NCBI GenBank assembly: GCA_963827165.1 | Contig: CAWGZR010000005.1 | Location: 672,001 to 736,000, forward strand | DNA length: 64,000 nt | Source: Candidatus Bathyarchaeota archaeon | GTDB lineage: Archaea > Thermoproteota > Bathyarchaeia > Bathyarchaeales > Bathycorpusculaceae | Direction of reading: 5' to 3' | In this document: positions 1-64,000 of the stretch, piece after piece | Layout of the letters: the number at the start of each line of letters is the position of its first letter | How positions within the stretch are numbered: the stretch's first letter is position 1 | The notes under the pieces: generated by a model | What the model was told of the DNA's origin: nothing | The model's input: the letters and a program-made list of their open reading frames with translations, nothing else | The model's database searches: none | Made by a program: the position numbers and the translations under genes

Positions 1-827
1 GATTCCATCGCAGTGTCGAACATCTTTATAGCTACGGCGCTCATTTTCTCTATTTTTTCTGAGACATCACAATTCAACTTGTGTTTAAGCGCCAAAACGT
101 TATCCGCTATCTTAACTGCGTGGTCAGCAGTCCGTTCTATTGACTTTGTGACAAGACGGTAACCCAAGGAGTCTTTACCGCTTGCAAGGCCAATTTCTTT
201 GCTTACTCGTGGGTTTTGCATTGCCATCTTTAGCTGCCTTATCACATAAAGATTGAATCTGTCTACTTCGTTATCCGTGGTCATGACATCTTTTAGCAGT
301 AAATTATCGTTTGCGTTAAGACCTAATATAGCGTCTCTGTGCATCGATGCTGTAATTATACTCATTCTTCTCAATGCGCTTTGAATAGTCAATTCAGGGT
401 AACTCAATAGGACCTGCAAAATCAGCTGAGCGGAAGTGTCGGTCACAATTTCGGTCCCAACAAGCATTCGCCGAACAAAAGCCTTCATGTCATGTCTTTG
501 CTTGGACGATAATTGTTGTTTGTCTGATCTAACATGGATTGAATTATAACCTGATAGATAGGCTGACACGATCTTTCTGTTAATCATTTCAGTGTCGTCG
601 TCTGGGCGAACCATGATTGTTGCTTCATCAAGCTTTTTCTTTAATTTGGTGCTCGGGGGAACTATCGTTAGAGATCCGCCTTCTTCTTCATGGAGTCTTA
701 TGAAACTTCCTTTTTTAATTTGATTTTGCTCAATCCAGTTTTTCGGCAACGAAATAATGTATGTAGAGCCGCCTGTAAACTGAATTTTTCGTGTTTCATC
801 GTCCACTTTTGGCTGCCACAAAGTCAT
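1..827 (-). CDS. phoU: Archaeal phosphate uptake regulator (AbrB-like N-terminus plus PhoU repeats), 3' end outside window
   Basis: Manual translation from ATG at 827: MTLWQPKVDDETRKIQFTGGSTYIISLPKNWIE, the typical archaeal AbrB-PhoU N-terminus; divergent from pstB. Confidence 0.85.
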   Translation of the reverse strand, partial: MTLWQPKVDDETRKIQFTGGSTYIISLPKNWIEQNQIKKGSFIRLHEEEGGSLTIVPPSTKLKKKLDEATIMVRPDDDTEMINRKIVSAYLSGYNSIHVRSDKQQLSSKQRHDMKAFVRRMLVGTEIVTDTSAQLILQVLLSYPELTIQSALRRMSIITASMHRDAILGLNANDNLLLKDVMTTDNEVDRFNLYVIRQLKMAMQNPRVSKEIGLASGKDSLGYRLVTKSIERTADHAVKIADNVLALKHKLNCDVSEKIEKMSAVAIKMFDTAME

Positions 828-1077
828 CCCTTCTCACGCCCGACCTAACAAGTATAGTTTTCCCTATTGGTTTACATAATAAATCTCTTCGCTAAAGAGA
901 TTATATATTGAATCATATTCTATGATGGCTATTGTGGAAACCAATATTACACAAAGACCTTCTTCATTGTCACTGCAAACAAGCTGGAAAGATTCAAACG
1001 TGAAAAAAAAGACTCAACCAAAAGGCTTCACATATTGGATTTCACATTTTACCTTCCTGAATCAGAGGCGATATTAA

Positions 1078-1830
1078 TTGGGGAAAGTGGAAACTAAGAA
1101 ATTCAACCTGTGGTTCAAGAATAATCACGTTTTAAAAGACGTCGATTTCACAGTCCAAGAAAATGCCGTAACAGCTATCATGGGACCTTCAGGATGTGGC
1201 AAATCTACGCTTCTGCGTTCAATTGATCGCATGAATGATCTCATCACTGGCTGTCGTACACAAGGAGAAATACTTTTTGACGGCCAAAATATCTATGCTG
1301 AAGACAGCAACGTTTACGAGCTGAGAAGAAGAATAGGCATGGTTTTTCAAAAGGCTAATCCGTTCCCAAAATCGATTTATGAAAACGTGGCTTTTGGTCC
1401 AAAAATACACAGCATGGCAAAAGGTGAAAAACTCGATGAATTTGTGGAGAAAAGCCTTAGAGGAGCTGCTTTATGGGACGAGGTTAAAGACCGTCTACAC
1501 GAAAGTGCCTTTGCCCTTTCAGGAGGCCAGCAACAGCGGCTTTGTATAGCGCGTGCGTTGGCAGTGGAGCCTGAGCTTATTCTGATGGATGAGCCCTGTA
1601 GTGCTTTGGATCCTGCCGCGACCCTAAAAATCGAAGCGCTCGCTGCTGAGCTTAAGAAAAAGTATACTGTTATTATTGTGACTCATAATTTGCAGCAGGC
1701 GGCTAGAGTGTCTGATTTCACTGCTTTTATGTACGTCGGGCAGTTGATTGAATTTGATGATACGAAAACTCTGTTTGAGAACCCGCGGAACCAGTTGACT
1801 CAAGACTACATTAAGGGTCAGTTCGGTTAG
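1078..1830 (+). CDS. pstB: Phosphate ABC transporter ATP-binding protein
   Basis: Walker [45 protein letters not shown]-terminal YIKGQFG. Confidence 0.95.
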
Positions 1831-1921
1831 GTTAACGTGCTTGCATATTCTTATTAGAAATCCTGTTTTCTTTTTCATAAATCTTAAGTCTTACGAGTAA
1901 CTTAAGTGCCTTGGATCACAC

Positions 1922-2164
1922 ATGACCCTAGACCAAAAACTAACCCACCGAATCAATTTACTAGTACACAGCGTGGGCTTAAGCTGCCTTGGCGGCGCAA
2001 TCTTTCTGCAAATACTCGTCTTCTCAACCATACTCTTACAAGGGTACTTCCGAGCTGTAGAAACCAACCCTGCAATACTAGTGCTGGAAATAAGCCTCAC
2101 AGCCTTCTCAGCAGTCTATTTCCTCTACCTCTACCAAAAAGTGATCCGCACCTCCATGTCCTAA
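1922..2164 (+). CDS. Small two-TM membrane protein, unknown function
   Basis: 80 aa with two hydrophobic helices; the most protein-like of the overlapping ORFs here. Confidence 0.65.
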   Translation: MTLDQKLTHRINLLVHSVGLSCLGGAIFLQILVFSTILLQGYFRAVETNPAILVLEISLTAFSAVYFLYLYQKVIRTSMS

Positions 2165-2414
2165 AGCAAAAGTGTTGGCTCCCACGCTTTTGAAACCGCT
2201 CTGATTTTTGTTGTTAGCTTTGCAGATGTCTTCAGGGCGTACGCAAGGCCTCCCAGAAATTTCTTAATTCACACTTCTGTTCAAGTAGTCGCCGCAAAAA
2301 GTGAAGTTCTGAGGGCAGCTTTCGTCCACAGGCGCGAATCGCCACTCCCCTGAGCTTCCTCAAAATCAGCAAGTTTTCCTCCATACATTTTGAACCGATA
2401 CCGTGGAATCCGGG

Positions 2415-2588
2415 TTAACCCTTGTCTGCCTTTTCGAGGAGCTGGTTGATGAGCTGAAGGTCTTCTTGGATGTTTTCTTTACGCCGGCATCGAGCCAGGA
2501 GCGTACGGTAGCCATCGAGTTTTTCACCTTTTTTCAGATACCTTTTGATTATGTGTCTTTCGTTGTCAGTTAGAATGTATTTTCTCAT
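2415..2588 (-). CDS. Small hypothetical helical protein
   Basis: Likely start MRKYILTDNERHIIKRYL (ATG at 2588) inside the 92-aa ORF; charged, natural composition. Confidence 0.55.
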   Translation of the reverse strand: MRKYILTDNERHIIKRYLKKGEKLDGYRTLLARCRRKENIQEDLQLINQLLEKADKG

Positions 2589-2777
2589 CTCGGTCGCCCG
2601 AGTTTTTTGAGTGCAGAGTAAAATATTAATGTTACTGGCGTTGTGATACTGTTGTAGTAGCGGCATTAGTTCGAACACTTCGATATGAAACACAGATTTG
2701 CCGATGCATCGTTCGATTTGCTTAGGAAAATGTTAAATACAATTCAAAACAAAGTAGGGAATCGGGAGAGCGGCTCT

Positions 2778-3000
2778 TTGGAAATTACAAGCAAGCTTTT
2801 TGTTTGTCCAAAATGCGGTAAACAAAGTTTTTCAATTCATAGAAAAACGTATGAAAATATAGTGAATTGCCTTTTGCGATAATTGCCATCTTAATTCTTC
2901 ATTTGAACCCTCAAGAGAAGCAAATTATGACATAAACAGATCTTGGGAAGAATTTGCAGCAAACTACAAAATCCGCCAGATAAGCAACCCCATGTCCTGA
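2778..3000 (+). pseudogene. Frameshifted Elf1-like zinc-ribbon protein
   Basis: TTG start gives LFVCPKCGKQSFS; removing one base near 2865 continues as IAFCDNCHLNSSFEP...WEEFAANY to TGA at 2998-3000. The FxCPxC...CxxCxL spacing resembles Elf1. Confidence 0.55.
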
Positions 3001-3433
3001 TAGGTTCGAAGAAGTAGCAGCCTTAGTTTAAAAAATGATTTCTTTGTTGCCCTCGCAATGTACATTATATCGGTTTTACCTGAAATTTTCCGAGAAATTT
3101 TCGGCGCGCTGCGAAATAGGGCATCTTTTAATTCTGATTTTTTGTAATCGTTCTTCTTTTTGCTCAAAACGATTACACCCTGATAATCACCGCAAAAACT
3201 CTAGCACTTGCTATTGGGATGAAAAATACTTTGCGTGAGGGTAAAACTATGTAATTCATAGAAAAGCGAAGTAAGCCGATATTCAAATTTTATCATGAAC
3301 TCAGGATCATTAGTTTTTTTGTTATCTTTGTGAGTGGAATAAATCGAGAAAGTCCGGCGATCATACCAAACCACCTAATTTTCAGGTTCAAGCCCAAGGG
3401 AAAACCTTAACTTTTCAGTAGAAGAGATAAACA

Positions 3434-3742
3434 GTGGATAACATGCGAAGGTTTGAGGAAATAAAGGGCACTTTAGCCAAGCACAAACAGGAATTGCGGC
3501 GGGATTTTGGTGTTAAGCAGATAGGTGTCTTCGGGTCTTACGTTAGAGGCGAGCAGAAAAAACAAAGCGACATCGATTTATTGGTTGAGTTCGAGGAACC
3601 TTCAAACCTAACACTTCTAGACTTCATCAGATTGGAAAATTCATTAAGCGAGATGCTGGGTGTCAAAGTAGATTTAGTAGAAAAACAAACTCTTAAGCCA
3701 AGAATGGGCAAACACATCCTTGAAGAAGTTGTCAACGTATGA
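3434..3742 (+). CDS. Minimal nucleotidyltransferase (MNT) antitoxin
   Basis: GVFGSYVRGEQKKQSDIDLLV motif and VKVDLV; overlaps the HEPN gene by ATGA. Confidence 0.92.
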   Translation: MDNMRRFEEIKGTLAKHKQELRRDFGVKQIGVFGSYVRGEQKKQSDIDLLVEFEEPSNLTLLDFIRLENSLSEMLGVKVDLVEKQTLKPRMGKHILEEVVNV

Positions 3743-4086
3743 AAAATGAATATTTGGATTACGTTGAGGACATAATCAAGGCGATGGATGACGCCTCAAA
3801 ATTTGTCAAAGACCTGAATTATGACTCTTTTGTAAAAGATAGAAAAACTGTTTACGCCGTTATTAGGGCCTTGGAAATTATTGGAGAAGCAACCAAAAAT
3901 ATCCCTTCCGGCGTCAAGAATCAATACCCTGAGATTCCATGGAAAGATATGGCTGGAATGCGAGACAAGGTAATTCATGCTTATTTTGGGGTTGACTTGA
4001 AAAGAATTTGGAGCACCGTTAGCAGCGATATTCCGAGTTTGAAAGCTTGTTTTGAAAAGATGCTTAGGGAAAATGAGAACCGATAG
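3739..4086 (+). CDS. HEPN (DUF86/HepT-like) ribonuclease toxin
   Basis: LEIIGEA and PWKDMAGMRDKVIHAYFGVD containing the Rx4H motif. Confidence 0.92.
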   Translation: MKNEYLDYVEDIIKAMDDASKFVKDLNYDSFVKDRKTVYAVIRALEIIGEATKNIPSGVKNQYPEIPWKDMAGMRDKVIHAYFGVDLKRIWSTVSSDIPSLKACFEKMLRENENR

Positions 4087-4136
4087 AATGGTTACGAATA
4101 CACTTTTATCAGGCATCACGAGTTTGCAAATTAAAT

Positions 4137-4209
4137 GCGGTCGCAGTCTAGTTTGGTCTAGGACATCAGCACGCCACTCTGATGTCCGCGTTCAAATCTC
4201 CCTGCCGCA
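4137..4209 (+). pseudogene. Degenerate tRNA-Gly(GCC)-like sequence
   Basis: GCGGTCG..GTCTAGTTTGGTCTAGGAC..TCAGC-ACGCCAC-TCTGA..GTTCAAATC..CTGCCGCA. D arm and TTCAAAT loop are recognisable; acceptor and anticodon stems each have a mismatch, the T stem is broken and position 33 is C. Confidence 0.7.
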
Positions 4210-4871
4210 CTAATTATCAATAAGGCGTTATGTTCCATCATTTGCTCTTAATTATCGCCTAAGTTTTGTGAAAGCTAAAGATCATCGCTGATTTCCAACC
4301 ATTCGCCAAAGAGGTTGTCTGTTGTTAGTTTATCCCTTGATTGACAATTGACAGTTTGACTTCTTTTTGAAAAACTGTTTGAACTATCCGCCCTATCTCT
4401 CCTGAATCAATATGGTTAAGCCTTTCAAGCTCAATCTCAATACCGAGTAGTTGAGGTTGCAAGGGATGAATATAGTAATCTGGTAAAATCGTTCGCGGAC
4501 ATTTTCGCTTGGGAACTTCGCATTGAGTAAGTAATGTTGAAGGAATTCTCGATATTCTTATTCGTTAAAGGTTCATTCGTGATTAACTCTCTGATCATAA
4601 CAAAGTTTTGTGCTTCGGTTTTGCTAGTGGCATTCGTTGACGATTTGACTTCTTTTGCGATCAGAAGACATAAACGAGAACTTGAAACTTTTTTCAGGCT
4701 CCAGCTTGACATTTCGTGTTAAATCCGTGTGCTGTTTTTATTCTCCGAATAATGAAAATAACGTGCACCTGAACCTAACTGCCTGAGTTTTCACTGCCTT
4801 TATTCAACGCTCAAGCTTCTGTTCCTCAATAATGTAAAAACTTATTTGCTTGTGGGAAATTATGTCCTCTC

Positions 4872-5135
4872 ATGACAGAGCAAATCGAGGCTGTCATAAA
4901 GGTTTCACCTAAAGGTCAAATTGTAATTCCCAGAGAGATTCGAAAGAAATTGGGCCTAAAGGGAGGCGAGAAACTTTTAGTTCTCACTCGCGACGGCGAT
5001 ATATTGCTTAGAAAAGCCCAAGATATGTCCATGGAGGACATAGCTAAGAAAATTGGAAAGACAGTGCGAGAAGAGTCCATTGACGTTGACAAGCTTGTGG
5101 CTGAGGCTGTCGAGCGGGCAAGAAAGTCAAAGTAG
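4872..5135 (+). CDS. AbrB/MazE/SpoVT-family antitoxin
   Basis: KVSPKGQIVIPREIRKKLGLKGGE motif. Confidence 0.9.
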   Translation: MTEQIEAVIKVSPKGQIVIPREIRKKLGLKGGEKLLVLTRDGDILLRKAQDMSMEDIAKKIGKTVREESIDVDKLVAEAVERARKSK

Positions 5136-5532
5136 TCTTTGACACCAACGTCTGGGTTTCAATCTTCATGGAAGACGTTCTCTACGACGAGTTGTCACAA
5201 GCCAAGCATGAATTAACCGTTTACGTCAGCCAAGACATCCTTCTTGAACTATCGAAAGTTTTGCTGTATCCAAAAATATCTAAGGTTTTAGAGAAGAACG
5301 GGAATAGGTCAAAAAGACGTTATACGAGTGATCGCAGCGGATTGTAAGATCGTTGAGCCAAAGGTAAAATTGAAAATCATAAATGAAGATGAGGAAGATA
5401 ATAAAATAATAGAATGTGCCTTGGCTGCCAGAGCAGACTTATCGCTTCCGGAGAAGGAACGTTCTTGGACTTGTCAAGTTTAGGAAAACCAAAATACTTA
5501 CACCCAGAGAATTTTTCGACAATCTCACATGA
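5117..5532 (+). pseudogene. PIN-domain toxin pseudogene
   Basis: KVVFDTNVWVS, DEEDNKIIECALAARAD and KILTPREF segments lie in different frames; no start codon at the overlap with the antitoxin. Confidence 0.8.
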
Positions 5533-5619
5533 AACTTCCTCGTTTAAGATTCTCCAGTTTTTCTTTGCCTGTTCTACCATTGCTGATATTTAGGGTCAAA
5601 AAGGGCGGTCTTCGGCTGC

Positions 5620-6416
5620 TACTGATTCGAGCTCCAAACCAGAAACCAGCTAAAAGCAAAGAAATGCCTGGGCTAAAAAGTCGCAGATTATCATATGACC
5701 CTGCTTTTGGGGTTTTTTGGTCACGATATCTAACTTCTACATAAGTGGCGGTAATGGTCGCCTGTTGACTTTTGTTGACGTTAGTTGACTTTTATAGACT
5801 TTTGTAGACTATAGTTGACTTTAGTTGACTTTAGGAGACTTTAGTTGACGCAACCTGCAGGCGATTCAAGCTCAAAACTAAAAAAGCAGTCCAAAGCACA
5901 AAGGAAAAAAATTGCCGCGCCAAAAACCTGCTATCCGCTCCTTCTCCACAGTTTCTTCCAGCGATGTTTTGGGATGATTGTTGCAAGCGAATCAAGCTCC
6001 AAACCAAAAAATCGCAAACAGACAGCCCACCAACCACAATCCATAGACGTCTTTGCCATTGTTGACTGAAATTGCCTTTCTAAGATAATTTTAGAGAAAA
6101 ATAGAGATCTAAGGGATTCTGGGCGATTTTAAGAGATTTAGAGAGATTTTAAGACTCAACCTGCAGCTAATCCAAAGCCCTTTTCAAAAAACCAATCTAA
6201 AACAAAGAAAAAATCGTCCAGAAAATCCTCAGCTTGCCTTCTATGGCTTCTGTCTCGACATTTTCAAGCGATTATTTTAGCTTTTTTAGCTTAATCTAGC
6301 TTATTTTAGCTTATTATGGCTTAAAACAGCGCATTTTAGCTTGCGGTTGCGACCAAAACAATACCGATTTCAAAAAAACACTTCAAAACACAAACAAAAA
6401 ATTTGGGAGCGCAAAA
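5620..6416 (+). repeat. Array of non-coding modules: 10-bp tandem repeats plus conserved A-tract tail (locus 1)
   Basis: 9x TTAGTTGACT-like (5761-5850), about 7x AAGAGATTTT-like (6081-6152), 7x TTATTTTAGC-like (6272-6340), each followed by a related tail such as CAACCTGCAG..TCAAGCTC..AAAAAA..CAAA..AAAAAATT. Confidence 0.85.
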
Positions 6417-6494
6417 CTTCAATAACCCTGCGTATGCTTTAGCAGAAAGGTTATTACTTTTAGAGTTGCTTCAGTCGTAGCGGAGATATGTGAA

Positions 6495-7256
6495 GTGCCT
6501 CTTGTGTTTATGATTGGAACGGCTGGTTCTGGTAAGTCTTTGTTGACGGCGGCGTTTAGTGAGTGGCTCAAGATGTCTAAGCAGGATGTTGCGGTGGTTA
6601 ATTTGGATCCTGGAGTGCTAAAGCTTCCTTATAGTCCTGATGTTGATGTTCGCAACTATGTGGATGTCGGTGACATTATGGAGAAGTATGGGTTGGGTCC
6701 TAACGGCGCGTTGATTATGGCGGCTGATCTGATAGCCGATGAAATCGAAAACCTGAACCGCGACATTGAGGAGGCGCATGCTGACATCGTGTTGGTGGAT
6801 ACCCCTGGTCAAATGGAGCTCTTCGCTTTTAGGGCGAGTGGTCCATACATTGTTGATGAGTTAACGAGGGAACCTAAAGCGTTGATTTACCTCTTTGACG
6901 CTGTTTTCTCGATTAACCCGATGAATTACGTTTCAAACATGTTTCTCTCCGCCGCAGTTTACAACCGCTTCTTCCATCCGCAGCTGCATGTTCTCTCAAA
7001 AACCGATTTGCTTCCTAAGAAGGATGTGCAATCGATCGCTTCTTGGTCAGCTAATCCAAGGGCGCTTGAGGATGCGATTGAAGAAAAACTTCAAGGGACA
7101 AAACGCCTCTTTAGTCGTAACATGATGCAGGCGATTAACCGGCTGGGCTTGACTTTTCTGCTTATGCCTGTTTCTGCAAAAACCAACGAGGGCATGACAA
7201 ACATCAACACTACGCTTGAGCGAATACTCAACCAAGGAGAAAAATACACTACTTAA
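6495..7256 (+). CDS. GPN-loop GTPase
   Basis: GTAGSGKS, NLDPG, GLGPNGAL, DTPGQMELF motifs. Confidence 0.93.
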   Translation: MPLVFMIGTAGSGKSLLTAAFSEWLKMSKQDVAVVNLDPGVLKLPYSPDVDVRNYVDVGDIMEKYGLGPNGALIMAADLIADEIENLNRDIEEAHADIVLVDTPGQMELFAFRASGPYIVDELTREPKALIYLFDAVFSINPMNYVSNMFLSAAVYNRFFHPQLHVLSKTDLLPKKDVQSIASWSANPRALEDAIEEKLQGTKRLFSRNMMQAINRLGLTFLLMPVSAKTNEGMTNINTTLERILNQGEKYTT

Positions 7257-7257
7257 T

Positions 7258-7893
7258 TCATGGGGGAAGAAGGGTCCAGCTTGCCGCGAAGGCTCCTCGT
7301 TTAGCTCGAAGAGCTGAGTCGGCGCCTGCGATGATTACGACGTCGTTGTCTTCGGGCTCTAGCTGCCCAAGAATTTGGGTTGCTGCTTTTGGGTAATCTT
7401 TCTCTATGCAGTCGCTCACGGATTGAATGTGGAGATGGCCGTCTTTGAAAACAGTGACTAACGCTTTTTTTGCTCCACCTATAATGGCCGCGTCTCTTTG
7501 GTCGATTCCAGACTTAACCTTGTTTCCGCTGTTTTTAACTAAGAACGCAAAATTGAATTCGGCTTGGCTTAGTTCAGATTTAGTGATTTCCACACGTTTT
7601 GGGAAAAACTCTTCGAATTGGCACCATGTCTCTGCGCCCTTCTTTGTTAAGATGCACCCTTCCTTGGAGGTTTCAATTAATTCGGCGTTTCGAAGTCTGC
7701 TTATTATTGTACGCACTGCTCCGTCGCCGACACAAAGCTTCTTCGCCAATGTGTTTCTTCCCAGAGGCTTTTGAGACATTAGCTCAAGAGCGTAGAAAAT
7801 GTGGAAGACGGTGAAGGTTGTTGATGGTCCCGGAGCTTTTTTCCCCGCGATTTCTTGAATGAACTGTTTTAGGGATTCAGCCATTTTTTGCAC
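7258..7893 (-). CDS. Archaeal wHTH protein (DUF4443-like)
   Basis: PLGRNTLAKKLCVGDGAVRTIISRL HTH and SGIDQRDAAIIGGA motif. Confidence 0.75.
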   Translation of the reverse strand: MQKMAESLKQFIQEIAGKKAPGPSTTFTVFHIFYALELMSQKPLGRNTLAKKLCVGDGAVRTIISRLRNAELIETSKEGCILTKKGAETWCQFEEFFPKRVEITKSELSQAEFNFAFLVKNSGNKVKSGIDQRDAAIIGGAKKALVTVFKDGHLHIQSVSDCIEKDYPKAATQILGQLEPEDNDVVIIAGADSALRAKRGAFAASWTLLPP

Positions 7894-7946
7894 TGCTTTA
7901 ACATAGAGTAGCCTAGGCTTTATAATTTGTCAAAGGCGCAGACCTG

Positions 7947-8324
7947 TCAACGTCGGAAAGCGATGGCTGAAACCTCGACAAGCGCGCCTGCTTTTAACTC
8001 ACCGCCAACAGTGGCCCGCGCAGGAAACTCCCCATCAAAGAACTTCGCGTACTCATCGTTAAACTCCTCGAACAGCGCCATCGAAGAAAGGTAAACGGTA
8101 GTTGAAACAACATCTTTCATTGAGTACTCCGCAGCTTCCAAAACTGCTTTAATATTCTCCATAACCCGCTTTGTCTGAGACCCAACGTCGTCAGCTACTA
8201 TTTTGCCCTTCGCTGGGTCGATTGGCAGTTGCCCCGAAACAAAAAGCAATTTGCCAGCCATCATTCCTTGACTGTATGGACCCACCGGTTTTGGAGCTCT
8301 TTCACTGAATACGGTTTCTGTCAT
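7947..8324 (-). CDS. ridA: RidA/YjgF enamine-imine deaminase
   Basis: APKPVGPYSQG, SGQLPIDP, FPARATV, VEVSAIA; likely start MTETV at 8324. Confidence 0.9.
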   Translation of the reverse strand: MTETVFSERAPKPVGPYSQGMMAGKLLFVSGQLPIDPAKGKIVADDVGSQTKRVMENIKAVLEAAEYSMKDVVSTTVYLSSMALFEEFNDEYAKFFDGEFPARATVGGELKAGALVEVSAIAFRR

Positions 8325-8486
8325 CTTATCCCTCTTCATGTTGAGGGTCCTGGCGCTAAAAATGTTTTTTGCTGAACAAACATCAGCATTTTCGTTTTTT
8401 CGGTTGCTCGTTTGTAGAAAGATTTTTAAGAAAAACGGCAAGTATCTTATGTTCCATAACAACAACTTGGATGGAAACAGATTCTT

Positions 8487-9665
8487 ATGAGAATAAACGG
8501 AAAATATGTATTCACTTCTGAGTCAGTTGGCGAAGGACACCCCGACAAAGTTGCAGATCAAATATCTGACAGCGTGCTCGACGCAATATTCACCAATGAT
8601 CCCAAGGCAAGAGTCGACTGCGAAACCCTCGTTATGCAGGGAACCGTAATGATTACAGGCCAAATCACCACTTGCACCTATGTTGATATACCAAAAATTG
8701 TCCGCCAAACCCTCAAAGAAATCGGCTTCGACAACGCCAAAGACGGCTTAGACTGGGAAACCTGCGGCATCTTAGTTTCATTGACCGCACAATCTCCCGA
8801 CATCGCCATGGGCGTAAACGAATCTAAAGGTCACGAACAAGGCGCCGGCGACCAAGGCATGGTTTTCGGCTACGCAACAAACGAGACAAAAGAGCTTATG
8901 CCGCTGCCTATTATGCTGGCGCACAAACTCGTAAAAAGGTTAGCGGAATGCAGAAAAACAAAGCTTATTCCCTGCCTGCGTCCTGACTGCAAGTCCCAAG
9001 TTACAGTGGAATACGTGAATGGCAAGCCAAAATGCGTGAAAACCGTAGTCATCGCCGCACAAAACAATGGCGGACTCGAAGATGCAGCCCTCAAAAAAGA
9101 AATCATAGAGAAAGTTATCAAAAACGTCATTCCCGAAAACATGCTGGCTGAAGACGCAAACTACGTTATCAACGGCACGGGCAGATTCGTCATCGGCGGA
9201 ACATTGGCTGATTCAGGTTTAACTGGAAGAAAAATCATCGTCGACACATACGGAGGTGTTGGAAGCCACGGCGGCGGATGCTTCAGCGGCAAAGACCCCT
9301 CAAAAGTTGATCGTTCAGGCTGCTACATGGCAAGGTACATAGCCAAAAACATTGTTGCTGCAGGGTTGGCTGACCAATGCGAAATCCAAATTTCCTACGC
9401 CATCGGTGTTGCCCAACCAATCTCGGTGCTTGTAAACACATATGAAACTGGGAAGCTTCCTGACTCAAAGATTCTTGAGTTAGTGAATAAACACTTTGAT
9501 ATGAGACCCAAAGCGATCATCGACCAACTGGATCTTCTAAGACCAATCTACAAGAAAACTGCTTGTTTTGGGCACTTCGGAAGAGAAGAATCAGACTTTT
9601 CGTGGGAGAAAACCGATAAAGTCGACCTTCTCAAAGCGGAACTGGGAAACGCTAAAAAAGCGTAA
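8487..9665 (+). CDS. metK: S-adenosylmethionine synthetase, bacterial/eukaryotic type
   Basis: FTSESVGEGHPDK, GAGDQG, GRKIIVDTYGG, GGGCFSGKDPSKVDRS, GHFGR. Confidence 0.96.
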   Translation: MRINGKYVFTSESVGEGHPDKVADQISDSVLDAIFTNDPKARVDCETLVMQGTVMITGQITTCTYVDIPKIVRQTLKEIGFDNAKDGLDWETCGILVSLTAQSPDIAMGVNESKGHEQGAGDQGMVFGYATNETKELMPLPIMLAHKLVKRLAECRKTKLIPCLRPDCKSQVTVEYVNGKPKCVKTVVIAAQNNGGLEDAALKKEIIEKVIKNVIPENMLAEDANYVINGTGRFVIGGTLADSGLTGRKIIVDTYGGVGSHGGGCFSGKDPSKVDRSGCYMARYIAKNIVAAGLADQCEIQISYAIGVAQPISVLVNTYETGKLPDSKILELVNKHFDMRPKAIIDQLDLLRPIYKKTACFGHFGREESDFSWEKTDKVDLLKAELGNAKKA

Positions 9666-9686
9666 TCCCGACGCCCACTTTTTACC

Positions 9687-10520
9687 CTATTGAAAACTAT
9701 TTCTCGGCGACGGCTTTCCGCCGTTCTCTTTAACCAAACTTGCTAGCTGACGCATTGCTTTTGTTAACATCTCTTCGGGTTTGTCTTCGTGTTTTGCCGC
9801 GGTCGTTAAGTGGATTTCGATGTGAGGTTTGTTTTCGGCGCCCAACGGATGCGACTTGATATAAACTCCAACGTTGGCAGCCATCACTTTATCAATGAGC
9901 GGCGCCAACTGCGACTCCATAATATCCTCTAGGAACATGCTTTTTTCGCAAAACACCCTGTCGCCCACAGCTTCTTTGAGTAGCGGTTCAATTGTCTCAG
10001 TAAAAATGGCTTCCATCTCTGACGGAACTCCTGGCAGTGCAAACAAAACCGTTCCATTCAAATCAAGACGGACGGCTGGCGCTGTGCCGACTGGGTTTTG
10101 GATTGGTTCAGTTTTCTCGGGCAATGTCGCCATTTTGACTCTTGCGGGAGTCATCTCACCTTGGGGTAGGTTTCTTTTCTTGGTGTATTCAATATATTTT
10201 GCCTTTACCATTGCCAACGCTTTTTGGTTGACTTCCAATTTGCGGTTAAACGCCGCAGCTACACCCTCCAAAGTCTTATCATCAAAAGTTGGACCTAACC
10301 CGCCGGAAGTGACGATAAACCGGGGATTCCGCTCTACGGCTTCTCGTGTGACTTTGGCTATTTCTTCAACTATGTCTTGGACGACGGTTACGCGTTTGAC
10401 GTTTGCGCCCAGATATGTGGCTTCCTTTCCCATCCAGAACGCGTTTGTGTTAAGTGTCTTGCCGATTAGTAACTCATTGCCCACACAGATTATTTCTAAG
10501 TCTACCGTCATAGCCTTCAC
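9687..10520 (-). CDS. CinA-like protein (MoCF-biosynthesis-type N-terminal domain)
   Basis: VGNELLIG, NTNA, SGGLGPTFDDKT, NPVGTAP, LPGVPSEM motifs. Confidence 0.88.
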   Translation of the reverse strand: MKAMTVDLEIICVGNELLIGKTLNTNAFWMGKEATYLGANVKRVTVVQDIVEEIAKVTREAVERNPRFIVTSGGLGPTFDDKTLEGVAAAFNRKLEVNQKALAMVKAKYIEYTKKRNLPQGEMTPARVKMATLPEKTEPIQNPVGTAPAVRLDLNGTVLFALPGVPSEMEAIFTETIEPLLKEAVGDRVFCEKSMFLEDIMESQLAPLIDKVMAANVGVYIKSHPLGAENKPHIEIHLTTAAKHEDKPEEMLTKAMRQLASLVKENGGKPSPRNSFQ

Positions 10521-10602
10521 TTGATAAATCCAAGTTATTAGAAAAGGTTGTTTTATAGTATTTGCTAGCTAAACGTGTAAAATCTCTCGGAGTTGGGCGG
10601 CT

Positions 10603-10809
10603 TTATTTTTTCTTGCTAAGATACCAGTTGAGATATTCTTTTCTGCGGTTTTGTTTTTGCTCTTCCTCTGTTTCTTCTTCGGGACGGTTCTTATCCCGCA
10701 AATCATTTAGTTCCTGCTGTGTCATTTGTAATCCGCAGCTTTTGCAGATGTAGCGTTTGGTGCCTATTTCGTAATGGCATTCGCCGCCGCATTCAGGACA
10801 GTAAATCAT
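10603..10809 (-). CDS. Small zinc-ribbon protein
   Basis: MIYCPECGG...YICKSCG with a charged tail ending [10 protein letters not shown]. Confidence 0.75.
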
Positions 10810-11020
10810 TTTTCCTTTCTCTTCGCGAATTTTACAGTTTAATCGCCGCCGCAGAGATATTAGTCTTCGCATCGAAAACAAGGGTTTTCAAAGGCTTTTT
10901 ATCCCAAACACATGTTCCTTATCGCCAGCAAGCTCTTTTAGAGAAAAATCTATTCCGTGGTTTTCAAAAAGCTTTTATAATAAACAAACAATTGCAAGGG
11001 GTAATACGTCAACTGAGGAA

Positions 11021-11602
11021 TTGAAAATGAGTAACGATTTCATAAGTAAACTGGCTAACCCCGCTCCGCTTGGGTTGTTAGGATTCGGTTTAACCACTGT
11101 TCTGCTTAACCTAGTTAACGCAGGCGCGTTTCCGCTGGACACAATGATTTTAGCTATGGGTATCGCTTATGGGGGAGTCGCCCAAATTATCGTTGGCGCC
11201 ATGGAATATAAGAAAGGTAACACTTTCGGCACCGTAGCATTCACGTCCTACGGCTTGTTTTGGTGGAGTTTCGTTCTACTATTGATTCTGCCCAAATTCA
11301 CCGGGTTCGCTGCTCCATCCGCAGCTTCATTGGCCGCGTACTTCATAATGTGGGGGATCTTCACATTTGCAATGTTCTTCGGCACACTGAAAGCTAACCG
11401 GGCATTGCAGCTGGTCTTCGGTAGCTTAACCGTTCTGTTCATCATCCTAGCGATCACTCAATATGCTAAAAGCACCACCTTCACGCACATAACAGGCATC
11501 GAAGGCATCATATGCGGATTAAGCGCGGTATATCTTGGAGTGGCAGAAGTCCTAAATGAATCGCATAAGAAAACTGTCCTCCCAATTTTCCCAACCAGCT
11601 AA
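11021..11602 (+). CDS. satP: Acetate/succinate channel, GPR1/FUN34/YaaH family
   Basis: [12 protein letters not shown] and [16 protein letters not shown] motifs; six TM helices. Confidence 0.92.
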
Positions 11603-11760
11603 TCATCTCAACTCTTTTTTCATTTTAAAAGAATAACTGAAGTATGAATTAGGTCTGCGATTCAACTTTATCTGAAGTCTGCATTTTTTCTCCTTTCGGA
11701 AGTTTCTTCTGAACGCTGCCTTCGCCTTAACAGTCTATTGAAAATCTCCTTTTCTTTAAA

Positions 11761-12113
11761 TATTGTCAATTTGCGTCAAATTACATCATTTTGTGTCAAT
11801 TCACGTCAAATTGTCTCAAATAAATCCAACCCACAGCTGATTTTCAAGCTTCCGAAAAAAAACAATTCAAAAAACAGAGGAAAAAAATTTTTGCGCCAAA
11901 AAACTCGAAATTACTGCTCACAAACCTGTGTTCTCATTCTACGATCTTTTTAATCCATTTGGGATGTTTTTAGATGTTTCTAGAGGTTTCTAGATCTTTC
12001 TAGAGGTTTCTAGATCTTTTTAGATGTTTTTAGAGAACTGTTGCAATCAATTTAAGCTCTATTTCAAAAAAACAACCCATTTCACAAACAAAAAAATTTA
12101 GATAAAAAAAATT
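11761..12113 (+). repeat. 10-bp-periodic repeat modules with A-tract tails (locus 2)
   Basis: 6x TTGYGTCAAW-like (11761-11820) plus tail CAACCCACAGCTGATTTTCAAGCT..., then about 8x TAGATGTTTC-like (11961-12036) plus tail GTTGCAATCAATTTAAGCTC...CACAAACAAAAAAATTT. Confidence 0.85.
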
Positions 12114-12161
12114 TGATAATTAAAGACGCCAGCAAAACATCAACGCGAAAACACGCTAACT

Positions 12162-12175
12162 GAAAAACTTATATT
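12162..12175 (+). promoter_or_regulatory. BRE-TATA promoter of acs
   Basis: GAAAAACTTATATT ending about 33 bp upstream of the acs ORF start. Confidence 0.55.
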
Positions 12176-12207
12176 CTCTGATGCTTTACCATTTAAAATA
12201 ATTCAGG

Positions 12208-14175
12208 TTGAGCGAGATGTCAGAATCTAGTTTGCCTTTTGAAGAAAGGTATTGTCCAAGTATCGCAAAATTTTCTAATGGAGAAAAAAGAAAACAAGAA
12301 TCCGAAAAAGCACTCAAGGATCCTCAAGCTTACTGGTCTGAAAAGGCAAAAGCCATCGATTGGTTGAAGCCTTTTAGCAAAGTCCTTGATGATTCAAACC
12401 CGCCGTTCTTCAAGTGGTTCCCAGATGGGGAACTAAACATTTGCTATAACGCCATAGACCGGCACATAAATGGTCCCCGCAAGAACAAGCTTGCCTATAT
12501 TTGGGAAGGCGAAATGGGCGAAGTAAAAACTTACACTTACTATCAGCTTTACCGAGAAGTAAACAAGTTTGCAAAAGCACTCAAAGACCTCGGCGTCCAA
12601 AAAGGCGACCGTGTCGCAGTTTTCCTCCCAGTTATTCCCGAGTTGCCAATGGCTCTGCTTGCCACGGCAAGAATAGGCGGAATCCATACTGTAGTTTTTT
12701 CGGGATTTAGCGCTGAAGCATTAGCAGACAGAGTGAATGACTGTGGAGCAAAAATTCTAATCACCGCAGACGGCTCATTCCGAAGAGGAAAACCAGTTGG
12801 CATTAAAGACAACGCCGACCGCGCAATGTCTCTCATGCCTAACATCGAAAAAGTAATAGTTGTCAAGCGTACATGTCAACCAGTCCAGATGAAGGAAGGC
12901 AGAGACATCTGGTACCATGACGCTCTGGCAAACGCAGGCGCAAGTGCCTACGTGGAACCAGAAAGCATGAAATCCACCGATCCACTATTCATTCTCTACA
13001 CTTCAGGAACCACAGGCAAACCAAAAGGTGTTCAACATGGAATAGGCGGATACCTTGTATGGGCTTACTGGACCCTAAAGTGGGCTTTTAACCCAACAGA
13101 CGAAGACATTTACTGGTGTGTCGCAGACATCGGCTGGATCACTGGGCACACATACAACGTATATGCGCCTCTGAGCCATGGAATCACTGCGTTCCTGTTC
13201 GAAGGTACACCTGACTACCCAGGGCAAGACCGCTGGTGGGACATGATCGAAAGACACGGCGTAACCATCCTTTACGGCACCCCAACTGCGGTGCGAATGT
13301 TCATGAAATTCGGCGAAGCCCTCGTTCTAAAACATGACCTAAGCACTCTACGTATCCTCGGCTCAGTCGGCGAACCAATAAACCCCGAAGCTTGGAAATG
13401 GTATTACCGCGTCATTGGCAAAGAAAAACTCCCAATAATCGACACTTGGTGGCAAACAGAAACCGGCGGATTCATGATTTCACCCGCCTCAGGAATAGAA
13501 CTCACACCGCAAAAACCAGGAAGCGCAACATTGCCACTGCCCTCAGTTAACGCAGACATCTACGACGAGAAAGGACAGTCAGTGCCGCAAGGTACCAAAG
13601 GAGTGCTAGTACTCAAGTCACCGTGGCCGGGCATGCTGCAGACAATATGGAAAGACCCTGACCGCTTCAAGCAAACTTACTATGGACGATGGCCAGGAAT
13701 CTACTTCTCAGGCGACTACGCAGTACGCGATCCAGACGGATACTTCTGGCTCTTAGGCAGATCCGACGAAGTCCTCAAAGTGGCAGGACACCGAATCGGC
13801 ACCGTTGAGCTTGAAAGTGCATTAGTTGCTCATCCAGCAGTTTCAGAAGCAGCAGTAATGGGCAAAGAAGACGCGGTCAAAGGAGAAGTTCCAGTGGCCT
13901 TCGTCGTTCTGCGAAGCGGCTTCGCGCCTTCAGACGAGCTCCGCACTGAACTCATAAAGCAAATCAGAACCACAATCGGCCCCATAGCCACCCCCGATGC
14001 AATCGTATTCGTCAACAAGATGCCAAAAACCCGAAGCGGCAAAATCATGCGTAGACTACTAAAGGCAGTCCTAACCGGCGCACCGTTGGGAGACACATCG
14101 ACAATCGAAGACGAAGGCTCCATCGAAGACATAAAAGCAACATACAGTGAACTGCGAAAGCAACTCACTAAATAA
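12208..14175 (+). CDS. acs: AMP-forming acetyl-CoA synthetase
   Basis: YTSGTTGKPKG, DTWWQTETGG, GHRIGT, PKTRSGKIMRR (acetylatable Lys motif). Confidence 0.96.
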   Translation: MSEMSESSLPFEERYCPSIAKFSNGEKRKQESEKALKDPQAYWSEKAKAIDWLKPFSKVLDDSNPPFFKWFPDGELNICYNAIDRHINGPRKNKLAYIWEGEMGEVKTYTYYQLYREVNKFAKALKDLGVQKGDRVAVFLPVIPELPMALLATARIGGIHTVVFSGFSAEALADRVNDCGAKILITADGSFRRGKPVGIKDNADRAMSLMPNIEKVIVVKRTCQPVQMKEGRDIWYHDALANAGASAYVEPESMKSTDPLFILYTSGTTGKPKGVQHGIGGYLVWAYWTLKWAFNPTDEDIYWCVADIGWITGHTYNVYAPLSHGITAFLFEGTPDYPGQDRWWDMIERHGVTILYGTPTAVRMFMKFGEALVLKHDLSTLRILGSVGEPINPEAWKWYYRVIGKEKLPIIDTWWQTETGGFMISPASGIELTPQKPGSATLPLPSVNADIYDEKGQSVPQGTKGVLVLKSPWPGMLQTIWKDPDRFKQTYYGRWPGIYFSGDYAVRDPDGYFWLLGRSDEVLKVAGHRIGTVELESALVAHPAVSEAAVMGKEDAVKGEVPVAFVVLRSGFAPSDELRTELIKQIRTTIGPIATPDAIVFVNKMPKTRSGKIMRRLLKAVLTGAPLGDTSTIEDEGSIEDIKATYSELRKQLTK

Positions 14176-14226
14176 TTTTCTTTCTTCTTTATCTTTTTTG
14201 TTCCAAGAAATTTTTCTTTTCTTCGA

Positions 14227-17064
14227 CTAAGCGGCAACCTTCTGAGTTTCGCTCAGCTGTGGTGTGACCGCTTTGATTTTTTTCTTGGTCGTCTGATCAT
14301 TGACTTGTTGAGTTTGTATTTGTTCAATCTTGGGTTCTGTTTTTAATTCCGCCAAACAGATGTTATCGGCGTCTTCGTTTTTTAGATTCAATGTTCCTCT
14401 GGCGGTTCCATCACCGAGGTATTCAAAACTGAACCCCATCTTCTTCATGAGATCCATTGCCCGCGCGTTGTCAGGGAGCACAATTGCATAGATCTCCTCT
14501 AACCCTTTCTCCTTAGCTATGTCAAGAACGTAATCAACCATTTTAGTGCCTAACCCATAACCTTGGTATTGGTCACGTACAATGAATGCGACCTCGCCGT
14601 TTTTCCCATCTGACTCTATGCTTACACGGGCGACGCCCAATATTTTTCTCTGCGGGCTCTTTACCAGTTCGGCCACTATTGCTATTTCCCGGTCGTAATC
14701 TATGTTGCAGTAACGTACTACAACTTCATGCGGGGTGTCTCTTAATATCTCAAAGAACCTGTAACGTATGGATTCCTCAGAAAAACCCTGAAACATATCC
14801 AGCCACAGCGGCTCATCTTCTGGCTTTATCGGTCTTAATAGCACTTCTTCGCCGGTTTTTAAAGACCAGATTGTCTCGTACTTTTTTGGGTATGGACTAA
14901 TCACCATGTGCTCGTGGGGACCAAATTTTCTGCAGACCTCTTCTTTGTTGATTGCGATGCGGGCGTCAAGGATGTAGGCTCCTTTCTCGCTCACCAGCAA
15001 CGGGTTGATGCTGACTTCTTTTATTTGCGGAAAATCCACAAGAAGCTTGGAAAAGAGAAGCAGCGTTTCAATGACTTTCTTGGTGTCCACGGGTGGAGTG
15101 TTGCGGTAGCCTTTGAGAAGCTTGTAGACTTTGGTTTCCTCCATCATGCGTCGGACCAACGTGATGTTTAGTGGAGGCAGCCCTATTGAGTAGTCTTTAA
15201 AGAGGTCAATTCCTGCTCCAGCCATCCCGAACAAGATGACGGGTCCCCAAACAGGGTCGGTTTTGCCTCCGATGATGAGTTCGTACCCTTTTTCCTCGAT
15301 CATGTGCTGAACAACGACGCCGATTACTTGCGCTTCAGGTTTATAGTCCGTTGCCCGCTGAACTAGGCTCTGGTAGGCTTCCCGAACTTCTCCTGGCGAA
15401 TTCACGTTTAGAACGACTCCGCCTGCCGCTTTCTTGCTTACGATTTGCGGCGAAAGAATTTTGAGAACCACTGGAAACCCGATTTCCTGCGCATATGAAA
15501 CGGCTTCATCAGCGTTATGGGCAACTAGGCTTTTGAGTATTGGAAAATTGTAGTATTTTAGGATGCTTTCGGCTTCTTCGTCGGTTAAGATTTCCCGATT
15601 GTTAAAAGCTGCGTTTCTGATGATCGCCATAACGGGACGTTTAGGTGGAGAAGCGTCAAGCGGCAGCTCTTCAGGAGTTTCGTAGAGAAGCTCTAAGTTG
15701 CGTTGGTAATTGTACATGTACATGTAGGTTTTGGTTGCTTGGTCAGGAGTCGAATACGTTGGGATATCGTTTGCGCTGAAGATTTTGTTTGCATGCATCA
15801 CAGCGTCGAAACCCATGAACGATGTCAAGATGGTTTTGTTCTTGTAGGATCTGCTGTTAACGAGATCAACGATGCTTTTTGCTATTTCAGCCGGTTCCGA
15901 TCCTGCCTGCTGAGTAAAGATGATCAGTATTCCATCTACCGTGTCATCGTCAAGGCATGCTCCGACTGCAGCTCTGTAATAGTCCGAGATGGCGTCGCCG
16001 ACTACGTCGATGGGATTGCCTTTACTCCAGAAGGGCGGTAACACGCTGTTTAGAACCTCCATGGTTTTCTCACTTAGTTTAGCCAGTTTCCCACCTTGTG
16101 CAATTAATGCATCTGTAGCCATTACTCCAGCCCCGCCTGCGTTGGTTATTATGGCGAGTCTTGACCCTTTCGGCAAAGGTTGAGTCCCCAGAACCTGTGC
16201 TGCATTAAACAAATCGTTGATTTCTTGAACGCGCACTATGCCCGCACGTTTGAAGGCAGCGTCGTAAATTTCGTCGTCTCCTGCGACTGATCCTGTATGG
16301 GACGCGGCTGCTTTGGCGCTTTCAGGGTATTTGCCCGCCTTCACCACTATTATCGGTTTGGTTCTTGAAAAGTGCCTTGCAGCGCTCATGAATTTTCGGG
16401 CGTCAGTTATTCCTTCCACATACATTATTATGCTCTTAGTTTTCGGGTCAGAACCAAAATAATCGACTAAATCTCCGAAGTCAACGTCAACCATCGAGCC
16501 GACCGAGACAAAGTTGCTTAACCCGATGTTTTCATGGATTGCCCAGTCAAGAATCGCTGAGCCTAAGGCGCCGCTTTGAGATATAAATGCAATGTTGCCT
16601 GCTTTAGGCATCTTATCCAAAAAAGAAGCGTTCAGGTTTATTCTGGGTCGAATAACACCGATGCAGTTTGGCCCGATAATTCGGATGTCATATTTCTTCG
16701 CTACTTCTCCAATCGCATCTTCCAACAGCTTTCCTTCAATACCTGTCTCTTTGAACCCTGCTGAAACGATGATAACACCCTTAACCTTCGCCCTCCCACA
16801 TTGCTCCATAACTTCTTGCATAGTTTTCGCCGGCGTGGCGATAATAGCTAAGTCGATGGGTTCAGAAATTTGGTCGATTGACTTGAAGGTTTTGACGCCG
16901 AAAATCTCTGGTTTGCGAATGTTCACAAAATAATATTTGCCCGCGAAGCCGAGTTGAGTAAAGTTTTTGGCTATTAAGTAGCCTACTGAGCCTTCAACGT
17001 CGCTGGCTCCTATTATTGCGACGCTTTTCGGGTTGAAAATATTATCAAGATTTTTGGTGACCAT
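14227..17064 (-). CDS. ACD-like (CoA-binding, ligase, ATP-grasp) plus C-terminal GNAT: Pat/PatZ-type protein lysine acetyltransferase
   Basis: GPNCIG, SQSGALG, AASHTG, NPIDV, then a GNAT domain (LRPIKPED...YQGYGLG...NARAM..KKMGF). Confidence 0.85.
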   Translation of the reverse strand: MVTKNLDNIFNPKSVAIIGASDVEGSVGYLIAKNFTQLGFAGKYYFVNIRKPEIFGVKTFKSIDQISEPIDLAIIATPAKTMQEVMEQCGRAKVKGVIIVSAGFKETGIEGKLLEDAIGEVAKKYDIRIIGPNCIGVIRPRINLNASFLDKMPKAGNIAFISQSGALGSAILDWAIHENIGLSNFVSVGSMVDVDFGDLVDYFGSDPKTKSIIMYVEGITDARKFMSAARHFSRTKPIIVVKAGKYPESAKAAASHTGSVAGDDEIYDAAFKRAGIVRVQEINDLFNAAQVLGTQPLPKGSRLAIITNAGGAGVMATDALIAQGGKLAKLSEKTMEVLNSVLPPFWSKGNPIDVVGDAISDYYRAAVGACLDDDTVDGILIIFTQQAGSEPAEIAKSIVDLVNSRSYKNKTILTSFMGFDAVMHANKIFSANDIPTYSTPDQATKTYMYMYNYQRNLELLYETPEELPLDASPPKRPVMAIIRNAAFNNREILTDEEAESILKYYNFPILKSLVAHNADEAVSYAQEIGFPVVLKILSPQIVSKKAAGGVVLNVNSPGEVREAYQSLVQRATDYKPEAQVIGVVVQHMIEEKGYELIIGGKTDPVWGPVILFGMAGAGIDLFKDYSIGLPPLNITLVRRMMEETKVYKLLKGYRNTPPVDTKKVIETLLLFSKLLVDFPQIKEVSINPLLVSEKGAYILDARIAINKEEVCRKFGPHEHMVISPYPKKYETIWSLKTGEEVLLRPIKPEDEPLWLDMFQGFSEESIRYRFFEILRDTPHEVVVRYCNIDYDREIAIVAELVKSPQRKILGVARVSIESDGKNGEVAFIVRDQYQGYGLGTKMVDYVLDIAKEKGLEEIYAIVLPDNARAMDLMKKMGFSFEYLGDGTARGTLNLKNEDADNICLAELKTEPKIEQIQTQQVNDQTTKKKIKAVTPQLSETQKVAA

Positions 17065-17225
17065 TACCAGTTAGCCCCTGACTATGGAGTGAATACCCTA
17101 AGTTAAACCTACTCTGCCGCCCTATTTGATTTTTATGAATTATGTATTTCAAAAAGTGAGGCACAGAAGGATAATTAGAAATATACTGTGCCAATGTCGA
17201 TGGATTTTAAAAAATAAAGAAAAAT

Positions 17226-18209
17226 TTAGATGGGGTAAGCTCCGCAAACTTTGCAGAACTGTATCTTGGTTTTGATGTAGCTGTGGCATTTCGGGCATTG
17301 TATGCCGCCTTCGATTTTAGGGAAGATGTCTTTTGGTTTGCCGAATTTCTTGCGGAATACTTCATAGTAAAGCAGTTGCTCTTTGTCTTGGATTTCAACG
17401 TCGTCTGCCTCTTTGATTGCTGCTTTCTTCTCCGCGAATTCCTTCTCAGTTACCATGTCATTGAAGTAGGTCCTCAGAGTCTCTGTTCCTGTTCCCGCTT
17501 CAAGCGGCGCTTTAGGTCTCCAGATGACGTCTTTAGGAATCACATCCTCATAGGCCATGCGCAAAATCCATTTGCTATATTTCACGCCGTCATGCATGTT
17601 AATCTTGAATTTGATAGGCAACTTCATAGCCCAATCCATGAATGATGGGTCACGGTATGGTGCTTTGATTTTCATTCCAAGAGATTCCGCCATTGGGTCC
17701 GATGAGAAACCCATCTCCGCCCACATTTCCTTCTGTTTCACTTCGAATTCAGCTTCAGACAGATGGAATTGCCATGGGTAGCCGAAGAGTTCATCAAGTG
17801 CGTCACCGGTGAATACAGTTTTGATTCCTTTGGGTTTGAACAGGGTTAAGCCGATGTACACTGGTAGGCTGTTTCTGATTTCCATTGGGTCGAATTTTTT
17901 GAGTGCTTCCACAACTTTTGGGTAGAATTTCATTACGTCTTCTTTGCCAAACTGGTACGTCTCCTGTTTCAGGTGAAGGAGCTCAACCATCCGCTTTACG
18001 TATTCGGTGTCTTTTGGTTTTCCATGTTTAAAGGCTAAGGTTAGGCATGGTATGTCAGGTTTGTATTTTACTGCCTCATAGGCGATTATTTGGGTGTCGG
18101 TTCCAGCTGAAAATAAGAAGCCGTCAGCCATGTTGTCTTTGACACATTTGTTTATCAGGGTTCTGACTTTTGGCAAGAGTTTGGTATATTCTGAAGGGTC
18201 TAGCGTCAT
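17226..18209 (-). CDS. Asparagine-synthase-like ATP pyrophosphatase lacking a glutaminase domain, with C-terminal Zn ribbon
   Basis: Variant PP-loop FSAGTDT, TGDALDELFGY, KWILRMAYE, WRPKAP, CPKC..CKVC; likely start MTLDP at 18209. Confidence 0.8.
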   Translation of the reverse strand: MTLDPSEYTKLLPKVRTLINKCVKDNMADGFLFSAGTDTQIIAYEAVKYKPDIPCLTLAFKHGKPKDTEYVKRMVELLHLKQETYQFGKEDVMKFYPKVVEALKKFDPMEIRNSLPVYIGLTLFKPKGIKTVFTGDALDELFGYPWQFHLSEAEFEVKQKEMWAEMGFSSDPMAESLGMKIKAPYRDPSFMDWAMKLPIKFKINMHDGVKYSKWILRMAYEDVIPKDVIWRPKAPLEAGTGTETLRTYFNDMVTEKEFAEKKAAIKEADDVEIQDKEQLLYYEVFRKKFGKPKDIFPKIEGGIQCPKCHSYIKTKIQFCKVCGAYPI

Positions 18210-18386
18210 TTCTTTCCCTCGCAATGTATTGTTTGTCATTTTACCAGTATTTAAGTTTACCTTATGCATACAAAAGCCAATAAATTATAAACAAGTGTGC
18301 TGAAAGTGAGCAAAATACTGAACAGACGAGTTAAGACATCTGTCCAAAAAGGCCCTAATCGAAACATCACATTTAAAAGTTAAAAA

Positions 18387-19181
18387 ATGTCAGTCATAAC
18401 AACACCCGCAGGCGCCAGAGGTAGACCTTTGAAAGTAAGCCTACTGCATATGGAGATACGCAATACTTTTGAAGCAAACATAGCCGCAGCCAAAGCCGCA
18501 GTTGAAAAAGCCTCAAAAGAAAAACCAGCAATAATCGCCCTACCCGAATACTTCACCATACCCAACTGCATGGCAGATTTCACCGACGCACAAAAAATTT
18601 CCGAAGAAACCTGCAAAGAAACACTACGATTTCTGCAAGAAGAATCAAAACAGATCGGCGACATCTACCTTTTAGGTGGCTCTGTCCTCGAAGAAGACAA
18701 CGGACAATACTACAACACAAGCACCCTCTGGAAAAACGGCTCCCTATTGGCAAAATACAAAAAAATGAACCCAATACGAGCCGAAATCACAGCCGGGGTT
18801 GCCAGAGGCCGCCAACCCGTCGTTGTTGACACGCAAATCGGCAGAATTGGCCTGTTAGTTTGCGCTGATTCGTTTGACCCCGGTCTTGTGAAACGGGTCG
18901 CGGAGATGGGTGCAGAGATTGTTTCTCTTCCTGTTGCTGCAATGGGAACTCATCCCGTGGTGAAGGGCCACCCATTAACTGAAGGGATCGCACGTACATA
19001 CGGTCTGTTCCTGCTTAAGGTGGGGAATGTGTGTTCAAGCATGAGGGGGGGAAGAAGCGCCATAATCGCTCCATGGGGAACACTTGGCGAAGTAACTGAC
19101 GCGCCTGAAGACTCGATATTGACCCGAGACCTCGACTTTCCGCGATTAAAAGAATACCGAAGCAAACTCAATAGAGCTTAG
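18387..19181 (+). CDS. Carbon-nitrogen hydrolase (nitrilase superfamily)
   Basis: Glu-Lys-Cys triad in LPEYF, YKKMN and LVCAD; GRSAIIAPWG. Confidence 0.88.
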   Translation: MSVITTPAGARGRPLKVSLLHMEIRNTFEANIAAAKAAVEKASKEKPAIIALPEYFTIPNCMADFTDAQKISEETCKETLRFLQEESKQIGDIYLLGGSVLEEDNGQYYNTSTLWKNGSLLAKYKKMNPIRAEITAGVARGRQPVVVDTQIGRIGLLVCADSFDPGLVKRVAEMGAEIVSLPVAAMGTHPVVKGHPLTEGIARTYGLFLLKVGNVCSSMRGGRSAIIAPWGTLGEVTDAPEDSILTRDLDFPRLKEYRSKLNRA

Positions 19182-20052
19182 CCCAACCGTCAACGATTCG
19201 GCTCATTTCCTTAAAATCATATGTTTTCAGCCAATCTCTTAGATTTTCGTTTTGAACGGCAAACTTGCAAACTTGCCTCGCATTCTCAGAGTCATGCACC
19301 AGCAACAAAACAGCATCAACTTTGTGTCTCGAAACGTAAGCTACTGTTTTCAACAACGCCTCAAGTTTTTCGTCAGTTGGCATTTCAGCGCTCAACTCCA
19401 CCACAACAGGTTTCTTGAGTGATGCAACAAAATCCCTTGCCAACATGATCGCCCAGTAGTTAGTAAAGTAATCTCGTGATGAAAGCGGAACGTGAAAATA
19501 ATCAACCAAATCCGCTATCACGCCAAGGTCTAGACCATACCGCTCTTTCGCAAGAACTGGGTCAGGGTAAATTTCCACCGCGAAAGATCCCTTCACCCGC
19601 GATTTGGCTTCCTTCAAAAACTGGGTCACCGTTTGTGCTCTCCACTCTGTCCAGTTTAGCCCGCTTTGTTTCCAAAGTTCAACGCATCTGGGGCAGACGC
19701 AGTATTCTTGGTCGGGAAAATGGTATAGGTTTAGGGTTACGCCCAAAATGTTTTCCTTGCTTAAGCTTTCAATGTAGTTTAAGGCTTTTGCCTTGTAAGC
19801 TGGGTGGGTTGGGCATACAAAGTCAAAAGCAAGGTTTGAACGCTTGTTTTTGCGAAGCGCTGGACCCGTGTTTGACATTGCGACTAAGGTGGGGTCTTCT
19901 CTTATTGCTTTAGCGTCGCAAAAGACCGTGACGTCGTTTTGCATGTCTTTGGCGGCCGGAAAAACTTGTCCATCGGCAGATTTTGAATAATAAACTTGAA
20001 GGTCGTAGCCCTCGACTTTCTCGGGCTTGTAAGTTACTAACCCTATCTGCAT
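19168..20052 (-). CDS. Cys-rich putative TIM-barrel (glycoside-hydrolase-like) protein, paralog A
   Basis: DFVCPTHP, HFPDQEYCVCPRC, WTEWRAQTVTQFL, PDP..YG.D shared with 21457..22362. Confidence 0.6.
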   Translation of the reverse strand: MQIGLVTYKPEKVEGYDLQVYYSKSADGQVFPAAKDMQNDVTVFCDAKAIREDPTLVAMSNTGPALRKNKRSNLAFDFVCPTHPAYKAKALNYIESLSKENILGVTLNLYHFPDQEYCVCPRCVELWKQSGLNWTEWRAQTVTQFLKEAKSRVKGSFAVEIYPDPVLAKERYGLDLGVIADLVDYFHVPLSSRDYFTNYWAIMLARDFVASLKKPVVVELSAEMPTDEKLEALLKTVAYVSRHKVDAVLLLVHDSENARQVCKFAVQNENLRDWLKTYDFKEMSRIVDGWAKLY

Positions 20053-20104
20053 ATTTCCTTAGTTGATGCGCGCAAACAATATATTCTTGGCGCTTGATTA
20101 ACTT

Positions 20105-20323
20105 TTGATTCGCATGGGCAAACAGAAAAAATCTCCAATTATTATTGACATCACCAAATGTACTCCTTGTGCAGGAATCATCTGCGTCGGCGTTTGCCCT
20201 CAAGCTGTGTTTGAAGAAGGCAAAAATAGAAAGCCGGAGATAATCGACGTGGTTGAGTGTACTCAATGTGGCGTCTGCGTGAGTTTGTGTCCAGCAAAAG
20301 CAATTACTATAACCAAGTCGTAA
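20105..20323 (+). CDS. 2[4Fe-4S] ferredoxin
   Basis: CTPCAGIICVGVCP and CTQCGVCVSLCP. Confidence 0.9.
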   Translation: MIRMGKQKKSPIIIDITKCTPCAGIICVGVCPQAVFEEGKNRKPEIIDVVECTQCGVCVSLCPAKAITITKS

Positions 20324-20347
20324 CAGAGAGTTAAGGCGCCAAAAATC

Positions 20348-21391
20348 ATGGAGCAGTTTGAACTTGCAGACAACGTGAGGCTGGTTGTCAAAGAAAATGT
20401 ACTAGCCGTAATTTGTGATACTCCTTTAAAGACAGTTAGTTCAGCATTCTATCATGGCGGGTATAACCAGCTTAAAGCTGTCCTCAATGTAGGGGTGCCG
20501 GACGGATACAGTGACCGATCCTTGCACCTTGACCCGCTAGAACTAATCACCTCATCCGCCTCCAAACTGGGATTAACAAACGATTACCTCGCTATGGTCA
20601 CAGCCGCCAAAATCCAAAACTTCAGCCTAGTCACCAAAAAACTCGACGGCTTCTCAGTCAGCGTCGCCGCAACAGCAGGTTGCAAACACGGAGAATCAAG
20701 CGGCGAAGAAATGAATGTACAGGAAATCGCCGGAGGCACAATAAACCTCATCGTCTTCCTCGACGCTGACCCCACAGACAGCTGCATGGTGGCATCCGTC
20801 ATCACAGCAACCGAGGCGAAATCCGCAGTTCTCAGAGACTTTGATGTTCGCAGCTTCTATACAGGTGATTCCGCGACTGGATCCATAACCGACAGCGTAT
20901 CAGTGGTCTCTAACGGCAAAGGCAAAGCGATCAACTATGCTGGTCCAGCCTCAAAATTGGGCAAAGCAGTCGGCTTCTGCACAAAAAAAGCAGTATCCGA
21001 AGCACTCATCAAGCAAGAACCCTTCTGGGCAAGCCGAACCGCTCTTGACAGGCTCAAAGAGAGGCATCTTCCACTGGAGAAACTTGCCGCGGAGGTATCC
21101 AAAGTCGAAGGCTTAGGTGTCAATGCTGAGAGTTTGGCTGAAATTCTAAAAAATAAACCCGTTGCCCTCGCTCATTTGTTGGCGGCGGCAAAAATGGATG
21201 ACGAGATAAAGAAGAACTTGTTGACTAAAGAATTCGTTGATGCTGCTGACCTCAGCAAATGCTTCGGCAACCTGGCCAACGAAGTAAAGGATTGCTCTAA
21301 CCAGCCAAGTTACGATTCAGTTGATCTGCCACCCTTTCTGAAACATGTTTTAATCAAAATTGTGAAGAAAGCTCTTTCTGGCGATAGCTGA
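20348..21391 (+). CDS. cbiZ: Adenosylcobinamide amidohydrolase CbiZ with a C-terminal CobZ-like extension
   Basis: MVTAA, ATAG, GTINL, TATEAKS, ATGSITDS and YAGPAS CbiZ motifs, followed by about 120 extra residues. Confidence 0.85.
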   Translation: MEQFELADNVRLVVKENVLAVICDTPLKTVSSAFYHGGYNQLKAVLNVGVPDGYSDRSLHLDPLELITSSASKLGLTNDYLAMVTAAKIQNFSLVTKKLDGFSVSVAATAGCKHGESSGEEMNVQEIAGGTINLIVFLDADPTDSCMVASVITATEAKSAVLRDFDVRSFYTGDSATGSITDSVSVVSNGKGKAINYAGPASKLGKAVGFCTKKAVSEALIKQEPFWASRTALDRLKERHLPLEKLAAEVSKVEGLGVNAESLAEILKNKPVALAHLLAAAKMDDEIKKNLLTKEFVDAADLSKCFGNLANEVKDCSNQPSYDSVDLPPFLKHVLIKIVKKALSGDS

Positions 21392-21456
21392 AAAGACTTA
21401 AATAACTTGCAATTTTATTCGTTGGTTAAAACAAAGGTTACGATGGTGTATCAAAA

Positions 21457-22362
21457 GTGAAATTTGGCGTATTTCTCTATCAACCCGAGCCTGTTGAAGG
21501 CGTCGACTACAACTTTTACCGATTGAAATCTGAGTCAGGAATTGTTGGGAAACCTAACCCTGAAATGTACACTAACATCGCGTGCTTTGGCGATAATTTT
21601 ATGGCTGCGAAAAAGCCAGATTGGGTGTCTGTAAGCTCCTTTGGTCCTGCACTTCGCACAAACAAACACTATAACCTTCGCTGGGACGTCGTATGCATGA
21701 CCAACCCAGAAGCGCGAGAATACAACCTCAAGATTATCGCTGAAAGCGCCAAGGTCACCCCCGGCATAAGCATCAGTAGCCAACACTTTGCCGATCAAGG
21801 TTTCTGTACCTGCCCAAGATGTGTAAAAGAGCAGGCGAAGAGCGGCTTAAGTTGGCTTGACTGGCGCGCAAAGGTCGTAACTGAATTCTTAGCTGAAGTT
21901 AAAGAAAATGTCTCGGGCAAACCGCTGTTCGTAAACTGCTTGCCTGACCCGTTACTGGGCAAGGTCCGTTTTGGCTATGACTTTGAAGCCATGGCGCAGT
22001 ACGCTGACTACTTTGTCATCCCAATGTTCAGCAAAGCTTACCCAACCCCTTGGTACTGGGAAACAATCGCCAGAGGCTACAAGAGCTTCCTAAAAAAGCC
22101 TGTTTATGTGAACTTCTACGTTCGTGGTCCAAACGAAACATGGGATACCGTGGCACCAGCAAAACAAATAATGACGGTCGCCACTCGAGTTGCAAGACAA
22201 GGAGTCGATGGCATCATTTTCTTGGCAGAGAAAGCCGACTATATACGTGAGTTCCAGAAGAGATGCGTTGAAGACAAGGAAACACGCGAGTTTCTCAAAG
22301 ACCACAACGGTGACGAAGTTTTGGAGCTTTTCAACAGATGGGAAAAGATGCTTAAAGCGTAG
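21457..22362 (+). CDS. Cys-rich putative TIM-barrel protein, paralog B
   Basis: WDVVCMTNP, HFADQGFCTCPRC, WLDWRAKVVTEFL, LPDP..RFGYD. Confidence 0.6.
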   Translation: MKFGVFLYQPEPVEGVDYNFYRLKSESGIVGKPNPEMYTNIACFGDNFMAAKKPDWVSVSSFGPALRTNKHYNLRWDVVCMTNPEAREYNLKIIAESAKVTPGISISSQHFADQGFCTCPRCVKEQAKSGLSWLDWRAKVVTEFLAEVKENVSGKPLFVNCLPDPLLGKVRFGYDFEAMAQYADYFVIPMFSKAYPTPWYWETIARGYKSFLKKPVYVNFYVRGPNETWDTVAPAKQIMTVATRVARQGVDGIIFLAEKADYIREFQKRCVEDKETREFLKDHNGDEVLELFNRWEKMLKA

Positions 22363-22747
22363 CATCCCCTCTTTCTCGTCTGACTTTTTTTTATGATCCC
22401 AATGAATATGGATTATGTGTTTTTCGATCGATTAAAACCAAGGGGCTTAGGTCACTGGAAATTAGAGCACATGATCCCTCCCCCCCAGTTTGTCAATCAA
22501 ACCACGAGCGGATTACGGGCTTATCATTTTTTTCATAACAAAACAGACGCATCAAAAAAAACCTCGCCTCTAAAGGGCGCACTGTTTTTACTTCAGAAAA
22601 CAATAACAAAAATGGAATAGAATACTCGCAAATCTGTTTCATTCCTCGAAAGCTCCTTTATCTGCCTGTTTTGCTTTTTTGTGCCTTATTTAGAAAACTA
22701 TATAATTCCTCATGTCGTACAAGCAGTAACTTAAAGGGCGTATCTGC

Positions 22748-24133
22748 TTGAAGATTACTTTGGTTAATCCTCCTTACCCGCTGCATGTGCATTCGCATCC
22801 GCCGTTTATTCCGCTTGGCCTAGCCTATCTGGGCGCGGTGGCGGAGCGGGCAGGGCATGAAGTCAACATCATTGACTGCCAAGCTGAAAAACTACTATAT
22901 GATGGGTTCCGGCAGAGAATCAGCCAATTGAAATCCGATGTCATCGGGGTAACCGCCACCACGCTCCTGTATAAGTCAGCCATGCAGCTTATCGACATAG
23001 CCAAGGATGTGCAGCCGCAAGCAGTGACCCTGCTGGGGGGAAGCCACGGAACTTTCTGGGACGAAAACGCCCTCAAAGAGTTCCCGAGCCTTGATGTGGT
23101 TGTAAGACGAGAAGGCGAAGTGACCTTTATCGAGCTCCTCAGCAAACTGCAAATCGGCAGCAGCCTTGCAGACGTGCTCGGAGTTACCTTCAGGTCAAAA
23201 GACGGCACAATAATTCGCAATGAAGACAGACCATTCATGGAGGATTTGGATTCACTTCCGTTTCCCGCCCATGATTTGCTCCCGCTCGAATCGCTCAAAC
23301 GAATGGGCAAAATCCTTTTTCCACTCATTACCAGCCGCGGTTGCGTATACTGGTGTGACTTCTGTAGTACAGTGCGAATGTTTGGCAGAGGATACCGTTT
23401 CAGAAGCCCAAAAAACGTTGTCGACGAAATGCAATTGGTCCACGACAAATACGGCGTGGATCAAGTCACCTTCTATGATGATGCATTCTCAGTTAACCGC
23501 GATCGAGTTCTCAAAATCTGTGAGGAACTCCATGCTAGAAACCTTGACATGACATGGGACTGCGGAACACGCGTCGACATGGTTGATCGAGAAATGCTCA
23601 AAACCATGCATGAAGCAGGATGCATAGCTGTTTGGATGGGCGTTGAATCAGGTTCAGAAGCCATACTAGGCAAAATGAACAAGAAAATCAAGCTTGATCA
23701 GACACGCGCAGCATTCAAAACAGCAAACGATGTTGGTTTAATGACTATTGGAAACGTTGTGTTGGGCTTTCCAGGCGAAACTGAGCAGACAGCGAAAGAA
23801 ACAATTCGCTTTGTCAAGGAACTTAACCTTGCTGACGTCGGCTTCTACGTTGCTACACCGTATCCTGGGACACCAATGTATGAGCAGGTCAAGAATAACG
23901 GTTGGCTACGAGTCACTGATTTCGATAAATACGATACTGCGGGGCCGACATTCGAAACTCCTTGGTTGACCATGGAGAAACTTGCGGAAATCCGCTACAA
24001 AGCCTATCAGCAATTCTATCTGCGCCCAGGTTACGTGTTTCACATGATGCGTAAAGGTGGAACTTACGGTAAGTCAGCGGTGAAAACTTCAGGCGCTTAC
24101 CTGCTCAGAGCTTTGCATATCAGGCTGTCTTAA
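22748..24133 (+). CDS. Cobalamin-binding radical SAM enzyme #1
   Basis: N-terminal B12 domain (PLGLAYL, GGSHGT, EGE), TSRGCVYWCDFC, GVESGS, TPYPGT. Confidence 0.92.
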   Translation: MKITLVNPPYPLHVHSHPPFIPLGLAYLGAVAERAGHEVNIIDCQAEKLLYDGFRQRISQLKSDVIGVTATTLLYKSAMQLIDIAKDVQPQAVTLLGGSHGTFWDENALKEFPSLDVVVRREGEVTFIELLSKLQIGSSLADVLGVTFRSKDGTIIRNEDRPFMEDLDSLPFPAHDLLPLESLKRMGKILFPLITSRGCVYWCDFCSTVRMFGRGYRFRSPKNVVDEMQLVHDKYGVDQVTFYDDAFSVNRDRVLKICEELHARNLDMTWDCGTRVDMVDREMLKTMHEAGCIAVWMGVESGSEAILGKMNKKIKLDQTRAAFKTANDVGLMTIGNVVLGFPGETEQTAKETIRFVKELNLADVGFYVATPYPGTPMYEQVKNNGWLRVTDFDKYDTAGPTFETPWLTMEKLAEIRYKAYQQFYLRPGYVFHMMRKGGTYGKSAVKTSGAYLLRALHIRLS

Positions 24134-24496
24134 CATTCTAACGAAAGCCACAACAGCGAAAACCAGCACAATAGCGCTAAGAGAAACCGTTATCGAAGTA
24201 AAGTTTATTCCTACCGGCGAAAGACCCAAAAACAAGCCTGTTAACCCGTCTAAACCAAAACTCAACGCCACCGACAACACCGCCTGCTCCACTGGGTCAA
24301 CTCGGTTTTTGCCAATAAAGAGGACTTTTACTAAGCAGTAGCCTGGAAGGAAAACAACAAAAATAAAACCGAAAACATAACGCAAAACTGCAAACCACGA
24401 ATTTCCCGGAATAAAGTACGTCACACTTAACGTTAAAACTGTGAAGGCAACGATGATTTCAAGCCATTCAAGAGGTTTCAGGTTTTTTCGCTTCAA
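24089..24496 (-). CDS. DUF1616-like membrane protein
   Basis: FVVFLPGY...DPVEQAVLSVALS motif; likely TTG start at 24496. Confidence 0.75.
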   Translation of the reverse strand: MKRKNLKPLEWLEIIVAFTVLTLSVTYFIPGNSWFAVLRYVFGFIFVVFLPGYCLVKVLFIGKNRVDPVEQAVLSVALSFGLDGLTGLFLGLSPVGINFTSITVSLSAIVLVFAVVAFVRMLRQPDMQSSEQVSA

Positions 24497-24531
24497 AACT
24501 TTAAAAATAAAAAATAAAGGAAGGGTTTTTT

Positions 24532-25443
24532 CTACATAAACATCTTGTAGATCGGATGAGTTTCCTCGACTGGTCTTGTTCCAAGGTCGCCTGCGGCTGA
24601 AGCAACGTATGTGTCGGTTATGGCTACGGCGGGGAATATCCATTCAGCTTGCTCTGCGGGTCCAATCATAAGCCAGTTTGCGCCTACAGTCTGCATGATA
24701 GAGTTGGTTGAGGTTCTGCATCCGGGGCGGAATTCTTTCGCGACGTTTGCTTTGACCCAACCCATAGTTGTGACTACGTTTCCGCTGCCCAGGCCTACTG
24801 GATGACCATACTTCTCTTTCATAATCGGTATGGTTCTAACTGCTGTACCCATGTCTGGAGCGAACGCTGGAATGGCTGTGTCAATCAAAGGCTTTGTGAT
24901 TCCACCTTTTTCTGCCAACGCTAATGCTTCCTCAATGACCTTCATTTTACCTTCCATTGTGGTATCTTTAGGATCATCGGCAAGCACTATTGACATTTTG
25001 ACACCGCTTTCTTTCAAATTCGCCAATTCAGCATCGGTAACACCCTTGTAGACTGAATTGTAGAGGCATCGGTCTGCAAGACCCATCTTCTTAGCGATAG
25101 TGGCTGCAGTCATACGTGTCTTCGGACTCATCGCATCAAGCATTAATGGAGCATCGCTGTGTTTCGCAACGAAGTCAATGTATTTCTCAAAAGCCAACTC
25201 CGTAGTTCCAACAATGTCAAACGCAAACTGCACACCAGTAATGTCACTTTGATTCTGCATCGTGTTGATGATGTCTTCCGCAGCTTTAGCGTCAAAAATA
25301 CCCTTGTTTGCATCTTGAACCATTTTCTGGCCAAGCCAAAAGATGGATCCGATGAGAAAAGTCGGTAGTTCTCCCGGTTGTCCGCCTACTTTAGCTCTTC
25401 CAACAGTGTATATTTTCTGTTCGGTGTTGAATTTAAAGGACAT
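24532..25443 (-). CDS. MtrH-like pterin:corrinoid methyltransferase
   Basis: MSFKFNTEQKIY..VGGQPGELPT..GSIF, LYNS and KPLIDT match the MtrH/MtgA family. Confidence 0.88.
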   Translation of the reverse strand: MSFKFNTEQKIYTVGRAKVGGQPGELPTFLIGSIFWLGQKMVQDANKGIFDAKAAEDIINTMQNQSDITGVQFAFDIVGTTELAFEKYIDFVAKHSDAPLMLDAMSPKTRMTAATIAKKMGLADRCLYNSVYKGVTDAELANLKESGVKMSIVLADDPKDTTMEGKMKVIEEALALAEKGGITKPLIDTAIPAFAPDMGTAVRTIPIMKEKYGHPVGLGSGNVVTTMGWVKANVAKEFRPGCRTSTNSIMQTVGANWLMIGPAEQAEWIFPAVAITDTYVASAAGDLGTRPVEETHPIYKMFM

Positions 25444-25462
25444 TTTTCCTCATCCGACGGAT

Positions 25463-25891
25463 TTATTTTTTGCCTATAGCTTTTTTTGCGAGTTCAGGAG
25501 CTTCTTCCTTGTTTTTACCAAAGAATGCGCCCATGGCATCAGCGTCTTCCTTTTTGACGGCAGCACCGCCCATGATTATGGCGATTTTTCCTTTGAGGCC
25601 AGCTGCTTTTAATGCTTCATCTAGCTTTGCAAGATTGTTCTTAGCAGGCACGGTATTCACAGAAACAGCAATCAAGTTTGCGTTGTTCTCTTTTGCTTTG
25701 TCAACGAAAACTTGCGGGGCAACGCTTTTTCCGACGTCGATTGTTTTAAATCCAGCGCGTTTTAGTGACCTTCTGACTGCTTCTTTCGCAGTGTCATGCA
25801 TGTCAGGTTCGATATTGCCGATGACGACTATGCCGATTGGATTCTCTGGTTCTGGAGGCTCTTTTTCCATCATAGATTTAAGCCACGACAT
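25463..25891 (-). CDS. Stand-alone corrinoid-binding protein
   Basis: DMHDTAK (variant DxHxxG), GFKTIDVG, IIMGGA. Confidence 0.85.
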   Translation of the reverse strand: MSWLKSMMEKEPPEPENPIGIVVIGNIEPDMHDTAKEAVRRSLKRAGFKTIDVGKSVAPQVFVDKAKENNANLIAVSVNTVPAKNNLAKLDEALKAAGLKGKIAIIMGGAAVKKEDADAMGAFFGKNKEEAPELAKKAIGKK

Positions 25892-26010
25892 TTAAACACC
25901 TTTTTTCCTTTTTTGTTACTCTGGGCTTTTTATACTCGAGTTTCATATTTAAGCTTTGACCAATAATTTCATCAAACGTTAAAAGATACAACGAAAAGAG
26001 AGGGGCGAAA

Positions 26011-28320
26011 ATGTTCAAGGTAAGCCGAAAATATGTGCTACTGATGTTAATTTTCGTTTTCTCCTTCATTTACCGCGTTGCTTTGATGTTTTGGCAAAGC
26101 TTTCCACCGGGCGCTGACATTGGCTTACATGCCAGTGTGATCAACTCAATAACTGGATCCGGCAACACTAATTTCTTATATGATTATTTCCAGATGGGCG
26201 GAGGCCAATCCTTGACCTTCCCGGGATACCATATCTTTGCTTCTTCCATAATGCTCATGACCGGGTTAACCGATTATGTGGCGCAGGCATTAGTTGTAGC
26301 ATTATTTTCATCGTTTATTGTCTTAGCTGCTTTCTTGGTAACTAGAACTGTCTGGTCAGAATCAGCAGGATTTATCGTTGCCTTCTTAGTTGCAGTTTCT
26401 CGTTTTGACATTGAAATGCTCATGTGGGCTGGGTACCCAAACGTAGTAACTCTGTTTTTGATCCCTGTGACCTTCTATCTCTTTCTCCGAAGAGAAAGAT
26501 TCTCACTGACGCCGTTTGCTGTTTCAGGTTCGGTTTTGGTCGGATCAATATTTCTGACTCACTCGTTAAGCGCCGTCGTTTTTCTAGGTATAACTGCCTC
26601 GACCGCGCTTTTTGGTGTTATAGCTCCCCAAACGTTCGGAACGACAAGGAAAACTGTTCTAAGCTGGGTAATTCCACTGTTTGGAGGTGCACTTCTTGTT
26701 TCACCATTTCTCGCAACTGCTGTTCCTGCTTACTTGAGTGCTAACTCGTCTTTCTCCGGTGTAAACATTATCAATCAAGCGATAATTTCGACAAGAGTGC
26801 TTCCAATGGTTGAAGTATTAGCGCTCTTTGCCTGTCTTTTACCCCTCCTTCTACTATCCAAAAAATATAAGCGCCGATTCATTTCGCTTCCAACTTTTTT
26901 GATAATCATGTGGCTTTTCGTTCCATTAATTCTCACGCAGGGCTATTTGTTCGGGCTCATAGTTGACTACAATCGTTTCCTCTACTTCTTGGTCTTGCCC
27001 GTGATCATACTTTTCGCTATGATGATTGACCACGGTTCATCATATTTCGCACACCTAACGGTCACGTATCAAACTTTGACAAGTCAAATGCCGAAGACAA
27101 CCAAAGCTGCAAGCAAATGGGCAAAGCGAATATCCCATGGTTTAACTCGCAAGAGAGTTTACTCCGTCTTTGCGTTAGGCTTCATACTTATCTTTCTTGT
27201 GTCACTTCCGATCTTTCTCACTCCCTGGCAGGGAGTCACCATTCAAACCTTCTATCAAACTATGAATAAACCTGGCTACCAAGCAATTCAATGGGCAGAA
27301 CAAAACACCGCACCCGGATCTGTGTTTGTTTCTGACGCTCTATACGGATGGTGGCTTGGCGGCTTCGCGCAGAGACCAACATTAAGCGCAGTCCCACCTC
27401 AATATTTAACGGTTGACAGCGAGTTGGCGCCAGCAACTTTTGCCTCTAACCTGCTTGACACTGATTACATGATTGATAATGGTTACATTCAAGTTCGAGA
27501 AGACGGCGGGTACATAGGTAGACACAATCCGGAATTTCTGGCTGATCTCAACTGGACACCTTTCCCCGTGCCCTTCTTCCAGTTCAACGACAGCGAAATT
27601 ACTTTGCTCTCACAGAATGGAAGCTCTTTGCAGTCTACCGACGTAACGGACATGTCAGTACTCAACATGCAACTGGCCAACGGTGAAAGTCAAAACCCGT
27701 CTATTGTCGTTAACAAAGTGAGCAGCGACTTCAGTTACTCGGAAATTCTAACGGTTTCTCGCGGTATGACCTTCGCGAACATGACCATAGTACTCCAAAG
27801 CATTAGCAAGAACGTTTCTTTAGATTGGATCAACTTCATATTGAATGCACAAGGCCAATTTCTGCAACCATCCAACAATACAATTGCAATGTTAGATTCT
27901 GGCTTGAAAACGGTTGGTCAACTTGTTTTTGAAGGAAATCAACCGCAGGTGACGACGTTTAATTCGCAAAATCCCTGCGTCACTCAGCTTTCATACAACT
28001 TGAAAGGCAAATCATCCGCAGAAATACAGATATTCGTAGGTATCTATCCAGTTGGGGCAAGTGAGTTATCGAGCTCCGCGAGCTTGAACCAAGAATTAAT
28101 CGAAAACGCTCAAGACATGCAAAAACCCGCTGCTGGTTTGCCCATAACCACCTTTGATTATGGTATGGCGTTGCAGGCGAATTCGGTTTCTTATGTTGCA
28201 AATCGTGATTTTGGGGTGAACGCGAAATTTGCTGCTGATCCTGAATTTAGCTTGGTATTTATTAACAATGAAGTTGCCATCTTTAAAGTCAGGGCGAACA
28301 TCAATCAGAATGGAGGATAA
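26011..28320 (+). CDS. Multi-TM GT-C-like membrane protein with large extracellular C-terminal domain, paralog A
   Basis: About 12 TM helices, GADIGLH, FPGYH, WAGYPN, THSLS, then a soluble domain rich in N-glycosylation sequons. Confidence 0.65.
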   Translation: MFKVSRKYVLLMLIFVFSFIYRVALMFWQSFPPGADIGLHASVINSITGSGNTNFLYDYFQMGGGQSLTFPGYHIFASSIMLMTGLTDYVAQALVVALFSSFIVLAAFLVTRTVWSESAGFIVAFLVAVSRFDIEMLMWAGYPNVVTLFLIPVTFYLFLRRERFSLTPFAVSGSVLVGSIFLTHSLSAVVFLGITASTALFGVIAPQTFGTTRKTVLSWVIPLFGGALLVSPFLATAVPAYLSANSSFSGVNIINQAIISTRVLPMVEVLALFACLLPLLLLSKKYKRRFISLPTFLIIMWLFVPLILTQGYLFGLIVDYNRFLYFLVLPVIILFAMMIDHGSSYFAHLTVTYQTLTSQMPKTTKAASKWAKRISHGLTRKRVYSVFALGFILIFLVSLPIFLTPWQGVTIQTFYQTMNKPGYQAIQWAEQNTAPGSVFVSDALYGWWLGGFAQRPTLSAVPPQYLTVDSELAPATFASNLLDTDYMIDNGYIQVREDGGYIGRHNPEFLADLNWTPFPVPFFQFNDSEITLLSQNGSSLQSTDVTDMSVLNMQLANGESQNPSIVVNKVSSDFSYSEILTVSRGMTFANMTIVLQSISKNVSLDWINFILNAQGQFLQPSNNTIAMLDSGLKTVGQLVFEGNQPQVTTFNSQNPCVTQLSYNLKGKSSAEIQIFVGIYPVGASELSSSASLNQELIENAQDMQKPAAGLPITTFDYGMALQANSVSYVANRDFGVNAKFAADPEFSLVFINNEVAIFKVRANINQNGG

Positions 28321-28328
28321 CTGGCTTC

Positions 28329-30743
28329 TTGATGGGTAAATTGTCAAGAGAGAGACAGCTTGAAGTTGCCTTCATAACGATATTCTCTGTGCTGGTTTTA
28401 CTTATCTTCTACACAGTTGTTTCCATGAACGGTGTGGTGCTTGGAAATGATCCAGCTGTTCACTTGGTTAAAGCACAAATCTTCCTACAAACGGGTAAAA
28501 TACCCTTAGAAAACTTGGGTTGGACGCCCCCTCTTTACGAGCTTTTGCTTTCGATGCTTATTTCTTTCAGCGGCGCAACTGGCATTGGGCAGATGATTTT
28601 TTTAGTGAAAGCTCTCGCCGCAGTGGTTGATTGGCTGCTTTTTATGGCTGTTTATTTAATGGCTAGCAAGTTTTTTGGTAAGAAAGTTGGTGCTGTAAGT
28701 GCTGTTTTGTTGCTGATGTGTTTTCCTGTGTTTGAGGCTAACCAGTTTGGCGGCTACACCACGGTGCTTGGCATAGCGTTCATTCTTTTTGTGCTTCTAT
28801 ATTTGACAAAGGCGGTAGGGGAGTTTGGCTACTTGGTGGTTACTTTTCTTGCTGCTTTTGCTCTTGTTTTGTCTCATCAGCTCGCCGCTTTTCTTGCGGC
28901 TTTTATGCTGCCTCCGATTCTGATTTACATGGTAATAAAGTCTAGAGGTGCTTCCCTCAAAGTTGTGTTAGCCTTGATTGTGGGAGGCGGAATAGCCTTT
29001 CTGTATTATTTCAAAGCCATGTTCGGCTACATTGGGCTTGTTATTGAATACGTGTTTTTTGCGGTGAAAACTTACGCTTTCCAAATTCCTTCCGTCAGCT
29101 TTCACGCGTTCATTGTCAATTTCGGCTTCATTTTCTTTCTTGCTTTAGGCGGTATAGGCATTTCGTACTTTGTCCTAAGAAAAGAGAAAAAGGGTTTCTC
29201 ATACGCAATATTGATGATAAGTTTCCTTGTTCCCCTATTCTTCGCGGAGTCTTATCTTTTTGGTTTCTTCATGCCTTTCCAATGGTTCATCTATTATTTG
29301 ACGCCTGCAATGGCGATCTTCGCTGGAGTTTCTGTGGTGTTTCTTCAAGAGAATTTTCTTTTGTTTTACCTGAAGAAAAGAATGAACGCGCCGATTCGTC
29401 TTGGTCCTCTTGAATCAAATACGACGGGAATTAACGGCAATAAAAAGGCCAACAAAGGCTTTTCAGCCAAGTTTGTGAAGGCTTTTAGACAACGCTTGCT
29501 TGGTCCATTTCGCAGGAACTGGTTAAAGATACTTACCGCTTCCTTAATCGTGCTGGTGTGCCTGGTGCTTGTTTTTCGTTCTGATGTTGTCTACGGTAAA
29601 ATGTTGGAGGCCAGCGTTTTTTACTCCACAACCGACGTGAAAGCACTTGACGCAGGCATTTGGCTTCAACAAAACTATCCAAATAACGTTACAGTTGTGG
29701 ACACTGACGTGCCCGGTTTTTGGTTTTCAGCGTTTTCCGGCAAGAACGTTATTGCTCAAACTTCAGCAACAGTGGAGACAAATGATGTTGCGTCGTCAGT
29801 GCTGAGCCTATCATATGATATACAGGATCCTCAAAACCTATTTCGAGCTTACGAAGCATATGGGAACACTTTCTTGGAAACTTATATTTCAATCGATGGA
29901 GTTTGGGATCGAGTCATATCTTCTTCCACCTCGGGAGATTTTATCTCTTTCACTCAAAACGGCAAAAACTACGATTTTTCTTTTTCCAATTTAACAAGGG
30001 ACATTTACTTTGACCAGCAAATTAATCCTACGCAGTTAGCGATTCAGTTTTCCAACGAATATGTAATGTTAACTGAAACGATGATTGTTCAAAACTACAC
30101 TTACCCAGCCAACATTTCTTGGACTGTGACTCCACTAAACGGTGACATTTCAAACGTAACACTATACCTGACCAATTACTTTGATTTACATTTCGACAAA
30201 GCGCAAATCCCTCAAATCATGAATTGGGTTAACCCTTGGAATGTAACTTCGAATACAACTGACGGTAATCTTTGGGCTGTTGTTAATTTGCCAAATGCAA
30301 CATCTGACAGCTACGTTGGTGTTTATGATGACCAAGATCAAGTTGCTTGTGCATTCAACTTCACGGATCGACCCGACTGGGGAAACATTGGCGCATTGGG
30401 CAACGGACAAATCGACGCGATAAGATTTCAATATCAGTTTAGCGAAGTCAACAATGACCAGATGGTTCAGCGGCAGTACCAAATTCTCTGCCTTTCAAAG
30501 AGCAATTTTACTGCGTTGGAACCGACCAATCTTGAAAGCCTCCTGGACTTCAAATCTAACCCCTTCAATGTCTACACAAGAAGTTACAAAGATTACATAG
30601 CCCAGAATAACATTGATTTCATAGTTTACGACAAAAATCAACTAGACCCTAACATAATCCATTTGAAATTCCTGCAGCAAATCTACTCAAACAATCGATA
30701 TGTAATTTTCAAAATAATAAGCAACTACAACCAAACCCAATGA
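28329..30743 (+). CDS. Multi-TM GT-C-like membrane protein, paralog B
   Basis: Same architecture: GNDPAVH, WTPPLY, FGGY, SHQL, sequon-rich C-terminal domain. Confidence 0.65.
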   Translation: MMGKLSRERQLEVAFITIFSVLVLLIFYTVVSMNGVVLGNDPAVHLVKAQIFLQTGKIPLENLGWTPPLYELLLSMLISFSGATGIGQMIFLVKALAAVVDWLLFMAVYLMASKFFGKKVGAVSAVLLLMCFPVFEANQFGGYTTVLGIAFILFVLLYLTKAVGEFGYLVVTFLAAFALVLSHQLAAFLAAFMLPPILIYMVIKSRGASLKVVLALIVGGGIAFLYYFKAMFGYIGLVIEYVFFAVKTYAFQIPSVSFHAFIVNFGFIFFLALGGIGISYFVLRKEKKGFSYAILMISFLVPLFFAESYLFGFFMPFQWFIYYLTPAMAIFAGVSVVFLQENFLLFYLKKRMNAPIRLGPLESNTTGINGNKKANKGFSAKFVKAFRQRLLGPFRRNWLKILTASLIVLVCLVLVFRSDVVYGKMLEASVFYSTTDVKALDAGIWLQQNYPNNVTVVDTDVPGFWFSAFSGKNVIAQTSATVETNDVASSVLSLSYDIQDPQNLFRAYEAYGNTFLETYISIDGVWDRVISSSTSGDFISFTQNGKNYDFSFSNLTRDIYFDQQINPTQLAIQFSNEYVMLTETMIVQNYTYPANISWTVTPLNGDISNVTLYLTNYFDLHFDKAQIPQIMNWVNPWNVTSNTTDGNLWAVVNLPNATSDSYVGVYDDQDQVACAFNFTDRPDWGNIGALGNGQIDAIRFQYQFSEVNNDQMVQRQYQILCLSKSNFTALEPTNLESLLDFKSNPFNVYTRSYKDYIAQNNIDFIVYDKNQLDPNIIHLKFLQQIYSNNRYVIFKIISNYNQTQ

Positions 30744-30923
30744 CACAACCGTTTTAGCTTTGAGTACCATCAGCTTCTGGAGAATTGATTTCGATTTTCA
30801 CCGGATAGCAGTCAAAAAGAACTCTGTTCATAGGGAAGAAAGAATTGGCAGAAAAATTAATTGAAATTTATTGACATTTGTTGATGGATTTCAAGGAATA
30901 AAAAAGGAACTGAGGAAAAAAAT

Positions 30924-32021
30924 TTACTGCTTTTTAAAGTAGTTAGGGTCTTCGCGCAGAACTTTCGGTATGTAGTTACAGGCTGGGTCTGATTCGAATA
31001 GGTCGCCAGTGTAATATTCTGCTCTTGTCCTGCATCCACCGCAGATTTCTCGGTATTCGCAGACTCCGCATCTTCCTTTGATGTTGCTTTTGTCGCGTAG
31101 TTTGAGATGTAGTTCGCTTTTCTGCAGGTCATCCCAAACCTTGGTCAATTTCTTGTCTTTGACGTTGCCTAAACGGTAGCCTTCGTGGAATCCGCAACTT
31201 CGGTAATCGCCGTTTTCTGTTATGCCAACGTAGTTGCCTCCAATAGTGCATCTGCCAAGATAGCCTTCGTGGTACCAGTCCCAGAAGTCAACTGGGTTTT
31301 TCTGGCGAACGATTCTGGCGTAGAAAGGCGAGTAAACGTTGACTTTGACCTTGCCGTATAGTTTCCGCTGGATATCATAGATTTCGTCGAAAGCTTCCTC
31401 GTATTGTTCCGGTGTGGGCGCTAAGTCGGGCATATTGCTTCCTGCTCTGCCAACTGGAACGAGATTGTGGTAGACTACCATGCGGGCTTTGTATTCCTCT
31501 GCGAGTGCTGCAGGGTGCGCCATGTGTTTAATGTTGTATTTAGTCATGGTTGTGACTATGCAGTCGAGCAATCCGACCTCAGACAGTTTTTCCATTGCGT
31601 GCAATGCTTTATCATAGCTGCCTTTGCGTCGAATTATTTCGTTTGATTCCTTATTTCCATCTAGGCTAATCGCTGTGTGGACGTTGTATTTTCTTAGCTT
31701 GTCAAATCTTTCCTCATCCCACGCGAAACCGCTAGTTATTAGGCTAACTTTCATGTCGTATTTTTCTTCAGCATAAGCGATAATGTCAAAGATGTCTTTT
31801 CGAACCAATGGTTCTCCGCCGCTGATGCCAAACCACGGTGCCCCAAAATCGTGAATTTCGTCAACCATTTTTTTGGCGCCTTTAGTGTCAAGTTCAGTGT
31901 CAGCAGCATAGTCCTTAGTGTAGCTGCAGTACATGCAGTTGCCGACACAGTTCCTTGTACATCGCCAAACCACCATGAATAGTGGTGACTTATTTGAAGC
32001 CATCAAATCCCCAACAGTCAA
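30924..32021 (-). CDS. Radical SAM/SPASM enzyme A (AhbC/AhbD/NirJ/PqqE-like)
   Basis: CVGNCMYC, SGGEPL, VPVGRA, SPASM CTIG...C...CGVCEYREICGGCR...DPAC. Confidence 0.9.
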   Translation of the reverse strand: MTVGDLMASNKSPLFMVVWRCTRNCVGNCMYCSYTKDYAADTELDTKGAKKMVDEIHDFGAPWFGISGGEPLVRKDIFDIIAYAEEKYDMKVSLITSGFAWDEERFDKLRKYNVHTAISLDGNKESNEIIRRKGSYDKALHAMEKLSEVGLLDCIVTTMTKYNIKHMAHPAALAEEYKARMVVYHNLVPVGRAGSNMPDLAPTPEQYEEAFDEIYDIQRKLYGKVKVNVYSPFYARIVRQKNPVDFWDWYHEGYLGRCTIGGNYVGITENGDYRSCGFHEGYRLGNVKDKKLTKVWDDLQKSELHLKLRDKSNIKGRCGVCEYREICGGCRTRAEYYTGDLFESDPACNYIPKVLREDPNYFKKQ

Positions 32022-32158
32022 AGTAATTTCGGTGATGCGATATAAAACTTACTGCTAGAAGGCAATGTTTGTTTGGAATAAGAAAAATTGCAGAAAACAG
32101 TTTAATTGATGTATTGCTGTCGTTTTGTTCTCCTCAATCGAGCGCGTCTTGTTGTTTA

Positions 32159-32620
32159 TTATTGCTTTTCATGTTTGGTGAAACGCGTGCGCCTTATTTG
32201 GAGAAATCCTTCAATTGTGAAAACGGTCAAGGCCAGAACGGTTATGAATATAAGCAGTAGAAAGAAAACTTTGAATTCGTAGGTTTCAACCGGGTAATGT
32301 ATGGCTAAAATTACTGCTTCTGTCACGAGGATTGCTAAGAAAAGGATTGAGTAACGCCACATATTAGGAACCAGACGTTTGCCGATCCATACGTATCCTG
32401 AAACGTGTGCTTTGTTTTTCGTAATGTACTCCCCGTACTGGTTTTTTTTAAGGTAGCCTAGGCCCTCGAGTTTCTGCAAGTGCCTATATGCAACACTTGG
32501 GCTACTGAGATTGGCAGCTTTCATTATTTCTCGGGGTCCAACAGGTTTGCCTAACTTTAAAATGTGTAAGTACACCTCTAAAGTTATTCCCTCTAACTCT
32601 CCTTGGTCCGTCTTAGCCAT
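32159..32620 (-). CDS. Membrane-anchored wHTH regulator
   Basis: PVGPREIMKAANLSSPSVAYRHLQKL HTH followed by two TM helices. Confidence 0.8.
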   Translation of the reverse strand: MAKTDQGELEGITLEVYLHILKLGKPVGPREIMKAANLSSPSVAYRHLQKLEGLGYLKKNQYGEYITKNKAHVSGYVWIGKRLVPNMWRYSILFLAILVTEAVILAIHYPVETYEFKVFFLLLIFITVLALTVFTIEGFLQIRRTRFTKHEKQ

Positions 32621-32697
32621 GGTTAAGCCTCAAGGTAAAACGAAAGTAAAAGTTTATCTGTGATTCGCTTTTCCCAACTTCTCATTTTCAGAGCGTT

Positions 32698-32787
32698 TTT
32701 GTTAAGACATTTTAAATGGGTGCAAGGAGCCTCAGATCTCTTAACAAACCTTTGTTTTACTTTTCGGCGCCGTTTTTTTCGTTAAGA
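32698..32787. promoter_or_regulatory. Candidate operator: inverted repeat TTTGTTAAGA...TCTTAACAAA plus a third half-site
   Basis: Half-sites at 32698-32707, 32739-32748 and about 32778-32787, between the divergent wHTH and RnfD-fusion genes. Confidence 0.35.
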
Positions 32788-32872
32788 ATAACTTGCTTTC
32801 ACCATAGGTTGGGAAAGTCTTATTAAACTAACCAGCGCTAAATTGAACTAAGAAATTAAAAAGGAGAAGAAA

Positions 32873-34273
32873 GTGATAATGTCTAAACCTAAAGAATATT
32901 CATGGATGACTAAAGATAAACTGATGACTTACACCTTTTTCGCTCTGCTCATACTCACCGTTATAACAGCTATTATATGGTCACAGGAAAAGACTCCCTC
33001 GGGCTGGAACCTCGGTCTAACATTAGCTATTAACGCAATAATCTCCGTTGGAATCGCCGTTGGACTTGACGCTTTTCTATTCAAAATCACTGCTGATAGC
33101 CCGCTTAACTTGATGTCTGCTGCCGTTTTTGGCTTAATTGTGACTGATTGCTACGTATTGGGCGCACCGAGTATGACTACAATCGGTTTTGATTTGTTCC
33201 CCGTAGAGGCACCTCAATGTTTCGTCTTTGTCGCGTTAATGTCTCTAATCGGCTTGGTTGTTTTCAAGAAACTTGTCGGCGTCACTGGAAGAAAATACGT
33301 TAACCCCGCTGCAGCTGCAAAACTTGTCGTCATGATTCCATTCATCGACACATTGCTTCTAGCAATTGACCACATGAAAAGCGGTTTACTCAAGGTGCCT
33401 TCGCTGGCTGGCCCAGTTGGGTTGACTAACGTAGTAAACGGCAACGGAGGCGGTACAGGATACCCTGGATTCGGCGCATATATGTGGAGTTGCTTCTCTA
33501 ATGCGAGCATAAAGAATCTCTCATCAGCAAATATAAGCAAATTGTTTCTGCAAATGCTTCTTGACAAGTTTCACGGGTGGCCTGGTGGAGCCTCAACAAT
33601 TGCAGTAATCGTCGTTGGCATAGGCTTCTTCGTCGTCGCGCGCAAATACGTTAAATGGAGAATCACAATAAGCTATATTGTTACTGTCGCTTTGCTTTCG
33701 GTGGTTTTCTCTGCTGCATACGGTGACTCAGGTAGTTCAGGTTACCTTGTGCGACTGCTGTTCATGCTATTCATCGGCAGCTCAATATTCTTGGCGTTCT
33801 TCATGGCAACAGATCCTGCAACTACGCCGCTAACCTATTTGGGACAAATAATCTTCGGAGTCGGCACAGCCGTATTGACAGTGCTTATGATAACATACCT
33901 GCAGTTTTTCGGAGCCTCTTTCGTTGCATTAGTTATTATGAACTTGACTGTGCCCGCGCTTGACAAGATCGGCAGAATGAAGCCATCAACCGAAAGTAAA
34001 GAACCAAAGCTACCTAAAGCACAAGCCTTCGCCCCTGAAAAAATCAAAGAAACCCAATGCATACGATGTGGTGCTTGCATGACTGCTTGCTGCCATGGAC
34101 TTAGCCCAATACTGATTAAGCAGGCATTTGATAAGATGAACTTTGACCAAATGAGTAAGCTACATGCGGATTATTGCACTGGATGCGGACACTGCAGTTA
34201 CGTTTGCCCTGCAAGAATCGACCTTAGAAGAGCCATATTGCAATCCAAAGGAATGCTGAGACAACAAGAATAA
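32873..34273 (+). CDS. RnfD/NqrB-family membrane protein fused to an RnfC-like 2[4Fe-4S] domain
   Basis: NPAAA and FFMATDPATTP RnfD motifs; C-terminal CIRCGACMTACC and CTGCGHCSYVCPARIDL. Confidence 0.85.
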   Translation: MIMSKPKEYSWMTKDKLMTYTFFALLILTVITAIIWSQEKTPSGWNLGLTLAINAIISVGIAVGLDAFLFKITADSPLNLMSAAVFGLIVTDCYVLGAPSMTTIGFDLFPVEAPQCFVFVALMSLIGLVVFKKLVGVTGRKYVNPAAAAKLVVMIPFIDTLLLAIDHMKSGLLKVPSLAGPVGLTNVVNGNGGGTGYPGFGAYMWSCFSNASIKNLSSANISKLFLQMLLDKFHGWPGGASTIAVIVVGIGFFVVARKYVKWRITISYIVTVALLSVVFSAAYGDSGSSGYLVRLLFMLFIGSSIFLAFFMATDPATTPLTYLGQIIFGVGTAVLTVLMITYLQFFGASFVALVIMNLTVPALDKIGRMKPSTESKEPKLPKAQAFAPEKIKETQCIRCGACMTACCHGLSPILIKQAFDKMNFDQMSKLHADYCTGCGHCSYVCPARIDLRRAILQSKGMLRQQE

Positions 34274-34451
34274 ACCCCTATTTCCTTAATCTTTTCTTTT
34301 ATTTTCTCCCAAGCAAACATATGTTGCCACGTTTGATGGTGCAGTCTTAGCGCCTGTTTCCCAAGTTCTAGCCGTTGCTTTTTGACATGTCAACCTTCCA
34401 AGCATTAAGCTTATAAACATGCCACAACGTAAATAAGTCAAGGGATAAAAA

Positions 34452-35120
34452 TTGGAAACACCAAAATTCAAACTAGCTGACATATTCCAAGGCATCCTTA
34501 TACCAATAATCCTCGTGGCTTTGATCTATTTTCTCGCAATATACATTAACCCCAACGGATCTTCACACATAATCGGAAACTCCAGCACAATAGGTATTAT
34601 TCTCACTCAGGGCTTTGCGCAAATGATCATTCTCGGTATCCCAATGATATTGGGTTTACTGTGGAACAAATGGGCGGGCGGCGCGGCTGGCTTCATTACA
34701 GGCGGCATGTATTACTTAGCTGAAGCAGGCTATTCCAACGGATCTTATGCGGTCTATAACTCCTTTACTTACAACTTCTACGGCGACTTGAGTATGCTCT
34801 CTTATCTTGTTATGGCTGTAATCATCGGTTACATGGCGGGCGCTTTGGCTAACGGTTCCATGAACTTCAAGCGGTTACTCGGGGCAGGGTTGACAGCAGC
34901 CATCATTACCGCTGTAATCCAAGCGTACTTCAACTACACTATTTCACTCACACCAGCGCGGACTATGAATCATCAAATGTGGGCAAATACATCCTATGGA
35001 TTTGCTGGCTTGTACGGCTTTGTGTTGCAATTCATTCCGAACATTGCTTTAGGAGTAATCATCCCGATCCTTGCTAAAGTAATGTCGTGGTATGGGCTTC
35101 AACCAGTAAGGCATCAATAA
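34452..35120 (+). CDS. Membrane protein of about 6 TM, possibly ECF S-component-like
   Basis: Hydrophobic 222 aa with LGLLWNKWAGGAAGF segment. Confidence 0.6.
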   Translation: METPKFKLADIFQGILIPIILVALIYFLAIYINPNGSSHIIGNSSTIGIILTQGFAQMIILGIPMILGLLWNKWAGGAAGFITGGMYYLAEAGYSNGSYAVYNSFTYNFYGDLSMLSYLVMAVIIGYMAGALANGSMNFKRLLGAGLTAAIITAVIQAYFNYTISLTPARTMNHQMWANTSYGFAGLYGFVLQFIPNIALGVIIPILAKVMSWYGLQPVRHQ

Positions 35121-35311
35121 AAAAATCCCTATTTCCCTTTCTTTTTTAATTTCCGAAATTTTTGGAAACCCAACTGTTCTGACATCATTTTTTCGGTTGC
35201 TTTTGTTCACAAATAGTGGTGTGTCTACTCCCTCCATTTTGGCGATTGTTGGTATCGCGTTTTTGTACTCGGAATTTTCTCACAAGCATAAGTGGCAATC
35301 GGGAGGGGAAT

Positions 35312-35762
35312 TTCCGGAAATTTTTTTGCTTTGTGTTTTAGATTGCTTTTTTGCATCAGGGTTTGAATCGTCTTCAGGTTGCGTCATAAAACGTCACGAA
35401 ACGTCAAATAACGTCATAAAAAGTCATGAAACGTCGCCAAACGTCATAAACCGTCACAAAACGTCACCAAAAGTCAACAAGCGACACCACCGTCACTTAA
35501 CATAAAAGACAAAGATCGTGGACAAAAGAAGCCCCAAAAGCATGGTCAGATGATGGTGTGGGGCTTTTCAGCCCATGTATTTCTTTGTTTCTTAGATTGG
35601 TTTTTTGAAAAGGGGTTTGGATTAGCTGCAGGTTGAGTCTTAAAATCTCTATTTTTCTCTAAAATTATCTTAGAAAGGCAATTGCAGTCAACAATGGCAA
35701 AAGACTCCTATAAGCCGTAGTTCGCGGGTTGCCTGTTTGCCATTTTTGGTTTGGAGCTTGAA
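35312..35762 (-). repeat. 10-bp-periodic repeat modules (locus 3), inverted relative to locus 1
   Basis: 10x ACGTCATAAA-like (35381-35480); reverse complement of 35581-35760 closely matches 5992-6212 and that of 35312-35590 matches 5655-5915. Confidence 0.9.
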
Positions 35763-35820
35763 AAACAATTTGATTGAAAGGAAATGAATGGCGGAAAAAC
35801 GGGTTTAGAAAAAATCAGGT

Positions 35821-37116
35821 TTAGTTTGGCGCGAATTCCCAGGCAATGTTGCCTTTCCAGATTTCGCCCAGCTTCGTTATCCTGACTTCTTTGTCGTCGA
35901 TTTCGATTAGTCCTTTGTCTTTCAGCTTTTGGAGTTGCTTAGGGAAAACTTTCTCAGGGGTTGTGCCAAATTTTTCCATAAACTCTTTTTTGCTAACTGG
36001 CAGCCGGAGGTATAACCGCGTCATCGTTCGCCTCATCATATCCTCAGTTGTGGATTCTGAAAGCCTGCTTATAGGCAGTTTTCCGGTTTTCACAGTTGAC
36101 ATATAATCATTTATGTTTTCTAAGTTAGAGTAAGAAAACTGTTGCAGATACCCCATAAAGCAGCCCGCCCCAGTCGTCAAAATGCCTCCCCAAGGCCAAC
36201 CGTTAAGACAGTTCTCGCGCATGTGCCACTCGACCCTGCTGAAGCGGTCGTGCCCAACTGCTTTGTAGCCTGCAGCTGTCAGCATGTTGTAGGCAGTTAG
36301 GTACATCTGTTTCTCGTATTCGGCATCTCCTGTGGGCGGTGAAACGCCTGTTTTAATCATTTTTTCAAGTGTGGTGCCGGGATCCACATGTAAAGAGTAA
36401 GCGTCAACTTCCACGTCAAGCTCAATTGTTTTCTTCAGGGTGTCTATCCAGCTTTCCATCGTTTGCCCAGGAAGGTTATACATAAGATCAACGCAGACGC
36501 ATAAATCTAGTTTCCTCGCGTGCCGAATTGCTTTTTCAACATCTGCCGCTGAATCAGGCAGGCAAAGCAGCTTGCGCAGCTTGTCATCAAAAGTTTGGGC
36601 TCCCATGTCCATCTGGTAGACTCCGTACTCGGCGAGTTTATTGATTTTTGGGAGTGCAAGGGTCTTTGAGGAACCTGTGACTTTGATGAAGTATTCTTCG
36701 TTGATGTTGAAGTTTTCTTTGCAGAAGTCGATGAGGTCAATCATCTGCTCAGCCGCTAAGACGCTTGGCGTTCCTCCGCCTAAGACGATTTCGTCGAAGC
36801 AGCTGGTCTGCACATATTTAGTTTTCGCGTACATTGCGAGCTCTTTTTTCAGCAAATCAAGGTATGGCTCAATCTTCACTTTGGAAGTGGCTGTGGTTGG
36901 GAAATAACAAAAAGCGCATCTAGAGTCGCACACGGATATCCACGGCTGGAGCTCCATAAGCCTGCCTGACTTGTTTTCAGTGTTAAGGAACTCCATGAAG
37001 GCATGGTAAGTTTCGGGTTTTATTTCTGGGTAATCCCTGTATGTGTAGGGCGGCCAGTTTTCTCGAGTATCGTACCCGCCGGATTTCCCTTCTTTGAGTG
37101 CAACAGCTTTAGTCAT
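35821..37116 (-). CDS. HemN-like (class C) radical SAM enzyme
   Basis: CDSRCAFCYF, GGGTPS, GAQTFDD, DLMYNLPGQT, GAG and HemN C-terminal domain. Confidence 0.88.
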   Translation of the reverse strand: MTKAVALKEGKSGGYDTRENWPPYTYRDYPEIKPETYHAFMEFLNTENKSGRLMELQPWISVCDSRCAFCYFPTTATSKVKIEPYLDLLKKELAMYAKTKYVQTSCFDEIVLGGGTPSVLAAEQMIDLIDFCKENFNINEEYFIKVTGSSKTLALPKINKLAEYGVYQMDMGAQTFDDKLRKLLCLPDSAADVEKAIRHARKLDLCVCVDLMYNLPGQTMESWIDTLKKTIELDVEVDAYSLHVDPGTTLEKMIKTGVSPPTGDAEYEKQMYLTAYNMLTAAGYKAVGHDRFSRVEWHMRENCLNGWPWGGILTTGAGCFMGYLQQFSYSNLENINDYMSTVKTGKLPISRLSESTTEDMMRRTMTRLYLRLPVSKKEFMEKFGTTPEKVFPKQLQKLKDKGLIEIDDKEVRITKLGEIWKGNIAWEFAPN

Positions 37117-37252
37117 CCAAATTCCCCGCGAATTTACTTTTAGAACGGCTCAGAAACATAATAAACATATCGTTAAAACATATCGATTGAATGCGGAATC
37201 CAAAAAAAGCACCTTTTATCTTTAATAGAAAATTTTTTCTCTCGTGGGCTAA

Positions 37253-38653
37253 TTATTTTTTGCTCATGGTTCGCATGATGATGTAATTTGCGGCGGTTCG
37301 AGCCATAATTTTGCTGTACACGCTGCCCCGCAGATACCCTTTTACGGCTTGGCGAAGGAAGTACTTGATTGAGTAGAACTTATTGTAGAAATCCTGCCTT
37401 TCTTTAAGCACTATTTCAGCGGGCAGATTAGGATCTTCAAAGATCGCGTTCATCGTGTTGTAACGGTTCCAGTCATTGGTCATCTTCCACCCATAGCTCT
37501 GAACCAAAGCCCGAAGCTCAGTTCCTGGGTAAGGTGTGGGAATATTTAGCCAAACGCTATCGGGTTCCACTCTTCGGACAAAATCAAGGCTTTCCGTAAG
37601 AGTTTCCCGTGTTTCACCTGGATAGCCCAGAATTATAGAGACGGTGGTAAATATTCCCGCTTCTTTAGACCATTTGATGGCGTTTTCGCACTGTTCAGTG
37701 GTGACTTTCTTCTTCAGGGAGTCGCGGATTCTTTGGCATCCTGATTCTACGCCGAAGCAGATTTCGTCGCAGCCGGCCTTATGCATCTTAGCGAGCAGCT
37801 CTTTTGTCGTTACGTCTGCCCGGGTTCCACAGCCCCATTTCAAATTTACCTTGCGCTCAATCATTCCATCGCAGATATCGATCGCTCTTTTCTTATCGAA
37901 GGAAAAAGTGTCATCTTGAAACTGAATTCCCTCTGCTCCATACTCGTTTTTGAGCCATCCAATTTCGTCAAGAACGTTGCCAGCGCTTCTTGCACGGAAT
38001 GTTCTGCCAAACATTTCGGACGCAACGCAAAAGCTGCATTGGAAGGGGCATCCCCTGCTTGAGATTATCGGCAATATCCTTTTTCCGTTGATTCGGTATT
38101 TTTCGATTGGAATCTGTTTGTAGTCTGGGCGTGGCAGCGCATCTAGGTTTTGGATGAACGGTCGGGTTGGCGCTTGCACGATTTGTTTGTCTTTTCGGTA
38201 AGTTATGCCTTTGATATTGTCTATGTTTTGTAGCTGGGGTTGCTTTGCGAGTTCCAGAAGGGTTTCTTCTCCTTCGCCTCTTACGATGACGTCAACTACG
38301 CTTTCTTGAGTAAGGATTTCTTTGTCTTGGAAGGTCGCGTGTGGTCCACCCATAACGATTTTAGCGTCAGGACAGGCTTCCTTTGCGGCGTAAGCGGTTT
38401 TGAGAGCTGACTCAAAAGTCTGCGTCATCGCGCCGACCCCGACTATGGTGGGTTGGTAAACGCTTAGTTCCTTTTTGAGGTTCTCATGGTCTATGCCGTA
38501 TATGGGGCAATCAAAGACTTTTACATCAAAATTGTTCTGCTCCAGCACAGCCGCCATATATGCCAAGCCAAGCGGTGCGAAAAGCGGGTGATCGCCTGCT
38601 CCTTCGAGGAGCGGTGTATTAACGAGCGCTATCTTGGGCTTGTTTGTTGTCAT
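37253..38653 (-). CDS. Cobalamin-binding radical SAM enzyme #2
   Basis: PLGLAY, GGPHAT, GEGE, SSRGCPFQCSFC, GVESG, PYPGT. Confidence 0.92.
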   Translation of the reverse strand: MTTNKPKIALVNTPLLEGAGDHPLFAPLGLAYMAAVLEQNNFDVKVFDCPIYGIDHENLKKELSVYQPTIVGVGAMTQTFESALKTAYAAKEACPDAKIVMGGPHATFQDKEILTQESVVDVIVRGEGEETLLELAKQPQLQNIDNIKGITYRKDKQIVQAPTRPFIQNLDALPRPDYKQIPIEKYRINGKRILPIISSRGCPFQCSFCVASEMFGRTFRARSAGNVLDEIGWLKNEYGAEGIQFQDDTFSFDKKRAIDICDGMIERKVNLKWGCGTRADVTTKELLAKMHKAGCDEICFGVESGCQRIRDSLKKKVTTEQCENAIKWSKEAGIFTTVSIILGYPGETRETLTESLDFVRRVEPDSVWLNIPTPYPGTELRALVQSYGWKMTNDWNRYNTMNAIFEDPNLPAEIVLKERQDFYNKFYSIKYFLRQAVKGYLRGSVYSKIMARTAANYIIMRTMSKK

Positions 38654-38844
38654 TATTATACACGTTTAGCAAGGGGTTATTTTAATGACTAATCATTGTC
38701 GCTTGGATATAGGTCTTAAGCATATAATTTTAAGATTTTAACCTTTTGCTAAAGTTGCGCCCAACCGCTAAACCTGGCAGTGAGCATATTTTTCACCGTT
38801 ACATTTTTATAATGTGAGGTTGACGCTTCTTTCGAGGACCCTTT

Positions 38845-39588
38845 TTGCGAGTTGCTTCAATGTGGACTGGCGGCAAAGATAGCTACTTAGCTTGCTCAGG
38901 CGCCGTCTCCGAAGGAAACAACGTTACCACACTCATAAACTTCGTATTCAAAGAACCTCCACATCCTAAACCCAATAGAATCAAAAGTTTGGCGGGTTCG
39001 GTTTTGATGAAGCTGTCTGGGATGAAGCCCTACAAGGATGTTCCGCATGAAGTTAACCCCGAAATCATCGCGTTGCAGGCGAAGGCGTTGGGTTTGCCGA
39101 TTGTGCAGCCAGAAGTTTCGATGATGGAGTTCGTTGACAAATTTAAGGCAACGATCAGTAGCCTGAAGCCGACTGTTGAGGGAATCGCTTGGGGTGCCGA
39201 GGAGGATCAAGCCGCCGTTCACATGTCGATGCTTACCCCTATCTGCGAAGAGCTAAAGGTAAAAATGATTTTTCCGCTCAAAGGCATCGGCGAAGACGCA
39301 AACATTGAGACTTTCACTCGGAAAGGTTATGAAGCAACCGTAATCGTTGTTGACACTGACTTTTTGAGTGAAGATTGGCTTGGACACGAAGTCGACGCCA
39401 ACTTCTTGGAGCAGATCCGCAACAAAAGCAAGGAAACAGGCACGGCGGTAAGCAACATCGAGTTCCACACGCTCGTCACCGATGCCCCTCTTTTCAGGAA
39501 ACGCCTCAGAATCGTTGAAAGCCGTAAGATCAAACGGAAAGGGTTCGCGGTGCTCGACATAACCAAAGCTGAACTTATCGAAAAATAA
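38845..39588 (+). CDS. DUF71/diphthine-ammonia-ligase-like ATPase, paralog A
   Basis: WTGGKDS, LQAKALGLP, WLG, EFHTLVTDAPLF. Confidence 0.85.
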   Translation: MRVASMWTGGKDSYLACSGAVSEGNNVTTLINFVFKEPPHPKPNRIKSLAGSVLMKLSGMKPYKDVPHEVNPEIIALQAKALGLPIVQPEVSMMEFVDKFKATISSLKPTVEGIAWGAEEDQAAVHMSMLTPICEELKVKMIFPLKGIGEDANIETFTRKGYEATVIVVDTDFLSEDWLGHEVDANFLEQIRNKSKETGTAVSNIEFHTLVTDAPLFRKRLRIVESRKIKRKGFAVLDITKAELIEK

Positions 39589-39638
39589 GTCACTTCAGAA
39601 TAAGATTGCCCGAAAACCTGAGCGGGTTTTGGAGCGGC

Positions 39639-41885
39639 TCATCTAATTTTTCTTTTGAGTCGTCTTGCCGTCAAAAATACAACCAAAGCAGCGATTACCG
39701 CCAAAACCAAAAAAACAGCGATTTCGGAGACCGGTTCTGCCGTTGCGGGTTTTGCTGTTGATGCAGGTCCAAAAGCGTAGAGCATATTGTTGTATGAGCC
39801 CACGTATACGGCACTGTCGGCTGCGGCTGGTGAGGAGACAACCATTTCGCCTGTGGCGTAGCTCCAGATTTCTTTGCCGTTTTGTGCGTTGAGGGCATAG
39901 ACGTCGCCGTCGTAGGAGCCAACGTAAACAGCACCGCCTGAGACTGCAGGCGACGACGCTACTTGCCCGCCGGTCAGGAAGCTCCACGCGAGTTTGCCAT
40001 CCGACGCCTGCAAAGCGTAAACTTTCCCGTCTCCTGACCCCACATAAATCAGGCCGGCCGCCACGGCAGGGGACGAAGCAACCCCCGCATCCGTGGCGAA
40101 TTCCCAGACGAGTTTGCCGTCGGAGGCTCGCAGGGCATAGACGTTGTGGTCGTAAGAGCCAATGTACACGACGCCGTCTGCTACTGCGGGCGACGAAACC
40201 ACGTAGCCCCCTGTTGCGTAGTTCCAGATGATGGAACCGTCGGAGGCATTGAGGCAGTAGACGTTATTATCGTTTGAGCCGACATAGACTCTGCCGTCGT
40301 TGACTGCGGGTGAGGAAACCGTGATTTGACCGTTTGTAGTATAGTGCCATATGAGTGTGCCGTCCGATGCGTTTAAGGCGTATATGCTGCCGTCTTCTGA
40401 ACCCACATACATGACGCCACCCTGTACGGTGGGAGAAGAAACCACTGGGCCGCCTGTTTTGAAGCTCCAAACCTTGATGCCTGTGGCAGCATCGAGTGCG
40501 TAAACATTGCCGTCGTAAGAGCCCACATACACGATGCCATCCGCAACCGCAGGAGATGAAAACATCACCATGTCGCCCGTAGCGTAGCTCCACACCACGT
40601 TGTTATGCATTTCCACGTTGAATCCAACCATACCGGTCGAAGCGTTCAAAGCGTATACGACGCCATCATGCGAACCCACATAAACCAGCCCGTCTGCTAC
40701 TGTTGGAGAAGAGTCTATTTCACCCCCTGTTGCGTAGCTCCAAACGTAGCCGCCCGTCGTAGCATTCAATGTATATAGTTTCCCGTCCCAGCAGCCAACG
40801 TAAACCCTGCCGTCGGCCACTTCGGGACGCGAAATAACCATGTCACCCGTCACGTAGGTCCACAGCAAACTGCCGCCGGAGGCATCAAGCGCATATACTC
40901 TGCTGTTCTCCGATCCCACATAAACTGTGTCGCCCGCCACCGAAGGGGAAGAAGCTACAGCTGCACTTGTTGAGAAACTCCAAATTTTGGCGCCGGTTTC
41001 TGCGTTTAGGGCGTAGACCTTGTCGTCGGTTGACCCAATGTAGACAGTGCCTCCGCTGATACAGGGCGAAGAATAGATTGCTCCGCCCGTCGTGAAGTTC
41101 CAAATCTGTTTGCCAGAGGAGGCTTCCAAAGCGTAGATTTTTCCGTCGTCGGAACCAGCGTAGACCACGCCTGACTGTACCGCGGGTGAAGAAACCACTT
41201 GGCTGCCCGTTGAGTAGGTCCAGATGAGGGCTCCGTTAACGGCGTTGAGAGCGTAGATTTTGCCGTCTTCCGACCCGATGTACAAGGTTCCGTTGCTGAC
41301 CGCAGGCGACGACAACATGATTTTGTAGCCCGTGCTGAAGTTCCACGCCAACCTGCCTGTTTGGGCGTTTAGGGCGTAAACATTGTGGTCTTCCGAGCCG
41401 AAGTACACGTTTCCGTAGGCGACGGCTGGGTCACAGTCAACGTAGTTTCCTGTCGCGAAGTTCCAAAGTTTTGCGCCGTTGGTTGCGTTGAGTGCATAGA
41501 GGTTGTGGTCTTCGCTGCCAACATACACCCTGCCTTCTGAGACTGCGGGTTGGGAAATCACGATGCCGCCCGTCGTAGACGCCCAGATGACAGCGCCGCT
41601 TAGGGCATCGAATGCGTAGATGTTATGGTCAAAAGAACCTACGTACACGACGCCGCCGACTACAGTGGGTGAATCCATTTGGCCGCCCGTGTTGAACTTC
41701 CAAAGTGTCTGATTCGTCGCAGGCGCCGAAGAATCTCCACTGCCTGTGTGAGCGGGATTACCGTGAAACATGGGCCACCCAGCTGCACTGACTTGGCTCT
41801 GGGCTGCTCCCAAAATGGCTGCGGCTAAAAACAGCGTAGACAGAACAAAAACAAACGTGGCGGCTGCTTTCATTTCTGTTTCCAT
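39639..41885 (-). CDS. Surface protein with 16 PQQ-like repeats (probably two 8-bladed beta-propellers), signal peptide and C-terminal TM anchor
   Basis: WPMFHGNPAHTG then 16 SSP.V....VYVGS.D..VYALNA..G...W repeats; hydrophobic C-terminus with basic tail. Confidence 0.92.
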   Translation of the reverse strand: METEMKAAATFVFVLSTLFLAAAILGAAQSQVSAAGWPMFHGNPAHTGSGDSSAPATNQTLWKFNTGGQMDSPTVVGGVVYVGSFDHNIYAFDALSGAVIWASTTGGIVISQPAVSEGRVYVGSEDHNLYALNATNGAKLWNFATGNYVDCDPAVAYGNVYFGSEDHNVYALNAQTGRLAWNFSTGYKIMLSSPAVSNGTLYIGSEDGKIYALNAVNGALIWTYSTGSQVVSSPAVQSGVVYAGSDDGKIYALEASSGKQIWNFTTGGAIYSSPCISGGTVYIGSTDDKVYALNAETGAKIWSFSTSAAVASSPSVAGDTVYVGSENSRVYALDASGGSLLWTYVTGDMVISRPEVADGRVYVGCWDGKLYTLNATTGGYVWSYATGGEIDSSPTVADGLVYVGSHDGVVYALNASTGMVGFNVEMHNNVVWSYATGDMVMFSSPAVADGIVYVGSYDGNVYALDAATGIKVWSFKTGGPVVSSPTVQGGVMYVGSEDGSIYALNASDGTLIWHYTTNGQITVSSPAVNDGRVYVGSNDNNVYCLNASDGSIIWNYATGGYVVSSPAVADGVVYIGSYDHNVYALRASDGKLVWEFATDAGVASSPAVAAGLIYVGSGDGKVYALQASDGKLAWSFLTGGQVASSPAVSGGAVYVGSYDGDVYALNAQNGKEIWSYATGEMVVSSPAAADSAVYVGSYNNMLYAFGPASTAKPATAEPVSEIAVFLVLAVIAALVVFLTARRLKRKIR

Positions 41886-41942
41886 CTCACTCAGGTATTA
41901 AGGAATAAAGAGGTTTTCTCTTAAAACAGGGAAAAGGCAGGG

Positions 41943-43040
41943 CTACTTTTTGCGAAGGCTTTCAGGAATGTAAACACAAGCGGGGTCCTCAGCATACATG
42001 TCGCCTGTGTAAGCGTACGCGCGGTTTCTGCATCCCCCGCAGAGCTCACGGTATTCGCAGACTCCGCATTTGCCCTTGAGTAGGTTGCGGTCTTGGAAGC
42101 TGCTGTAGAACGGTGAGGACTTAACATCTTTCCAAGCGTCCTGCAGCGATTTGTTTCGAATGTTGCCCAGCCTCTGGTGTTCGGTGGGTGTGAGGTCGGT
42201 GTAGAAGCATGGGATAAGGTCGCCATTCTCCGTGACTGAAACGTAGCCGCCGAAAGCGAAGTAGGTGCATTTGCCGTGGAATTTGTGCTCGTACCATTTA
42301 TCGAAGTTTGGGATGCCGCGCATTTTGACGACGCGGGCGAAGTGGGGGCAATGGACATGGATTTCGAATTTGCCCTCATATTTTTCGGTGAGGTCCCAAA
42401 TGTGGTTGAGCACCCACTCATACTGTTCGGCCGAAGGGGTGAGGTCAGCCATTTCCTTGGCTCTTCCACTGGGAACAAGATGGTTAAACCAGACGAAGTT
42501 CGCGTGATACTTCTCCGCCAACTCGCAAACATGGTCGAGATGCTGATAATTTATGGTAGTTATGGCGCAGGCTAACCCGTTGAGGATTTTGCCCTTGCTG
42601 AGTTTGTCAATGGCGGCCAAGGCCTTGCGGTAGCTGCCTTTGCCCCGAAGTTGGTCATTGATTTCTTCGGGTCCGTCGATACTAACGCTGGTCCAGATTT
42701 GGTCCCTCACCAGGTTGTCATAGATTGAACCATCGACAAAAGTGCCGTTAGTAAGAAGGCAGACGTTGAGACCTTTGCTCTTGGCATATTTGGTGATTTC
42801 AAAGATGTCTGGGCGCGTAAGCGGTTCTCCCCCTTTTATGCCGAACCAGCGGACGCCGAATTCTGACACTTCATCCACAAGGTGGAATGCTTCTTGAGTT
42901 GTGAGTTCCCTGGGGGCTTTGGCGCCTGTGGCGTCAACGTTGCAGTATTTGCAACGGGCATTACATGCACCTGTTGCCCTCCAAGAAGTCATAAGCAAAG
43001 GACCCTTACTCGTCAAACAAAAACCCTCTCTTTCTCGCAA
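41943..43040 (-). CDS. Radical SAM/SPASM enzyme B
   Basis: CNARCKYC, GGEPL, VPSGRA, CGVCEYRELCGGCR...DPAC; paralog of 30924..32021. Confidence 0.9.
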   Translation of the reverse strand: MREREGFCLTSKGPLLMTSWRATGACNARCKYCNVDATGAKAPRELTTQEAFHLVDEVSEFGVRWFGIKGGEPLTRPDIFEITKYAKSKGLNVCLLTNGTFVDGSIYDNLVRDQIWTSVSIDGPEEINDQLRGKGSYRKALAAIDKLSKGKILNGLACAITTINYQHLDHVCELAEKYHANFVWFNHLVPSGRAKEMADLTPSAEQYEWVLNHIWDLTEKYEGKFEIHVHCPHFARVVKMRGIPNFDKWYEHKFHGKCTYFAFGGYVSVTENGDLIPCFYTDLTPTEHQRLGNIRNKSLQDAWKDVKSSPFYSSFQDRNLLKGKCGVCEYRELCGGCRNRAYAYTGDMYAEDPACVYIPESLRKK

Positions 43041-43270
43041 TCATTATTTATCTAAACGTTTCTTTCAACCTAAAAAAGATTATGCGGTGCCTTCTTCTTG
43101 CTGTCTTTTCGTTCAAGCAGCATTTTCCTGCTTTTCTTAGGGGGCAGATCCACGTTGGGATGTTTCCGTAAGGTTTATAGTGAAATCAAATATCATAAAG
43201 TGACTTGGTGGCATATCGCTTACCTCTTAATTAGAGATAAGCGAATGGTTAGAATAAGGGGGTACTATCT

Positions 43271-45889
43271 ATTCACAAAAAAGTCTTAGTTCTTGCTATT
43301 TTATTTGTGCTTCTTACTTCATCAGTTTCCGCCTCAATTTCCGCCCTTCAAATGAACGCAAAGGCACAGGCGACAGGCACAACTTCTAACTTGAACCAGT
43401 ACGAATGGCCCCAATTTCAAGGAGACGAATCGTTCACCCGTTTCTCAGCAGGACCCGCCCCAAGCACATCTAACGTGCTTTGGAAAGCCACTATACCTGG
43501 TATACAACCGGACCTTACAGCCTTCGACGGCTTAATCTTCGTAGGCACAAACACATCCCTCGTAGCAGTAAACCAAGCCGGTCAAATAGCTTGGAGCACC
43601 CCTATTCCCTTGAATAAAACCTGGCCCATAGCCTACGAAATTGATTCTTCACATTTGGTTGCGGAGGGTAGCTGCCTTGATCCCTCCACTGGCAAAATCC
43701 TGTGGACAAGCACTTCGTTTTGCGCGGACACAGGAATCTTCACGTCCAACGTTTACAGCCCCGAAACAAAAATGTTTTATGTAAAAGATAATTCCTACAT
43801 TGTCGCATGGAACTTCGCCGACCCCTCAAAGCCGCCGACCGTTGCGTGGACAACTTACATTCCAGGCGGAGGCCAAGCAGGCATCGGAACAACCTATGGA
43901 GCCGGCATAGTCTTCGCAGGCTCCTTTGAAAACCAACAGCTGGCGCTTAACGCAACAACTGGCAAAATAATATGGGATACCCAAACGAAGGGACCCATGA
44001 TTTTTGACGGCGCCTACGCGGATGGCTTCTTCTTCAGAGGCGGAACAGACGACAACACAATGTATTGCTTTAACGCAGCCGACGGACAAATCGTGTGGAC
44101 CTACACTCCACCTTCTGACCCAAATGGGTACTTCACAACTGGACCCGCCATCGCTTACGGAACCGTTTATGAAATGAACAAAGACGGGTACCTCTACGCC
44201 CTGAACGAAAAGACTGGCGCTCTGCTTTGGAAATACAAGAGTCCGGACACCGATTTCATGTGGCCAGGAATGCCCACAGTGGCGGACGGCAAAATCTACC
44301 TCACTACCGGCCAACACGCAGCTTACAATGGTCCAGCACAGGTCTCCCAATTCGCGTGCTTGAACGCATACAACGGGCAAACCATCTGGACCCTTCCCAT
44401 TGAAGCGTTGGCTCCCAGGGAGTCGGCCATCGTTGCGTATGGAAACTTGTACATCATCCCCGGTGAAGTAACATCCGCCGTTGACACAACATCAGGAACA
44501 GAATACTCAACAAATAACGCGCTTTGGGCGATAGGCGGCGGAAGCTCAACTCCAGCGCCGACCCCGTCTGGCACCCAGGGATCTGCCCCAACACCCACGC
44601 CGGCGCCTTCGCTGACACCGATTTTGTCTTCGAGCCTCAGCAATTGGACTATGTTTCGCGCTGATCCAGCTCACTCATCAACAGCCGAAGTCGGCCCATC
44701 AAACCTTACTGAAGCTTGGAAATTCGCAACTGAGGGCTCAGTTGTCTCCTCGCCAACGGTCGTTGGCGGAGTGGTTTATGCCGGTTCACAGGACAAAAAC
44801 GTTTACGCAGTTGATGCATTGAGCGGCAAGCTTGTCTGGAAGTTTGCTACTAGCGGCTCGATTGAAGATTCGCCTGCCGTGGCAGCTGGATTACTATATA
44901 TTGAGAGCGACGACGGCTACGTTTACTGCCTTAACGCACAGAGCGGGGCACTCAATTGGCAGACCCCCGTTGGGAGCAATCTGCACTACACGTATGCGAA
45001 CCTGATGCTAACCTCTTCACCCGTTGTATCAGATGGCATGGTTTACATCGGCTCCTTAGACGGCAACCTATACGCCCTCAACGCGGAATCGGGCGCGATT
45101 GTTTGGAAAACTCCATCGGGCGGACCAATCGAGTGTTCACCAGCCTACTCTGACGGCGCCGTCTTCTTCACTTCCCAGCAGCCATCGACTGGCATGCTCT
45201 TCAAGCTTAACGCGGATACTGGACAGGTAATGTGGAACTTCACGATTCCTTATAATCACTCGTTTTTAGGCGGGACAGAGCTTCTTGGTTCCCCTTCCGT
45301 TGCAGCAGGGATGGTTTTTGCATCCTCAGACTGGGGAGCTTACTACGCAGTAAACGTTGAATCAGGCCAGATGGTGTGGGATTTCGTTAACCCCGCGGCT
45401 ACGGAATTCATTGTTTCCTCACCCATCTACGTTAATGGTGACCTCTACATCATCAACATATTCAATATTATGTGCCTCAACGCAGCGAATGGACAAATGG
45501 TCTGGACCGCCTACACAGGAGACGAACTCTACGTTTCGCCTTCCTATGCTGATGGCAAAATCTACGTTGCAACTAGCGAACGGCATATATTTGTTCTCGA
45601 CACCACGCAAGGCGGTAAGAAAATTGCGACTGGTACCACACCCTCCAGTAGCTGGTCTTCGCCAACGATAGCGGACGGCATGCTATACATCGGATGTAAC
45701 GACTGGAATATCTATTGTTTTTCAGAAGGCATCAGCACCCAAGGGTCAACCCCTGCCACAACAGACAACGTCGCGATGGGACACGACATAGTCATTGTAG
45801 TATTCGTAATCGCTGCCCTTGCAATTGCAGCAGCCTTCACAGTGAGCTATGTTAACAGAAAGAAAGTCAAAACGCCGTCGACAGCTTAG
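43271..45889 (+). CDS. Double PQQ-repeat beta-propeller surface protein with Pro/Thr linker and C-terminal TM anchor
   Basis: WPQFQGD and WTMFRAD start the two propellers; STPAPTPS linker; start probably ATT at 43271 (ORF track uses GTG at 43307). Confidence 0.88.
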   Translation: MHKKVLVLAILFVLLTSSVSASISALQMNAKAQATGTTSNLNQYEWPQFQGDESFTRFSAGPAPSTSNVLWKATIPGIQPDLTAFDGLIFVGTNTSLVAVNQAGQIAWSTPIPLNKTWPIAYEIDSSHLVAEGSCLDPSTGKILWTSTSFCADTGIFTSNVYSPETKMFYVKDNSYIVAWNFADPSKPPTVAWTTYIPGGGQAGIGTTYGAGIVFAGSFENQQLALNATTGKIIWDTQTKGPMIFDGAYADGFFFRGGTDDNTMYCFNAADGQIVWTYTPPSDPNGYFTTGPAIAYGTVYEMNKDGYLYALNEKTGALLWKYKSPDTDFMWPGMPTVADGKIYLTTGQHAAYNGPAQVSQFACLNAYNGQTIWTLPIEALAPRESAIVAYGNLYIIPGEVTSAVDTTSGTEYSTNNALWAIGGGSSTPAPTPSGTQGSAPTPTPAPSLTPILSSSLSNWTMFRADPAHSSTAEVGPSNLTEAWKFATEGSVVSSPTVVGGVVYAGSQDKNVYAVDALSGKLVWKFATSGSIEDSPAVAAGLLYIESDDGYVYCLNAQSGALNWQTPVGSNLHYTYANLMLTSSPVVSDGMVYIGSLDGNLYALNAESGAIVWKTPSGGPIECSPAYSDGAVFFTSQQPSTGMLFKLNADTGQVMWNFTIPYNHSFLGGTELLGSPSVAAGMVFASSDWGAYYAVNVESGQMVWDFVNPAATEFIVSSPIYVNGDLYIINIFNIMCLNAANGQMVWTAYTGDELYVSPSYADGKIYVATSERHIFVLDTTQGGKKIATGTTPSSSWSSPTIADGMLYIGCNDWNIYCFSEGISTQGSTPATTDNVAMGHDIVIVVFVIAALAIAAAFTVSYVNRKKVKTPSTA

Positions 45890-45904
45890 TGGGCGCCTCA
45901 GACT

Positions 45905-47371
45905 TTAGTCTTGGTCTTTGCTTGGTGTGCTGTGTCCGCCTGGGCTTTTCTTTACAGGTCTAACCTTGCCCATCTGTCTAAACGCCCATCTCGATGCGCG
46001 ATACTTCCAGACGAGGTGGTTGAGAGCCATGCGTGCCATGATTTGGCTGTGGAAATCTCCCCGTTGCCTCATCCGTAAGTAATAGGTTGGTGTGAAGATC
46101 CTGTCATAGACTGATTTTTTGGTTTGCTCCAACTTCTCAAGAGGCAAAAGCGCATTTTTGAAAACCTGCATCTGCTCATGATAAAGGTTCCAGTTCTCCG
46201 AAAGCTCCAACCCCAACTCTTTAACCTGATCATAAAGTAGTGTGCCAGGGTAAGGAACCGCCTCACACATGTAAACGTAATCAGGCTTGGTTTTGCGAAT
46301 GAAATCCGCTGTTTGCTTCAGCATCTCCGGTGTTTCGCCTGGGTACCCAATGACGAGCGATATGGCGACGAGGATGTCTGATTCCTTCGCTAACTTGATG
46401 GCATTAGCGTTCTGCTCAACTGTGGTGCCTTTCCGCATGGTGTTTAGCATCTGTTGGCTGCCTGATTCGACGCCGAAATGGATGAGTTGGCAGTTTGTGC
46501 TCCTGAGCTTGTCCAAAAGAGCCTTAGAGACTTTGTCTACCCGCGTTCGGCAGTCCCACGGCATGTCAAATCCCCGTATCTTCATTTCGTCGCAGATGGC
46601 GATTGCCCTTGGTACATCAGAAGTGAACGTGTCGTCGTAAAACGCGAAAGCTCCTGCCCCAAAAGTGTCCCGTAGCCACTCAAGCTCGTCCACCACCTTA
46701 TGTGGGTTGCGTGCCCTAAACCCTTTGCCGCACATCTTGGATGCGAGGCAGAAGGCGCAGTTGAAGGGGCATCCGCGGCTGGTTATGATGGGCATGTAGA
46801 GTTTGCCATTAATACGATAGCGACTAACGTCAAAGTGCTTGTGAGCTGGGTAGGGAAGGGTGTCTATGTCTTCGAGGAAGGGCCGGTCAGCAGTGCGGAT
46901 GACTTGCCCGTCTCGCTTATAGGTGATGCCTAAAACCTTGCCCAGAGCTTTGAGGTTGTCTTCGGACACGAGGCGTGCGAGTTCGAGCATGGTTTGTTCT
47001 CCTTCGCCGCGCACGACGATGTCGACGTCTTGGCTATCCATGAAGGTGCGTTCATCCAAAACGGTGACGTGGGGTCCGCCAATCATGGTTACGCAGTTTG
47101 GCAGGGCTGCTTTGGCTGCTTTTAGTACTTGAAGCGCAGGGAAGTAAGTGACGGTTGCCGCGGTTGCGCCGACGATGTCGGCTTTAAGGCTTCTGAACTT
47201 GTCTTCCAGGTCCTTCTGGCTGAGTTTGGCGATTTGGCAGTCAACCACGTCCACTTGGTACCCATCTCGTTCAAGCACTGCGACAAGGTAGCTGATGCCA
47301 AGAGGTATGAAAACGGCTTGCGGTACATCCTCAGGATAAGGTGGATTAGCAAGTACTACGTGAGCCTTCAC
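45905..47371 (-). CDS. Cobalamin-binding radical SAM enzyme #3
   Basis: PLGISY, GGPHVT, TSRGCPFNCAFC, GVESGS, PYPGT. Confidence 0.92.
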   Translation of the reverse strand: MKAHVVLANPPYPEDVPQAVFIPLGISYLVAVLERDGYQVDVVDCQIAKLSQKDLEDKFRSLKADIVGATAATVTYFPALQVLKAAKAALPNCVTMIGGPHVTVLDERTFMDSQDVDIVVRGEGEQTMLELARLVSEDNLKALGKVLGITYKRDGQVIRTADRPFLEDIDTLPYPAHKHFDVSRYRINGKLYMPIITSRGCPFNCAFCLASKMCGKGFRARNPHKVVDELEWLRDTFGAGAFAFYDDTFTSDVPRAIAICDEMKIRGFDMPWDCRTRVDKVSKALLDKLRSTNCQLIHFGVESGSQQMLNTMRKGTTVEQNANAIKLAKESDILVAISLVIGYPGETPEMLKQTADFIRKTKPDYVYMCEAVPYPGTLLYDQVKELGLELSENWNLYHEQMQVFKNALLPLEKLEQTKKSVYDRIFTPTYYLRMRQRGDFHSQIMARMALNHLVWKYRASRWAFRQMGKVRPVKKSPGGHSTPSKDQD

Positions 47372-47490
47372 GCTATGTCCCCGACTTAGAAACTAAAATC
47401 GTCTACCCAATCTATTATGTGTTATGCAAATAAGCTGAGCTGCCGATTAACGTTACAGGTTGATGTTTTCTTGAGGTTTTCATGGCAGGA

Positions 47491-47554
47491 GATTTTAGTT
47501 TTTTGTGATTTGGGTTGCTTGGGTTTTTTTGAGCTTGAAAAATCTGCAAGTCAA
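47491..47554 (-). repeat. Isolated tail of the dispersed module family (locus 4)
   Basis: Reverse complement TTGCAGATTTTTCAAGCTCAAAAAAACCCAAGCAACCCAAATCACAAAAAACTAAAATC resembles the tails at loci 1-3. Confidence 0.5.
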
Positions 47555-47640
47555 GACCCTTCCTGAGTCAACTCGACTCTTCCCGTTAGTTTAGCTCATA
47601 TACTGCCTGGTACATTCGCGGTTTTTAGGGTGATACCGTT

Positions 47641-49290
47641 TTGGACGAACCGCTTATTGTAGGTGCTGAACGCAAGGGTTTTTATGGATTGTCTTCAATA
47701 GGCGAAGTACTCATACTCGGAGACAGCAAGTTGCCACCCGATTTAGCCCTTATACACGGAAACGTTCGAACGATGGACGCAGCACAACCTTTTGCCCAAG
47801 CAGTTGCAATTAAAGAGGGCAAAATCGTTAAGGTAGGCTCCGACGAAGAGGTACAACAGCTAATCGGTGAACAAACCAAGGTCATATACCTCAACGGAAA
47901 AACCGTGCTTCCAGGTCTAGTCGACACCCACATTCATGTGGCGGACTTTGGTAGATGCTTGCTCTGGCTTGACCTGACCGAAACAGACTCCATCGCGGAC
48001 TTTCAACGGCTGATAAAAGAAAAAGTCAATGAGACCCAGGCTGGCAAATGGCTCATCGGCCGTGGATGGAACGAAAAACGCTTCAAAGAAAAACGCTTAC
48101 CCAACTTCTCAGACCTGAACGAAGCGGCGCCCGACAACCCCGTCATTATGTACCGTGAGGCGGCAATGACCTGCGCTGTAAATAGCAAAGCCCTCGCGTT
48201 GGCGGGCGTCACAGAGGAAACAGCCGTACCTGCAGGTGGAGCAGTCGAAAAAGACCCCGAAACGGGTAAGCTCACAGGCATTTTTCGGGACACCGCCACC
48301 AATCTAATATGGCAAGCAGTACCTGAACCCACAGCCGATGAACTCGTGGACGCCTCGAGATTGGCGCTTCAAAAAATCGCAGAAGCAGGAATAACCGGCA
48401 TCCACTGGATCCTGATTTCCAAGGGAGAGTTCGGGATAGTTCAGAAGCTTGAGGCCGAAGGGAAACTTCCCGTCAGAGTCAACGTCATCGTTCCTTACGA
48501 GTTCCTCAAAGAAACCGACGGGTTCAAACCAAAGGACCCATCGATGCTTTACGTCGGTGGAGTTTTCATTACAACAGATGGGTACCTAGACTCAAAAACA
48601 GCTGCCCTAACCCTACCCTACAGCGACGATCCAACCAACAGCGGCAAAATGCTCCTAACCCAACAAGAACTGGCATCTTCGACTGCTACAGTTTTGGCGT
48701 TGGGTCTGCAACCTGTCATACACGCAATGGGCGACAAGGCTATTAAAACAGCGCTCAAAGTAATCGAGGAAAGCAAGTATGCCGAGGGGGTTCGTTTTCG
48801 GATGGAGCAGGCGGCGGTTCTGAACTTGGAATTAATCAAACGCCTCAAGACCCAAAATGTAATTGTTACGGTTCAGCCCACTGTTATTGCAACTGAATTT
48901 GCAGTTTGGTCAGCTGATACGCGGCTTGGCAAGGAACGGTCTGAGATGCTTCATCCCCTAAAGACCTTGCTGATAGAGGGTGTTAAGGTTGCTGGCGGCT
49001 CAGACTGCCCAATGGAACCTCTAAGTCCCCTGCTCGGAATACAAGAGGCAGTAAGCAGAACCCGCTTCCGAGAACAACGTTTAACCTTTGAAGAAGCCCT
49101 GCAGATGTACACCACGAATGCAGCCTACTGTTCAGGCGAGGAAAACGCGAAAGGCTCAATCGAAGAGGGCAAACTTGCAGATTTAACGGTTCTTTCACAC
49201 GACCCCTTTATCTCTGCGTCGGAAAAAATTAGTAGCATCGGCATTGAAATGACCATTGTTAATGGAAAAATTGGTTTCCGCCAGCGTTAA
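47641..49290 (+). CDS. Metal-dependent amidohydrolase (Amidohydro_3/YtcJ-like)
   Basis: PGLVDTHIH, GRGW, TDG, HAMGD, GSDCP, GKLADL; true start probably near 47731. Confidence 0.88.
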   Translation: MDEPLIVGAERKGFYGLSSIGEVLILGDSKLPPDLALIHGNVRTMDAAQPFAQAVAIKEGKIVKVGSDEEVQQLIGEQTKVIYLNGKTVLPGLVDTHIHVADFGRCLLWLDLTETDSIADFQRLIKEKVNETQAGKWLIGRGWNEKRFKEKRLPNFSDLNEAAPDNPVIMYREAAMTCAVNSKALALAGVTEETAVPAGGAVEKDPETGKLTGIFRDTATNLIWQAVPEPTADELVDASRLALQKIAEAGITGIHWILISKGEFGIVQKLEAEGKLPVRVNVIVPYEFLKETDGFKPKDPSMLYVGGVFITTDGYLDSKTAALTLPYSDDPTNSGKMLLTQQELASSTATVLALGLQPVIHAMGDKAIKTALKVIEESKYAEGVRFRMEQAAVLNLELIKRLKTQNVIVTVQPTVIATEFAVWSADTRLGKERSEMLHPLKTLLIEGVKVAGGSDCPMEPLSPLLGIQEAVSRTRFREQRLTFEEALQMYTTNAAYCSGEENAKGSIEEGKLADLTVLSHDPFISASEKISSIGIEMTIVNGKIGFRQR

Positions 49291-49298
49291 ACCGCTAG

Positions 49299-49565
49299 TC
49301 AAATTTGTGCCTTGCTTTTTTCAGCCTTCATAAGTTCAGCAGTAAGCCTCCAGAGAAAGAATCCCAGTGCACTGACAAAAAACATCGCGATTGTGAAAGT
49401 GTCTGTTCTTACGTTCAGTAGATGGGAAACACGTTCTGGCAGCCATTCCGGATGAGTAAACTGTATGACTACTCCGTCTAGCCACGCTAGGAAACCGAAA
49501 AAGAACAGCATCTCCCCGACAACCTTGATGATGACAAGCGCTAATCTATTGGAAGAAGTATTCAT
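49299..49565 (-). CDS. Small two-TM membrane protein
   Basis: Two hydrophobic helices flanking a THPEWL..SHL..RTDTF loop. Confidence 0.7.
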   Translation of the reverse strand: MNTSSNRLALVIIKVVGEMLFFFGFLAWLDGVVIQFTHPEWLPERVSHLLNVRTDTFTIAMFFVSALGFFLWRLTAELMKAEKSKAQI

Positions 49566-49978
49566 GCGTAAGGTTAAACCTGGGCGAGGATTATAAAACT
49601 TGCGAGCACCCTGTTTCTTTGAGCTTTTCTGCTTATCTATTGGCTATTGTTTTGGGTTAACCAGTTTGAGTAGCCAGAGCGAATCAAGTGCGGAAAATAA
49701 CTGCTGTTTTAGACGACACTGCCAGTTATTGCCAAAAGTGTCATGGCAGACTTAACCCCGCAGAGGTTAGGGAGAATGATCATGCAACTAGTTCAAACAA
49801 GATTTTCTGTAACATCAAAATGGTTCAATGTTTCAACCGCTAAACGTTATTTTCATGCGGCATTTCAATTTCGACCATAACTTGGCCATTATTTCCACAA
49901 AATAAAACGGTTTTTTGAACCGGTAAGTTCATTGAATCCAAAAAATCAAGAACAAACATACACCCTATACCAAGGTTG

Positions 49979-51427
49979 CTACTTTATTTTAAGTAGTATT
50001 TTGGCGGTTTTCTTTGGGTGGCGCATTGCCCTTACGATTTTGGCTCTGGTAAAGGTGGGATTCGCCATGTTCGCTCTCATGCAAAGCTCTTGTAGGTCTT
50101 GGGCTGTGAACTCGGGTGTCTCAATCAGGGGTTCCGTGGCTGCTAGAGCGTAGTCGCAGAAGCCTTCTCTTAGGTAGCCACCTTGCTTGGCTTGTTCGTA
50201 GAGCGCAGTTCCGTAGATGGGCATAGCTATGCTAAATATGAGGCTGTCGGCTCCCAAGCTTCTGAGTTTGTAGGCGAATTTAATGGTTTGTTCGATGTCT
50301 GCTTTGGTTTCGCCGATTAAGCCTAAGACGAAGAAACAGCCGACTTTGATGCCGACTTTCTTGCACAGGATGACTGCCCTCTCAACAGCTTTCAAATCTA
50401 AGCTTTTCCTAATAACCTCATCCACGACTCGTTGGACGCCTGATTCTGGTGCAACGCGGATTTTTTTGCAGCCCGCCCGCTTCATTTTCCGAAGCAGAGT
50501 TTCATCAAGCGTATCTGCCCGAATTCCGTTAGGGGTAAACCAATCGATGTGTAGGCCGCGCTCTACGATTTGGTCGCAAATGTCTGCCATGCGTTTCTTG
50601 TCAAGAGTCATGTTCTCGTCGTAGAAGTCAACCTGCTTGACCCCGAAAGTCTTCACGACCTGTTCGAGTTCGTCTACGACGTTTTTTGGGCTTCTGCCAC
50701 GCCACTGTCGACCCCAAACGATAAAGTTGGTACAGAAGACGCAGCTGTAGGGGCAACCCCTGCTCGTCGTTACGATGGTCCACGGTTTGCTTATCTCGCC
50801 TCGTAGCGGGTTTTCCTTGACCGCTTCGTTATAAACTTGCATGGGCAGCAAGTGTCTAGCGGGAAAAGGCAACGAATCTAAATCAGTAATAATCGATCGC
50901 GGACTCGTGTGCGTCGGCTTCCCGTTTTGCCAGAAAGCTAATCCATTGATGTTTCTAAAATCCTTCTTGCCCGCTTCCAATGCTTCGACGAGCTCAAAAA
51001 CTGTTTTCTCTGGTTCTCCAACTACGATAAAATCAACGTCTGGATTTTCAAGACAAGCCTCTGCACGGGCGGAAGGGTGCTGACCCATTAAAACCATGAC
51101 AATTCTTTTGTTAGTTGCCTTTACAGCGTGAACAACGTCAAACGCGGTTTTCGACCAACCCGAAAAGGGAATCTCCATGATAACGACGTCTGGTTTCCAT
51201 TTCCTGATACGTTCGGCGATGGTTTGGTCGCTTAAGCCGACGCGATATTTTGTTTCATCCAGCTCGGTGATATCTCTCCAGCCTTCGGTGGGCGCGTCTA
51301 TGATGGAGGCGGCATGCTTCTGTTCCAAGACAGCGGCAACCGACGCCAGCACGATAGGTGGGAACACGTTTGGTTTTCCCCACGCTCTTGGCTGGATTCG
51401 AGGCGGATTAATCAGGCAAACTCGCAT
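49979..51427 (-). CDS. Cobalamin-binding radical SAM enzyme #4 (divergent)
   Basis: LINPP, MGQHPS, GEPE, TSRGCPYSCVFC, APESG, PIYGT. Confidence 0.9.
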   Translation of the reverse strand: MRVCLINPPRIQPRAWGKPNVFPPIVLASVAAVLEQKHAASIIDAPTEGWRDITELDETKYRVGLSDQTIAERIRKWKPDVVIMEIPFSGWSKTAFDVVHAVKATNKRIVMVLMGQHPSARAEACLENPDVDFIVVGEPEKTVFELVEALEAGKKDFRNINGLAFWQNGKPTHTSPRSIITDLDSLPFPARHLLPMQVYNEAVKENPLRGEISKPWTIVTTSRGCPYSCVFCTNFIVWGRQWRGRSPKNVVDELEQVVKTFGVKQVDFYDENMTLDKKRMADICDQIVERGLHIDWFTPNGIRADTLDETLLRKMKRAGCKKIRVAPESGVQRVVDEVIRKSLDLKAVERAVILCKKVGIKVGCFFVLGLIGETKADIEQTIKFAYKLRSLGADSLIFSIAMPIYGTALYEQAKQGGYLREGFCDYALAATEPLIETPEFTAQDLQELCMRANMANPTFTRAKIVRAMRHPKKTAKILLKIK

Positions 51428-51479
51428 GCTCGCACTTCTTAAGCCATAATACCGCGAGGGCTTTGATTAAAACTTTGCA

Positions 51480-52475
51480 CTAAATCGGCAAAAAGTATAG
51501 CCGCACACCGACGATAACGCCGACACAAATCAAACCCCATAGAACAATCGTCACATCCCGAATGCGGAGGGCACCCAAGATCTTTTCACCCGTCAACGGT
51601 TCTAGGCTGTCGCCTAGAATGTATTGTCCAGGCTTCTCCAACTGAATCCGCAGCGCGCCAGCCATCGCAGCCATCGGCCAACCGTGGTTCCTGCTAGGAG
51701 TTTTCTTATGGTCTCGGCGGGCGATTCTCCAGGCGTTTTTAGCGTCTTTGCGCAGTAGAACAGCCGATGCAATCATGAGCAGGGCAGTGAGACGTGTGGG
51801 GATGTAGTTGACGACTGTGTCGAGGTTTGCGCTGAACCAACCTGTGTTGATGTGATCTTTGTCTTTGAAGCCAACCATCCCGTCCAAAGTGTTGATTGCT
51901 CTAAAAGCGATGGCTCCTGTGACGCCAAATAGGGCGAAGGACATCATGGGTGAGAGTTTGAAATCAATGAGGTTTTCAGCCATGGATTCGATGACTGCGC
52001 TGCCCATCTGCGGTCCGTTTAGGTTTGTTGAATCCCTTCTTGAGAAGTGACTGTATTTCTTGGCTTCATCCACTTCGTCAACCTGAATTGCCTTCGCAAC
52101 GGCTTTTGCCCAGTCGGTTTCAAGCTTGATGCAGATGGTCATTTTCACAAGGATTATTGCGAGGAAGGCGTAGACAAAGATGCTGATGTATGTGTAGATT
52201 GCCCATAGCCCGAAGTAGGTTGGGATGGTGAAGGTGGCTATTACTGTGAGCCCCAAGAGGACACCCATGAATTTTTCTATTTTCGCGTTTGGATTCTTGA
52301 AGTAGGGTTCGATTTTCTTAGTGTATTTTCCCATAACGACGGTTGGATGCAGCTTGAAGTACCATTTGTCAGGGTAATTGGGCGAGGGGTCACCCACAGC
52401 CAAATCTAAGATGATTGCAAGAGCCATAATGGCTATGGCAACTAAGATGTTAAGGAGCTCTACGGGTGGCACCAA
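51480..52475 (-). CDS. cbiB: Adenosylcobinamide-phosphate synthase
   Basis: GDP, HP, ESMAENLID, RAINTLDGMVG, NYIPTRL, SRNHGWPMAAMAGAL. Confidence 0.92.
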   Translation of the reverse strand: MVPPVELLNILVAIAIMALAIILDLAVGDPSPNYPDKWYFKLHPTVVMGKYTKKIEPYFKNPNAKIEKFMGVLLGLTVIATFTIPTYFGLWAIYTYISIFVYAFLAIILVKMTICIKLETDWAKAVAKAIQVDEVDEAKKYSHFSRRDSTNLNGPQMGSAVIESMAENLIDFKLSPMMSFALFGVTGAIAFRAINTLDGMVGFKDKDHINTGWFSANLDTVVNYIPTRLTALLMIASAVLLRKDAKNAWRIARRDHKKTPSRNHGWPMAAMAGALRIQLEKPGQYILGDSLEPLTGEKILGALRIRDVTIVLWGLICVGVIVGVRLYFLPI

Positions 52476-52576
52476 CCAAGATTAGGCTAAACATTGCGGC
52501 AAAAACTAATATCAATTACGGTTAAGAAAGAAAAACACCCTTCTCGCTACACTAATCCTGCGGTTGCTCGCCGCTT

Positions 52577-53986
52577 TTATTTGCCGAGTTTAAGCTTGGT
52601 GTACGCATAAAGGTTGTATGCGACAACCATTGCTGTGTTGAGTTTGAATCTTCTTCTTTTGTCGAAGTAGTATCCTCGTCGCAGGTAGAAGTGCATGTAT
52701 GCGGCTTGCCGTAGCTTAGAGAGTTCTTTCATGCTCATGGTCGGAGTTTCGAAGATGGGGTGGCAGGTATCGTACATGTCAAAATCCGTGATGCGGAGCC
52801 AGCCTTTTTCCTTTACGTTGTCGTACATCGGAGTTCCTGGAAACGGGGTTGCTACATTGTAGAAGCCTGTGTCGTGAGGAGATATTTTTTCGATGAAACG
52901 GATGGTTTTCCAAGCGCTTTCCTTGGTTTCACCTGGGAAGCCTAAGATAACGTTGGGGATAGGTGTCATTCCTAGCTCTTCGAGCCATCCCAAAACTTTC
53001 ATGGTTAATTCAGGGGTGATTCCTTTTTTCATGGCGTCAAGGACCTGCTGGCTGCCTGATTCGACGCCGAACCAAACGGTGATGCAGCCTGCGTTCTTCA
53101 TTTTGACAAGCAACTCTTTGGTCAGCATGTCAACGCGGGTCCCGCAGTTCCACTCGATTTTCAAGCCGCGCTTGGTGATTTCGTTGCAAAGCTCCTCTGT
53201 TCGGGGTTGATCGACGGTGAAGGCGTCGTCGCAGAATGTGAATTTGCTGATTCCATAGGTTTTGTGAAGAAGCTCGATTTCGTCTACGACGTTTTTTGGG
53301 CTTCTCATGCGGTATTTGCGTCCGTGCATTCGTACTGTTGAGCAGAATTCGCACCAATAAACACAGCCTCGGCTTGTCGCGAGGTAGAGTATGTCTTCCA
53401 TTTCTCGGAAACGTTCCATGGGCCAGAGGTGACGGGCCGGAAAGGGCAGGTTATCCAAGTCTTCAATGTATGGACGGTCGGGATTCCGCACGATTTTTCC
53501 ATCTTTTCGGCAGGTTGTCCCAATCACATCGTCGAACCCTGTGCCTTTTTCAACTCTTTGTGCCAACTCCAAAAGCGTGTATTCGCCTTCGCGTCTGACA
53601 ACAACGTCCAGTTGCGGGCATTCTTCAAGCGATTTATCATCCCAGAAAGTAACGTGGGCGCCTCCAGCTACGGTTATGCAGTTGGGGCAAGCCTCCTTTG
53701 CGATCTTAACCAACTTCATCGCCGTGTTATACGTCAAAGTGGACGATGTGAACCCCACGATATCGGGTTGACGCTTAGCGATTTCGGCTCTGAAATCTTC
53801 AAACGACAACTTGAGCACCTGGCAATCGATTACATCGACTGGAAACTGGTTTTTCTCCAGTACCGCACCTAAATATCCCAGACCTAAAAGCGCAAACGGC
53901 AGATGCATTACAGCCATAGCTGGCGCCGCGGGGTTAACTAGGGTTACATGAGGCTTCATTTTCTGCGTCACTGTTTGACCCTTCAA
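52577..53986 (-). CDS. Cobalamin-binding radical SAM enzyme #5
   Basis: GGAHVTFWD, TSRGCVYWCEFC, GVESGS, TPFPGT. Confidence 0.92.
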   Translation of the reverse strand: MKGQTVTQKMKPHVTLVNPAAPAMAVMHLPFALLGLGYLGAVLEKNQFPVDVIDCQVLKLSFEDFRAEIAKRQPDIVGFTSSTLTYNTAMKLVKIAKEACPNCITVAGGAHVTFWDDKSLEECPQLDVVVRREGEYTLLELAQRVEKGTGFDDVIGTTCRKDGKIVRNPDRPYIEDLDNLPFPARHLWPMERFREMEDILYLATSRGCVYWCEFCSTVRMHGRKYRMRSPKNVVDEIELLHKTYGISKFTFCDDAFTVDQPRTEELCNEITKRGLKIEWNCGTRVDMLTKELLVKMKNAGCITVWFGVESGSQQVLDAMKKGITPELTMKVLGWLEELGMTPIPNVILGFPGETKESAWKTIRFIEKISPHDTGFYNVATPFPGTPMYDNVKEKGWLRITDFDMYDTCHPIFETPTMSMKELSKLRQAAYMHFYLRRGYYFDKRRRFKLNTAMVVAYNLYAYTKLKLGK

Positions 53987-54060
53987 AAAGATCTGTTTGA
54001 TGCTTAAACATTTCGCATTTTCGGGGCAAAAAGTGGTGAAGGAAATTTTTGACGGATTTC

Positions 54061-55083
54061 TTATTTGTCAGGCCAATATTTCGGTTTCATGTATTGGCTT
54101 TCAATCAATGAGGGAAACAGGTTTAGGGGCCATGCGGGCGGAACGGGCGTCAAATATACTTCCACTGTTTCTACGCCGGCGATCCTTAGGATTTTGCCGT
54201 AAACCTCAAACAGCTTCTCAAAATCTTCCAAAGGAATCGCACAGTACAAATCGTATGTGCCCATCTGTCTGATAATGACTATTACATTTGGGATCTGAAG
54301 CAGATGCGAATATATTTCCGGCATTTTGCTTCGGTTAGAAACTTTCACGAAAACGCTGCCGAGCGCTTTGTAACCGAGCCTGCTCAAATTGATCGTTACA
54401 GTTGAGCGCGTTAACAAGTTTCCTCTTAGCTTCTTGTAGCGTTGGATGACGGTTTTGCTTGAAATATTCAACTGTGACGCGATGCTTTTGAAGGATGTGC
54501 GGGAGTTTTCAGTTAGAATCAACGCGATTTTCTTATCCGTTTCATCAAACTCACATTGAGGCTGAGCATGATTAATCGGAGTGGACTCTTGCATGATTTT
54601 TTGAGGCGTCTCTCGATCCAGCGGTTTGATAATTAGGTTTTGGGGGTACTCGACGTTCACGGCTTCTGCCCAAATAAAAACGTCAACGTGTTGGACGTTG
54701 GCGTTTGACTCCAGATCCTGAATTATGTCATGCAGTTTGTTTAGGTCACGCAGGGCGACTTTTCCCCAAAAACTGTAGTGCCCCAGGGGCCCTATTAACT
54801 CCCCTATGTATGGTTTGCTTTCAAGAAACGCTTTGACCTCTTTTTCGTTTTCAAGTGAAGTCATCATTCCCAAATCTGCGATGTGAGGGTAACCAAGGCA
54901 GTGGGGGTTAACCAGCATTTTTTCGCCATTTATTACGCCGTCCCGCCATAGGCGTTTGTAACGCATTCGAACAGCTGTCACGGTAATTTTGCATTCCTCC
55001 GCAATGTCGGTAAAGCTTGTTCGTGACTCCAAAAGTAGGATTTTCAGAATTTTTGCATCAATTTCATCTATTCTTGCCGCCAA
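54061..55083 (-). CDS. Tandem two-domain Lrp/AsnC-family regulator
   Basis: Two HTH-plus-RAM units (IDEIDAKIL..SRTSFTDIA and FDETDKKIA..SRTSFKSIA). Confidence 0.88.
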   Translation of the reverse strand: MAARIDEIDAKILKILLLESRTSFTDIAEECKITVTAVRMRYKRLWRDGVINGEKMLVNPHCLGYPHIADLGMMTSLENEKEVKAFLESKPYIGELIGPLGHYSFWGKVALRDLNKLHDIIQDLESNANVQHVDVFIWAEAVNVEYPQNLIIKPLDRETPQKIMQESTPINHAQPQCEFDETDKKIALILTENSRTSFKSIASQLNISSKTVIQRYKKLRGNLLTRSTVTINLSRLGYKALGSVFVKVSNRSKMPEIYSHLLQIPNVIVIIRQMGTYDLYCAIPLEDFEKLFEVYGKILRIAGVETVEVYLTPVPPAWPLNLFPSLIESQYMKPKYWPDK

Positions 55084-55156
55084 TTCGCCGTACCTTTAAG
55101 ATGTTGAAATCGTTAGAGCCAAACACCTTGGCGTTTTATTTAAGATTTCTCGTTAC

Positions 55157-55300
55157 AAAGTTACATACATGTGAATTTTGGCTCCGCAAACCCTCTTCAG
55201 AGCAAAAAAAGCCAGTTTCAAATCTAATGCTGAACAAAAAATCTTATACCCGCTAAATTTCGTAACTCCATAAAGTTACATAGGGCTTGCTTGGCTCCCA
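55157..55300. promoter_or_regulatory. Duplicated motif AAAGTTACATA-N8/10-TTGGCTCC with palindrome GTAACT-N6-AGTTAC; candidate Lrp operator
   Basis: Copies at 55157-55185 and 55272-55298; palindrome at 55262-55279. Confidence 0.4.
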
Positions 55301-55578
55301 AACAATACATAAACGCTTACCTTCACCGGCAATTCGGCTAAAACATTCACAAAAACGCTGACTGCAGATTCCAAAATTCAAGTTCTGCTTAAAATCAATT
55401 GGCTCAAATAAAAGTCTTTGACATTCCGGGTCAGTTTTTTAGTGTATACTTTGAATCTTAAATATTTAAAAAAACAACTTTCTCGCGGCAAAAGAAGCGC
55501 CAATTTGTATGCTCAGCAATAAACTTATAAGTAAATTTATCCGTAGATATAACTACCAATTTTAAGGAGAAAGAAAAA

Positions 55579-58314
55579 ATGCAAATTGGAAAAAACAAAA
55601 TAATTACTCTCGCAATTACGGTGCTATTCATATTCTCAATGAGCGCTTCAATGATGCTAATACCCTCTGTAAACGCACATACACCCGCATGGACTATTCC
55701 AACCTACGCTTATATCACTATATCACCCAATCCAGTCGGCGTCGGCCAGCAAGCGTACGTAATCATGTTTCTTGACAAGCTATATGACAACACACTATCA
55801 ATTAACAACTATCGATTCCATAATTACCAACTGGTTATTACGGCTCCAGACGGTACAAACACAACAGAAAGTTTCCCAGTGATTCAAGACACGACATCCG
55901 CACAAGACTATGCCTTCACACCAAACACTGTTGGCACCTACACGTTAACATTCATATTCCCAGGACAGACATTAACTCTTGCCAACGATGCTAATTCTGA
56001 AGCCACACTTTTTGGTCCACCAACTTTTCCGAACCCATACATCAATGATACCTATGCACCAAGCAGCGCAACGACAACTCTTACCGTGCAATCTTCACCC
56101 GTCCCAACAGCGACCGCAAGCGGCCCGCTGCCAACAGCATACTGGACTCGTCCAATATACGGCGAGAACAGCTATTGGTACACCCTCTCGTCAAACTGGC
56201 TAGGCACTGGAAGCCCAGGCTACTCAGGCTTTGGCGGGACTTCAAACCAGCAGTCATTCCCAGGCGATGCAGTCGGGTCTCTAACCAGCCATGTCATGTG
56301 GACTAAACAGCTTCAAAGCGGCGGAGTCGTCGGAGGAAACACAGTTGCTATTCCAGCAAACACCTACTTCGAAGGATCGGCATACAGCCAAAGATACACC
56401 AACCCAATAATCGTCGACGGAATGCTCATCTACACCAACCCGATAGGCTGGTCTGATGTCCCTGGAGGAACCGGTGGGCAAGGATACGGAGCGACAACCT
56501 GCGTTGACCTACAAACAGGGCAGACACTTTGGACTAACCCTACCATGAAAGCATTAAGCTTTGCTTACATATATGATGCTGAAGACCCTAACCAGCACGG
56601 CGTTTGGCCACCAGTGCTAATATCTTCAACTGCCTCCAACGGTGGTATCTTTGGAGCCGGGGCAGGCAATTGGTATGCATATGACGCCGACACAGGAACG
56701 TCGATTTTCAACATAACCAATGTTCCAGGCGGTGCAACGATGCTCGGACCATCAGGCGAATTCCTCGTCGATAACATAGTAAGCTACGGGCCAATCACCA
56801 TGGGTCCATTCGGTCCATCACATTCAGGAGCTCCATATTACTTGCAAGAATGGAATTCATCCAAACTATGGGACAGCACATATTCCGGTGCTTCAACAGT
56901 TCCAGGCCTAATTCCGACATATACCGACGGAAGCAATCCTGCCCTACTAGACTTTAACATCTCAATACCCTCATTACAAGCCGCACCAACGATACAAGAT
57001 GCTTTCTACAACAAAATGTTGATTGTCTCAACGGGCACTTTCCCAGGCGGTCCTTTTGAAACATTCTCATCAGATAGCTGGACACCTTACACATACTACG
57101 GCATAAGCGTCGCATCAGGCAGCATCGGCAATGTTCTATGGACTAACACGGTCACACCACCCGCAGGAAACATTACAGTAGAACCAGGACCCGCAGATCC
57201 AACAGCTGACGGCGGTCACGGAGTCTTCACAGAAGGATACAAAGAAACTACGCAGTTCGTAGGCTACAGCATGTCGACAGGTCAGAAGATTTGGGGTCCG
57301 ACCCAAATGATGGCGCCTCTTGACTACTACGGCAACCCAGCAATTCCAATCATTGGAGGAGTTGCAGCCAACGGAAAACTCTACAGCACAGGCTACGCAG
57401 GAATACTCTACTGCTGGGACATCACAACTGGCGACCTATTGTTTACGTGGGGGAACGGCCCATCAGGCTCAACCAACAGTTCATACGCTGGCTTTAACAC
57501 TCCATTCGGTGTATACCCAATGCAAATCAACGCTATTGGCAACGGCATAGTGTACATGGTTACAACAGAGCACACAATTGAAACACCACTATTCAAGGGA
57601 GGATTTACATCAGCTGTTAACGCGACAACTGGCCAACTTATCTGGACACTCTCAGACTACACAGGCGAATTCTTCACAACTTCATATGCAATGGCAGACG
57701 GCTATAACACCTGGTTCAACGGCTATGACAACTCAATCTACGTTGTAGGCAGAGGACCAAGTCAAACAACCGTCGACGCACCAAACGTTGCAACAACAAT
57801 CGGCGTACCAGTAGTGATACGCGGCAGCGTATTAGACACTGCAACCGGAACACAGGGAACACAGCAGAAAGGCGATTTTCCAAACGGCGTTCCATGCGCA
57901 TCTGATGCAAGCATGACCGCATGGATGGGATACGTGTACCAGCAACAAGCAATGCCAACCAACTTTACAGGTGTTAAAGTGCAACTCTCGGTCTTAGACT
58001 CTAACGGAAACCACTACTCAATAGGAACCACAACAACTGACACGAGCGGTATGTACACTCTCAGCTATACACCCACAATCTCAGGCAACTACACAGTATA
58101 CGCCACATTCGCAGGAACCAACGGGTACTGGCCATCATCAGCAGAAACAAGCTTCGTAGCAACCGGAGCGCACGCAACCGAAGCGCCAACCGCAACACCT
58201 ACAACCGGATTAGCAAGTGAATCAACAGTTGAATACGTAGGCATCGCAATCATCATTGTGATAATAATAATCGGCGCAGTATTAGCCCTCTTGATGATGC
58301 GAAAACACCCATAA
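55579..58314 (+). CDS. Large secreted, TM-anchored surface protein with divergent PQQ-like repeats and Ig-like domains
   Basis: Signal peptide, Thr/Gly/Pro-rich, D..TG..LW repeats, many sequons, C-terminal TM with RKHP tail; strong SD AAGGAG. Confidence 0.88.
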   Translation: MQIGKNKIITLAITVLFIFSMSASMMLIPSVNAHTPAWTIPTYAYITISPNPVGVGQQAYVIMFLDKLYDNTLSINNYRFHNYQLVITAPDGTNTTESFPVIQDTTSAQDYAFTPNTVGTYTLTFIFPGQTLTLANDANSEATLFGPPTFPNPYINDTYAPSSATTTLTVQSSPVPTATASGPLPTAYWTRPIYGENSYWYTLSSNWLGTGSPGYSGFGGTSNQQSFPGDAVGSLTSHVMWTKQLQSGGVVGGNTVAIPANTYFEGSAYSQRYTNPIIVDGMLIYTNPIGWSDVPGGTGGQGYGATTCVDLQTGQTLWTNPTMKALSFAYIYDAEDPNQHGVWPPVLISSTASNGGIFGAGAGNWYAYDADTGTSIFNITNVPGGATMLGPSGEFLVDNIVSYGPITMGPFGPSHSGAPYYLQEWNSSKLWDSTYSGASTVPGLIPTYTDGSNPALLDFNISIPSLQAAPTIQDAFYNKMLIVSTGTFPGGPFETFSSDSWTPYTYYGISVASGSIGNVLWTNTVTPPAGNITVEPGPADPTADGGHGVFTEGYKETTQFVGYSMSTGQKIWGPTQMMAPLDYYGNPAIPIIGGVAANGKLYSTGYAGILYCWDITTGDLLFTWGNGPSGSTNSSYAGFNTPFGVYPMQINAIGNGIVYMVTTEHTIETPLFKGGFTSAVNATTGQLIWTLSDYTGEFFTTSYAMADGYNTWFNGYDNSIYVVGRGPSQTTVDAPNVATTIGVPVVIRGSVLDTATGTQGTQQKGDFPNGVPCASDASMTAWMGYVYQQQAMPTNFTGVKVQLSVLDSNGNHYSIGTTTTDTSGMYTLSYTPTISGNYTVYATFAGTNGYWPSSAETSFVATGAHATEAPTATPTTGLASESTVEYVGIAIIIVIIIIGAVLALLMMRKHP

Positions 58315-58332
58315 AACAGCCACGGGAAAACC

Positions 58333-58357
58333 ATTTTCCCTCTCTTTTCTTTTTTTA
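58333..58357 (+). terminator. Oligo-T archaeal-type terminator
   Basis: TTTTCCCTCTCTTTTCTTTTTTT just after the surface-protein stop. Confidence 0.45.
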
Positions 58358-58398
58358 AACTTTATCGAAGGATTTTTTCAAATTATTTAAATCTTGAA

Positions 58399-59259
58399 AT
58401 GCGTTTATTGGCAAGGCTAACCCGCCATAGATGGGATTACACTTTGCCTCAAGACCTGACGCTTAAAGAAAAAATTCATCGAGCAAACATACACGTTCAC
58501 CATCTTGAAGCACAATACTACGAACTGCTCCACCCTGAAGTGTACTCCAAGCAAGAACAAAAAAGAACGACTGCGAAGCTCCAAGAAGTTGATAAGCTTA
58601 TCACCGACAACCACAGAGTCGCTCTGGATGTCGGGGCAGGTACCGGAAACCTAACGGGCAAACTTCTACATATGGGTTACACCGTCACCGCCGTGGACAT
58701 TTCACAAGAAATGTGCGCAATCCTCCCCAAAAAATACCCTGCCTATCTCAAAAATGAAAAGTTGAAGGTGATTTGCGCACCCATTGAGGAGATGGATTTT
58801 GAAGAACAACAATTTGACGCTATCACATGCTACTCCGTGCTTCATCATCTACCCGACTACATTTACGCCCTCCGCTGCCTCTCAGTTTTCCTAAAGAAGG
58901 GCGGAGTTATGTACCTCGACCATGAAGCATCCCCTTTCTACTGGAAAAACGAACCCAGCATGCTTTCCAGCCTCGTGAAAGGGATATATCTGCACTCAAA
59001 TCCTCTGCTTAACAGCTTGTACTTTCAAATAACCGGGTTAAGAGTACCCTCAATAGATTACGAGCTTTCGGATTATTGGCATAAAAAAGAGCACGCCCTA
59101 AACCACGGGAGCATAAAGCAATTGTTCAAAGATGAAAAATATCAGTTTTCAAAACGTACTGATTACTACGAAACCAGCACTTGGATTCCCAGCCCACTTT
59201 CCTTCATTTACCGCCTTCTATGTAGCCCTGAAATGAGCTGTTGGACAGCTAAAAAATAA
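58399..59259 (+). CDS. Class I SAM-dependent methyltransferase
   Basis: LDVGAGTG, AVDIS, FDAITCYSVLHHLPD, LKKGG. Confidence 0.9.
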   Translation: MRLLARLTRHRWDYTLPQDLTLKEKIHRANIHVHHLEAQYYELLHPEVYSKQEQKRTTAKLQEVDKLITDNHRVALDVGAGTGNLTGKLLHMGYTVTAVDISQEMCAILPKKYPAYLKNEKLKVICAPIEEMDFEEQQFDAITCYSVLHHLPDYIYALRCLSVFLKKGGVMYLDHEASPFYWKNEPSMLSSLVKGIYLHSNPLLNSLYFQITGLRVPSIDYELSDYWHKKEHALNHGSIKQLFKDEKYQFSKRTDYYETSTWIPSPLSFIYRLLCSPEMSCWTAKK

Positions 59260-60636
59260 CTACGCGATTCCAACGTTTTGGTGAGCTTTTGGGTTCAATC
59301 TTCTTTTTGCGAAGTTAAAGGCGCCTTCACGTTTTACCCGCTTCATTATTTGTTTTGGCGAGCGGTGGAAATCTATGAAGAATCTTCTTTGAATTTTTAG
59401 CAGGGAGTTGTAGTCAAACTCTTTGGTTTTTACAGCTAGCAGAAAATCGTCAAGCTTGACATAACTATTTGAATCTAAGACTTCCTGATAGAGCCTGCTA
59501 TCTGGGTTTGCAATGAAGATGTTAAATATACACCAGTCGGGACTCAGTTTTTTAGCGAACTTCAACGACATTTCCATATCTTTGAGCGTCTCGTCTGGGA
59601 CACCCAGCATGAATGAGCAGGCTGTTTTTATGCCATTTTTGCTGCAAAGCTTGAAGGCGGTTTCTATCTGCTCAAGAGTTGTGTTTCGCCCGATCCGCTG
59701 TAGAATCCTCTGCGACCCCGACTCCACGCCGAACCAGATTGTTTTGCATCCCGCTTTGCTCATGGTCTCCAAAAGTTCCTGGTTAACTAAATCCACGCGG
59801 GTGTCACATACCCATTCTAAATCTAGATTATTCTCAACCATCAGATTGCAAAGTTCGATGGTTTGTTTCTTTCTGAGTGTAAAGTTGTCGTTGATGAAGT
59901 AAATTCCTTTTGTGCCATACTTGCTTTGCAAATCCTTTATTTCCCCGATGACCCGCTGTGGACTGAATGCTCGGCAGATGTTTCCCCAGAGTTTTTTTGT
60001 TTCGCAGAAGCCGCAGTTGTAGACGCATCCCCGTGAGATGCTCATTATGTCGGCGGGTTTAACGTTGAGGTACTCAACGGTTCTGTCGTAAAGTTCGAGC
60101 TTTAACAGGTGCCTTGCGGGATAAGGAATTTCATCCATGTTTTCGATGAATTTTGGCGGGTTTTTGATGTTTTTGCCTTGACGTTTGCATGCGACTCCAG
60201 GTATTGTCATGGCGGCTTGTTCATTGCCGTTTGTTATGCATGTAGCTAGTTCCGTTATTGCGCGTTCGCCTTCGCCCATAACAACGTAGTCGATTTCAGG
60301 GTTGTCCAGCAAACTGTCGGGAACGTAAGAGGCGTGCCATCCGCCAACGATTATCTTACAATCAGGTAGGGTTTCCTTGATGGCTTTGGCGGTTTCTGTA
60401 CAGCGCGAATAGGTGGCTGACCCACAGGTGATGCCAACAATTTGAGGTTTAAGATTGAACACCAGCTGTTTTACTTCGCTGATGGGGTTTTTCATAAGGT
60501 AGTTGTCGAGCATCTGCACTTCGAAGCCTGCTTTTTCCAGTGCCGCGGCAACATACATTAAACCTATAGGAGGCAACCGTTTGCCAAGGTACCATGCGCC
60601 GTTTTCGGGAGGAGCCGTTGTCATTAAAAGAATCAA
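59260..60636 (-). CDS. Cobalamin-binding radical SAM enzyme #6
   Basis: PPIGLMY, GGWHAS, GEGE, SRGCVYNCGFC, GVESGS. Confidence 0.92.
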   Translation of the reverse strand: MILLMTTAPPENGAWYLGKRLPPIGLMYVAAALEKAGFEVQMLDNYLMKNPISEVKQLVFNLKPQIVGITCGSATYSRCTETAKAIKETLPDCKIIVGGWHASYVPDSLLDNPEIDYVVMGEGERAITELATCITNGNEQAAMTIPGVACKRQGKNIKNPPKFIENMDEIPYPARHLLKLELYDRTVEYLNVKPADIMSISRGCVYNCGFCETKKLWGNICRAFSPQRVIGEIKDLQSKYGTKGIYFINDNFTLRKKQTIELCNLMVENNLDLEWVCDTRVDLVNQELLETMSKAGCKTIWFGVESGSQRILQRIGRNTTLEQIETAFKLCSKNGIKTACSFMLGVPDETLKDMEMSLKFAKKLSPDWCIFNIFIANPDSRLYQEVLDSNSYVKLDDFLLAVKTKEFDYNSLLKIQRRFFIDFHRSPKQIMKRVKREGAFNFAKRRLNPKAHQNVGIA

Positions 60637-60868
60637 ATTAGTTTTCTCCTTCTGTGAAACTTTGCAATCTAAGCAGCACGTTTTGTCTCCCTGTAAACGT
60701 TTGCTTACTTTGATTAAACCCGCGTTTATAGGTTTAACTGAACCTACGTTTAGGAGTGTTTGTTATTTGTTTTTGCTGTTTTCTGAAAGCAAAGCCTGTG
60801 GTTGCAGATGTTTATGAAAAGGTTTATAGCCCTTCCGAGTGCCTTTTCCAGAACGAAGAGGGGTAAAG

Positions 60869-61576
60869 ATGAAAGTTGTCGTCCACTGGAGCGGCGGCAA
60901 AGAATGCTGCTTAGCTTACCACAAAGTCGTCAAGCAGGGACATCACGTTGCTTGTCTTCTCAGCTTCGAATATCAGCGTCCTTACGTATTTCACAGTTTC
61001 CAGATGATGCATCTCCAATCCCAAACGCTGGGCACGCCCCTTAAAGTTGTCAGAATCAGAAAGCCGTACGAAGACATCCTTGGCGCCCTGAGCAAACTAA
61101 AGGATGAGGAGGGCATTGAAGGCATCGTTACAGGCGATATAGCTGGTGCAGGATGCGCCATTGTACACTCAAGCTACTATGAGAGTATGGCCAAACAGTT
61201 GGGGTTAGCTTTCTTGATGCCTAACGAGGGCGACACGTACGAAGTGCTTAAGGACGCTGTGAGCACAGGTCTAAGACCGGTCTTAACTTGTATCAACACC
61301 AACTTTTTCGGCGAGGAATGGCTGGGAAGAAAACTTGATCCAGAATCCGTCAAGGAACTCAAAGCGATAGCCGACGAAAAAGACATTGACGTTGCCAGCG
61401 AAGACGGACAAGGCTACCACAGCACCGTGGTCGAAGCGCCTCTTTTTAAAGATTCTTTGAGCATAGGCAAATTCAAAACTAAGAAAAAGAAGGAAAAATC
61501 CAAAAATTGGAAAAGAAACTGGCTCTACATGGACATTAAAGAGTGCCATTTGACGCCAAAGCAACCGTCCAAGTGA
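60869..61576 (+). CDS. DUF71/diphthine-ammonia-ligase-like ATPase, paralog B
   Basis: WSGGKEC, FHS, GIVTGDI, WLGR, YHSTVVEAPLF; start MKVVV at 60869. Confidence 0.85.
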   Translation: MKVVVHWSGGKECCLAYHKVVKQGHHVACLLSFEYQRPYVFHSFQMMHLQSQTLGTPLKVVRIRKPYEDILGALSKLKDEEGIEGIVTGDIAGAGCAIVHSSYYESMAKQLGLAFLMPNEGDTYEVLKDAVSTGLRPVLTCINTNFFGEEWLGRKLDPESVKELKAIADEKDIDVASEDGQGYHSTVVEAPLFKDSLSIGKFKTKKKKEKSKNWKRNWLYMDIKECHLTPKQPSK

Positions 61577-61705
61577 GGTTCCTTCGACCTTTTGGCCTTC
61601 ATCATTCTGAAAATCTGATATTTTAGGTTTCAGATGGAAAATTGCGTGCAATTGCATAAAGTAAATGTAGCACAAGGTATAAACTCTATTGCTTCAGGTA
61701 AAAAC

Positions 61706-63118
61706 ATGAAAACTCGCATTACTCTTGTCAATCCGCCGTACCCTGCCGGTTCCCATCAACATCCCCCTTTCATGCCTCTGGGTATAGGGTACTTAGGCGC
61801 TGTGTTGTACAAGAATCACTTTGAAGTTAACGTGATTGATTGTCAAGCGCAGAAATTAACGCACAGCCAATTCAAAGAGGAAATCAGCAAGGTTCAGCCG
61901 GACATAGTTGGAGTCACCTGCACAACCCTCACCTACAAGTCAGCGCTCGGCATAGTGAAAATAGCTAAACAAGTTTGGCCAAAATGCCTAACCGCAATCG
62001 GAGGACCCCACGTCACTTTCTGGGATGAAAAGGCACTGCAGGAATGTCCTGAACTTGACATTGTGGTCAGAGGCGAAGGCGAGAATACGATTCTTGAACT
62101 TGCGCAGAGAGTCGAAAACGGTCAAGCGTATCATGACCTCATCGGAACTACCTGCAGAAACGGCTCGGCAATGGCGAAGAACCCCGATAGACCGTATTTG
62201 GAGAACCTCGACAGCTTACCGTTCCCAGCTCTGCATCTATGGTCGCACACGGCGAACTTGCGCAAATACGGTACGATTCCCTACCCAGTGATGACAAGCC
62301 GCGGCTGCGTCTACTGGTGCAATTTCTGCACAACTGTGCGTATGTTTGGCAGAAGATACCGCATGCGCAGCACCAAAAACGTGGTTGACGAGTTGGAGTT
62401 CCTGCACAAGAACTATTATGCGACTCAATTCACCTTTTACGATGACGCATTCACAGTTAACCAAGAACGGACGATGGAGATATGCGACGAAATCGTGCGC
62501 AGAGGGCTAAAAATCAAATGGGACTGTGAAACCCGAGTGGACATGGTTTCCAAAGAATTGTTCGTTAAGATGAGGGAAGCAGGTTGCATCGCTGTTTGGT
62601 TCGGTGTAGAGTCGGGTTCAAAGACGCTTCTAACCAGCATGGGAAAGGGTTTCTCGCTTACGCAGACAAGACGGGCTTTCAAGTGGGCAAAAGAAGCGGG
62701 CTTGATGACAGTTGCAGGCGTCATTTTAGGATTTCCCGGCGAAACCAAGGAAACCGTTTGGGAAACAATCCGGTTCATAAAAGAGCTGAACCCAAATGAC
62801 GTCGGCTTCTACATTGCAACACCTTACCCAGGAACACCGCTATATGAGGAAGTCAAAGCAAGCGGTAGGCTAAAGATAACTGACTTCGACAAGTATGACA
62901 CTGCAACGCCGACTTTCGAGATTCCAAATTTCACGATGCAAGAGCTATCACAAATCCGGGAAAAAGCATTCCAAAGCTTCTACCTTAGCCCAGCATACTT
63001 CGTCAGCGCTCTTGGCATGTTCAGACAAGGCAAAATGTGGGGTTTAGGCGCAACTCGACTGATTCTCGCTCACGCAAGACGGGCAGTAATAGCGAGGGCA
63101 AACAGCATCATGAAATAG
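61706..63118 (+). CDS. Cobalamin-binding radical SAM enzyme #7
   Basis: PLGIGY, GGPHVTFWD, TSRGCVYWCNFC, TPYPGT; start MKTRIT at 61706. Confidence 0.92.
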   Translation: MKTRITLVNPPYPAGSHQHPPFMPLGIGYLGAVLYKNHFEVNVIDCQAQKLTHSQFKEEISKVQPDIVGVTCTTLTYKSALGIVKIAKQVWPKCLTAIGGPHVTFWDEKALQECPELDIVVRGEGENTILELAQRVENGQAYHDLIGTTCRNGSAMAKNPDRPYLENLDSLPFPALHLWSHTANLRKYGTIPYPVMTSRGCVYWCNFCTTVRMFGRRYRMRSTKNVVDELEFLHKNYYATQFTFYDDAFTVNQERTMEICDEIVRRGLKIKWDCETRVDMVSKELFVKMREAGCIAVWFGVESGSKTLLTSMGKGFSLTQTRRAFKWAKEAGLMTVAGVILGFPGETKETVWETIRFIKELNPNDVGFYIATPYPGTPLYEEVKASGRLKITDFDKYDTATPTFEIPNFTMQELSQIREKAFQSFYLSPAYFVSALGMFRQGKMWGLGATRLILAHARRAVIARANSIMK

Positions 63119-63145
63119 AAAAATTTTGACGGAGAAAATGTTAGA

Positions 63146-64000
63146 TTGATTTTGCTGATGACTACTGCGCCGCCCTTGAAGTCGCCTTGGGGCGTGGCTG
63201 GAAGGCTTCCTCCTTTGGGTTTGGCATACGTTGCCTCAGTACTGGAAAAAAGCGGCTTCCAAGTTGAAATCTACGACAATTACTTGCTCGAGCGACCCAT
63301 CGAAGAAGTTAAATCGGAAATAAGAAAATGCTCCCCAGAAATCGTTGGCTTAACATGCAATTCTTTGTCTTATGAGCGAGTCGTGGAAATGGCTAAGACA
63401 GTTAAAGAGGCGTGTCCTTCCTGCCGCGTTATTATCGGCGGTCCGCATGCCTCGTACATGCCTGAGACACTGCTTGAACACCCGGAGATAGATTACGTAG
63501 TTGTCGGAGAAGGAGAGAGGGCCATGGTTCAGCTTGTTTTCAACATTACAAAAGGCGAAAAGGCCTCGGCGGCAGCGCAGATTCCCGGAGTTGCATGCAA
63601 AATCGGTGGTGAAATAGCCGAAACTCCACCTCAATTCATCGCTAACCTGGATGAGGTTCCTATTCCAGCCCGTCAATTGCTGCCGATGCGGATGTACGTT
63701 CGGGAACTGAGTTATCTTAGCGTTAAACCCGTTGACACCATGAGCATACATCGTGGTTGTCCCTACAGATGCGCTTACTGCGAGACAAGGGAGCTTTGGG
63801 GCTCAGCTTGCCGCGCGTTTTCGCCGCAGAGAGTAATCGACGAAATCCAGCAGATAGTCGAAACCTACGGCACAAAAGGCATTTACTTTGTCGGCGACAA
63901 CTTTACCATAAACAAAAAACGCACAACCGAACTTTGTCGCCTTATGAAAAGCAACAAAATCGATTTGAAGTGGACTTGCGAAACACGCTCCGACCTAATC
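63146..64000 (+). CDS. Cobalamin-binding radical SAM enzyme #8, truncated by window end
   Basis: Not in the ORF track. Manual translation: MILLMTTAPPLKSPWGVAGRLPPLGLAY...GGPHAS...HRGCPYRCAYCETRELWG; close paralog of #6. Confidence 0.9.
   Translation, partial: MILLMTTAPPLKSPWGVAGRLPPLGLAYVASVLEKSGFQVEIYDNYLLERPIEEVKSEIRKCSPEIVGLTCNSLSYERVVEMAKTVKEACPSCRVIIGGPHASYMPETLLEHPEIDYVVVGEGERAMVQLVFNITKGEKASAAAQIPGVACKIGGEIAETPPQFIANLDEVPIPARQLLPMRMYVRELSYLSVKPVDTMSIHRGCPYRCAYCETRELWGSACRAFSPQRVIDEIQQIVETYGTKGIYFVGDNFTINKKRTTELCRLMKSNKIDLKWTCETRSDLI

Follow-up and report, generated by a model that had tools for sequence, protein, structure and literature searches.

Four intergenic loci in a 64-kb stretch of DNA (the whole stretch analysed, hereafter the window) carry arrays of 10-bp units that run into an A-rich tail, which raises the question whether these modules belong to one family and at which level they may act.

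Occurrence of the modules

Modules composed of a decamer array and an A-rich tail are a genuine family of non-coding, intergenic elements in Bathyarchaeia, apparently without earlier description. An initial annotation of the window had reported dispersed modules of this kind at four loci. This observation was confirmed, and the count of at least eight modules became 11 related, alignable tails and seven period-10 arrays at these loci, to which two weak relics are added. A profile HMM built from the 11 window tails matched exactly those 11 (nhmmer, E 1.7e-15 to 2.5e-4; next match E>1). A second HMM, built solely from foreign tails, ranked all 11 window tails at the top (E 1.5e-11 to 0.19). Its twelfth hit (E 0.76) was a degenerate relic tail without array at 55362–55417 on the plus strand.

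The period of the arrays, for which autocorrelation had been suggested, was established by TRF, with arrays at 5764–5849 (8.6 copies), 6125–6154, 6287–6324 (also 6272–6342 as period 20/30), 11765–11821 (period 20), 11963–12034 (7.2 copies), and 35382–35476 (9.5 copies). Six period-10 arrays with at least three copies were present in the window versus a single one in total over 30 dinucleotide shuffles. An additional array at 30854–30884, overlooked in the initial annotation, belongs to a possible weak copy (30854–30930, plus strand) with three decamers and, behind them, an A-rich stretch similar to a tail; this copy was matched by neither tail HMM.

When public genomes were searched for the tail pattern alone, nine matches were obtained, eight of them in Bathyarchaeia assemblies; in all eight, a period-10 array abuts the tail, and the ninth match looks like chance. 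Neither Rfam nor the plasmid and phage collections contained a match, and the searches agreed with the earlier remark that no named element of this kind is known. The family is thus well supported as a lineage-specific, non-coding, intergenic element of Bathyarchaeia.

Anatomy and conservation

Read along one strand, a full module comprises a pyrimidine-rich leader, often a TTGTTGACT box, the array, the CAACCTGCAG junction, and the tail; modules stand singly or in head-to-tail clusters and decay to relic tails. At locus 1 (all plus strand), the relic tail T0 (5612–5679; nhmmer, alignment) has no array of its own, and its end resembles the M3/M8-type tail. The M1 leader (5690–5760), paralogous to 35482–35560 in the alignment, contains an inverted tail-like stretch at 5701–5721 (inverted repeats I2/I3) and is followed by nine units with consensus TTAGTTGACT (5761–5850; TRF, register analysis) and by tail T1 (5851–5925), consisting of the CAACCTGCAG junction and an A/C-rich tail (nhmmer E 1.7e-15; foreign-only E 1.5e-11). 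M2 is represented by tail T2 of the GTTGCAA subtype (5978–6046, nhmmer), preceded only by array remnants. M3 has its 5′ box TTGTTGACT at 6059–6067, 98 bp upstream of the junction, an array of six units with consensus TTTTAAGAGA, the last ending in GACT (6097–6156; TRF, register analysis), and tail T3 (6157–6223, nhmmer). The seven units of M4 (consensus TTTAGCTTAT; 6272–6342, TRF) include the only unit of a length other than 10 bp (9 bp), and tail T4 (6343–6417, nhmmer) is of the GGTTGCGA subtype. Locus 2, likewise on the plus strand, consists of M5, with seven GTCA-core units (TGAC on the other strand; 11757–11826, TRF) and tail T5 (11827–11901; nhmmer, BLAST to T1), and of M6, in which eight units with consensus TTTAGATGTT (11957–12036, TRF) repeat the palindrome TCTAGA every 10 bp in front of tail T6 (12038–12101, nhmmer).

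Locus 3 lies on the minus strand and comprises tail T7 (35314–35381; nhmmer, self-BLAST), a T1 paralogue with 78% identity, the ten-unit M7 array with minus-strand consensus TTTTGTGACG (35382–35481; TRF, register analysis), the M7 leader paralogous to that of M1 (35482–35560, alignment), tail T8 (35566–35635, nhmmer), a T3 paralogue with 81% identity, and the short M8 array (35636–35694, alignment). The latter includes a 5′ box TTGTTGACT (35686–35694) located 59 bp from the junction and is approximately 40 bp, or four units, shorter than that of M3. The relic tail T9 (35707–35765), a T2 paralogue, completes the locus (nhmmer E 2.5e-4; foreign-only E 0.19; alignment). At locus 4, the solitary tail T10 (47479–47553, minus strand, nhmmer) has only two GAC-type unit remnants upstream. 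In self-BLAST, locus 3 proved to be paralogous to locus 1, inverted and rearranged (72% identity; 290 bp with E 9e-42 and 243 bp with E 3e-35), with the permuted module order M2tail-M3-M1 versus M0tail-M1-M2-M3-M4.

Each array consists of five to ten contiguous 10-bp units in fixed register. The decamers had been described as differing between module types, with geometry rather than sequence conserved. When cut from the junction, however, all begin T/A-rich and have a conserved 3–4 bp core at positions 7–9; they are homologous, with one common register relative to CAACCTGCAG. The period is indeed constant, but the argument drawn from it is weakened because homologous arrays in register can inherit it. 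Mismatches to the consensus of the respective array amounted to 8–12% at positions 7–9 versus 26–37% at positions 3–5 (13 arrays, 97 units, chi-square p=2e-4), with the same outcome for interior units alone. The core types found were TGAC, GAGA, TCTAGA, AGCT, and ACCC. TGAC lies on the tail strand in window modules M1 and M7 and in L006 and L009; M5, L001, L002/5, and L008 carry it on the opposite strand, as GTCA, in nearly the same register. Edge units retain the GAC form, which is presumably ancestral, and interior units are homogenised. The 5′ box precedes the junction by 59 (M8), 89 (M1, L006), 99 (M7, L007), or 98 bp (M3); phase may be maintained across the non-repeat spacer, for which only M3, M8, and L007 are informative, two of the three being in register.

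The tail of approximately 65 bp is strongly skewed in composition (A 0.52, C 0.23, G 0.10, T 0.15; A over T 3.4-fold, C over G 2.4-fold). Its A-runs occupy fixed positions (30, 43, 55, and ~70) at a spacing of 12–13.5 bp, and the AA autocorrelation peaks at lags 12–13 and 25 and is negative at lags 9–10; the A-tracts, earlier called phased, are thus regular and off helical phase. An A6 run with invariant columns is the most conserved feature, and the non-A positions CAACCTGCAG, TCAAG, and CAACCC are conserved across genomes. Identities of 31–81% among window tails, with best window-to-foreign matches of 53–75%, indicate an old family, probably held near its consensus, and not a recent burst.

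Between the orthologues L002 and L005, identity was 92.9% for the array and 96% for the tail, versus 81–83% for adjacent intergenic DNA. When the 34 nt that the search pattern itself prescribes were discounted, approximately 8 mismatches in 111 positions were opposed to 42 in 234 (Fisher p=0.008). The array contained no indel and the same number of units, and the leader flank was gapped. These values, an estimate from one orthologous pair, are signs of constraint on the element.

RNA, peptide, and terminator readings

The modules are neither coding nor structured RNA. RNAalifold gave zero pairs on either strand for 18 tails, no Rfam match reached the gathering score (best sub-threshold E 1.4–2.3), and fold z-scores of eight modules ranged from −2.41 to +1.42, the single value below −2 being caused by the TCTAGA palindromes. 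A non-coding RNA gene or RNA-level element would have to be an unstructured, G-poor RNA with U-rich repeats followed by an A/C-rich tail, serving as sponge or landing pad. The strong strand asymmetry of the tail, the fixed polarity of the whole module, and the co-orientation of the clusters would fit such an RNA, as would TATA-like words that were noticed by eye 10–30 bp before the array in roughly half of the modules and that resemble promoter words upstream of host genes. It is nevertheless very unlikely, since no promoter motif occurs at a fixed position and the TGAC core is found in either orientation with respect to the tail, so that the RNA sequence would differ.

A small lysine-rich peptide encoded by the tail and starting in the last decamer, already an unlikely reading, has a negligible probability. 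The frame CAA-CCT-GCA is open for 14–79 codons in 12 of 12 tails with similar products of the form QPAxD(S/P)SSxxKKQxK, and ATG (4/12) or TTG (2/12) is found two codons upstream. However, an open frame is expected at 15% T, half of the 12 tails have no ATG, GTG, or TTG from the upstream stop to the junction, and all three substitutions between the L002 and L005 tails alter the amino acid (read by eye). A periodicity of three was absent from the column entropy (1.00, 0.87, and 1.00 at the three codon positions), and a protein search with the 74-aa ORF, covering lengths of 40–130 aa, gave one candidate and none at E≤0.01.

Read one way, the tail presents three or four U-runs within ~45 nt, and most arrays read the other way present U3–6 every 10 nt; the modules could therefore be bidirectional terminators or insulators, at which archaeal RNA polymerase together with aCPSF1 would halt incoming transcription from either side. 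A-runs of at least four at tail positions 30, 43, and 55 correspond to U4+ tracts on the other strand, the A6 run is the best-conserved element of the tail, in 5 of 11 loci a gene 3′ end is followed, on the same strand, by the tail's T-rich strand, and the orientation-independent location fits an insulator. Neither a conserved junction nor an exact decamer array is known from archaeal terminators, and T-runs alone do not explain the junction, the cores, and the exact 10-bp period. According to PMC8716108, two or more U4 tracts confer the highest termination efficiency and strongest aCPSF1 binding in Methanococcus maripaludis, and the modules resemble such terminators in having several T4+ runs within ~30–45 nt on one tail strand and, in most arrays, on the opposite strand. 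They differ in lying beyond the T-runs that the inspected genes carry directly after their stop codons (after 11602 and after 35120) and in their random orientation to neighbouring genes. Furthermore, the array strand of GTCA-type arrays is rich in A, and multi-module clusters of 800 bp would be excessive for termination, which leaves this reading improbable.

Chromatin, interspersed-repeat, and protein-loading readings

The initial annotation had related the 10-bp periodicity to a code favouring archaeal histones. A/T dinucleotides indeed show a 10-bp recurrence across 50–100 bp, equivalent to about one to one and a half archaeal nucleosome footprints of 60 bp, and this period next to poly(dA:dT)-like runs is reminiscent of the archaeal nucleosome rules of PMC3691661. 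The histone-favouring code, however, also demands GG/GC/CG/CC offset by 5 bp, and this half of the code is lacking: such dinucleotides reached 0.04–0.14 in the arrays versus 0.216 window-wide, without a G/C dinucleotide phase, and G/C-only pentamers occurred in just one of seven arrays. A/T-only pentamers, which archaeal nucleosomes exclude (PMC3691661), were at or above the window average in six of seven arrays and enriched in most arrays and tails, so that these rules would predict histone depletion. Arrays that position histone oligomers, or AT-rich arrays and tails that exclude them and create boundaries or histone-free regions, would suit a tail 80–260 bp upstream of a gene start (6 of 11 loci). 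Yet the tail runs are 12–13.5 bp apart, plain exclusion leaves the conserved non-A tail positions and array cores unexplained, and no histone-fold match was found among the 58 window ORFs (Pfam). A histone-based function is accordingly rated as a faint prospect.

The main rival to protein loading is a selfish or neutral interspersed repeat without host function, comparable to MITE, BOX, or BIME; we regard it as possible, if somewhat doubtful. Such a non-autonomous element or satellite-like higher-order repeat would have spread by transposition or segmental duplication, and its internal minisatellite would change by slippage and concerted evolution. In line with this, the AT-rich copies lie in unrelated intergenic regions of all types and follow no orientation rule (tail toward a gene start in 6 and toward a gene end in 5 of 11 independent loci). 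Head-to-tail clusters, relic copies, the inverted fragment in the M1 leader, and four strict-pattern copies in the window versus one or two per assembly in six others also fit. The permuted order of locus 3, a segmental copy of locus 1, implies descent from a higher-order tandem repeat; the difference between M3 and M8 amounts to approximately four complete units, and GAC edge units around a homogenised interior are typical of concerted evolution. According to PMC3049150, BOX of Streptococcus pneumoniae is similarly a composite interspersed intergenic repeat with conserved end modules around a variable number of tandem units, clustered copies of differing unit number, and past proliferation with little recent activity; the same paper lists the mosaic elements BIME and NIME among related kinds. 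BOX differs in having units of tens of bp, target duplications, inverted repeats at its termini, and an RNA that folds into a strongly paired structure (PMC3049150), whereas the modules have 10-bp units, neither inverted ends nor fold, and a host in a different domain of life.

With MITEs, as defined in PMC3049150, the modules share small size, AT-richness, non-coding intergenic location, multiple copies, and relics. The testable hallmarks of MITEs failed, so that the mobile element considered in the initial annotation survives as a rival only: terminal inverted repeats were absent in eight regions, no base-paired structure was predicted, near-identical copies were missing (best window pair 81%), and no partner transposase or integrase was present among the 58 window ORFs (Pfam). 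No match was found in plasmid or phage collections. Position-specific variation within arrays and an orthologous copy that is better conserved than its flanks at equal unit count also speak against a selfish or neutral repeat.

We favour, at a probability of roughly 35%, the reading of the modules as putative DNA-level, in-phase protein-loading arrays. This possibility, already named among others in the initial annotation, draws on the conserved core and variable spacer positions, an anatomy that resembles an iteron array, on the near-constant 10 bp, and on conservation between orthologues; Pfam analysis of neighbouring ORFs identified no candidate binding protein and no partition or candidate regulator gene recurring beside the modules. 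TGAC on either strand, the TCTAGA palindrome, and zero RNAalifold pairs make double-stranded rather than RNA-based action look likely. The module would work as double-stranded DNA, in which a sequence-specific protein may recognise the conserved junction and tail, and the array would present one short core box per helical turn with A/T-rich spacers between. Protein dimers could then load cooperatively along one face of the helix to give a nucleoprotein complex of 50–100 bp, by analogy to those that ribbon-helix-helix proteins build on plasmid centromere/operator arrays.

Arrays of this kind include R1 parC, pSK41 parC, and the omega-protein heptad arrays of pSM19035. Among the closest known systems is parH/OF of plasmid TP228, in which arrays of ~100 bp with degenerate tetramer boxes in direct and inverted orientation and AT-rich spacers are cooperatively coated by dimers of the ribbon-helix-helix protein ParG (PMC3130281). 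In common with it, the modules are AT-rich, non-coding arrays of ~50–100 bp with five to twelve contiguous short units at fixed spacing, each with a degenerate 3–4 bp core box in either orientation and an A/T-rich spacer. Unlike parH/OF in this description, they have a period of 10 rather than 8 bp, are chromosomal and dispersed over many loci in several species away from parA-like or RHH genes, and join each array to a conserved 65-bp A/C-rich tail without counterpart in parH as described there. They also comprise several core types.

Several observations temper the protein-loading reading. Common descent can suffice as explanation for the constant period, and position-specific variation could partly reflect differing mutability of T-runs and G/C positions. 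The strand skew of the tail is not needed for duplex recognition and is suggestive of mutational bias or of a role at the RNA level or as a single strand. Relic or array-less copies (T0, T2, T9, T10, and 55362–55417) mean that many copies are not maintained, and as the core differs between arrays, one protein cannot read all of them. If protein loading is true, the differing core types imply several paralogous binders or a partly shape-based readout, and the resulting complex could serve as a boundary mark or in the local organisation of the chromosome.

Occurrence of the module family

The period-10 arrays described in the initial annotation were all recovered by TRF, which identified one additional array at positions 30854–30884. 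Six period-10 arrays with at least three copies were found in the window versus a total of one over 30 dinucleotide-preserving shuffles. The claimed relatedness of the tails was borne out as well: 11 tails could be aligned, and an HMM built from them matched only these 11 (E ≤ 2.5e-4), with E values above 1 for all further matches of the scan. Self-BLAST aligned positions 35315–35603 of locus 3 (35312–35762) to 5917–5643 of locus 1 (5620–6416) with 72% identity over 290 bp (E 9e-42), and positions 35559–35761 to 6231–5992 with 72% over 243 bp. Window tail T1 was matched by the tails of locus 2 (11761–12113) and locus 4 (47491–47554), with E values of 4.5e-6 and 2.4e-4, respectively. The modules form a real family.

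The occurrence of the family in other genomes was determined by searching 596 Gb of species-representative genomes with a tail-only pattern of 34 letters, which was derived from the window, fits 4 of the 11 window tails and contains no array sequence. Nine loci matched, none of them from the source genome: eight in six assemblies of Bathyarchaeota/Bathyarchaeia and the ninth in a betaproteobacterial assembly. We estimate about 0.3 chance matches for this pattern, so one stray bacterial match is unremarkable; the betaproteobacterial locus showed neither an array nor a match to the tail HMM. In all eight archaeal loci, a period-10 array of 4–10 units abuts the junction. An HMM built from the eight foreign tails only placed all 11 window tails on ranks 1–11 (E 1.5e-11 to 0.19), including the seven that do not fit the search pattern, and a degenerate, array-less tail at 55362–55417 on rank 12 (E 0.76). 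The stray bacterial match apart, the tail pattern found the family in Bathyarchaeia assemblies only. Strict-pattern copies numbered four in the window versus one or two per whole assembly elsewhere, a comparison biased by the origin of the pattern in the window.

The initial annotation knew of no named element of this kind, and nothing in the Rfam, plasmid and phage searches fits. Rfam 15 gave no window match at the gathering score (best subthreshold E 1.4–2.3), and an 841-bp query in 'distant' mode had no match in plasmid and phage DNA, including the IS/MITE ends carried there. Judged from titles and abstract openings, the literature contains no description of such an element; for Bathyarchaeia, neither a genetic system nor a description of non-coding DNA came up.

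Anatomy of leader, array, junction, and tail

On the A-rich tail strand, a full module consists of a leader, often a TTGTTGACT box, 5–10 contiguous decamers, the junction, and the tail. By eye, the leader is pyrimidine-rich with CTTCT-like words. The junction reads CAACCTGCAG or a GTTGCAA variant and is followed by a tail of approximately 65 bp with a pooled composition of A 0.52, C 0.23, G 0.10, and T 0.15. The GC content was 0.26–0.40 in arrays and 0.23–0.46 in tails versus 0.457 in the window. A-runs occupy fixed positions 30, 43, 55, and ~70 from the junction, with at least four A at the first three positions in most of 17 tails. The helical phasing initially ascribed to these A-tracts was not upheld: AA autocorrelation peaked at lags 12–13 and 25 and was negative at 9–10, indicating that the runs are regularly spaced but off the helical repeat. 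Tail conservation goes past mere A-richness: outside the pattern-fixed part, foreign tails also contain words such as TCAAG and CAACCC. The distance from the TTGTTGACT box to the junction was 59, 89, 89, 99, and 99 bp, and 98 bp in one further case. In foreign locus L007 and window module M8, this register is kept across a spacer that no longer looks repetitive. These distances are suggestive at best of a box held in register with the junction, since only three cases are informative.

To compare the arrays, they were divided into 10-mers, working backward from the junction. Aligned in this register, the arrays have a T/A-rich unit start in common, and positions 7–9 form a conserved core. In 11 of 13 junction-anchored arrays, among them arrays with GAGA-type interior units, the junction-proximal unit terminates in GAC(G/T), GTCT, or GTAT; concerted evolution of a tandem array typically leaves such an older form in the edge units. 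Judged from sequence, the decamers of different arrays are homologous. The initial annotation had proposed that geometry rather than sequence is conserved; as homologous decamers share one register, their constant period can be inherited and is by itself no evidence of selection on geometry. All arrays have a period of 10 or its multiples 20 and 30, and a single unit among approximately 100, in M4, deviates from 10 bp (9 bp). A 30-bp superperiod, which would correspond to the footprint of a histone dimer, was rejected as not robust; period 30 outscored period 10 in only two of the five arrays for which TRF listed both.

Within the units, the mismatch to the consensus of the own array was 0.08–0.12 at positions 7–9 and 0.26–0.37 at positions 3–5 (13 arrays, 97 units; chi-square p = 2e-4, with the same result for interior units only). 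For this count, M8 as a paralogue of M3 and L005 as the orthologue of L002 were left out, and the register of M5 was shifted by two to match L002. The core reads TGAC on the tail strand in M1, M7, L006, and L009; M5, L001, L002/L005, and L008 carry it on the other strand (GTCA) in almost the same register, giving four arrays in one orientation and four independent arrays in the other, with uniform orientation within each array. In M6, the palindrome TCTAGA recurs every 10 bp. A second period-10 array of the GGGGAGATTT type was observed in L009 (~2673–2716, locus coordinates) directly upstream of the TTGAC-type module; it has its own TTGTTGACT box ahead and no tail, so arrays can stack without a tail between them.

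Constraint, turnover, and genomic setting

Loci L002 and L005 are orthologous in two assemblies, with 95–98% DNA identity of the flanking genes. Identity was 92.9% in the array and 96% in the tail, versus 81% and 83% in the intergenic DNA on either side. With the 34 pattern-fixed positions left out, approximately 8 of 111 element positions were mismatched versus approximately 42 of 234 flanking positions (Fisher p = 0.008), a value obtained from one pair only. Both arrays comprise seven units without an indel, and the adjacent leader is gapped. Tail identities ranged from 31 to 81% within the window, and best foreign matches from 53 to 75%. The tail copies look as if they were held near a consensus, with no sign of a recent burst. 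Turnover is nevertheless evident: M3 differs from its paralogue M8 by approximately four whole units, and relic tails (T0, T2, T9, T10, and 55362–55417) indicate that copies decay. The module order is M2tail-M3-M1 at locus 3 and M0tail-M1-M2-M3-M4 at locus 1, M0 resembling an M3-type tail, which points to an ancestral higher-order tandem repeat followed by segmental copying. The family is old, lineage-specific, and at least partly constrained.

Gene neighborhoods were evaluated for 11 independent loci, of which four lie in the window and seven are foreign (L002/L005 counted once); Pfam supported 9 of 14 foreign neighboring ORFs. The tail faces a gene start in six loci and a gene end in five, and the leader faces the end of a co-oriented gene in eight and a gene start in three (binomial, not significant). 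Neighboring genes of window and foreign modules share no functional theme. In loci with a gene start after the module, the TATA-like word of that gene is located downstream of the tail. A promoter inside the tail was rejected because its T6-G-AAA word is, by eye, unlike the host promoter words. A replication origin was dismissed in the absence of a GC-skew turn at any locus and of an Orc1/Cdc6 domain among the scanned window ORFs, and a link to tRNA genes or integration sites because no tRNA was found in the window or in eight loci. Restriction-site avoidance or a decoy function was rejected as well: CTGCAG, GTTGAC, and related words outside modules occur at about twice the expectation and are not depleted.

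The window is ordinary chromosomal DNA. Its genes assigned by Pfam include PstB, an MNT/HepT pair, a MazE-type antitoxin with a broken PIN gene, a GPN-loop GTPase, MetK, an acetate-channel family gene, acetyl-CoA synthetase, and MtrH with a corrinoid protein. The MazE/AbrB-type antitoxin gene (4872–5135) lies ~480 bp upstream of locus 1, and nothing similar recurs at other loci. It is followed by a PIN-domain toxin split over two frames (5168–5347 and 5328–5483, PIN_3 match in the second only); this split gene directly upstream of locus 1 is probably a frameshifted toxin gene. An intact MNT/HepT toxin–antitoxin pair (nucleotidyltransferase and HEPN-type RNase, 3434–4086, 4-bp overlap) is located in a region of small ORFs and long spacers (1900–5500), preceded by 740 bp (2694–3433) with only two short ORFs of 65 and 67 amino acids and neither a Pfam nor a module match. 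The S-adenosylmethionine synthetase (8487–9665) matches all three S-AdoMet_synt Pfam domains, which we take to be those of the MetK type typical of bacteria and eukaryotes rather than of the separate archaeal-type enzyme.

Seven B12-binding radical SAM paralogues with 55–64% DNA identity by self-BLAST are encoded within the 64 kb (22748–24133, 37253–38653, 45905–47371, 49979–51427, 52577–53986, 59260–60636, and 61634–63118), along with two rSAM/SPASM genes and cobamide-salvage genes (CbiZ, CobD/CbiB). Genes for two large PQQ-like beta-propeller proteins lie at 39639–41885 and 43307–45889, the first of them with strong internal DNA repeats of ~120–240 bp period (many self-BLAST matches). Two adjacent large ORFs at 26011–30743 (769 and 804 amino acids) have no Pfam match; the 804-amino-acid ORF resembles clusters with mostly Candidatus Bathyarchaeota members, auto-named glycosyltransferase family 39 (Atlas feature score 0.99). 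Together with the finding of the module family in Bathyarchaeia assemblies only, this resemblance points to a Bathyarchaeia archaeon as the probable host. A 340-amino-acid protein with two tandem Lrp/AsnC-type HTH units (54061–55083) adjoins the intergenic region of the relic tail at 55362–55417. Among the foreign loci, L004 contains a stretch resembling a tRNA 3'-half (~2665–2730, minus strand; T-arm-like, then CCA) ~130 bp upstream of the array, for which neither an ARAGORN call nor a tRNA family was obtained and Rfam gave only a chance PreQ1 match (E 0.41).

Candidate functions of the modules

Protein coding by the tail was rejected. All 12 of 12 tails are open in the frame CAA-CCT-GCA, which specifies similar lysine-rich peptides; at a T content of 15%, open frames are to be expected. 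Half of the tails (6 of 12) have no start codon for this frame, all three substitutions between the L002 and L005 tails change an amino acid (by eye), the column entropy of the tails shows no three-base period, and a protein search with the 74-amino-acid ORF, restricted to lengths of 40–130 amino acids, returned nothing. RNAalifold predicted no base pair in 18 tails on either strand, and eight whole modules did not fold better than shuffled sequences, with z-scores from −2.41 to +1.42, seven of them above −1.4 and the single low value due to TCTAGA palindromes. A structured RNA and a hairpin or cruciform between array and tail were rejected; array–tail complementarities of 12–20 nt occur in single copies and are not kept in paralogues. 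A TGAC core on either strand and the TCTAGA palindrome would be tolerable to a duplex-binding protein but not to a sequence-specific RNA; the A/C versus G/T skew of the tails is the sole feature still pointing to a single-strand or RNA-level role.

Of the three readings offered in the initial annotation, protein loading came out favored, histone positioning was weakened, and a mobile element, AT-richness apart, fell short of the testable hallmarks of MITEs. Arrays that position archaeal histones would share with the modules the 10-bp period of AA/AT/TA/TT, and A/T dinucleotides make up 0.35–0.60 of the array dinucleotides. Measured against the rules of PMC3691661, which call for GG/GC/CG/CC offset by 5 bp, a G/C-rich center, and few A/T-only pentamers, however, the G/C phase is missing and A/T-only pentamers are abundant: GG/GC/CG/CC accounted for 0.04–0.14 of array dinucleotides versus 0.216 in the window, G/C-only pentamers were absent from six of seven arrays, and A/T-only pentamers were at or above the window average in six of seven. 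A role as bidirectional terminator is compatible with the T-runs, in line with PMC8716108, as the T-strand of most tails carries at least two U4 tracts within ~30 nt, a hallmark of archaeal U-tract terminators. This strand is placed in the sense direction at a gene 3' end in 5 of 11 independent loci, and in two genes inspected, T-runs belonging to the gene itself follow immediately on the stop codon, ahead of the module. Termination would leave the conserved junction, the cores, and the exact period unexplained.

The modules may instead be a mosaic repeat of a selfish or neutral nature, akin to the pneumococcal BOX elements (PMC3049150); we consider this nearly as likely as the reading we favor. 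Like BOX, they have conserved ends (here leader with 5' box, and tail) around a variable number of units (here 5–10), whereas the stem-loop RNA fold of the BOX end modules and the inverted ends were not found. With MITEs, they share AT-richness relative to the genome, and every other MITE hallmark tested failed. No consistent terminal inverted repeats were detected in eight module regions, which showed only low-complexity T-run/A-run and copy-specific pairs; no highly base-paired structure of the MITE kind is predicted; copies are not nearly identical, the best window tail pair being 81% identical; and the Pfam scan of 58 window ORFs yielded no transposase or integrase domain and, likewise, no partition ATPase or Orc1/Cdc6 domain.

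The arrays have the anatomy of protein-binding iteron arrays. With centromere or operator arrays of ribbon-helix-helix proteins (parH-like), they share short degenerate core boxes, A/T-rich spacers, and fixed spacing; unlike at such sites, no ParA-like or ribbon-helix-helix gene is located next to any module. According to PMC3130281, the parH/OF site of plasmid TP228 consists of degenerate tetramer boxes that stretch over ~100 bp, occur in both orientations, alternate with AT-rich spacers, and are coated cooperatively by ribbon-helix-helix dimers. This site is the closest documented parallel to the decamer arrays. Further comparators are R1 parC, pSK41 parC, the omega heptads, and the A-tract bending rules. 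The iteron-like anatomy together with the parH/OF parallel leads us to favor the modules as candidate DNA-level elements for in-phase protein loading, anchored by the conserved junction and tail, to which we assign a probability of roughly one in three.

An extension of the protein-loading reading, which we regard as improbable but worth stating, is that the modules are chromosome-wide iteron- or centromere-like loading sites. One protein, or several paralogues from a small family, would be nucleated by the conserved recognition tail and then polymerize along the neighboring decamer array in phase with the helix, and the resulting fixed nucleoprotein landmarks might then organize, insulate, or segregate the chromosome. 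If true, such an architectural system would have no described counterpart in archaea. If the modules were merely selfish, they would still represent a mosaic repeat type without the testable MITE hallmarks and could serve as a marker when genomes are compared or strains typed. The family provides the Bathyarchaeia, which are abundant archaea, with a conserved and easily recognized cis-element of defined parts, namely junction, tail, and phase-exact array. Its modules offer a handle for finding the DNA-binding and chromatin proteins of this lineage and a test of iteron-like arrays on archaeal chromosomes.

Follow-up and report, generated by a model that had tools for sequence, protein, structure and literature searches.

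Why should one archaeal locus hold so many radical SAM (rSAM) genes side by side, and do their enzymes together make a single product? The question arises from a 64,000-nucleotide stretch of Bathyarchaeia DNA (the window), for which an earlier note had proposed a self-supporting island dedicated to one multiply methylated, amidated product. The content of that island, its rSAM excess, the adjacency of cobamide genes and its recurrence in relatives all stand, but the single product is only partly supported, and one segment matches a described pathway. We put at roughly 45% the probability that the region is instead a mosaic "cobamide economy" neighbourhood, in which cobamide-dependent enzymes are gathered with cobamide salvage; the unifying theme of a shared cofactor need we infer from co-location. 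The host is a soil/sediment archaeon of the class Bathyarchaeia.

Radical SAM genes and their neighbourhood in relatives

Pfam agrees with the earlier count, for positions 17226-64000, of eight B12-binding, two SPASM and one HemN-like rSAM genes (Table 1). A gene was called B12-rSAM when its B12-binding (PF02310) and Radical_SAM (PF04055) domains both exceeded curated Pfam cutoffs, as holds for all eight; the CxxxCxxC motif is present in 11 of 11 rSAM proteins, none of which reaches a curated family cutoff. The accessory genes listed earlier were likewise all found (Pfam, NCBIfam, Cys motifs), and these positions are, as had been stated, uninterrupted by core housekeeping genes, with no tRNA gene, Rfam family, or ribosomal or replication gene (Pfam).

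The density of rSAM genes is far above chance. Taking reference counts from a related published Bathy-6 genome rather than the window's own (a closed genome given 11 COG1032 genes in 2928 CDS in PMC11697101), one expects 0.13 B12-rSAM genes among the 35 called genes and observes eight (hypergeometric P = 3e-14, rising to 4e-10 with the most conservative of the assumptions tried). The abundance of B12-rSAM enzymes and PQQ-like propellers in Bathy-6 genomes is already published there; what is new here is the recurrence of rSAM genes around an RnfD-ferredoxin gene in other Bathyarchaeia, the existence of the B12-rSAM paralogs as separate old orthogroups, and the operon-like spacing of cbiB and cbiZ with co-directional B12-rSAM genes.

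Recurrence was assessed with the RnfD-ferredoxin gene as sole anchor and 10-kb flanks, which returned 61 loci in other Bathyarchaeia genomes (L numbers below), 36 of them well flanked (8 kb or more to each side of the anchor). At least one rSAM gene lies within 10 kb in 32 of these 36 (median 3), the anchor standing without an rSAM neighbour in L047, L048, L055 and L056, and the rearranged loci L043, L044, L052, L053 and L054 still hold members together. The gene neighbourhood is real and conserved in Bathyarchaeia, and the supposition that its orthologs are scattered and unlinked fails for the central block because that neighbourhood recurs in other genomes, as seen within 10 kb of the anchor. 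Because one anchor gene with 10-kb flanks was used, the right half (45-64 kb) is seen in few loci only. Part of this synteny may be neutral chromosomal backbone within one order rather than functional linkage, since housekeeping genes share the conserved neighbourhood: MetK lies beside the block in L017, L026, L030 and L050, a GPN-loop ATPase with DUF4443 in these four and L045, and a MoCF_biosynth-domain gene is also found there in relatives.

The eight B12-rSAM proteins are only 30-58% identical to one another, B12-rSAM 8 and 6 sharing 57.5%. Six of the seven complete paralogs placed in a tree cluster with other genomes' sequences in well-supported clades. Hence the duplications are ancient, with separate retention of the copies, a pattern more in keeping with multiple functions than with a single iterative step. 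This divergence and separate conservation speak against one pathway to a single product, a reading that is only partly supported, as does the failure of Pfam and small-ORF checks to find in the window any precursor peptide, any carrier protein or any enzyme that would form a scaffold. Paralog clustering can also arise from old tandem duplication without shared function. Under the mosaic reading, the eight old, diverged B12-rSAM paralogs, the HemN-like enzyme and the two SPASM enzymes would each presumably catalyse a separate radical reaction, whether C-methylation or another kind.

Of the eleven rSAM enzymes, the HemN-like one is the best conserved (27 of 36 well-flanked loci, median identity 88%; best 120 database clusters 85-94% identical). 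B12-rSAM 2 lies 136 bp upstream of its gene on the same strand and is found in 15 of 36 well-flanked loci, its orthogroup comprising 20 tree rows. SPASM rSAM 1 (28 of 36, median identity 81%) is AhbD/NirJ-like, below cutoffs (NCBIfam AhbD 198.9 bits vs cutoff 500), while the closest PDB sequence to SPASM rSAM 2 (16 of 36, median identity 82%) is PqqE (E 1e-17).

Table 1. Features of the window, with the evidence for each assignment
Feature	Coordinates	Strand	Evidence
Asn_synthase-like PP-loop amidoligase	17226-18269	-	Pfam PF00733, 111 bits
CN_hydrolase (nitrilase superfamily)	18387-19181	+	Pfam PF00795, 93 bits
MtgB-like protein a, candidate methoxy-group methyltransferase 1	19168-20052	-	21457 paralog
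2x[4Fe-4S] ferredoxin, 72-aa	20105-20323	+	Cys motifs; Fer4_10, Fer4_7, Fer4_9 above cutoffs
CbiZ (adenosylcobinamide amidohydrolase) domain protein	20348-21391	+	Pfam PF01955
MtgB-like protein b, candidate O-demethylase (methyltransferase 1)	21457-22362	+	MtgB_2-like termini
B12-rSAM 1	22748-24133	+	Pfam PF02310 + PF04055
DUF1616 membrane protein	24089-24643	-	Pfam PF07760, 68.8 bits
MtrH-family methyltransferase (MtgA-like, methyltransferase 2)	24532-25443	-	Pfam PF02007, 259 bits
Corrinoid protein (MtgC-like)	25463-25891	-	Pfam PF02310, 53.4 bits
GT-C-like membrane protein a	26011-28320	+	Hydrophobic segments, Atlas, fold match
GT-C-like membrane protein b	28329-30743	+	Hydrophobic segments, Atlas
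SPASM rSAM 1	30924-32021	-	Pfam Radical_SAM + SPASM
Small protein, weak winged-helix (HTH) signal	32159-32620	-	Pfam scores below cutoffs
RnfD-family membrane protein fused to 2x[4Fe-4S] dicluster	32873-34273	+	Pfam, NCBIfam
Five-segment membrane protein	34452-35120	+	Hydrophobic segments
HemN/ChuW/HemW-like rSAM	35821-37116	-	Pfam Radical_SAM + HemN_C
B12-rSAM 2	37253-38653	-	Pfam PF02310 + PF04055
DUF71 / Diphthami_syn_2 PP-loop protein 1	38845-39588	+	Pfam PF01902, 122 bits
PQQ-like beta-propeller 1	39639-41885	-	Pfam
SPASM rSAM 2	41943-43040	-	Pfam Radical_SAM + SPASM
PQQ-like beta-propeller 2	43307-45889	+	Pfam
B12-rSAM 3	45905-47371	-	Pfam PF02310 + PF04055
Amidohydro_3 metal-dependent hydrolase	47641-49290	+	Pfam PF07969, 308 bits
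88-aa small hydrophobic protein	49299-49565	-	ORF
B12-rSAM 4	49979-51427	-	Pfam PF02310 + PF04055
CbiB	51480-52475	-	Pfam; NCBIfam equivalog
B12-rSAM 5	52577-53986	-	Pfam PF02310 + PF04055
Double Lrp/AsnC regulator (fused)	54061-55083	-	Pfam
Third surface propeller/Ig-like protein	55579-58314	+	Pfam
Class I SAM methyltransferase	58399-59259	+	Pfam
B12-rSAM 6	59260-60636	-	Pfam PF02310 + PF04055
DUF71 / Diphthami_syn_2 protein 2	60839-61576	+	Pfam
B12-rSAM 7	61634-63118	+	Pfam PF02310 + PF04055
B12-rSAM 8	63146-64000 (cut by window end)	+	Pfam PF02310 + PF04055

A block resembling the methoxy-group demethylase system

The earlier note recognised no described pathway, yet positions 19168-25891 correspond to an O-demethylase system already published from Bathyarchaeia, MtgB/MtgA/MtgC. 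The gene order given in PMC10989822 is CP-MT2-membrane protein-MtgB1-MtgB2 (MtgC-MtgA-membrane protein-MtgB1-MtgB2); the window likewise has corrinoid protein, MtrH and the DUF1616 protein, which has four hydrophobic segments and fills the "membrane protein" slot, and then an MtgB-like pair. That paper describes MtgB as two ~300-aa paralogs with no known homologs, restricted to Baizomonadales. The window's pair (301 and 294 aa) is 34% identical over 299 aa, and the 19168 copy has no Pfam family. The 21457 protein starts MKFGVFLY and ends NRWEKMLKA, to be compared with MKFGMFIY and DKWESILD in MtgB_2, termini derived from the cloning primers of PMC10989822. Its predicted model is a TIM barrel (pLDDT 89.7) with an invariant CxCxRC motif, and its nearest structural neighbours are GH-like barrels of this type, among them the C-terminal domain of PgaB; no PDB sequence match was found. 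The best 120 of its 181 database homologs are hypothetical or unnamed, six of these 120 being taxon-named (four Bathyarchaeota/Bathyarchaeia and two bacterial-labelled bins).

The MtrH-family protein scores 266.1 on NCBIfam mtrH (cutoff 271.4), and its gene and that of the corrinoid protein each occur in 19 of 36 well-flanked loci (median identities 91% and 93%). An MtgB-like gene directly adjoins membrane protein, MtrH and corrinoid protein in L013 and L061, and MtrH and corrinoid protein in L012, where no DUF1616 match was called. The mtgB-carrying MAGs bog_990, bog_991, fen_992, palsa_986 and Emb289P1bin127 of the PMC10989822 supplement are, by record title, the sources of L023, L033, L045, L028 and L037, respectively. 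B12-rSAM 1 (orthogroup of 15 tree rows) always adjoins mtg genes, and in L010, L016 and L024 its ortholog is co-directional with MtgC-MtgA-membrane protein at gaps of 114-271 bp.

This block would then be a methoxy-group demethylase system into which ferredoxin and CbiZ have been inserted. The MtgB-like enzymes would demethylate methoxylated aromatics and place the methyl group on the Co(I) centre of MtgC, the corrinoid protein, from which the MtrH-type MtgA would pass it to tetrahydromethanopterin. MtgABC as presented in PMC10989822 delivers its methyl groups to H4MPT, and is not known to provide them to rSAM enzymes.

Cobamide salvage and the amidoligase-type genes

Cofactor supply is supported by location, cobamide genes adjoining B12-rSAM genes. 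CbiB, above its NCBIfam equivalog cutoff (TIGR00380, 230.1 vs 165.9), is encoded between two B12-rSAM genes in a minus-strand run from 49979 to 55083 (double Lrp/AsnC, B12-rSAM 5, CbiB, B12-rSAM 4; gaps 74, 101 and 52 bp). All four orthologs recur on one strand in L053, an opposite-strand NosD/beta-helix ORF separating CbiB from the B12-rSAM 5 (B12_52577) ortholog, and the latter pair recurs in L043 and L044. The ferredoxin gene ends 24 bp upstream of cbiZ, and ferredoxin, CbiZ, MtgB-like protein and B12-rSAM 1 are all co-directional by their coordinates. CbiZ (PF01955, 157 bits over residues 24-216) carries a ~130-aa C-terminal extension; it neighbours the MtrH/corrinoid block in six further loci (L030, L032, L034, L035, L036 and L061), at only 45-48% identity. 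DUF71 protein 2, B12-rSAM 7 and B12-rSAM 8 form a plus-strand run (60839-64000; gaps 57 and 27 bp). Nine predicted cobamide-binding proteins of the region sit with cobamide-supply genes. Against the mosaic reading, no btuFCD-type corrinoid transporter or further cob/cbi gene was found within the window.

From their roles in the literature, CbiZ and CbiB constitute an archaeal cobinamide salvage route, in which CbiZ would cleave cobinamide to cobyric acid and CbiB would rebuild adenosylcobinamide phosphate. One DUF71 subgroup is tied to B12 salvage (PMC3541065). Because of these links the "amidation" genes need not act on any product. Against a salvage role, neither DUF71 protein has that subgroup's ENGE[FY]H signature in exact form; protein 1 (Dph6 92 bits vs NCBIfam cutoff 197) also lacks EGGE and reads NIEFH.

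The Asn_synthase-like protein is without an N-terminal glutaminase domain, ends in a Cys-rich stretch and falls below all NCBIfam equivalog cutoffs; its orthologs are 86-89% identical in 4 of 36 well-flanked loci and 63% in L034, and a fragment lies beside CbiZ in L030. The CN_hydrolase, encoded divergently from it, might supply ammonia via a glutaminase activity, by analogy with glutamine-dependent NAD synthetase. Together with the two DUF71 proteins, which like the Asn_synthase-like one are ATP-dependent PP-loop enzymes, and Amidohydro_3 (adjoining SPASM rSAM 2 in L043 and L044, within 5 kb downstream in L017), this pair may trim or re-amidate salvaged corrinoids.

Redox and envelope proteins

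The dicluster domain of the RnfD fusion resembles the RnfC C-terminus. Proposed earlier as part of an apparent electron supply, the protein looks more like general redox machinery than a dedicated supply line: its identity across the 61 loci is 46-88%, its 1695 database relatives include some fusions with FrhB domains, and in L026, L030 and L061 a shorter RnfD is followed by a separate RnfC-like gene. Either the ferredoxin or this membrane redox protein might have an electron-supply role. Nearby, the weak winged-helix protein has two hydrophobic segments (18 of 36 well-flanked loci), and the five-segment membrane protein (23 of 36) has no known family.

The two glycosyltransferase-like GT-C proteins would form an envelope module together with the three PQQ-like propellers, taken to be secreted. 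The former (17 and 18 of 36 well-flanked loci, in gene order) have no Pfam match; they contain 10-12 hydrophobic segments and resemble GT39/PMT_2/STT3 clusters in the Atlas. The model of the first (pLDDT 75.8, pTM 0.59) finds its best fold matches in STT3/AglB/PglB/ArnT (E 2.5e-8, at a TM of only 0.32-0.40). All three propeller proteins carry terminal hydrophobic segments; propellers 1 and 2 (15 and 8 of 36 well-flanked loci) flank SPASM rSAM 2 in a unit spanning 39639-45889. In NCBIfam the class I methyltransferase scores highest against CpaM, which is corrinoid-protein-associated (60.9 bits vs cutoff 180). The 88-aa protein, which has no Pfam family, recurs at the equivalent position in L053 with 81% identity.

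Gene content of the radical SAM-rich region

The locus between 17226 and 64000 is real, non-random and conserved, and the reading that we hold likeliest, at a probability of roughly 45%, is a cofactor-centred mosaic, in the sense of a "cobamide economy". An earlier note had treated the region as one self-supporting biosynthetic island, and a six-frame ORF listing combined with Pfam and NCBIfam searches bears out its inventory gene for gene. Eight genes join a B12-binding to a Radical_SAM domain (here B12-rSAM 1-8, rSAM denoting radical SAM), two join Radical_SAM to SPASM, and one joins it to HemN_C. A CxxxCxxC motif is present in all 11 proteins, once in each B12-rSAM enzyme. The domain scores place all eight in class B (PF02310 at 43-88 bits against a cutoff of 32.1, with PF04055 above its cutoff), the two SPASM proteins match PF04055 as well as PF13186 (25.7 and 28.1 bits, cutoff 21.5), and the HemN-like protein scores 71.8 bits for PF04055 and 38.8 for PF06969.

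The accessory genes listed in that note were likewise all found, among them a two-cluster ferredoxin of 72 aa, which is below the 100-aa minimum of the ORF list. Of its two "regulators", the Lrp/AsnC protein stands, but the gene at 32159-32620 stays under the Pfam cutoffs. As had been proposed, no translation or replication genes interrupt the region. No tRNA genes were found, and nothing in the window attained the gathering score of an Rfam family, hence no cobalamin riboswitch was found there.

Positions and conservation of the features discussed in the text. Positions are those of the window unless a locus of another genome (L-number) is named; the last two columns refer to the 36 loci with at least 8 kb on both sides of the RnfD-ferredoxin gene.
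Feature	Position (strand)	Domains or description	Loci with homolog	Median identity
B12-rSAM 1	22748 (+)	B12-binding + Radical_SAM (Pfam)	12/36	83%
B12-rSAM 2	37253 (-)	B12-binding + Radical_SAM (Pfam)	15/36	69%
B12-rSAM 3	45905 (-)	B12-binding + Radical_SAM (Pfam)		
B12-rSAM 4	49979 (-)	B12-binding + Radical_SAM (Pfam)		
B12-rSAM 5	52577 (-)	B12-binding + Radical_SAM (Pfam)		
B12-rSAM 6	59260 (-)	B12-binding + Radical_SAM (Pfam)		
B12-rSAM 7	61634 (+)	B12-binding + Radical_SAM (Pfam)		
B12-rSAM 8	63146 (+)	B12-binding + Radical_SAM (Pfam); extends past window end		
SPASM 1	30924-32021 (-)	Radical_SAM + SPASM (Pfam)	28/36	81%
SPASM 2	41943-43040 (-)	Radical_SAM + SPASM (Pfam)	16/36	82%
HemN-like	35821-37116 (-)	Radical_SAM + HemN_C (Pfam)	27/36	88%
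RnfD-ferredoxin	32873-34273 (+)	anchor of the locus comparison		
Membrane protein	34452		23/36	65%
MtrH	24532-25443	PF02007	19/36	91%
Corrinoid protein	25463-25891	PF02310	19/36	93%
Membrane protein	24089	DUF1616		
MtgB-like	21457	301 aa		
MtgB-like	19168	294 aa		
Ferredoxin	20105-20323	72 aa, two-cluster		
GT-C-like pair		large membrane proteins	17/36 and 18/36	64% and 63%
First propeller			15/36	60%
Hydrophobic small ORF	49299-49565	88 aa		
Rejected ORF	35197-35505	102 aa		
10-bp tandem array	35382-35476			
10-bp tandem array	5764-5849			
10-bp tandem array	6272-6342			
10-bp tandem array	11765-11821			
10-bp tandem array	11963-12034			
SAM synthetase	8487-9665 (+)	three S-AdoMet_synt domains		
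MNT/HepT-type pair	3434-4086 (+)	NTP_transf_2 + HepT-like		
Acetate-handling set	11021-17064			
RnfC-like separate gene	L026:11152-12450	Complex1_51K, RnfC_N, 2x4Fe-4S		
RnfC-like separate gene	L030:11122-12408	Complex1_51K, RnfC_N, 2x4Fe-4S		
RnfC-like separate gene	L061:11619-12914	Complex1_51K, RnfC_N, 2x4Fe-4S		
Split RnfD-FeS gene	L053:10459-11399	two overlapping ORFs		
Propeller-GT-C fusion	L055:5177-7525	PQQ-like + PMT/PMT_2		

The concentration of eight B12-rSAM genes among 35 called genes has a hypergeometric P of 3e-14 to 4e-10, computed against a closed genome of a published relative (11 COG1032 genes in 2928 CDS; accessible text of PMC11697101) and not against the window's own genome. 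The GC content is uneven, at 0.42-0.47 over 17-38 kb and 0.47-0.54 over 38-54 kb, the higher-GC stretch covering the propeller, SPASM 2 and cbiB part; the modules may differ in origin or codon usage.

None of the 11 proteins reaches a curated NCBIfam cutoff. For the B12-rSAM enzymes, the characterised class B subfamilies compared include BchE, HpnJ/R, ApyD, BzaD, PhpK and Mmp10-type enzymes, and none of the eight passes any of them. The best score is for BchE (250 against a cutoff of 481), which is the top model for five of the eight; the top families otherwise are HpnJ, ApyD and, for B12-rSAM 4, a P-methyltransferase family, at about half of the cutoff or less, and BzaD scores at most 154 against 450. 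Both SPASM proteins match AhbD best (199 and 224 against 500) and fall short of the equivalog cutoffs of AhbC (157 and 153 against 650) and PqqE (118 and 110 against 381). The HemN-like protein likewise fails those of ChuW/HutW, its top model (188 against 400), HemW (150 against 205) and HemN (135.5 against 325). Among PDB sequences it comes closest to HemN 1olt (E 1e-21) and NocN (E 1e-8). The best 120 database clusters are very close relatives (85-94% identical) with generic names, Bathyarchaeia wherever a taxon is given, and they give no hint of function. The nearest solved structures are AprD4, TokK, TsrM and OxsB for B12-rSAM 1 and PqqE, SkfB and anSME for SPASM 2.

Two specific pathways were considered and rejected on these scores. 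PQQ synthesis by SPASM 2 is out, as its PqqE score is only 110 against 381, its AhbD score is higher and pqqA-D genes are absent. The heme pathway through AhbA-D fails with all scores far under their cutoffs and survives only within a broader proposal, namely that the rSAM enzymes and the double Lrp/AsnC protein, beside CbiZ and CbiB, tailor a corrinoid or its lower ligand, or else some other tetrapyrrole. The top models are indeed tetrapyrrole enzymes (BchE for five of eight, AhbD for both SPASM proteins, ChuW/HutW for the HemN-like protein), the double Lrp/AsnC protein weakly matches AhbA and AhbB (32.6 and 31.5 bits), the region encloses cbiZ and cbiB, and BzaCDE homologs are reported from Bathy-6 genomes in the accessible text of PMC11697101. 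Yet every one of these scores lies far under its cutoff (AhbA, for example, 33 against 140), HpnJ and ApyD score about level with BchE, so that the tetrapyrrole matches are generic, and the Lrp/AsnC protein scores higher on true regulators (LysM, 90 bits). We therefore give tetrapyrrole tailoring little credence.

A long shot, too, is the idea that some of the B12-rSAM enzymes are kin to the GDGT/GMGT methylases, ring synthases or tetraether desaturase and tailor archaeal lipids, possible targets being the tetraethers with a methylated backbone that are ascribed to Bathyarchaeia. The B12-rSAM enzymes Grs, Gmm, Cgm, Pgm and Ted act on archaeal tetraethers, Ted (locus tag DRO69_02625) coming from a Bathyarchaeota MAG (accessible text of bioRxiv 10.1101/2025.10.20.683597), and membrane and envelope genes are interspersed with the rSAM genes of the window. 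Against this, the homolog search described there for Ted was limited to proteins of at least 500 aa, whereas the complete window enzymes have 458-494 aa; ted is longer, adjoins grs and overlaps an AttH-like gene in the same account, and neither neighbor occurs in the window, where Pfam searches found no AttH-like, Tes or other lipid gene. TIGR04072, HpnJ, HpnR and TIGR04190 all score below their cutoffs and no better than other models.

The eight B12-rSAM proteins share 30-58% pairwise identity. In a maximum-likelihood tree of 51 sequences (the seven complete window enzymes and 44 from loci of other genomes), six of the seven each fall into a strongly supported clade of their own with sequences of other genomes, which places the duplications before the divergence of these genomes; B12-rSAM 7 has no ortholog among the loci sampled. 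The closest pairs are not adjacent: B12-rSAM 1 and 7 are 56% identical at a distance of 38 kb, and the adjacent B12-rSAM 7 and 8 only 34%.

Conservation of the neighborhood across Bathyarchaeia

The RnfD-ferredoxin protein served as query (the anchor) in a scan of one-genome-per-species contigs. It matched 91 stretches, of which 63 encode a relative at 46-88% identity, in 61 loci (L001-L061); the close homologs carry the database names Candidatus Bathyarchaeia or Bathyarchaeota archaeon. Four loci (L011, L015, L024 and L060) are labelled as Nanoarchaeia, Sulfotelmatobacter, Actinomycetes and Bacteroidetes bins. Their copies of the Bathyarchaeia block are 59-94% identical at the protein level; with foreign-phylum labels and Bathyarchaeia-like gene content, they are probably mis-binned. 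The ORFs of all 61 loci were compared with 33 window proteins. An anchor ORF is found in 58 and is missing or broken in L024, L053 and L060. In L053, from a close relative, the gene appears as two overlapping ORFs, either because it is a frameshifted pseudogene or because the assembly is in error.

A window protein was counted as present where a match reached at least 40% identity over more than half of its length, with the 36 loci that extend at least 8 kb on both sides as the base. The synteny that the earlier note had proposed as a check is borne out in 32 of these 36, which have at least one rSAM gene (median three), but not in the other four (L047, L048, L055 and L056), which have none. 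Several neighboring proteins exceed the anchor, with its median identity of 59%, in conservation. The members are also held together in rearranged loci (L043, L044, L052, L053 and L054). L043 and L044 read HTH, RnfD, HemN-like, propeller, SPASM 2, Amidohydro_3, membrane protein, B12-rSAM 5 and CbiB; in L053 everything from the HemN-like gene to B12-rSAM 3 is absent between the membrane gene and Amidohydro_3, and the left block is joined straight to Amidohydro_3, B12-rSAM 4, CbiB, B12-rSAM 5 and the Lrp regulator; and L052 and L054 are inverted mixtures of block members. In the Bathycorpusculum loci, the HemN-like gene and B12-rSAM 2 are absent beside the anchor.

Ordinary genes accompany the block as well. 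Pfam was run on unmatched ORFs of 16 chosen loci (147 of 161 were scanned, the other 14 being under 130 aa), and it recovered a bacterial-type SAM synthetase in L017, L026, L030 and L050, a GPN-loop ATPase with a DUF4443 regulator in these four and L045, and a MoCF_biosynth-domain gene in L026, L030 and L050, all of which have counterparts at 6.5-10.5 kb in the window. The conservation may thus partly be backbone collinearity with local inversions, and with 10-kb flanks the right half of the region (45-64 kb) is sampled in only a handful of loci.

These observations bear on the simplest alternative, that there is no functional unit here at all, only a slowly rearranging stretch in which old tandem B12-rSAM duplications lie beside unrelated genes. 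All eight B12-rSAM genes are paralogs, the MetK, GPN ATPase, DUF4443 and MoCF_biosynth neighbors are syntenic too, the relatives found all belong to one class, and GC is uneven across the region. On the other hand, the most similar B12-rSAM pairs are not the adjacent ones, members stay together through inversion and reshuffling in the five rearranged loci, the non-paralogous SPASM, HemN-like, cbiB and cbiZ genes are enriched at the same place, and the intergenic gaps are operon-like. We consider such an accident of history unlikely.

The anchor itself combines an RnfD/NqrB membrane domain with a 2x[4Fe-4S] domain like the C-terminus of RnfC, and 1695 of 8000 scored candidates are relatives at E <=0.001. 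Its RnfD score of 69.9 lies under the NCBIfam cutoff of 207, and the window contains no RnfA, B, E or G; the accessible text of one study reports that Rnf was not detected in Bathy-6 (PMC7886697). Three architectures of the RnfD-type protein occur in Bathyarchaeia: one with the 2x4Fe-4S tail, one with further FrhB N- and C-terminal domains (715-732 aa) and one unfused. Where the match covers only residues 1-371, a separate gene for an RnfC-like flavoprotein follows. The protein looks like widely used redox machinery, and it is a possible source of electrons for the rSAM enzymes or the corrinoid protein.

The two large membrane proteins match no Pfam family, have 10-12 hydrophobic segments and resemble GT39/PMT_2/STT3 Atlas clusters. 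For a model of the first (pLDDT 75.8, pTM 0.59), the best folds are STT3, AglB, PglB and ArnT, at TM scores of only 0.32-0.40. In L055, next to the RnfD anchor, a PQQ-like beta-propeller is fused to a PMT/PMT_2 GT-C domain, a hint that the window's propellers and GT-C proteins may work together.

Intergenic tandem arrays of 7-9.5 copies of 10-bp units (CGTCACAAAA, GTTGACTTTA, GATGTTTCTA), one helical turn apart, occur at five places in the window. The one within the cluster separates the 34452 membrane gene from the HemN-like gene; L001 and L002 do not conserve it, and a 102-aa ORF there was discarded as an artefact of the repeat. The arrays may be phased protein-binding sites.

A probable O-demethylase module and cobamide salvage genes

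The left part of the region is matched by a published system. Yu et al. (2023) described a Bathyarchaeia-specific O-demethylase, Mtg, from Ca. Baizosediminiarchaeum ligniniphilus (PMC10989822). According to the accessible text, guaiacol or vanillin is demethylated by two MtgB paralogs of about 300 aa, without known homologs, which load the methyl group onto the corrinoid protein MtgC; from there the MtrH-type MtgA hands it on to H4MPT; the genes are ordered MtgC, MtgA, membrane protein, MtgB_1, MtgB_2, and that text identifies no activating enzyme. Methyl transfer from guaiacol or vanillin to Co(I)-MtgC was demonstrated in vitro, for the published ortholog only (PMC10989822).

In the window, the corrinoid protein and the MtrH-type methyltransferase 2 (PF02007, 259 bits) are encoded 19 bp apart, followed by the DUF1616 membrane protein and two paralogs that are 34% identical. 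The termini of the larger, MKFGVFLY and NRWEKMLKA, resemble the primer-encoded MKFGMFIY and DKWESILD of MtgB_2. It has 181 homologs in the database, the best 120 of which are all hypothetical or unnamed; six among these 120 carry a taxon name, four of them Bathyarchaeota/Bathyarchaeia and two bacterial-labelled bins. No PDB sequence matches it, and its model is a TIM barrel (pLDDT 89.7) nearest to GH-like barrels. An alignment of the family (A1) shows an invariant C117-x-C119-x-R121-C122, a nearly invariant P120 and many invariant aromatics, and the cysteine motif may be a metal site of the candidate O-demethylase. In L013 and L061 an MtgB-like gene is the immediate neighbor of the genes for the membrane protein, MtrH and the corrinoid protein; in L012, where no DUF1616 match was called, it is found beside the latter two.

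The window shares with the published cluster a corrinoid protein, an MtrH-type enzyme, a small membrane protein and two paralogs of about 300 aa, in the same relative order; the restricted distribution of the paralogs fits as well. It differs in that its MtgB-like genes are split by the ferredoxin gene and cbiZ and in that B12-rSAM 1 lies between the MtgB-like genes and the membrane protein. The description of the published cluster in the accessible text includes no ferredoxin, cbiZ, B12-rSAM gene or rSAM-rich surroundings, and the words "radical", "Rnf" and "PQQ" are absent from its supplement (PMC10989822). The case for membership of the window genes in the Mtg system is strong but not closed, the comparison with MtgB being through primer-encoded termini. 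Binding of MtgB to MtgC is the only interaction assumed, and it draws on the published in vitro work. Wherever B12-rSAM 1 was found, it adjoins mtg genes, and in three loci (L010, L016 and L024) it follows the membrane protein co-directionally at a distance of 114-271 bp.

Cobamide genes run through the same neighborhood. Both members of a cobinamide salvage pair are present, CbiZ (PF01955, 157 bits) and CbiB (TIGR00380, 230.1 against 165.9; NF002281, 276.8 against 273). The latter belongs to a co-directional run of the Lrp regulator, B12-rSAM 5, CbiB and B12-rSAM 4, spaced at 74, 101 and 52 bp. The same four genes lie on one strand in L053, where a NosD/beta-helix ORF on the opposite strand separates CbiB from the B12-rSAM 5 ortholog, and the B12-rSAM 5-CbiB pair is kept in L043 and L044. 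CbiZ follows the ferredoxin gene at 24 bp and is itself followed by an MtgB-like gene at 65 bp and, after a further 385 bp, by B12-rSAM 1; in six more distant loci, a CbiZ of 45-48% identity lies beside the mtg block.

The two DUF71 genes lie in the cbiB neighborhood without adjoining cbiB. One DUF71 subgroup has been predicted to act in B12 salvage from its clustering with btu genes and cbiB (accessible text of PMC3541065). Both window proteins lack an E.GE motif and have, at what is by eye the corresponding region, NIEFH and GQGYH, an [FY]H-type variant and not the exact published ENGE[FY]H signature. A role as Dph6 was rejected, as the scores are 92 and 97 against a cutoff of 197 and the EGGE motif is absent. 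Like the published archaeal salvage and DUF71-B12 settings, the window has CbiZ, CbiB and two DUF71 PP-loop proteins in one neighborhood, but it has no btuFCD transporter genes, and its cbiB is flanked by B12-rSAM genes, an arrangement absent from the main text of PMC3541065, where the term "radical SAM" does not occur. Given this cobamide-gene context, corrinoid remodelling and not product amidation may be the task of the PP-loop amidoligases, the nitrilase-type hydrolase and Amidohydro_3.

Possible products, substrates and significance of the locus

The earlier note had proposed that the eleven rSAM enzymes, the amidoligases, the methyltransferase and the GT-C proteins make one amidated, envelope-associated product with multiple C-methylations, with MtrH and the corrinoid protein giving methyl groups and the ferredoxin and RnfD giving electrons. 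The content, non-random density and conservation of the region stand, but a single product is unsupported. The extreme rSAM density, the freedom from translation and replication genes, the GT-C-like proteins and surface propellers interspersed among the rSAM genes, the conservation of the block in relatives and the SAM synthetase 9 kb upstream, which is near the block in relatives too, all speak for such an island. The MtrH/corrinoid pair, however, matches the Mtg system, and it and the MtgB-like genes fit a different demonstrated role from that of methyl supply; we know of no B12-rSAM enzyme for which a separate corrinoid protein is the methyl donor. The search for a scaffold-forming enzyme, a carrier protein or a conserved precursor peptide came out negative: Pfam searches of the window returned no NRPS, PKS, terpene or carrier-protein domains, and of nine unassigned intergenic small ORFs (including the ferredoxin ORF and one overlapping ORF) compared with the 61 loci, one is conserved, the 88-aa hydrophobic ORF, and in no locus but L053. 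The paralogs, which are old, are maintained as separate orthogroups, and the make-up of the module differs by genome, as at the L053 junction and in the Bathycorpusculum loci. An island devoted to one product is in our judgment decidedly unlikely.

Several class B rSAM methylases in one locus are a familiar feature of the thienamycin, bottromycin, polytheonamide, bacteriochlorophyll c and hopanoid clusters, where they act on unactivated carbons. The window shares with these natural-product and pigment clusters the presence of several B12-rSAM paralogs. Those clusters, however, combine two or three such enzymes with a scaffold pathway or a precursor peptide that is plain to see, whereas the window has eight, with three other rSAM enzymes, and no scaffold genes were found; unlike a sporadic secondary-metabolite island, it belongs to the conserved chromosome layout of an archaeal order.

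A catabolic reading would have the rSAM enzymes and secreted PQQ-like propellers act with MtgABC on lignin- or humic-derived aromatics. B12-rSAM 1 always adjoins mtg genes, and is co-directional with them in three loci, and the relatives are, by record title, peat, soil, termite-gut and pulp-mill bins. Exactly this role is proposed for Bathy-6 in the accessible text of PMC11697101, which sees several genes conserved around MtgA-MtgC. To our knowledge, however, no rSAM enzyme cleaves or modifies lignin units. The median identities of the HemN-like protein, B12-rSAM 1 and the SPASM proteins (88%, 83% and 81-82%) greatly exceed the 59% of the anchor, and such strong conservation is a better fit to enzymes with a fixed cellular substrate than to ones that act on variable environmental material. 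Signal peptides and runs of membrane segments, moreover, are absent from the rSAM proteins, and yet the polymer is extracellular. On balance, we regard this role as somewhat unlikely.

It is very unlikely, in our view, that all of this is one Bathyarchaeia system, continuing past the window edge, in which methyl groups that MtgABC removes from methoxylated aromatics, salvaged cobamide, local SAM and low-potential ferredoxin/RnfD electrons would let the eight B12-rSAM enzymes poly-methylate an envelope lipid or glycoconjugate or tailor it by other radical chemistry. If true, it would be a new route from lignin-derived C1 units to recalcitrant, heavily branched archaeal biomass.

The favoured mosaic draws on components of which some are already in print, so that the earlier statement that no described pathway was recognised no longer holds: MtgABC and CbiZ/CbiB salvage cover part of the content. 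In the accessible text of the Bathy-6 survey (PMC11697101), each MAG has 7-20 COG1032 B12-rSAM genes. COG0535 SPASM-type genes, one of them PqqE-like, are numerous as well, secreted PQQ-domain proteins run to dozens and are tied to lignin by the authors, and CbiZ and conserved surroundings of MtgA-MtgC are also reported. All of these classes recur in the window, and the abundance of B12-rSAM and PQQ-domain genes is thus not new. The main text of that survey gives counts and the lignin hypothesis and no single-locus concentration with cbiB/cbiZ, part of which its Figures S4 and S7 may map; COG1032, MtgA, MtgB, MtgC and RnfD are absent from one of its supplements. Within the accessible literature on Bathyarchaeia rSAM, B12 and lignin, or on archaeal B12-rSAM clusters, we found no description of the locus as a unit. 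New relative to these accessible papers is the occurrence of eight B12-rSAM paralogs, three other rSAM enzymes and cobamide salvage in one conserved neighborhood around a probable O-demethylase.

[quoted passage not shown] Only one of their B12-rSAM enzymes, a lipid desaturase reported from another Bathyarchaeota lineage, has a known substrate. The window holds eight in one locus, against 7-20 per whole genome in the published Bathy-6 relatives, together with a probable version of the sole experimentally supported lignin-related enzyme system of Bathyarchaeia and with cobamide salvage genes. It thereby offers a defined, conserved orthogroup set for expression and assay, and its ferredoxin and RnfD-FeS protein are candidates for the activator of the O-demethylase corrinoid protein. 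If the modules are co-regulated, the locus would clearly exemplify how a genome can be organised around a cofactor in short supply.

Several genes upstream of the region deserve mention. The SAM synthetase 9 kb upstream is of bacterial/eukaryotic type, in an archaeon, with all three S-AdoMet_synt domains; in L017, L026 and L050 its homologs are no more than a few kb away from the SPASM-RnfD block, and in L030 the homolog is some 6 kb downstream of the anchor. An NTP_transf_2 nucleotidyltransferase and a HepT-like ribonuclease form an MNT/HepT-type toxin-antitoxin module, after which about 2.4 kb (4100-6500) hold no ORF of at least 100 aa. Just upstream of the region lies an acetate-handling set, comprising a GPR1/FUN34/YaaH (SatP-type) channel, an AMP-forming acetyl-CoA synthetase and a fusion of an ADP-forming acetyl-CoA synthetase with GNAT.

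Follow-up and report, generated by a model that had tools for sequence, protein, structure and literature searches.

A syntenic accessory island of B12-dependent radical SAM genes in Bathyarchaeia, with a possible role in tetraether-glycolipid tailoring

The window analysed here is a 64,000-nucleotide stretch of contig CAWGZR010000005.1 from a Candidatus Bathyarchaeota archaeon; coordinates are window positions, and those in the flank are window-equivalent. Eleven radical SAM genes, each with the CxxxCxxC motif, lie in positions 17226–64000. According to Pfam, eight of them (at 22748, 37253, 45905, 49979, 52577, 59260, 61634 and 63146) combine a B12-binding domain with Radical_SAM, two (30924 and 41943) show Radical_SAM plus SPASM, and one (35821) Radical_SAM plus HemN_C, which is the inventory given in an earlier note on this DNA. 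Profile searches also confirmed its cbiZ, cbiB, two DUF71 genes, ferredoxin, MtrH-like/corrinoid pair, RnfD-Fer4 fusion, Asn-synthase-like protein, nitrilase, amidohydrolase, methyltransferase and two regulators. Two of its three beta-propeller surface proteins are strong matches and the third is weak; neither of its two GT-C-like proteins matches Pfam, and it had omitted two TIM-barrel-like genes and two small membrane proteins. The features are as follows:

8487..9665, +, metK (over the TIGR01034 cut-off; outside the span of the earlier note)
17226..18269, -, Asn-synthase-like ATP pyrophosphatase domain without glutaminase, C-terminal Cys4 ribbon (PF00733)
18387..19181, +, nitrilase-family protein, divergent from the preceding gene (PF00795; E-K-C residues visible)
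19168..20052, -, Cys-rich TIM-barrel-like protein a (no Pfam match; 34% identical to the 21457 protein)
20105..20323, +, 2[4Fe-4S] ferredoxin (Fer4 families)
20348..21391, +, CbiZ, second copy (PF01955)
21457..22362, +, Cys-rich TIM-barrel-like protein b (no Pfam match; GHL10/DUF4015-like lead)
22748..24133, +, rS1, B12-radical SAM, Gmm-like clade (Pfam, tree, AlphaFold model)
24532..25443, -, MtrH/MtgA-like methyltransferase (PF02007; just below the TIGR01114 cut-off)
25463..25891, -, stand-alone corrinoid protein (PF02310)
26011..28320, +, GT-C-like membrane protein 1 (no Pfam; ESM Atlas PMT_2/GT39-like lead, for this protein only)
28329..30743, +, GT-C-like membrane protein 2 (no Pfam; labelled by architecture only)
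30924..32021, -, AhbD-like radical SAM/SPASM 1, without the Gms-type N-terminal extension (outside the Gms clade in the tree)
32159..32620, -, winged-helix regulator (Pfam; 8 paralogues in the genome)
32873..34273, +, RnfD-like membrane domain fused to RnfC-like 4Fe-4S domain (PF03116 + Fer4; under the TIGR01946/TIGR01945 cut-offs)
34452..35120, +, six-helix membrane protein (1271 homologues; Pfam domain in 0 of 120 listed)
35821..37116, -, HemN/ChuW-like radical SAM (Radical_SAM + HemN_C)
37253..38653, -, rS2, B12-radical SAM, Gmm-like clade (Pfam, tree)
38845..39588, +, divergent DUF71, His-type (Pfam)
39639..41885, -, secreted PQQ-type beta-propeller protein 1, C-terminal membrane anchor (Pfam, sequence)
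41943..43040, -, AhbD-like radical SAM/SPASM 2, without the Gms-type extension (profiles, tree)
43307..45889, +, secreted beta-propeller protein 2 (Pfam; best-hit match in 8/8 relatives' regions)
45905..47371, -, rS3, B12-radical SAM, Gmm-like clade (Pfam, tree)
47641..49290, +, amidohydrolase-3 family protein (PF07969; 8/8 relatives)
49299..49565, -, 88-aa membrane protein (2/8 relatives)
49979..51427, -, rS4, B12-radical SAM, outside the Gmm-like clade (Pfam, tree)
51480..52475, -, CbiB, second copy (over the TIGR00380 cut-off)
52577..53986, -, rS5, B12-radical SAM, Gmm-like clade (Pfam, tree)
54061..55083, -, tandem Lrp/AsnC regulator (Pfam)
55579..58314, +, surface protein, weak PQQ_2 match plus Ig domain (Pfam)
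58399..59259, +, class I SAM methyltransferase (Pfam; 8/8 relatives)
59260..60636, -, rS6, B12-radical SAM, outside the Gmm-like clade (Pfam, tree)
60839..61576, +, divergent DUF71, His-type (Pfam; 4/8 relatives)
61634..63118, +, rS7, B12-radical SAM, Gmm-like clade (Pfam, tree)
63146..64000, +, rS8, B12-radical SAM, outside the Gmm-like clade (Pfam, tree; cut by the window, stop at 64516)
beyond the window, rS9, B12-radical SAM, Gmm-like clade (tree)

The array, rightly described as still running at the window edge, continues for about 18 kb, to approximately 82 kb; the whole island is about 65 kb and the window carries its left two-thirds. The flank holds the ninth B12 enzyme, rS9, a third DUF71, cobD2, five glycosyltransferases, DUF362 and a Gms-like enzyme, then cobY2-cobS2 and SDR-DGGGP synthase 2-tes2, followed by the canonical cobT-cobS1-cobY1. 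The island accounts for 14 of the 45 radical SAM matches of the genome, and nine of the genome's 14 B12-radical SAM genes fall within 43 kb (1.4% of the genome); in 100,000 trials of random placement, more than six never fell in 43 kb. Clustering of such paralogues is also expected from local duplication alone.

Synteny was found in all eight relatives fetched, and in a draw of 151 Bathyarchaeia genomes the array was present in 22. Among these 22, the HemN-like gene and GT-C2 occur in all, Tes2 and CbiB2 in 21 each and CobS2 in 18; at the thresholds used, none of the five was found in the other 129. The array genomes represent six genera of two families, so that perhaps one or two origins are involved; the island is an accessory one, restricted to a handful of genera within a single order. 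Orthologues are linked rather than scattered in the relatives. The earlier interpretation stands in part: what is supported is a conserved, jointly inherited island for biosynthesis or modification whose product probably belongs to the envelope. That no housekeeping genes interrupt the island is true in the window, but six of the eight relatives' regions have a GPN GTPase-DUF4443-metK block inside the run of island genes or immediately beside it. No SAM synthetase besides the one encoded by the metK at 8487 was found in the genome, which has no paralogue of it; an archaeal-type SAM synthetase was sought and not found. The Asn-synthase-like protein is kept in 6/8 relatives at 82-87% identity.

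For the placement of the B12 enzymes, homologues picked by gene context served as stand-ins for Gmm, Gms and Grs, the Grs label being provisional. In the tree, rS1, rS2, rS3, rS5, rS7 and rS9 form one clade (support 98/95), which nests with the context-defined stand-ins and an Archaeoglobus homologue at 92/95, a node that is under the starred threshold and also includes a Dehalococcoidia protein. Since six of the nine group with gms/grs-adjacent genes, these six are classed, by sequence, as Gmm-like. Where genomes lack the island, homologues of its B12 enzymes have a gms- or grs-like gene within about 5 kb at 9 of 20 loci, one being a full gms-gmm-grs-like operon; at the other 11 such a neighbour is absent, which counts against a lipid role. 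The paralogues are 29-58% identical to one another and mostly 60-85% identical to their best matches in relatives, which argues that each has been retained separately. A model of rS1 (AlphaFold, pLDDT 87.9) matches class B enzymes. A test for a C-terminal amphipathic helix gave no support to membrane binding by the six, whose median moment was 0.36, compared with 0.57 in the stand-ins and 0.51 in the remaining enzymes, and the tail motif of the stand-ins (15/15) occurs in 3/9 island enzymes and 18/80 others.

The flank adds further lipid genes. Tes2 exceeds the Tes cut-off (463 versus 450 bits) and aligns to the solved Tes 7TOL (7.8e-112); its gene follows one for a UbiA protein, which has DGGGP synthase families among its best-scoring models, under their cut-offs. 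The Gms-like enzyme (477 aa, SPASM) has an AhbD core with an N-terminal extension and groups with three gms stand-ins in a clade of 99% support; this architecture is the defining trait of Gms in the account of that enzyme in PMC11214058. Because Gmm-, Gms-, Tes- and DGGGP-synthase-like genes belong to published tetraether pathways, the earlier statement that no described pathway has this content is partly overturned.

A second set of cobamide genes accompanies these enzymes. CbiB is 43% identical to a copy on contig C4, and CbiZ 30% identical to one near btuFCD on the same contig; second copies of CobD, CobY and CobS lie in the flank, so that with CobT all these families of archaeal cobamide loop assembly and salvage are present. 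The island differs from canonical loop assembly in that its genes are second copies, three DUF71 are highly diverged and CobS2 is altered: in all four aligned copies the surroundings of the H-x-D-G motif show conserved changes, and the loop after it is rewritten. The cobS2 gene faces the lipid operon. The island had been called self-supporting; it is not, because other contigs carry the genes for making the corrin ring and taking up cobalt, as well as cobQ, btuFCD and a further cbiB-cobD and cbiZ.

The identities of the genes, their status as second copies, their synteny and co-distribution and their placement in trees against the stand-ins are observed; activities, substrates and a single product are inferred. 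We favour, at slightly better than even odds (about 0.55), an accessory island for tailoring a tetraether glycolipid, with a dedicated cobamide branch. It would build and decorate a second type of tetraether membrane lipid: DGGGP synthase 2 and Tes2 would make the core, the Gms-like enzyme would bridge the chains, and each of the six diverged Gmm-like enzymes would act on a different site or substrate, either transferring a methyl group or, as Ted does, desaturating. Sugars would be attached by GT2, GT4, SDR epimerase and GT-C-like proteins. MetK, the MtrH-corrinoid pair, the ferredoxin and the RnfD-FeS fusion (a candidate electron supply) would provide SAM, methyl groups and electrons, and the nitrilase-family protein is a possible ammonia donor. 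The second CbiZ-CobD-CbiB-CobY-CobS set and the DUF71 proteins would finish or remodel the cobamide of the B12 enzymes. This scheme does not account for rS4, rS6, rS8, the HemN-like enzyme, both SPASM enzymes and the alterations of CobS2.

The enzyme families are already published; this combination and its product are not. According to the parts of PMC11214058 that describe it, the gms-gmm-grs cluster of Thermococcus guaymasensis likewise links a Gms-type AhbD homologue to a Gmm-like B12-radical SAM gene; it has one B12 enzyme, in contrast with six Gmm-like paralogues and three others here, and the island lacks a grs-like gene (three are on other contigs) but has in addition second copies of Tes and DGGGP synthase, glycosyltransferases and another cobamide-loop set. 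Multi-copy Gmm2, some on a single scaffold, is described for Bathyarchaeota in the portions of Garcia et al. 2024 dealing with it (PMC11214058; 10.1101/2023.10.20.563219). As outlined in Garcia et al. 2025 (10.1101/2025.10.20.683597), in the Ted-Hgs, Cgm and Pgm systems distant Gmm homologues act on tetraether chains, as proposed here, and the Bathyarchaeal Ted desaturates tetraethers. Its reaction changed at 31% identity, close to the 32-43% between island enzymes and stand-ins, a point against the lipid reading. Ted homologues as presented there have at least 500 aa and lie beside an AttH hydratase, whereas the island enzymes have 456-494 aa; a search of the genome gave no CrtC-family match.

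It is unlikely, though worth weighing, that the product is instead a tetrapyrrole cofactor, such as a corrinoid of unusual structure, and that the lipid operon is a neighbour. The B12-radical SAM, HemN-like and AhbD-like enzymes would then modify the lower base or the side chains of the ring. Acids and amides would be interconverted by DUF71, Asn-synthase/nitrilase, amidohydrolase and CbiZ, and the second CobD-CbiB-CobY-CobS set would attach a non-standard loop. That second loop set is complete, and two cbiB matches occur in 18/22 island genomes; corrinoid or tetrapyrrole relatives exist for many of the island's families, which counts against the lipid reading. All four DUF71 proteins carry the site-specific His that marks the DUF71-B12 group and, like that group, lie with cbiB and cbiZ, as far as the group is set out in sections of PMC3541065. 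A HemN-like paralogue on C4 adjoins cbiZ, with btuFCD and another SPASM-like gene nearby. BchE, HutW and AhbD are among the top-scoring NCBIfam models, each far under its cut-off. The island's HemN-like and AhbD-like enzymes share domain architecture and best NCBIfam scores with HemN/ChuW class C and AhbC/AhbD enzymes; they differ in how far the scores fall short (HutW 188 versus 400; AhbD 199-224 versus 500), and the tetrapyrrole genes on contig C9 are accompanied by an ahbC-like and a second SPASM gene. TIM-barrel genes lie at most 5 kb from cbiB in 4/5 genomes without the island, genome G040 has cobB inside it, and a degenerate B12 box by the TATA of DUF4234-cobD2 is conserved in six relatives. 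Nevertheless, no strong B12 box was found upstream of island radical SAM genes, the TIM-barrel family was not found in 4/22 island genomes, and a cofactor product leaves unaccounted the co-travelling Tes2, DGGGP synthase 2, Gms-like enzyme and glycosyltransferases, and the grouping of six enzymes with gms/grs-adjacent genes.

More doubtful still is that there is no one product, the locus being a long-lived parking place, enlarged by local duplication, for B12 salvage, B12-using, lipid and surface genes. Genes occupy both strands in many transcription units, and in relatives blocks are shuffled and inverted, with metK-GPN GTPase, acetate genes and surface paralogues coming and going; the position of the 55579 gene differs between relatives, and it is probably a passenger. 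The two-DUF71 module DUF71-rS7-rS8-DUF71 is present in 4/8 relatives, rS9 and the 38845 DUF71 lack best-hit orthologues in the eight relatives' regions, and in genome G001 the B12 enzymes are at two sites about 340 kb apart. However, very different core genes show one presence pattern over 151 genomes, the paralogues are old and separately conserved, and in G040, from another family, the core is together at 27-64% identity.

There is little to recommend a surface glycan or the propeller proteins as the target, with B12 enzymes C-methylating or rearranging carrier-lipid sugars and GT-C-like proteins transferring them outside. Two AglJ-like GT2, further GT2/GT4 and an SDR epimerase (all beyond the window), two GT-C-like proteins and three anchored surface proteins would suit it, as would the top structural match, the sugar-acting AprD4; but at 21% identity that match is what the fold generally gives, the surface proteins have 19 (39639) to 37 (55579, by BLAST) further hits in the genome, and Tes2 and the Gms-like gene are ignored.

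Least plausible is a role in lignin/aromatic catabolism or PQQ synthesis, as proposed for Bathy-6, with 7-20 B12-radical SAM genes per genome, PQQ-domain genes and a PqqE-like gene (PMC11697101): an MtgA/MtrH-corrinoid pair is present and PqqE is the best solved relative of SPASM 2, but no conserved short ORF readable as a precursor peptide was found among 100 tested, the PqqE match is weak (1e-17) and outscored by AhbD models, and the neighbours are biosynthetic.

All 11 radical SAM genes that the earlier note had read in the window are present with their CxxxCxxC motifs, and they encode eight B12-binding enzymes, two SPASM enzymes (SPASM1 and SPASM2, at 30924 and 41943) and one HemN-like enzyme (35821). 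The accessory genes listed there were also confirmed, except that the GT-C label comes from a language-model lead, available for just one of these two proteins. Extension of the contig bore out the claim that the cluster was still running at the window edge: the island, which begins at 17226, continues to approximately 82 kb in window-equivalent positions. The features found downstream, partly located on the stretch L001, are the following.

Features downstream of the window (window-equivalent positions)
64671: rS9, the ninth B12-radical SAM enzyme
66574: third DUF71 gene
67648: cobD (cobD2)
69395-72269 and 79971-81972: three GT2 and two GT4 genes
downstream of the window, in the island: DUF362 gene
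73221-74654 (L001:10221-11654): 477-aa SPASM enzyme, Gms-like
74721-76171: cobY2-cobS2, head to head with SDR-DGGGP synthase-tes
76210-79508: SDR-DGGGP synthase-tes (tes, L001:15036-16508)
82637-85814: canonical DUF71-cobT-cobS-cobY, followed by ordinary genes

The source genome (3.13 Mb, 94.5% complete) holds 14 B12-radical SAM genes according to two queries, and nine of these lie within 43 kb, a clustering that was approached by none of 100,000 random placements; since local duplication would also cluster paralogues, this test proves that the cluster is real and nothing more. The island accounts for 14 of the 45 Radical_SAM matches of the genome, and, when the five best models were considered for each gene, the cut-off of a named NCBIfam family was reached by none of the in-window radical SAM genes. 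Most island genes are second copies, with identities to the copy elsewhere of 38% for tes, 30% for the DGGGP synthase and 41% for the HemN-like gene, and, in the cobamide branch, of 43% for cbiB, 36% for cobD, 30% for cbiZ and 33-34% for cobS and cobY. The sole SAM synthetase found in the genome sits 7.5 kb upstream of the island in this organism.

The reading that we favor, with a probability of roughly 0.55, is that the product of the island is a second tetraether glycolipid, which is bridged and carries multiple modifications, and that the island itself provides support in the form of SAM, methyl groups, electrons and cobamide finishing. In the part of Garcia et al. 2024 (PMC11214058) consulted here, Gms is described as homologous to AhbD but extended by 100 aa; Garcia et al. 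also assign many Gms sequences from peat to Bathyarchaeia. Gms candidates were sought as AhbD-like SPASM proteins of at least 400 aa, with an N-terminal extension of ~100 aa and linkage to gmm-like genes. The 477-aa SPASM enzyme shows all these features, its motif being at residue 127, and it forms a clade (support 99) with three gms stand-ins, i.e., genes defined by a gms/grs-like context and used in place of the tested enzymes; the protein belongs to a subgroup of its own, which shares 41-48% identity with the common type. SPASM1 and SPASM2 were rejected as Gms, given that they have 365 aa with the motif at residue 25-26 and fall outside the Gms clade. The second Tes of the genome, Tes2, scores 463 bits versus the NF045702 cut-off of 450 (664 for the other genome copy), and aligns full length with the solved Tes structure 7TOL, residues 24-505.

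The nine B12 enzymes of the island, rS1 to rS9, all have an N-terminal B12-binding domain followed by a radical SAM domain with CxxxCxxC, and the predicted model of rS1 matches AprD4, MgmA, TsrM and TokK. In this chemistry the [4Fe-4S] cluster cleaves SAM to yield a 5'-deoxyadenosyl radical, which abstracts hydrogen from an unactivated carbon; the carbon radical so formed receives a methyl group from methylcobalamin. We infer that in the island this chemistry would be applied to lipids, each lipid step being putative. The context of the closest B12-enzyme homologues was inspected in 20 outside loci from 19 island-free genomes. The homologue lies at most ~5 kb from a gms-like or a grs-like gene in nine of these loci, one of them a three-gene operon, and no gms- or grs-like gene was present near it in the other 11. 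In a maximum-likelihood tree of 49 of 120 sequences (IQ-TREE), rS1, rS2, rS3, rS5, rS7 and rS9 form one clade (support 98/95), which nests with the stand-ins and with Archaeoglobus and Dehalococcoidia proteins at a moderate support of 92/95, and of 97 in a FastTree of all 120 sequences. rS4, rS6 and rS8 are outside the stand-in clade in both trees, and stand-ins are the best BLAST matches that they have outside the island, either narrowly or in a tie. The island enzymes are 32-43% identical to the stand-ins and 29-58% identical to one another, and they form orthologue groups across genomes. Two points count against the Gmm reading: only three of the nine retain a tail motif present in the stand-ins, and a test for a C-terminal amphipathic (membrane) helix was not discriminating, leaving membrane binding of the B12 enzymes unsupported.

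Several named activities were considered for these enzymes and rejected. Identity to three Grs-like proteins (ring synthases) is 0-23%, with one match of 30%, and the two groups are far apart in the tree; for BchE, HpnJ, BzaD, PhpK and ApyD the best scores are at most 250 bits against NCBIfam cut-offs of 450-750. A Ted-Hgs protein, taken as one of at least 500 aa with an overlapping AttH hydratase gene, does not fit enzymes of 456-494 aa, and AttH hydratase (PF07143) was not found in the 94.5% complete genome. According to the consulted sections of Garcia et al. 2024 (PMC11214058), Gmm is the B12 enzyme beside Gms, and Gmm2 is multi-copy in Bathyarchaeota; the consulted part of the corresponding preprint places some of these copies on one scaffold. 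Ted, a 31% Gmm homologue, desaturates and does not methylate, as stated in the portion consulted of bioRxiv 10.1101/2025.10.20.683597, and this changed reaction counts against a Gmm reading of island enzymes that are 32-43% identical to the stand-ins. Separately, larB-larC nickel-pincer genes adjoin the Gmm-like gene in five of the 20 outside loci (L075, L076, L078, L085, L086). In another Bathyarchaeon (L154:2919-8500), a 509-aa B12-radical SAM gene lies between a grs-like gene and a 514-aa gene lacking assigned function; its product groups with a 534-aa Thermoplasmata protein (L137:479), and the arrangement matches in outline the published ted-hgs-grs layout.

The best surviving of the alternatives, which we consider unlikely, is that the island makes a new corrinoid. 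The earlier description of the island as self-supporting does not hold for B12, because the corrin-ring and cobalt-uptake genes are on another contig of the genome (C9), and a third (C4) carries cobQ and btuFCD as well as the other copies of cbiB-cobD and cbiZ. The DUF71-B12 subgroup is marked by a His replacing Glu188 of Dph6 and by linkage to cbiB or B12 transport (PMC3541065, part consulted); all four island or flank copies have this His and belong to the subgroup. On C4, the HemN paralogue is flanked by cbiZ and btuFCD and has a further SPASM-like gene close by, and on account of this neighbourhood the in-window HemN-like, SPASM1, SPASM2, TIM-barrel, Asn-synthase, nitrilase and amidohydrolase proteins may act on corrinoids rather than on lipids. 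The C4 locus (L186:8189-19103) brings together genes for cbiZ, a HemN-like radical SAM enzyme, an aldo-keto reductase-FeS protein, a propeller protein, btuFCD, a SPASM-like enzyme and DUF2284; it is a B12-uptake cluster of smaller size, in which part of the island is mirrored. The TIM-barrel family (19168 and 21457) is found in 18 of the 22 genomes with an island and in five others, in four of which it is near cbiB, so that it is a member of B12 salvage and not of the island core. For the HemN-like enzyme itself, ChuW/HutW, HemN and HemW were rejected, with scores of 188, 135 and 150 bits against NCBIfam cut-offs of 400, 325 and 205, respectively.

The regulation of the two cobamide sets was compared with a palindromic B12 box rebuilt from four seed sites, which match by construction, the cobT site being new. 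Scores of 25-28 were obtained upstream of btuF (twice), cbiM, hemA/cbiA and the canonical DUF71-cobT-cobS-cobY operon, and no site of at least 14 was present upstream of the island radical SAM genes, cbiZ2, cbiB2 or cobS2. A degenerate copy upstream of DUF4234-cobD2 is kept in six relatives, and a site at the Asn-synthase/nitrilase pair occurs in two. Since the box is also absent from the canonical cbiZ, cbiB-cobD and cobQ, its absence is weak evidence, and gives only a hint that the second set may be regulated otherwise than plain B12 supply. A B12-box-like site scoring 19.6 also precedes an unannotated 341-aa gene on a further contig (C13:56534).

A more novel proposal, of low probability, is that the whole island leads to one undescribed envelope molecule, with the second CobD-CbiB-CobY-CobS set redirected from ordinary B12 supply. 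This set would build an aminoalcohol-phosphate amide and activate it as a nucleotide, and a phosphodiester would then join the amide to the sugar head of a tetraether that Tes2 and the Gms-like and Gmm-like enzymes would make in a bridged and multiply methylated form. The outcome would be either a head group of a new kind or a corrinoid cofactor tethered to a lipid. CobS2 barely exceeds the TIGR00317 cut-off (110.5 versus 110 bits), and keeps the core H-x-D-G intact with conserved changes at residues beside the motif; its gene is head to head with the tetraether operon in the source genome and in five of eight relatives' regions, and is co-inherited with Tes2. The rewriting beside the motif, the head-to-head arrangement, the co-inheritance and the lack of a strong B12 box leave this proposal a small probability.

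Another improbable alternative is a neighbourhood without a single product. Against it, the linkage on which the island had been proposed was also seen in relatives, including one of another family (G040): the genes are together in all eight regions compared, with the blocks shuffled, in a sample of eight of 40 relatives picked for long contigs with clustered matches and biased to intact islands. Several of these regions are cut by contig ends or by the limits of 40-135 kb set for them. Outside this sample, G001 has its B12 enzymes at two places ~340 kb apart. In one draw of 151 genomes of the class, with 10 candidates scored per genome, 22 genomes, which represent six genera, have at least three close B12-enzyme matches. 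One more genome (G090) also has three, at lower similarity, and the two of these among the matches listed lie far apart. The HemN-like gene and GT-C2 (28329) occur in exactly the 22 island genomes, Tes2 and CbiB2 (E <1e-120) in 21 each and CobS2 in 18, and none of these genes in the 129 others, at presence thresholds set so as to separate orthologues from paralogues. This shared pattern may reflect as few as one or two origins, given that kin genomes are not independent. The GC content (0.40-0.54, contig mean 0.45) has no clear signal of recent transfer.

Modification of a glycan or of surface proteins is very improbable; the island does carry glycosyltransferase genes of the GT2 and GT4 types, and its 911-aa surface protein (window 55579-58314), with 37 other matches in the genome and a variable position among relatives, is probably a passenger. 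Relatives of this protein show contig depth far above its neighbours in two of four metatranscriptome sets, a depth confounded by summed paralogues and run selection. Several island genes are represented by fragments in these four contig sets, for the most part at <95% identity; the contigs are those of relatives, and neither rank genes nor demonstrate island transcription or co-expression. A RiPP cluster was rejected, as the conserved members of 100 intergenic ORFs of 18-110 aa were promoter DNA or a single 98-aa gene. The latter (L001:3182-3478, minus strand; window-equivalent 66182-66478) lies under a longer shadow ORF, has no useful Pfam match and is 57-71% identical in the four relatives carrying the two-DUF71 module. 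A role in lignin or PQQ metabolism, as proposed in the consulted part of PMC11697101, is scarcely credible.

With regard to the favored tetraether glycolipid, both the families of the enzymes and the expansion of Gmm2 have already been published. In the literature searched (subscription papers and the SI Appendix of Garcia et al. being outside its scope), no publication on the island as a unit was found, and no enzyme was named for backbone-methylated tetraethers. New here, as read from sequence, are the six/three split of the nine enzymes by the stand-in test, the shared presence pattern and the apparent regulatory contrast of the two cobS-cobY pairs. Anoxic soils and sediments harbour Bathyarchaeia in abundance. 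The island provides a short, ordered list of candidates for expression in existing archaeal hosts, where the similarly distant homologue Ted gave a new reaction; this could assign sources to lipids that serve as environmental proxies, and B12-radical chemistry of a new kind could come to light. The altered second set of cobamide-loop genes poses a question of its own.

Other observations concern the surroundings of the island. No Rfam match to a structured RNA was obtained in the window or in the downstream stretches L001 and L002, and no tRNA in the window or L001-L003; the six-helix protein at 34452, considered as an ECF S-component, gave a single-sequence model of pLDDT 50 with no fold match. 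On C9, a SPASM gene following ahbC (L190:4330-5184), when read from its first start codon, gives an ORF of only 284 aa, with no CxxxCxxC listed, and its Pfam match begins ~130 bases before that codon. On contig C12, a single run of genes (L187:6879-11102) comprises glnA, a full asnB and an Asn-synthase gene without glutaminase, which shares 62% identity with the gene at window position 17226. Between cinA and the island there are genes for an acetate transporter, an acetyl-CoA synthetase of the AMP-forming type and a CoA ligase of the ADP-forming type with a fused GNAT domain (window 11021-17064), all absent from the eight relatives' regions. Intergenic arrays of 7-12 ten-base units were found at 35372-35486, 5764-5849 and 11963-12034, and a pattern search detected none in the relatives' island regions; the 35121-35820 spacer has 76 other BLAST matches in the genome, one ~90% identical over 217 bases, and the arrays are a dispersed repeat with one-helical-turn spacing. 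Finally, large secreted proteins are encoded in a row in the 20 kb upstream of the window (L003), and the starts of several of them resemble signal peptides; a short ORF in this stretch is dockerin-like by eye.
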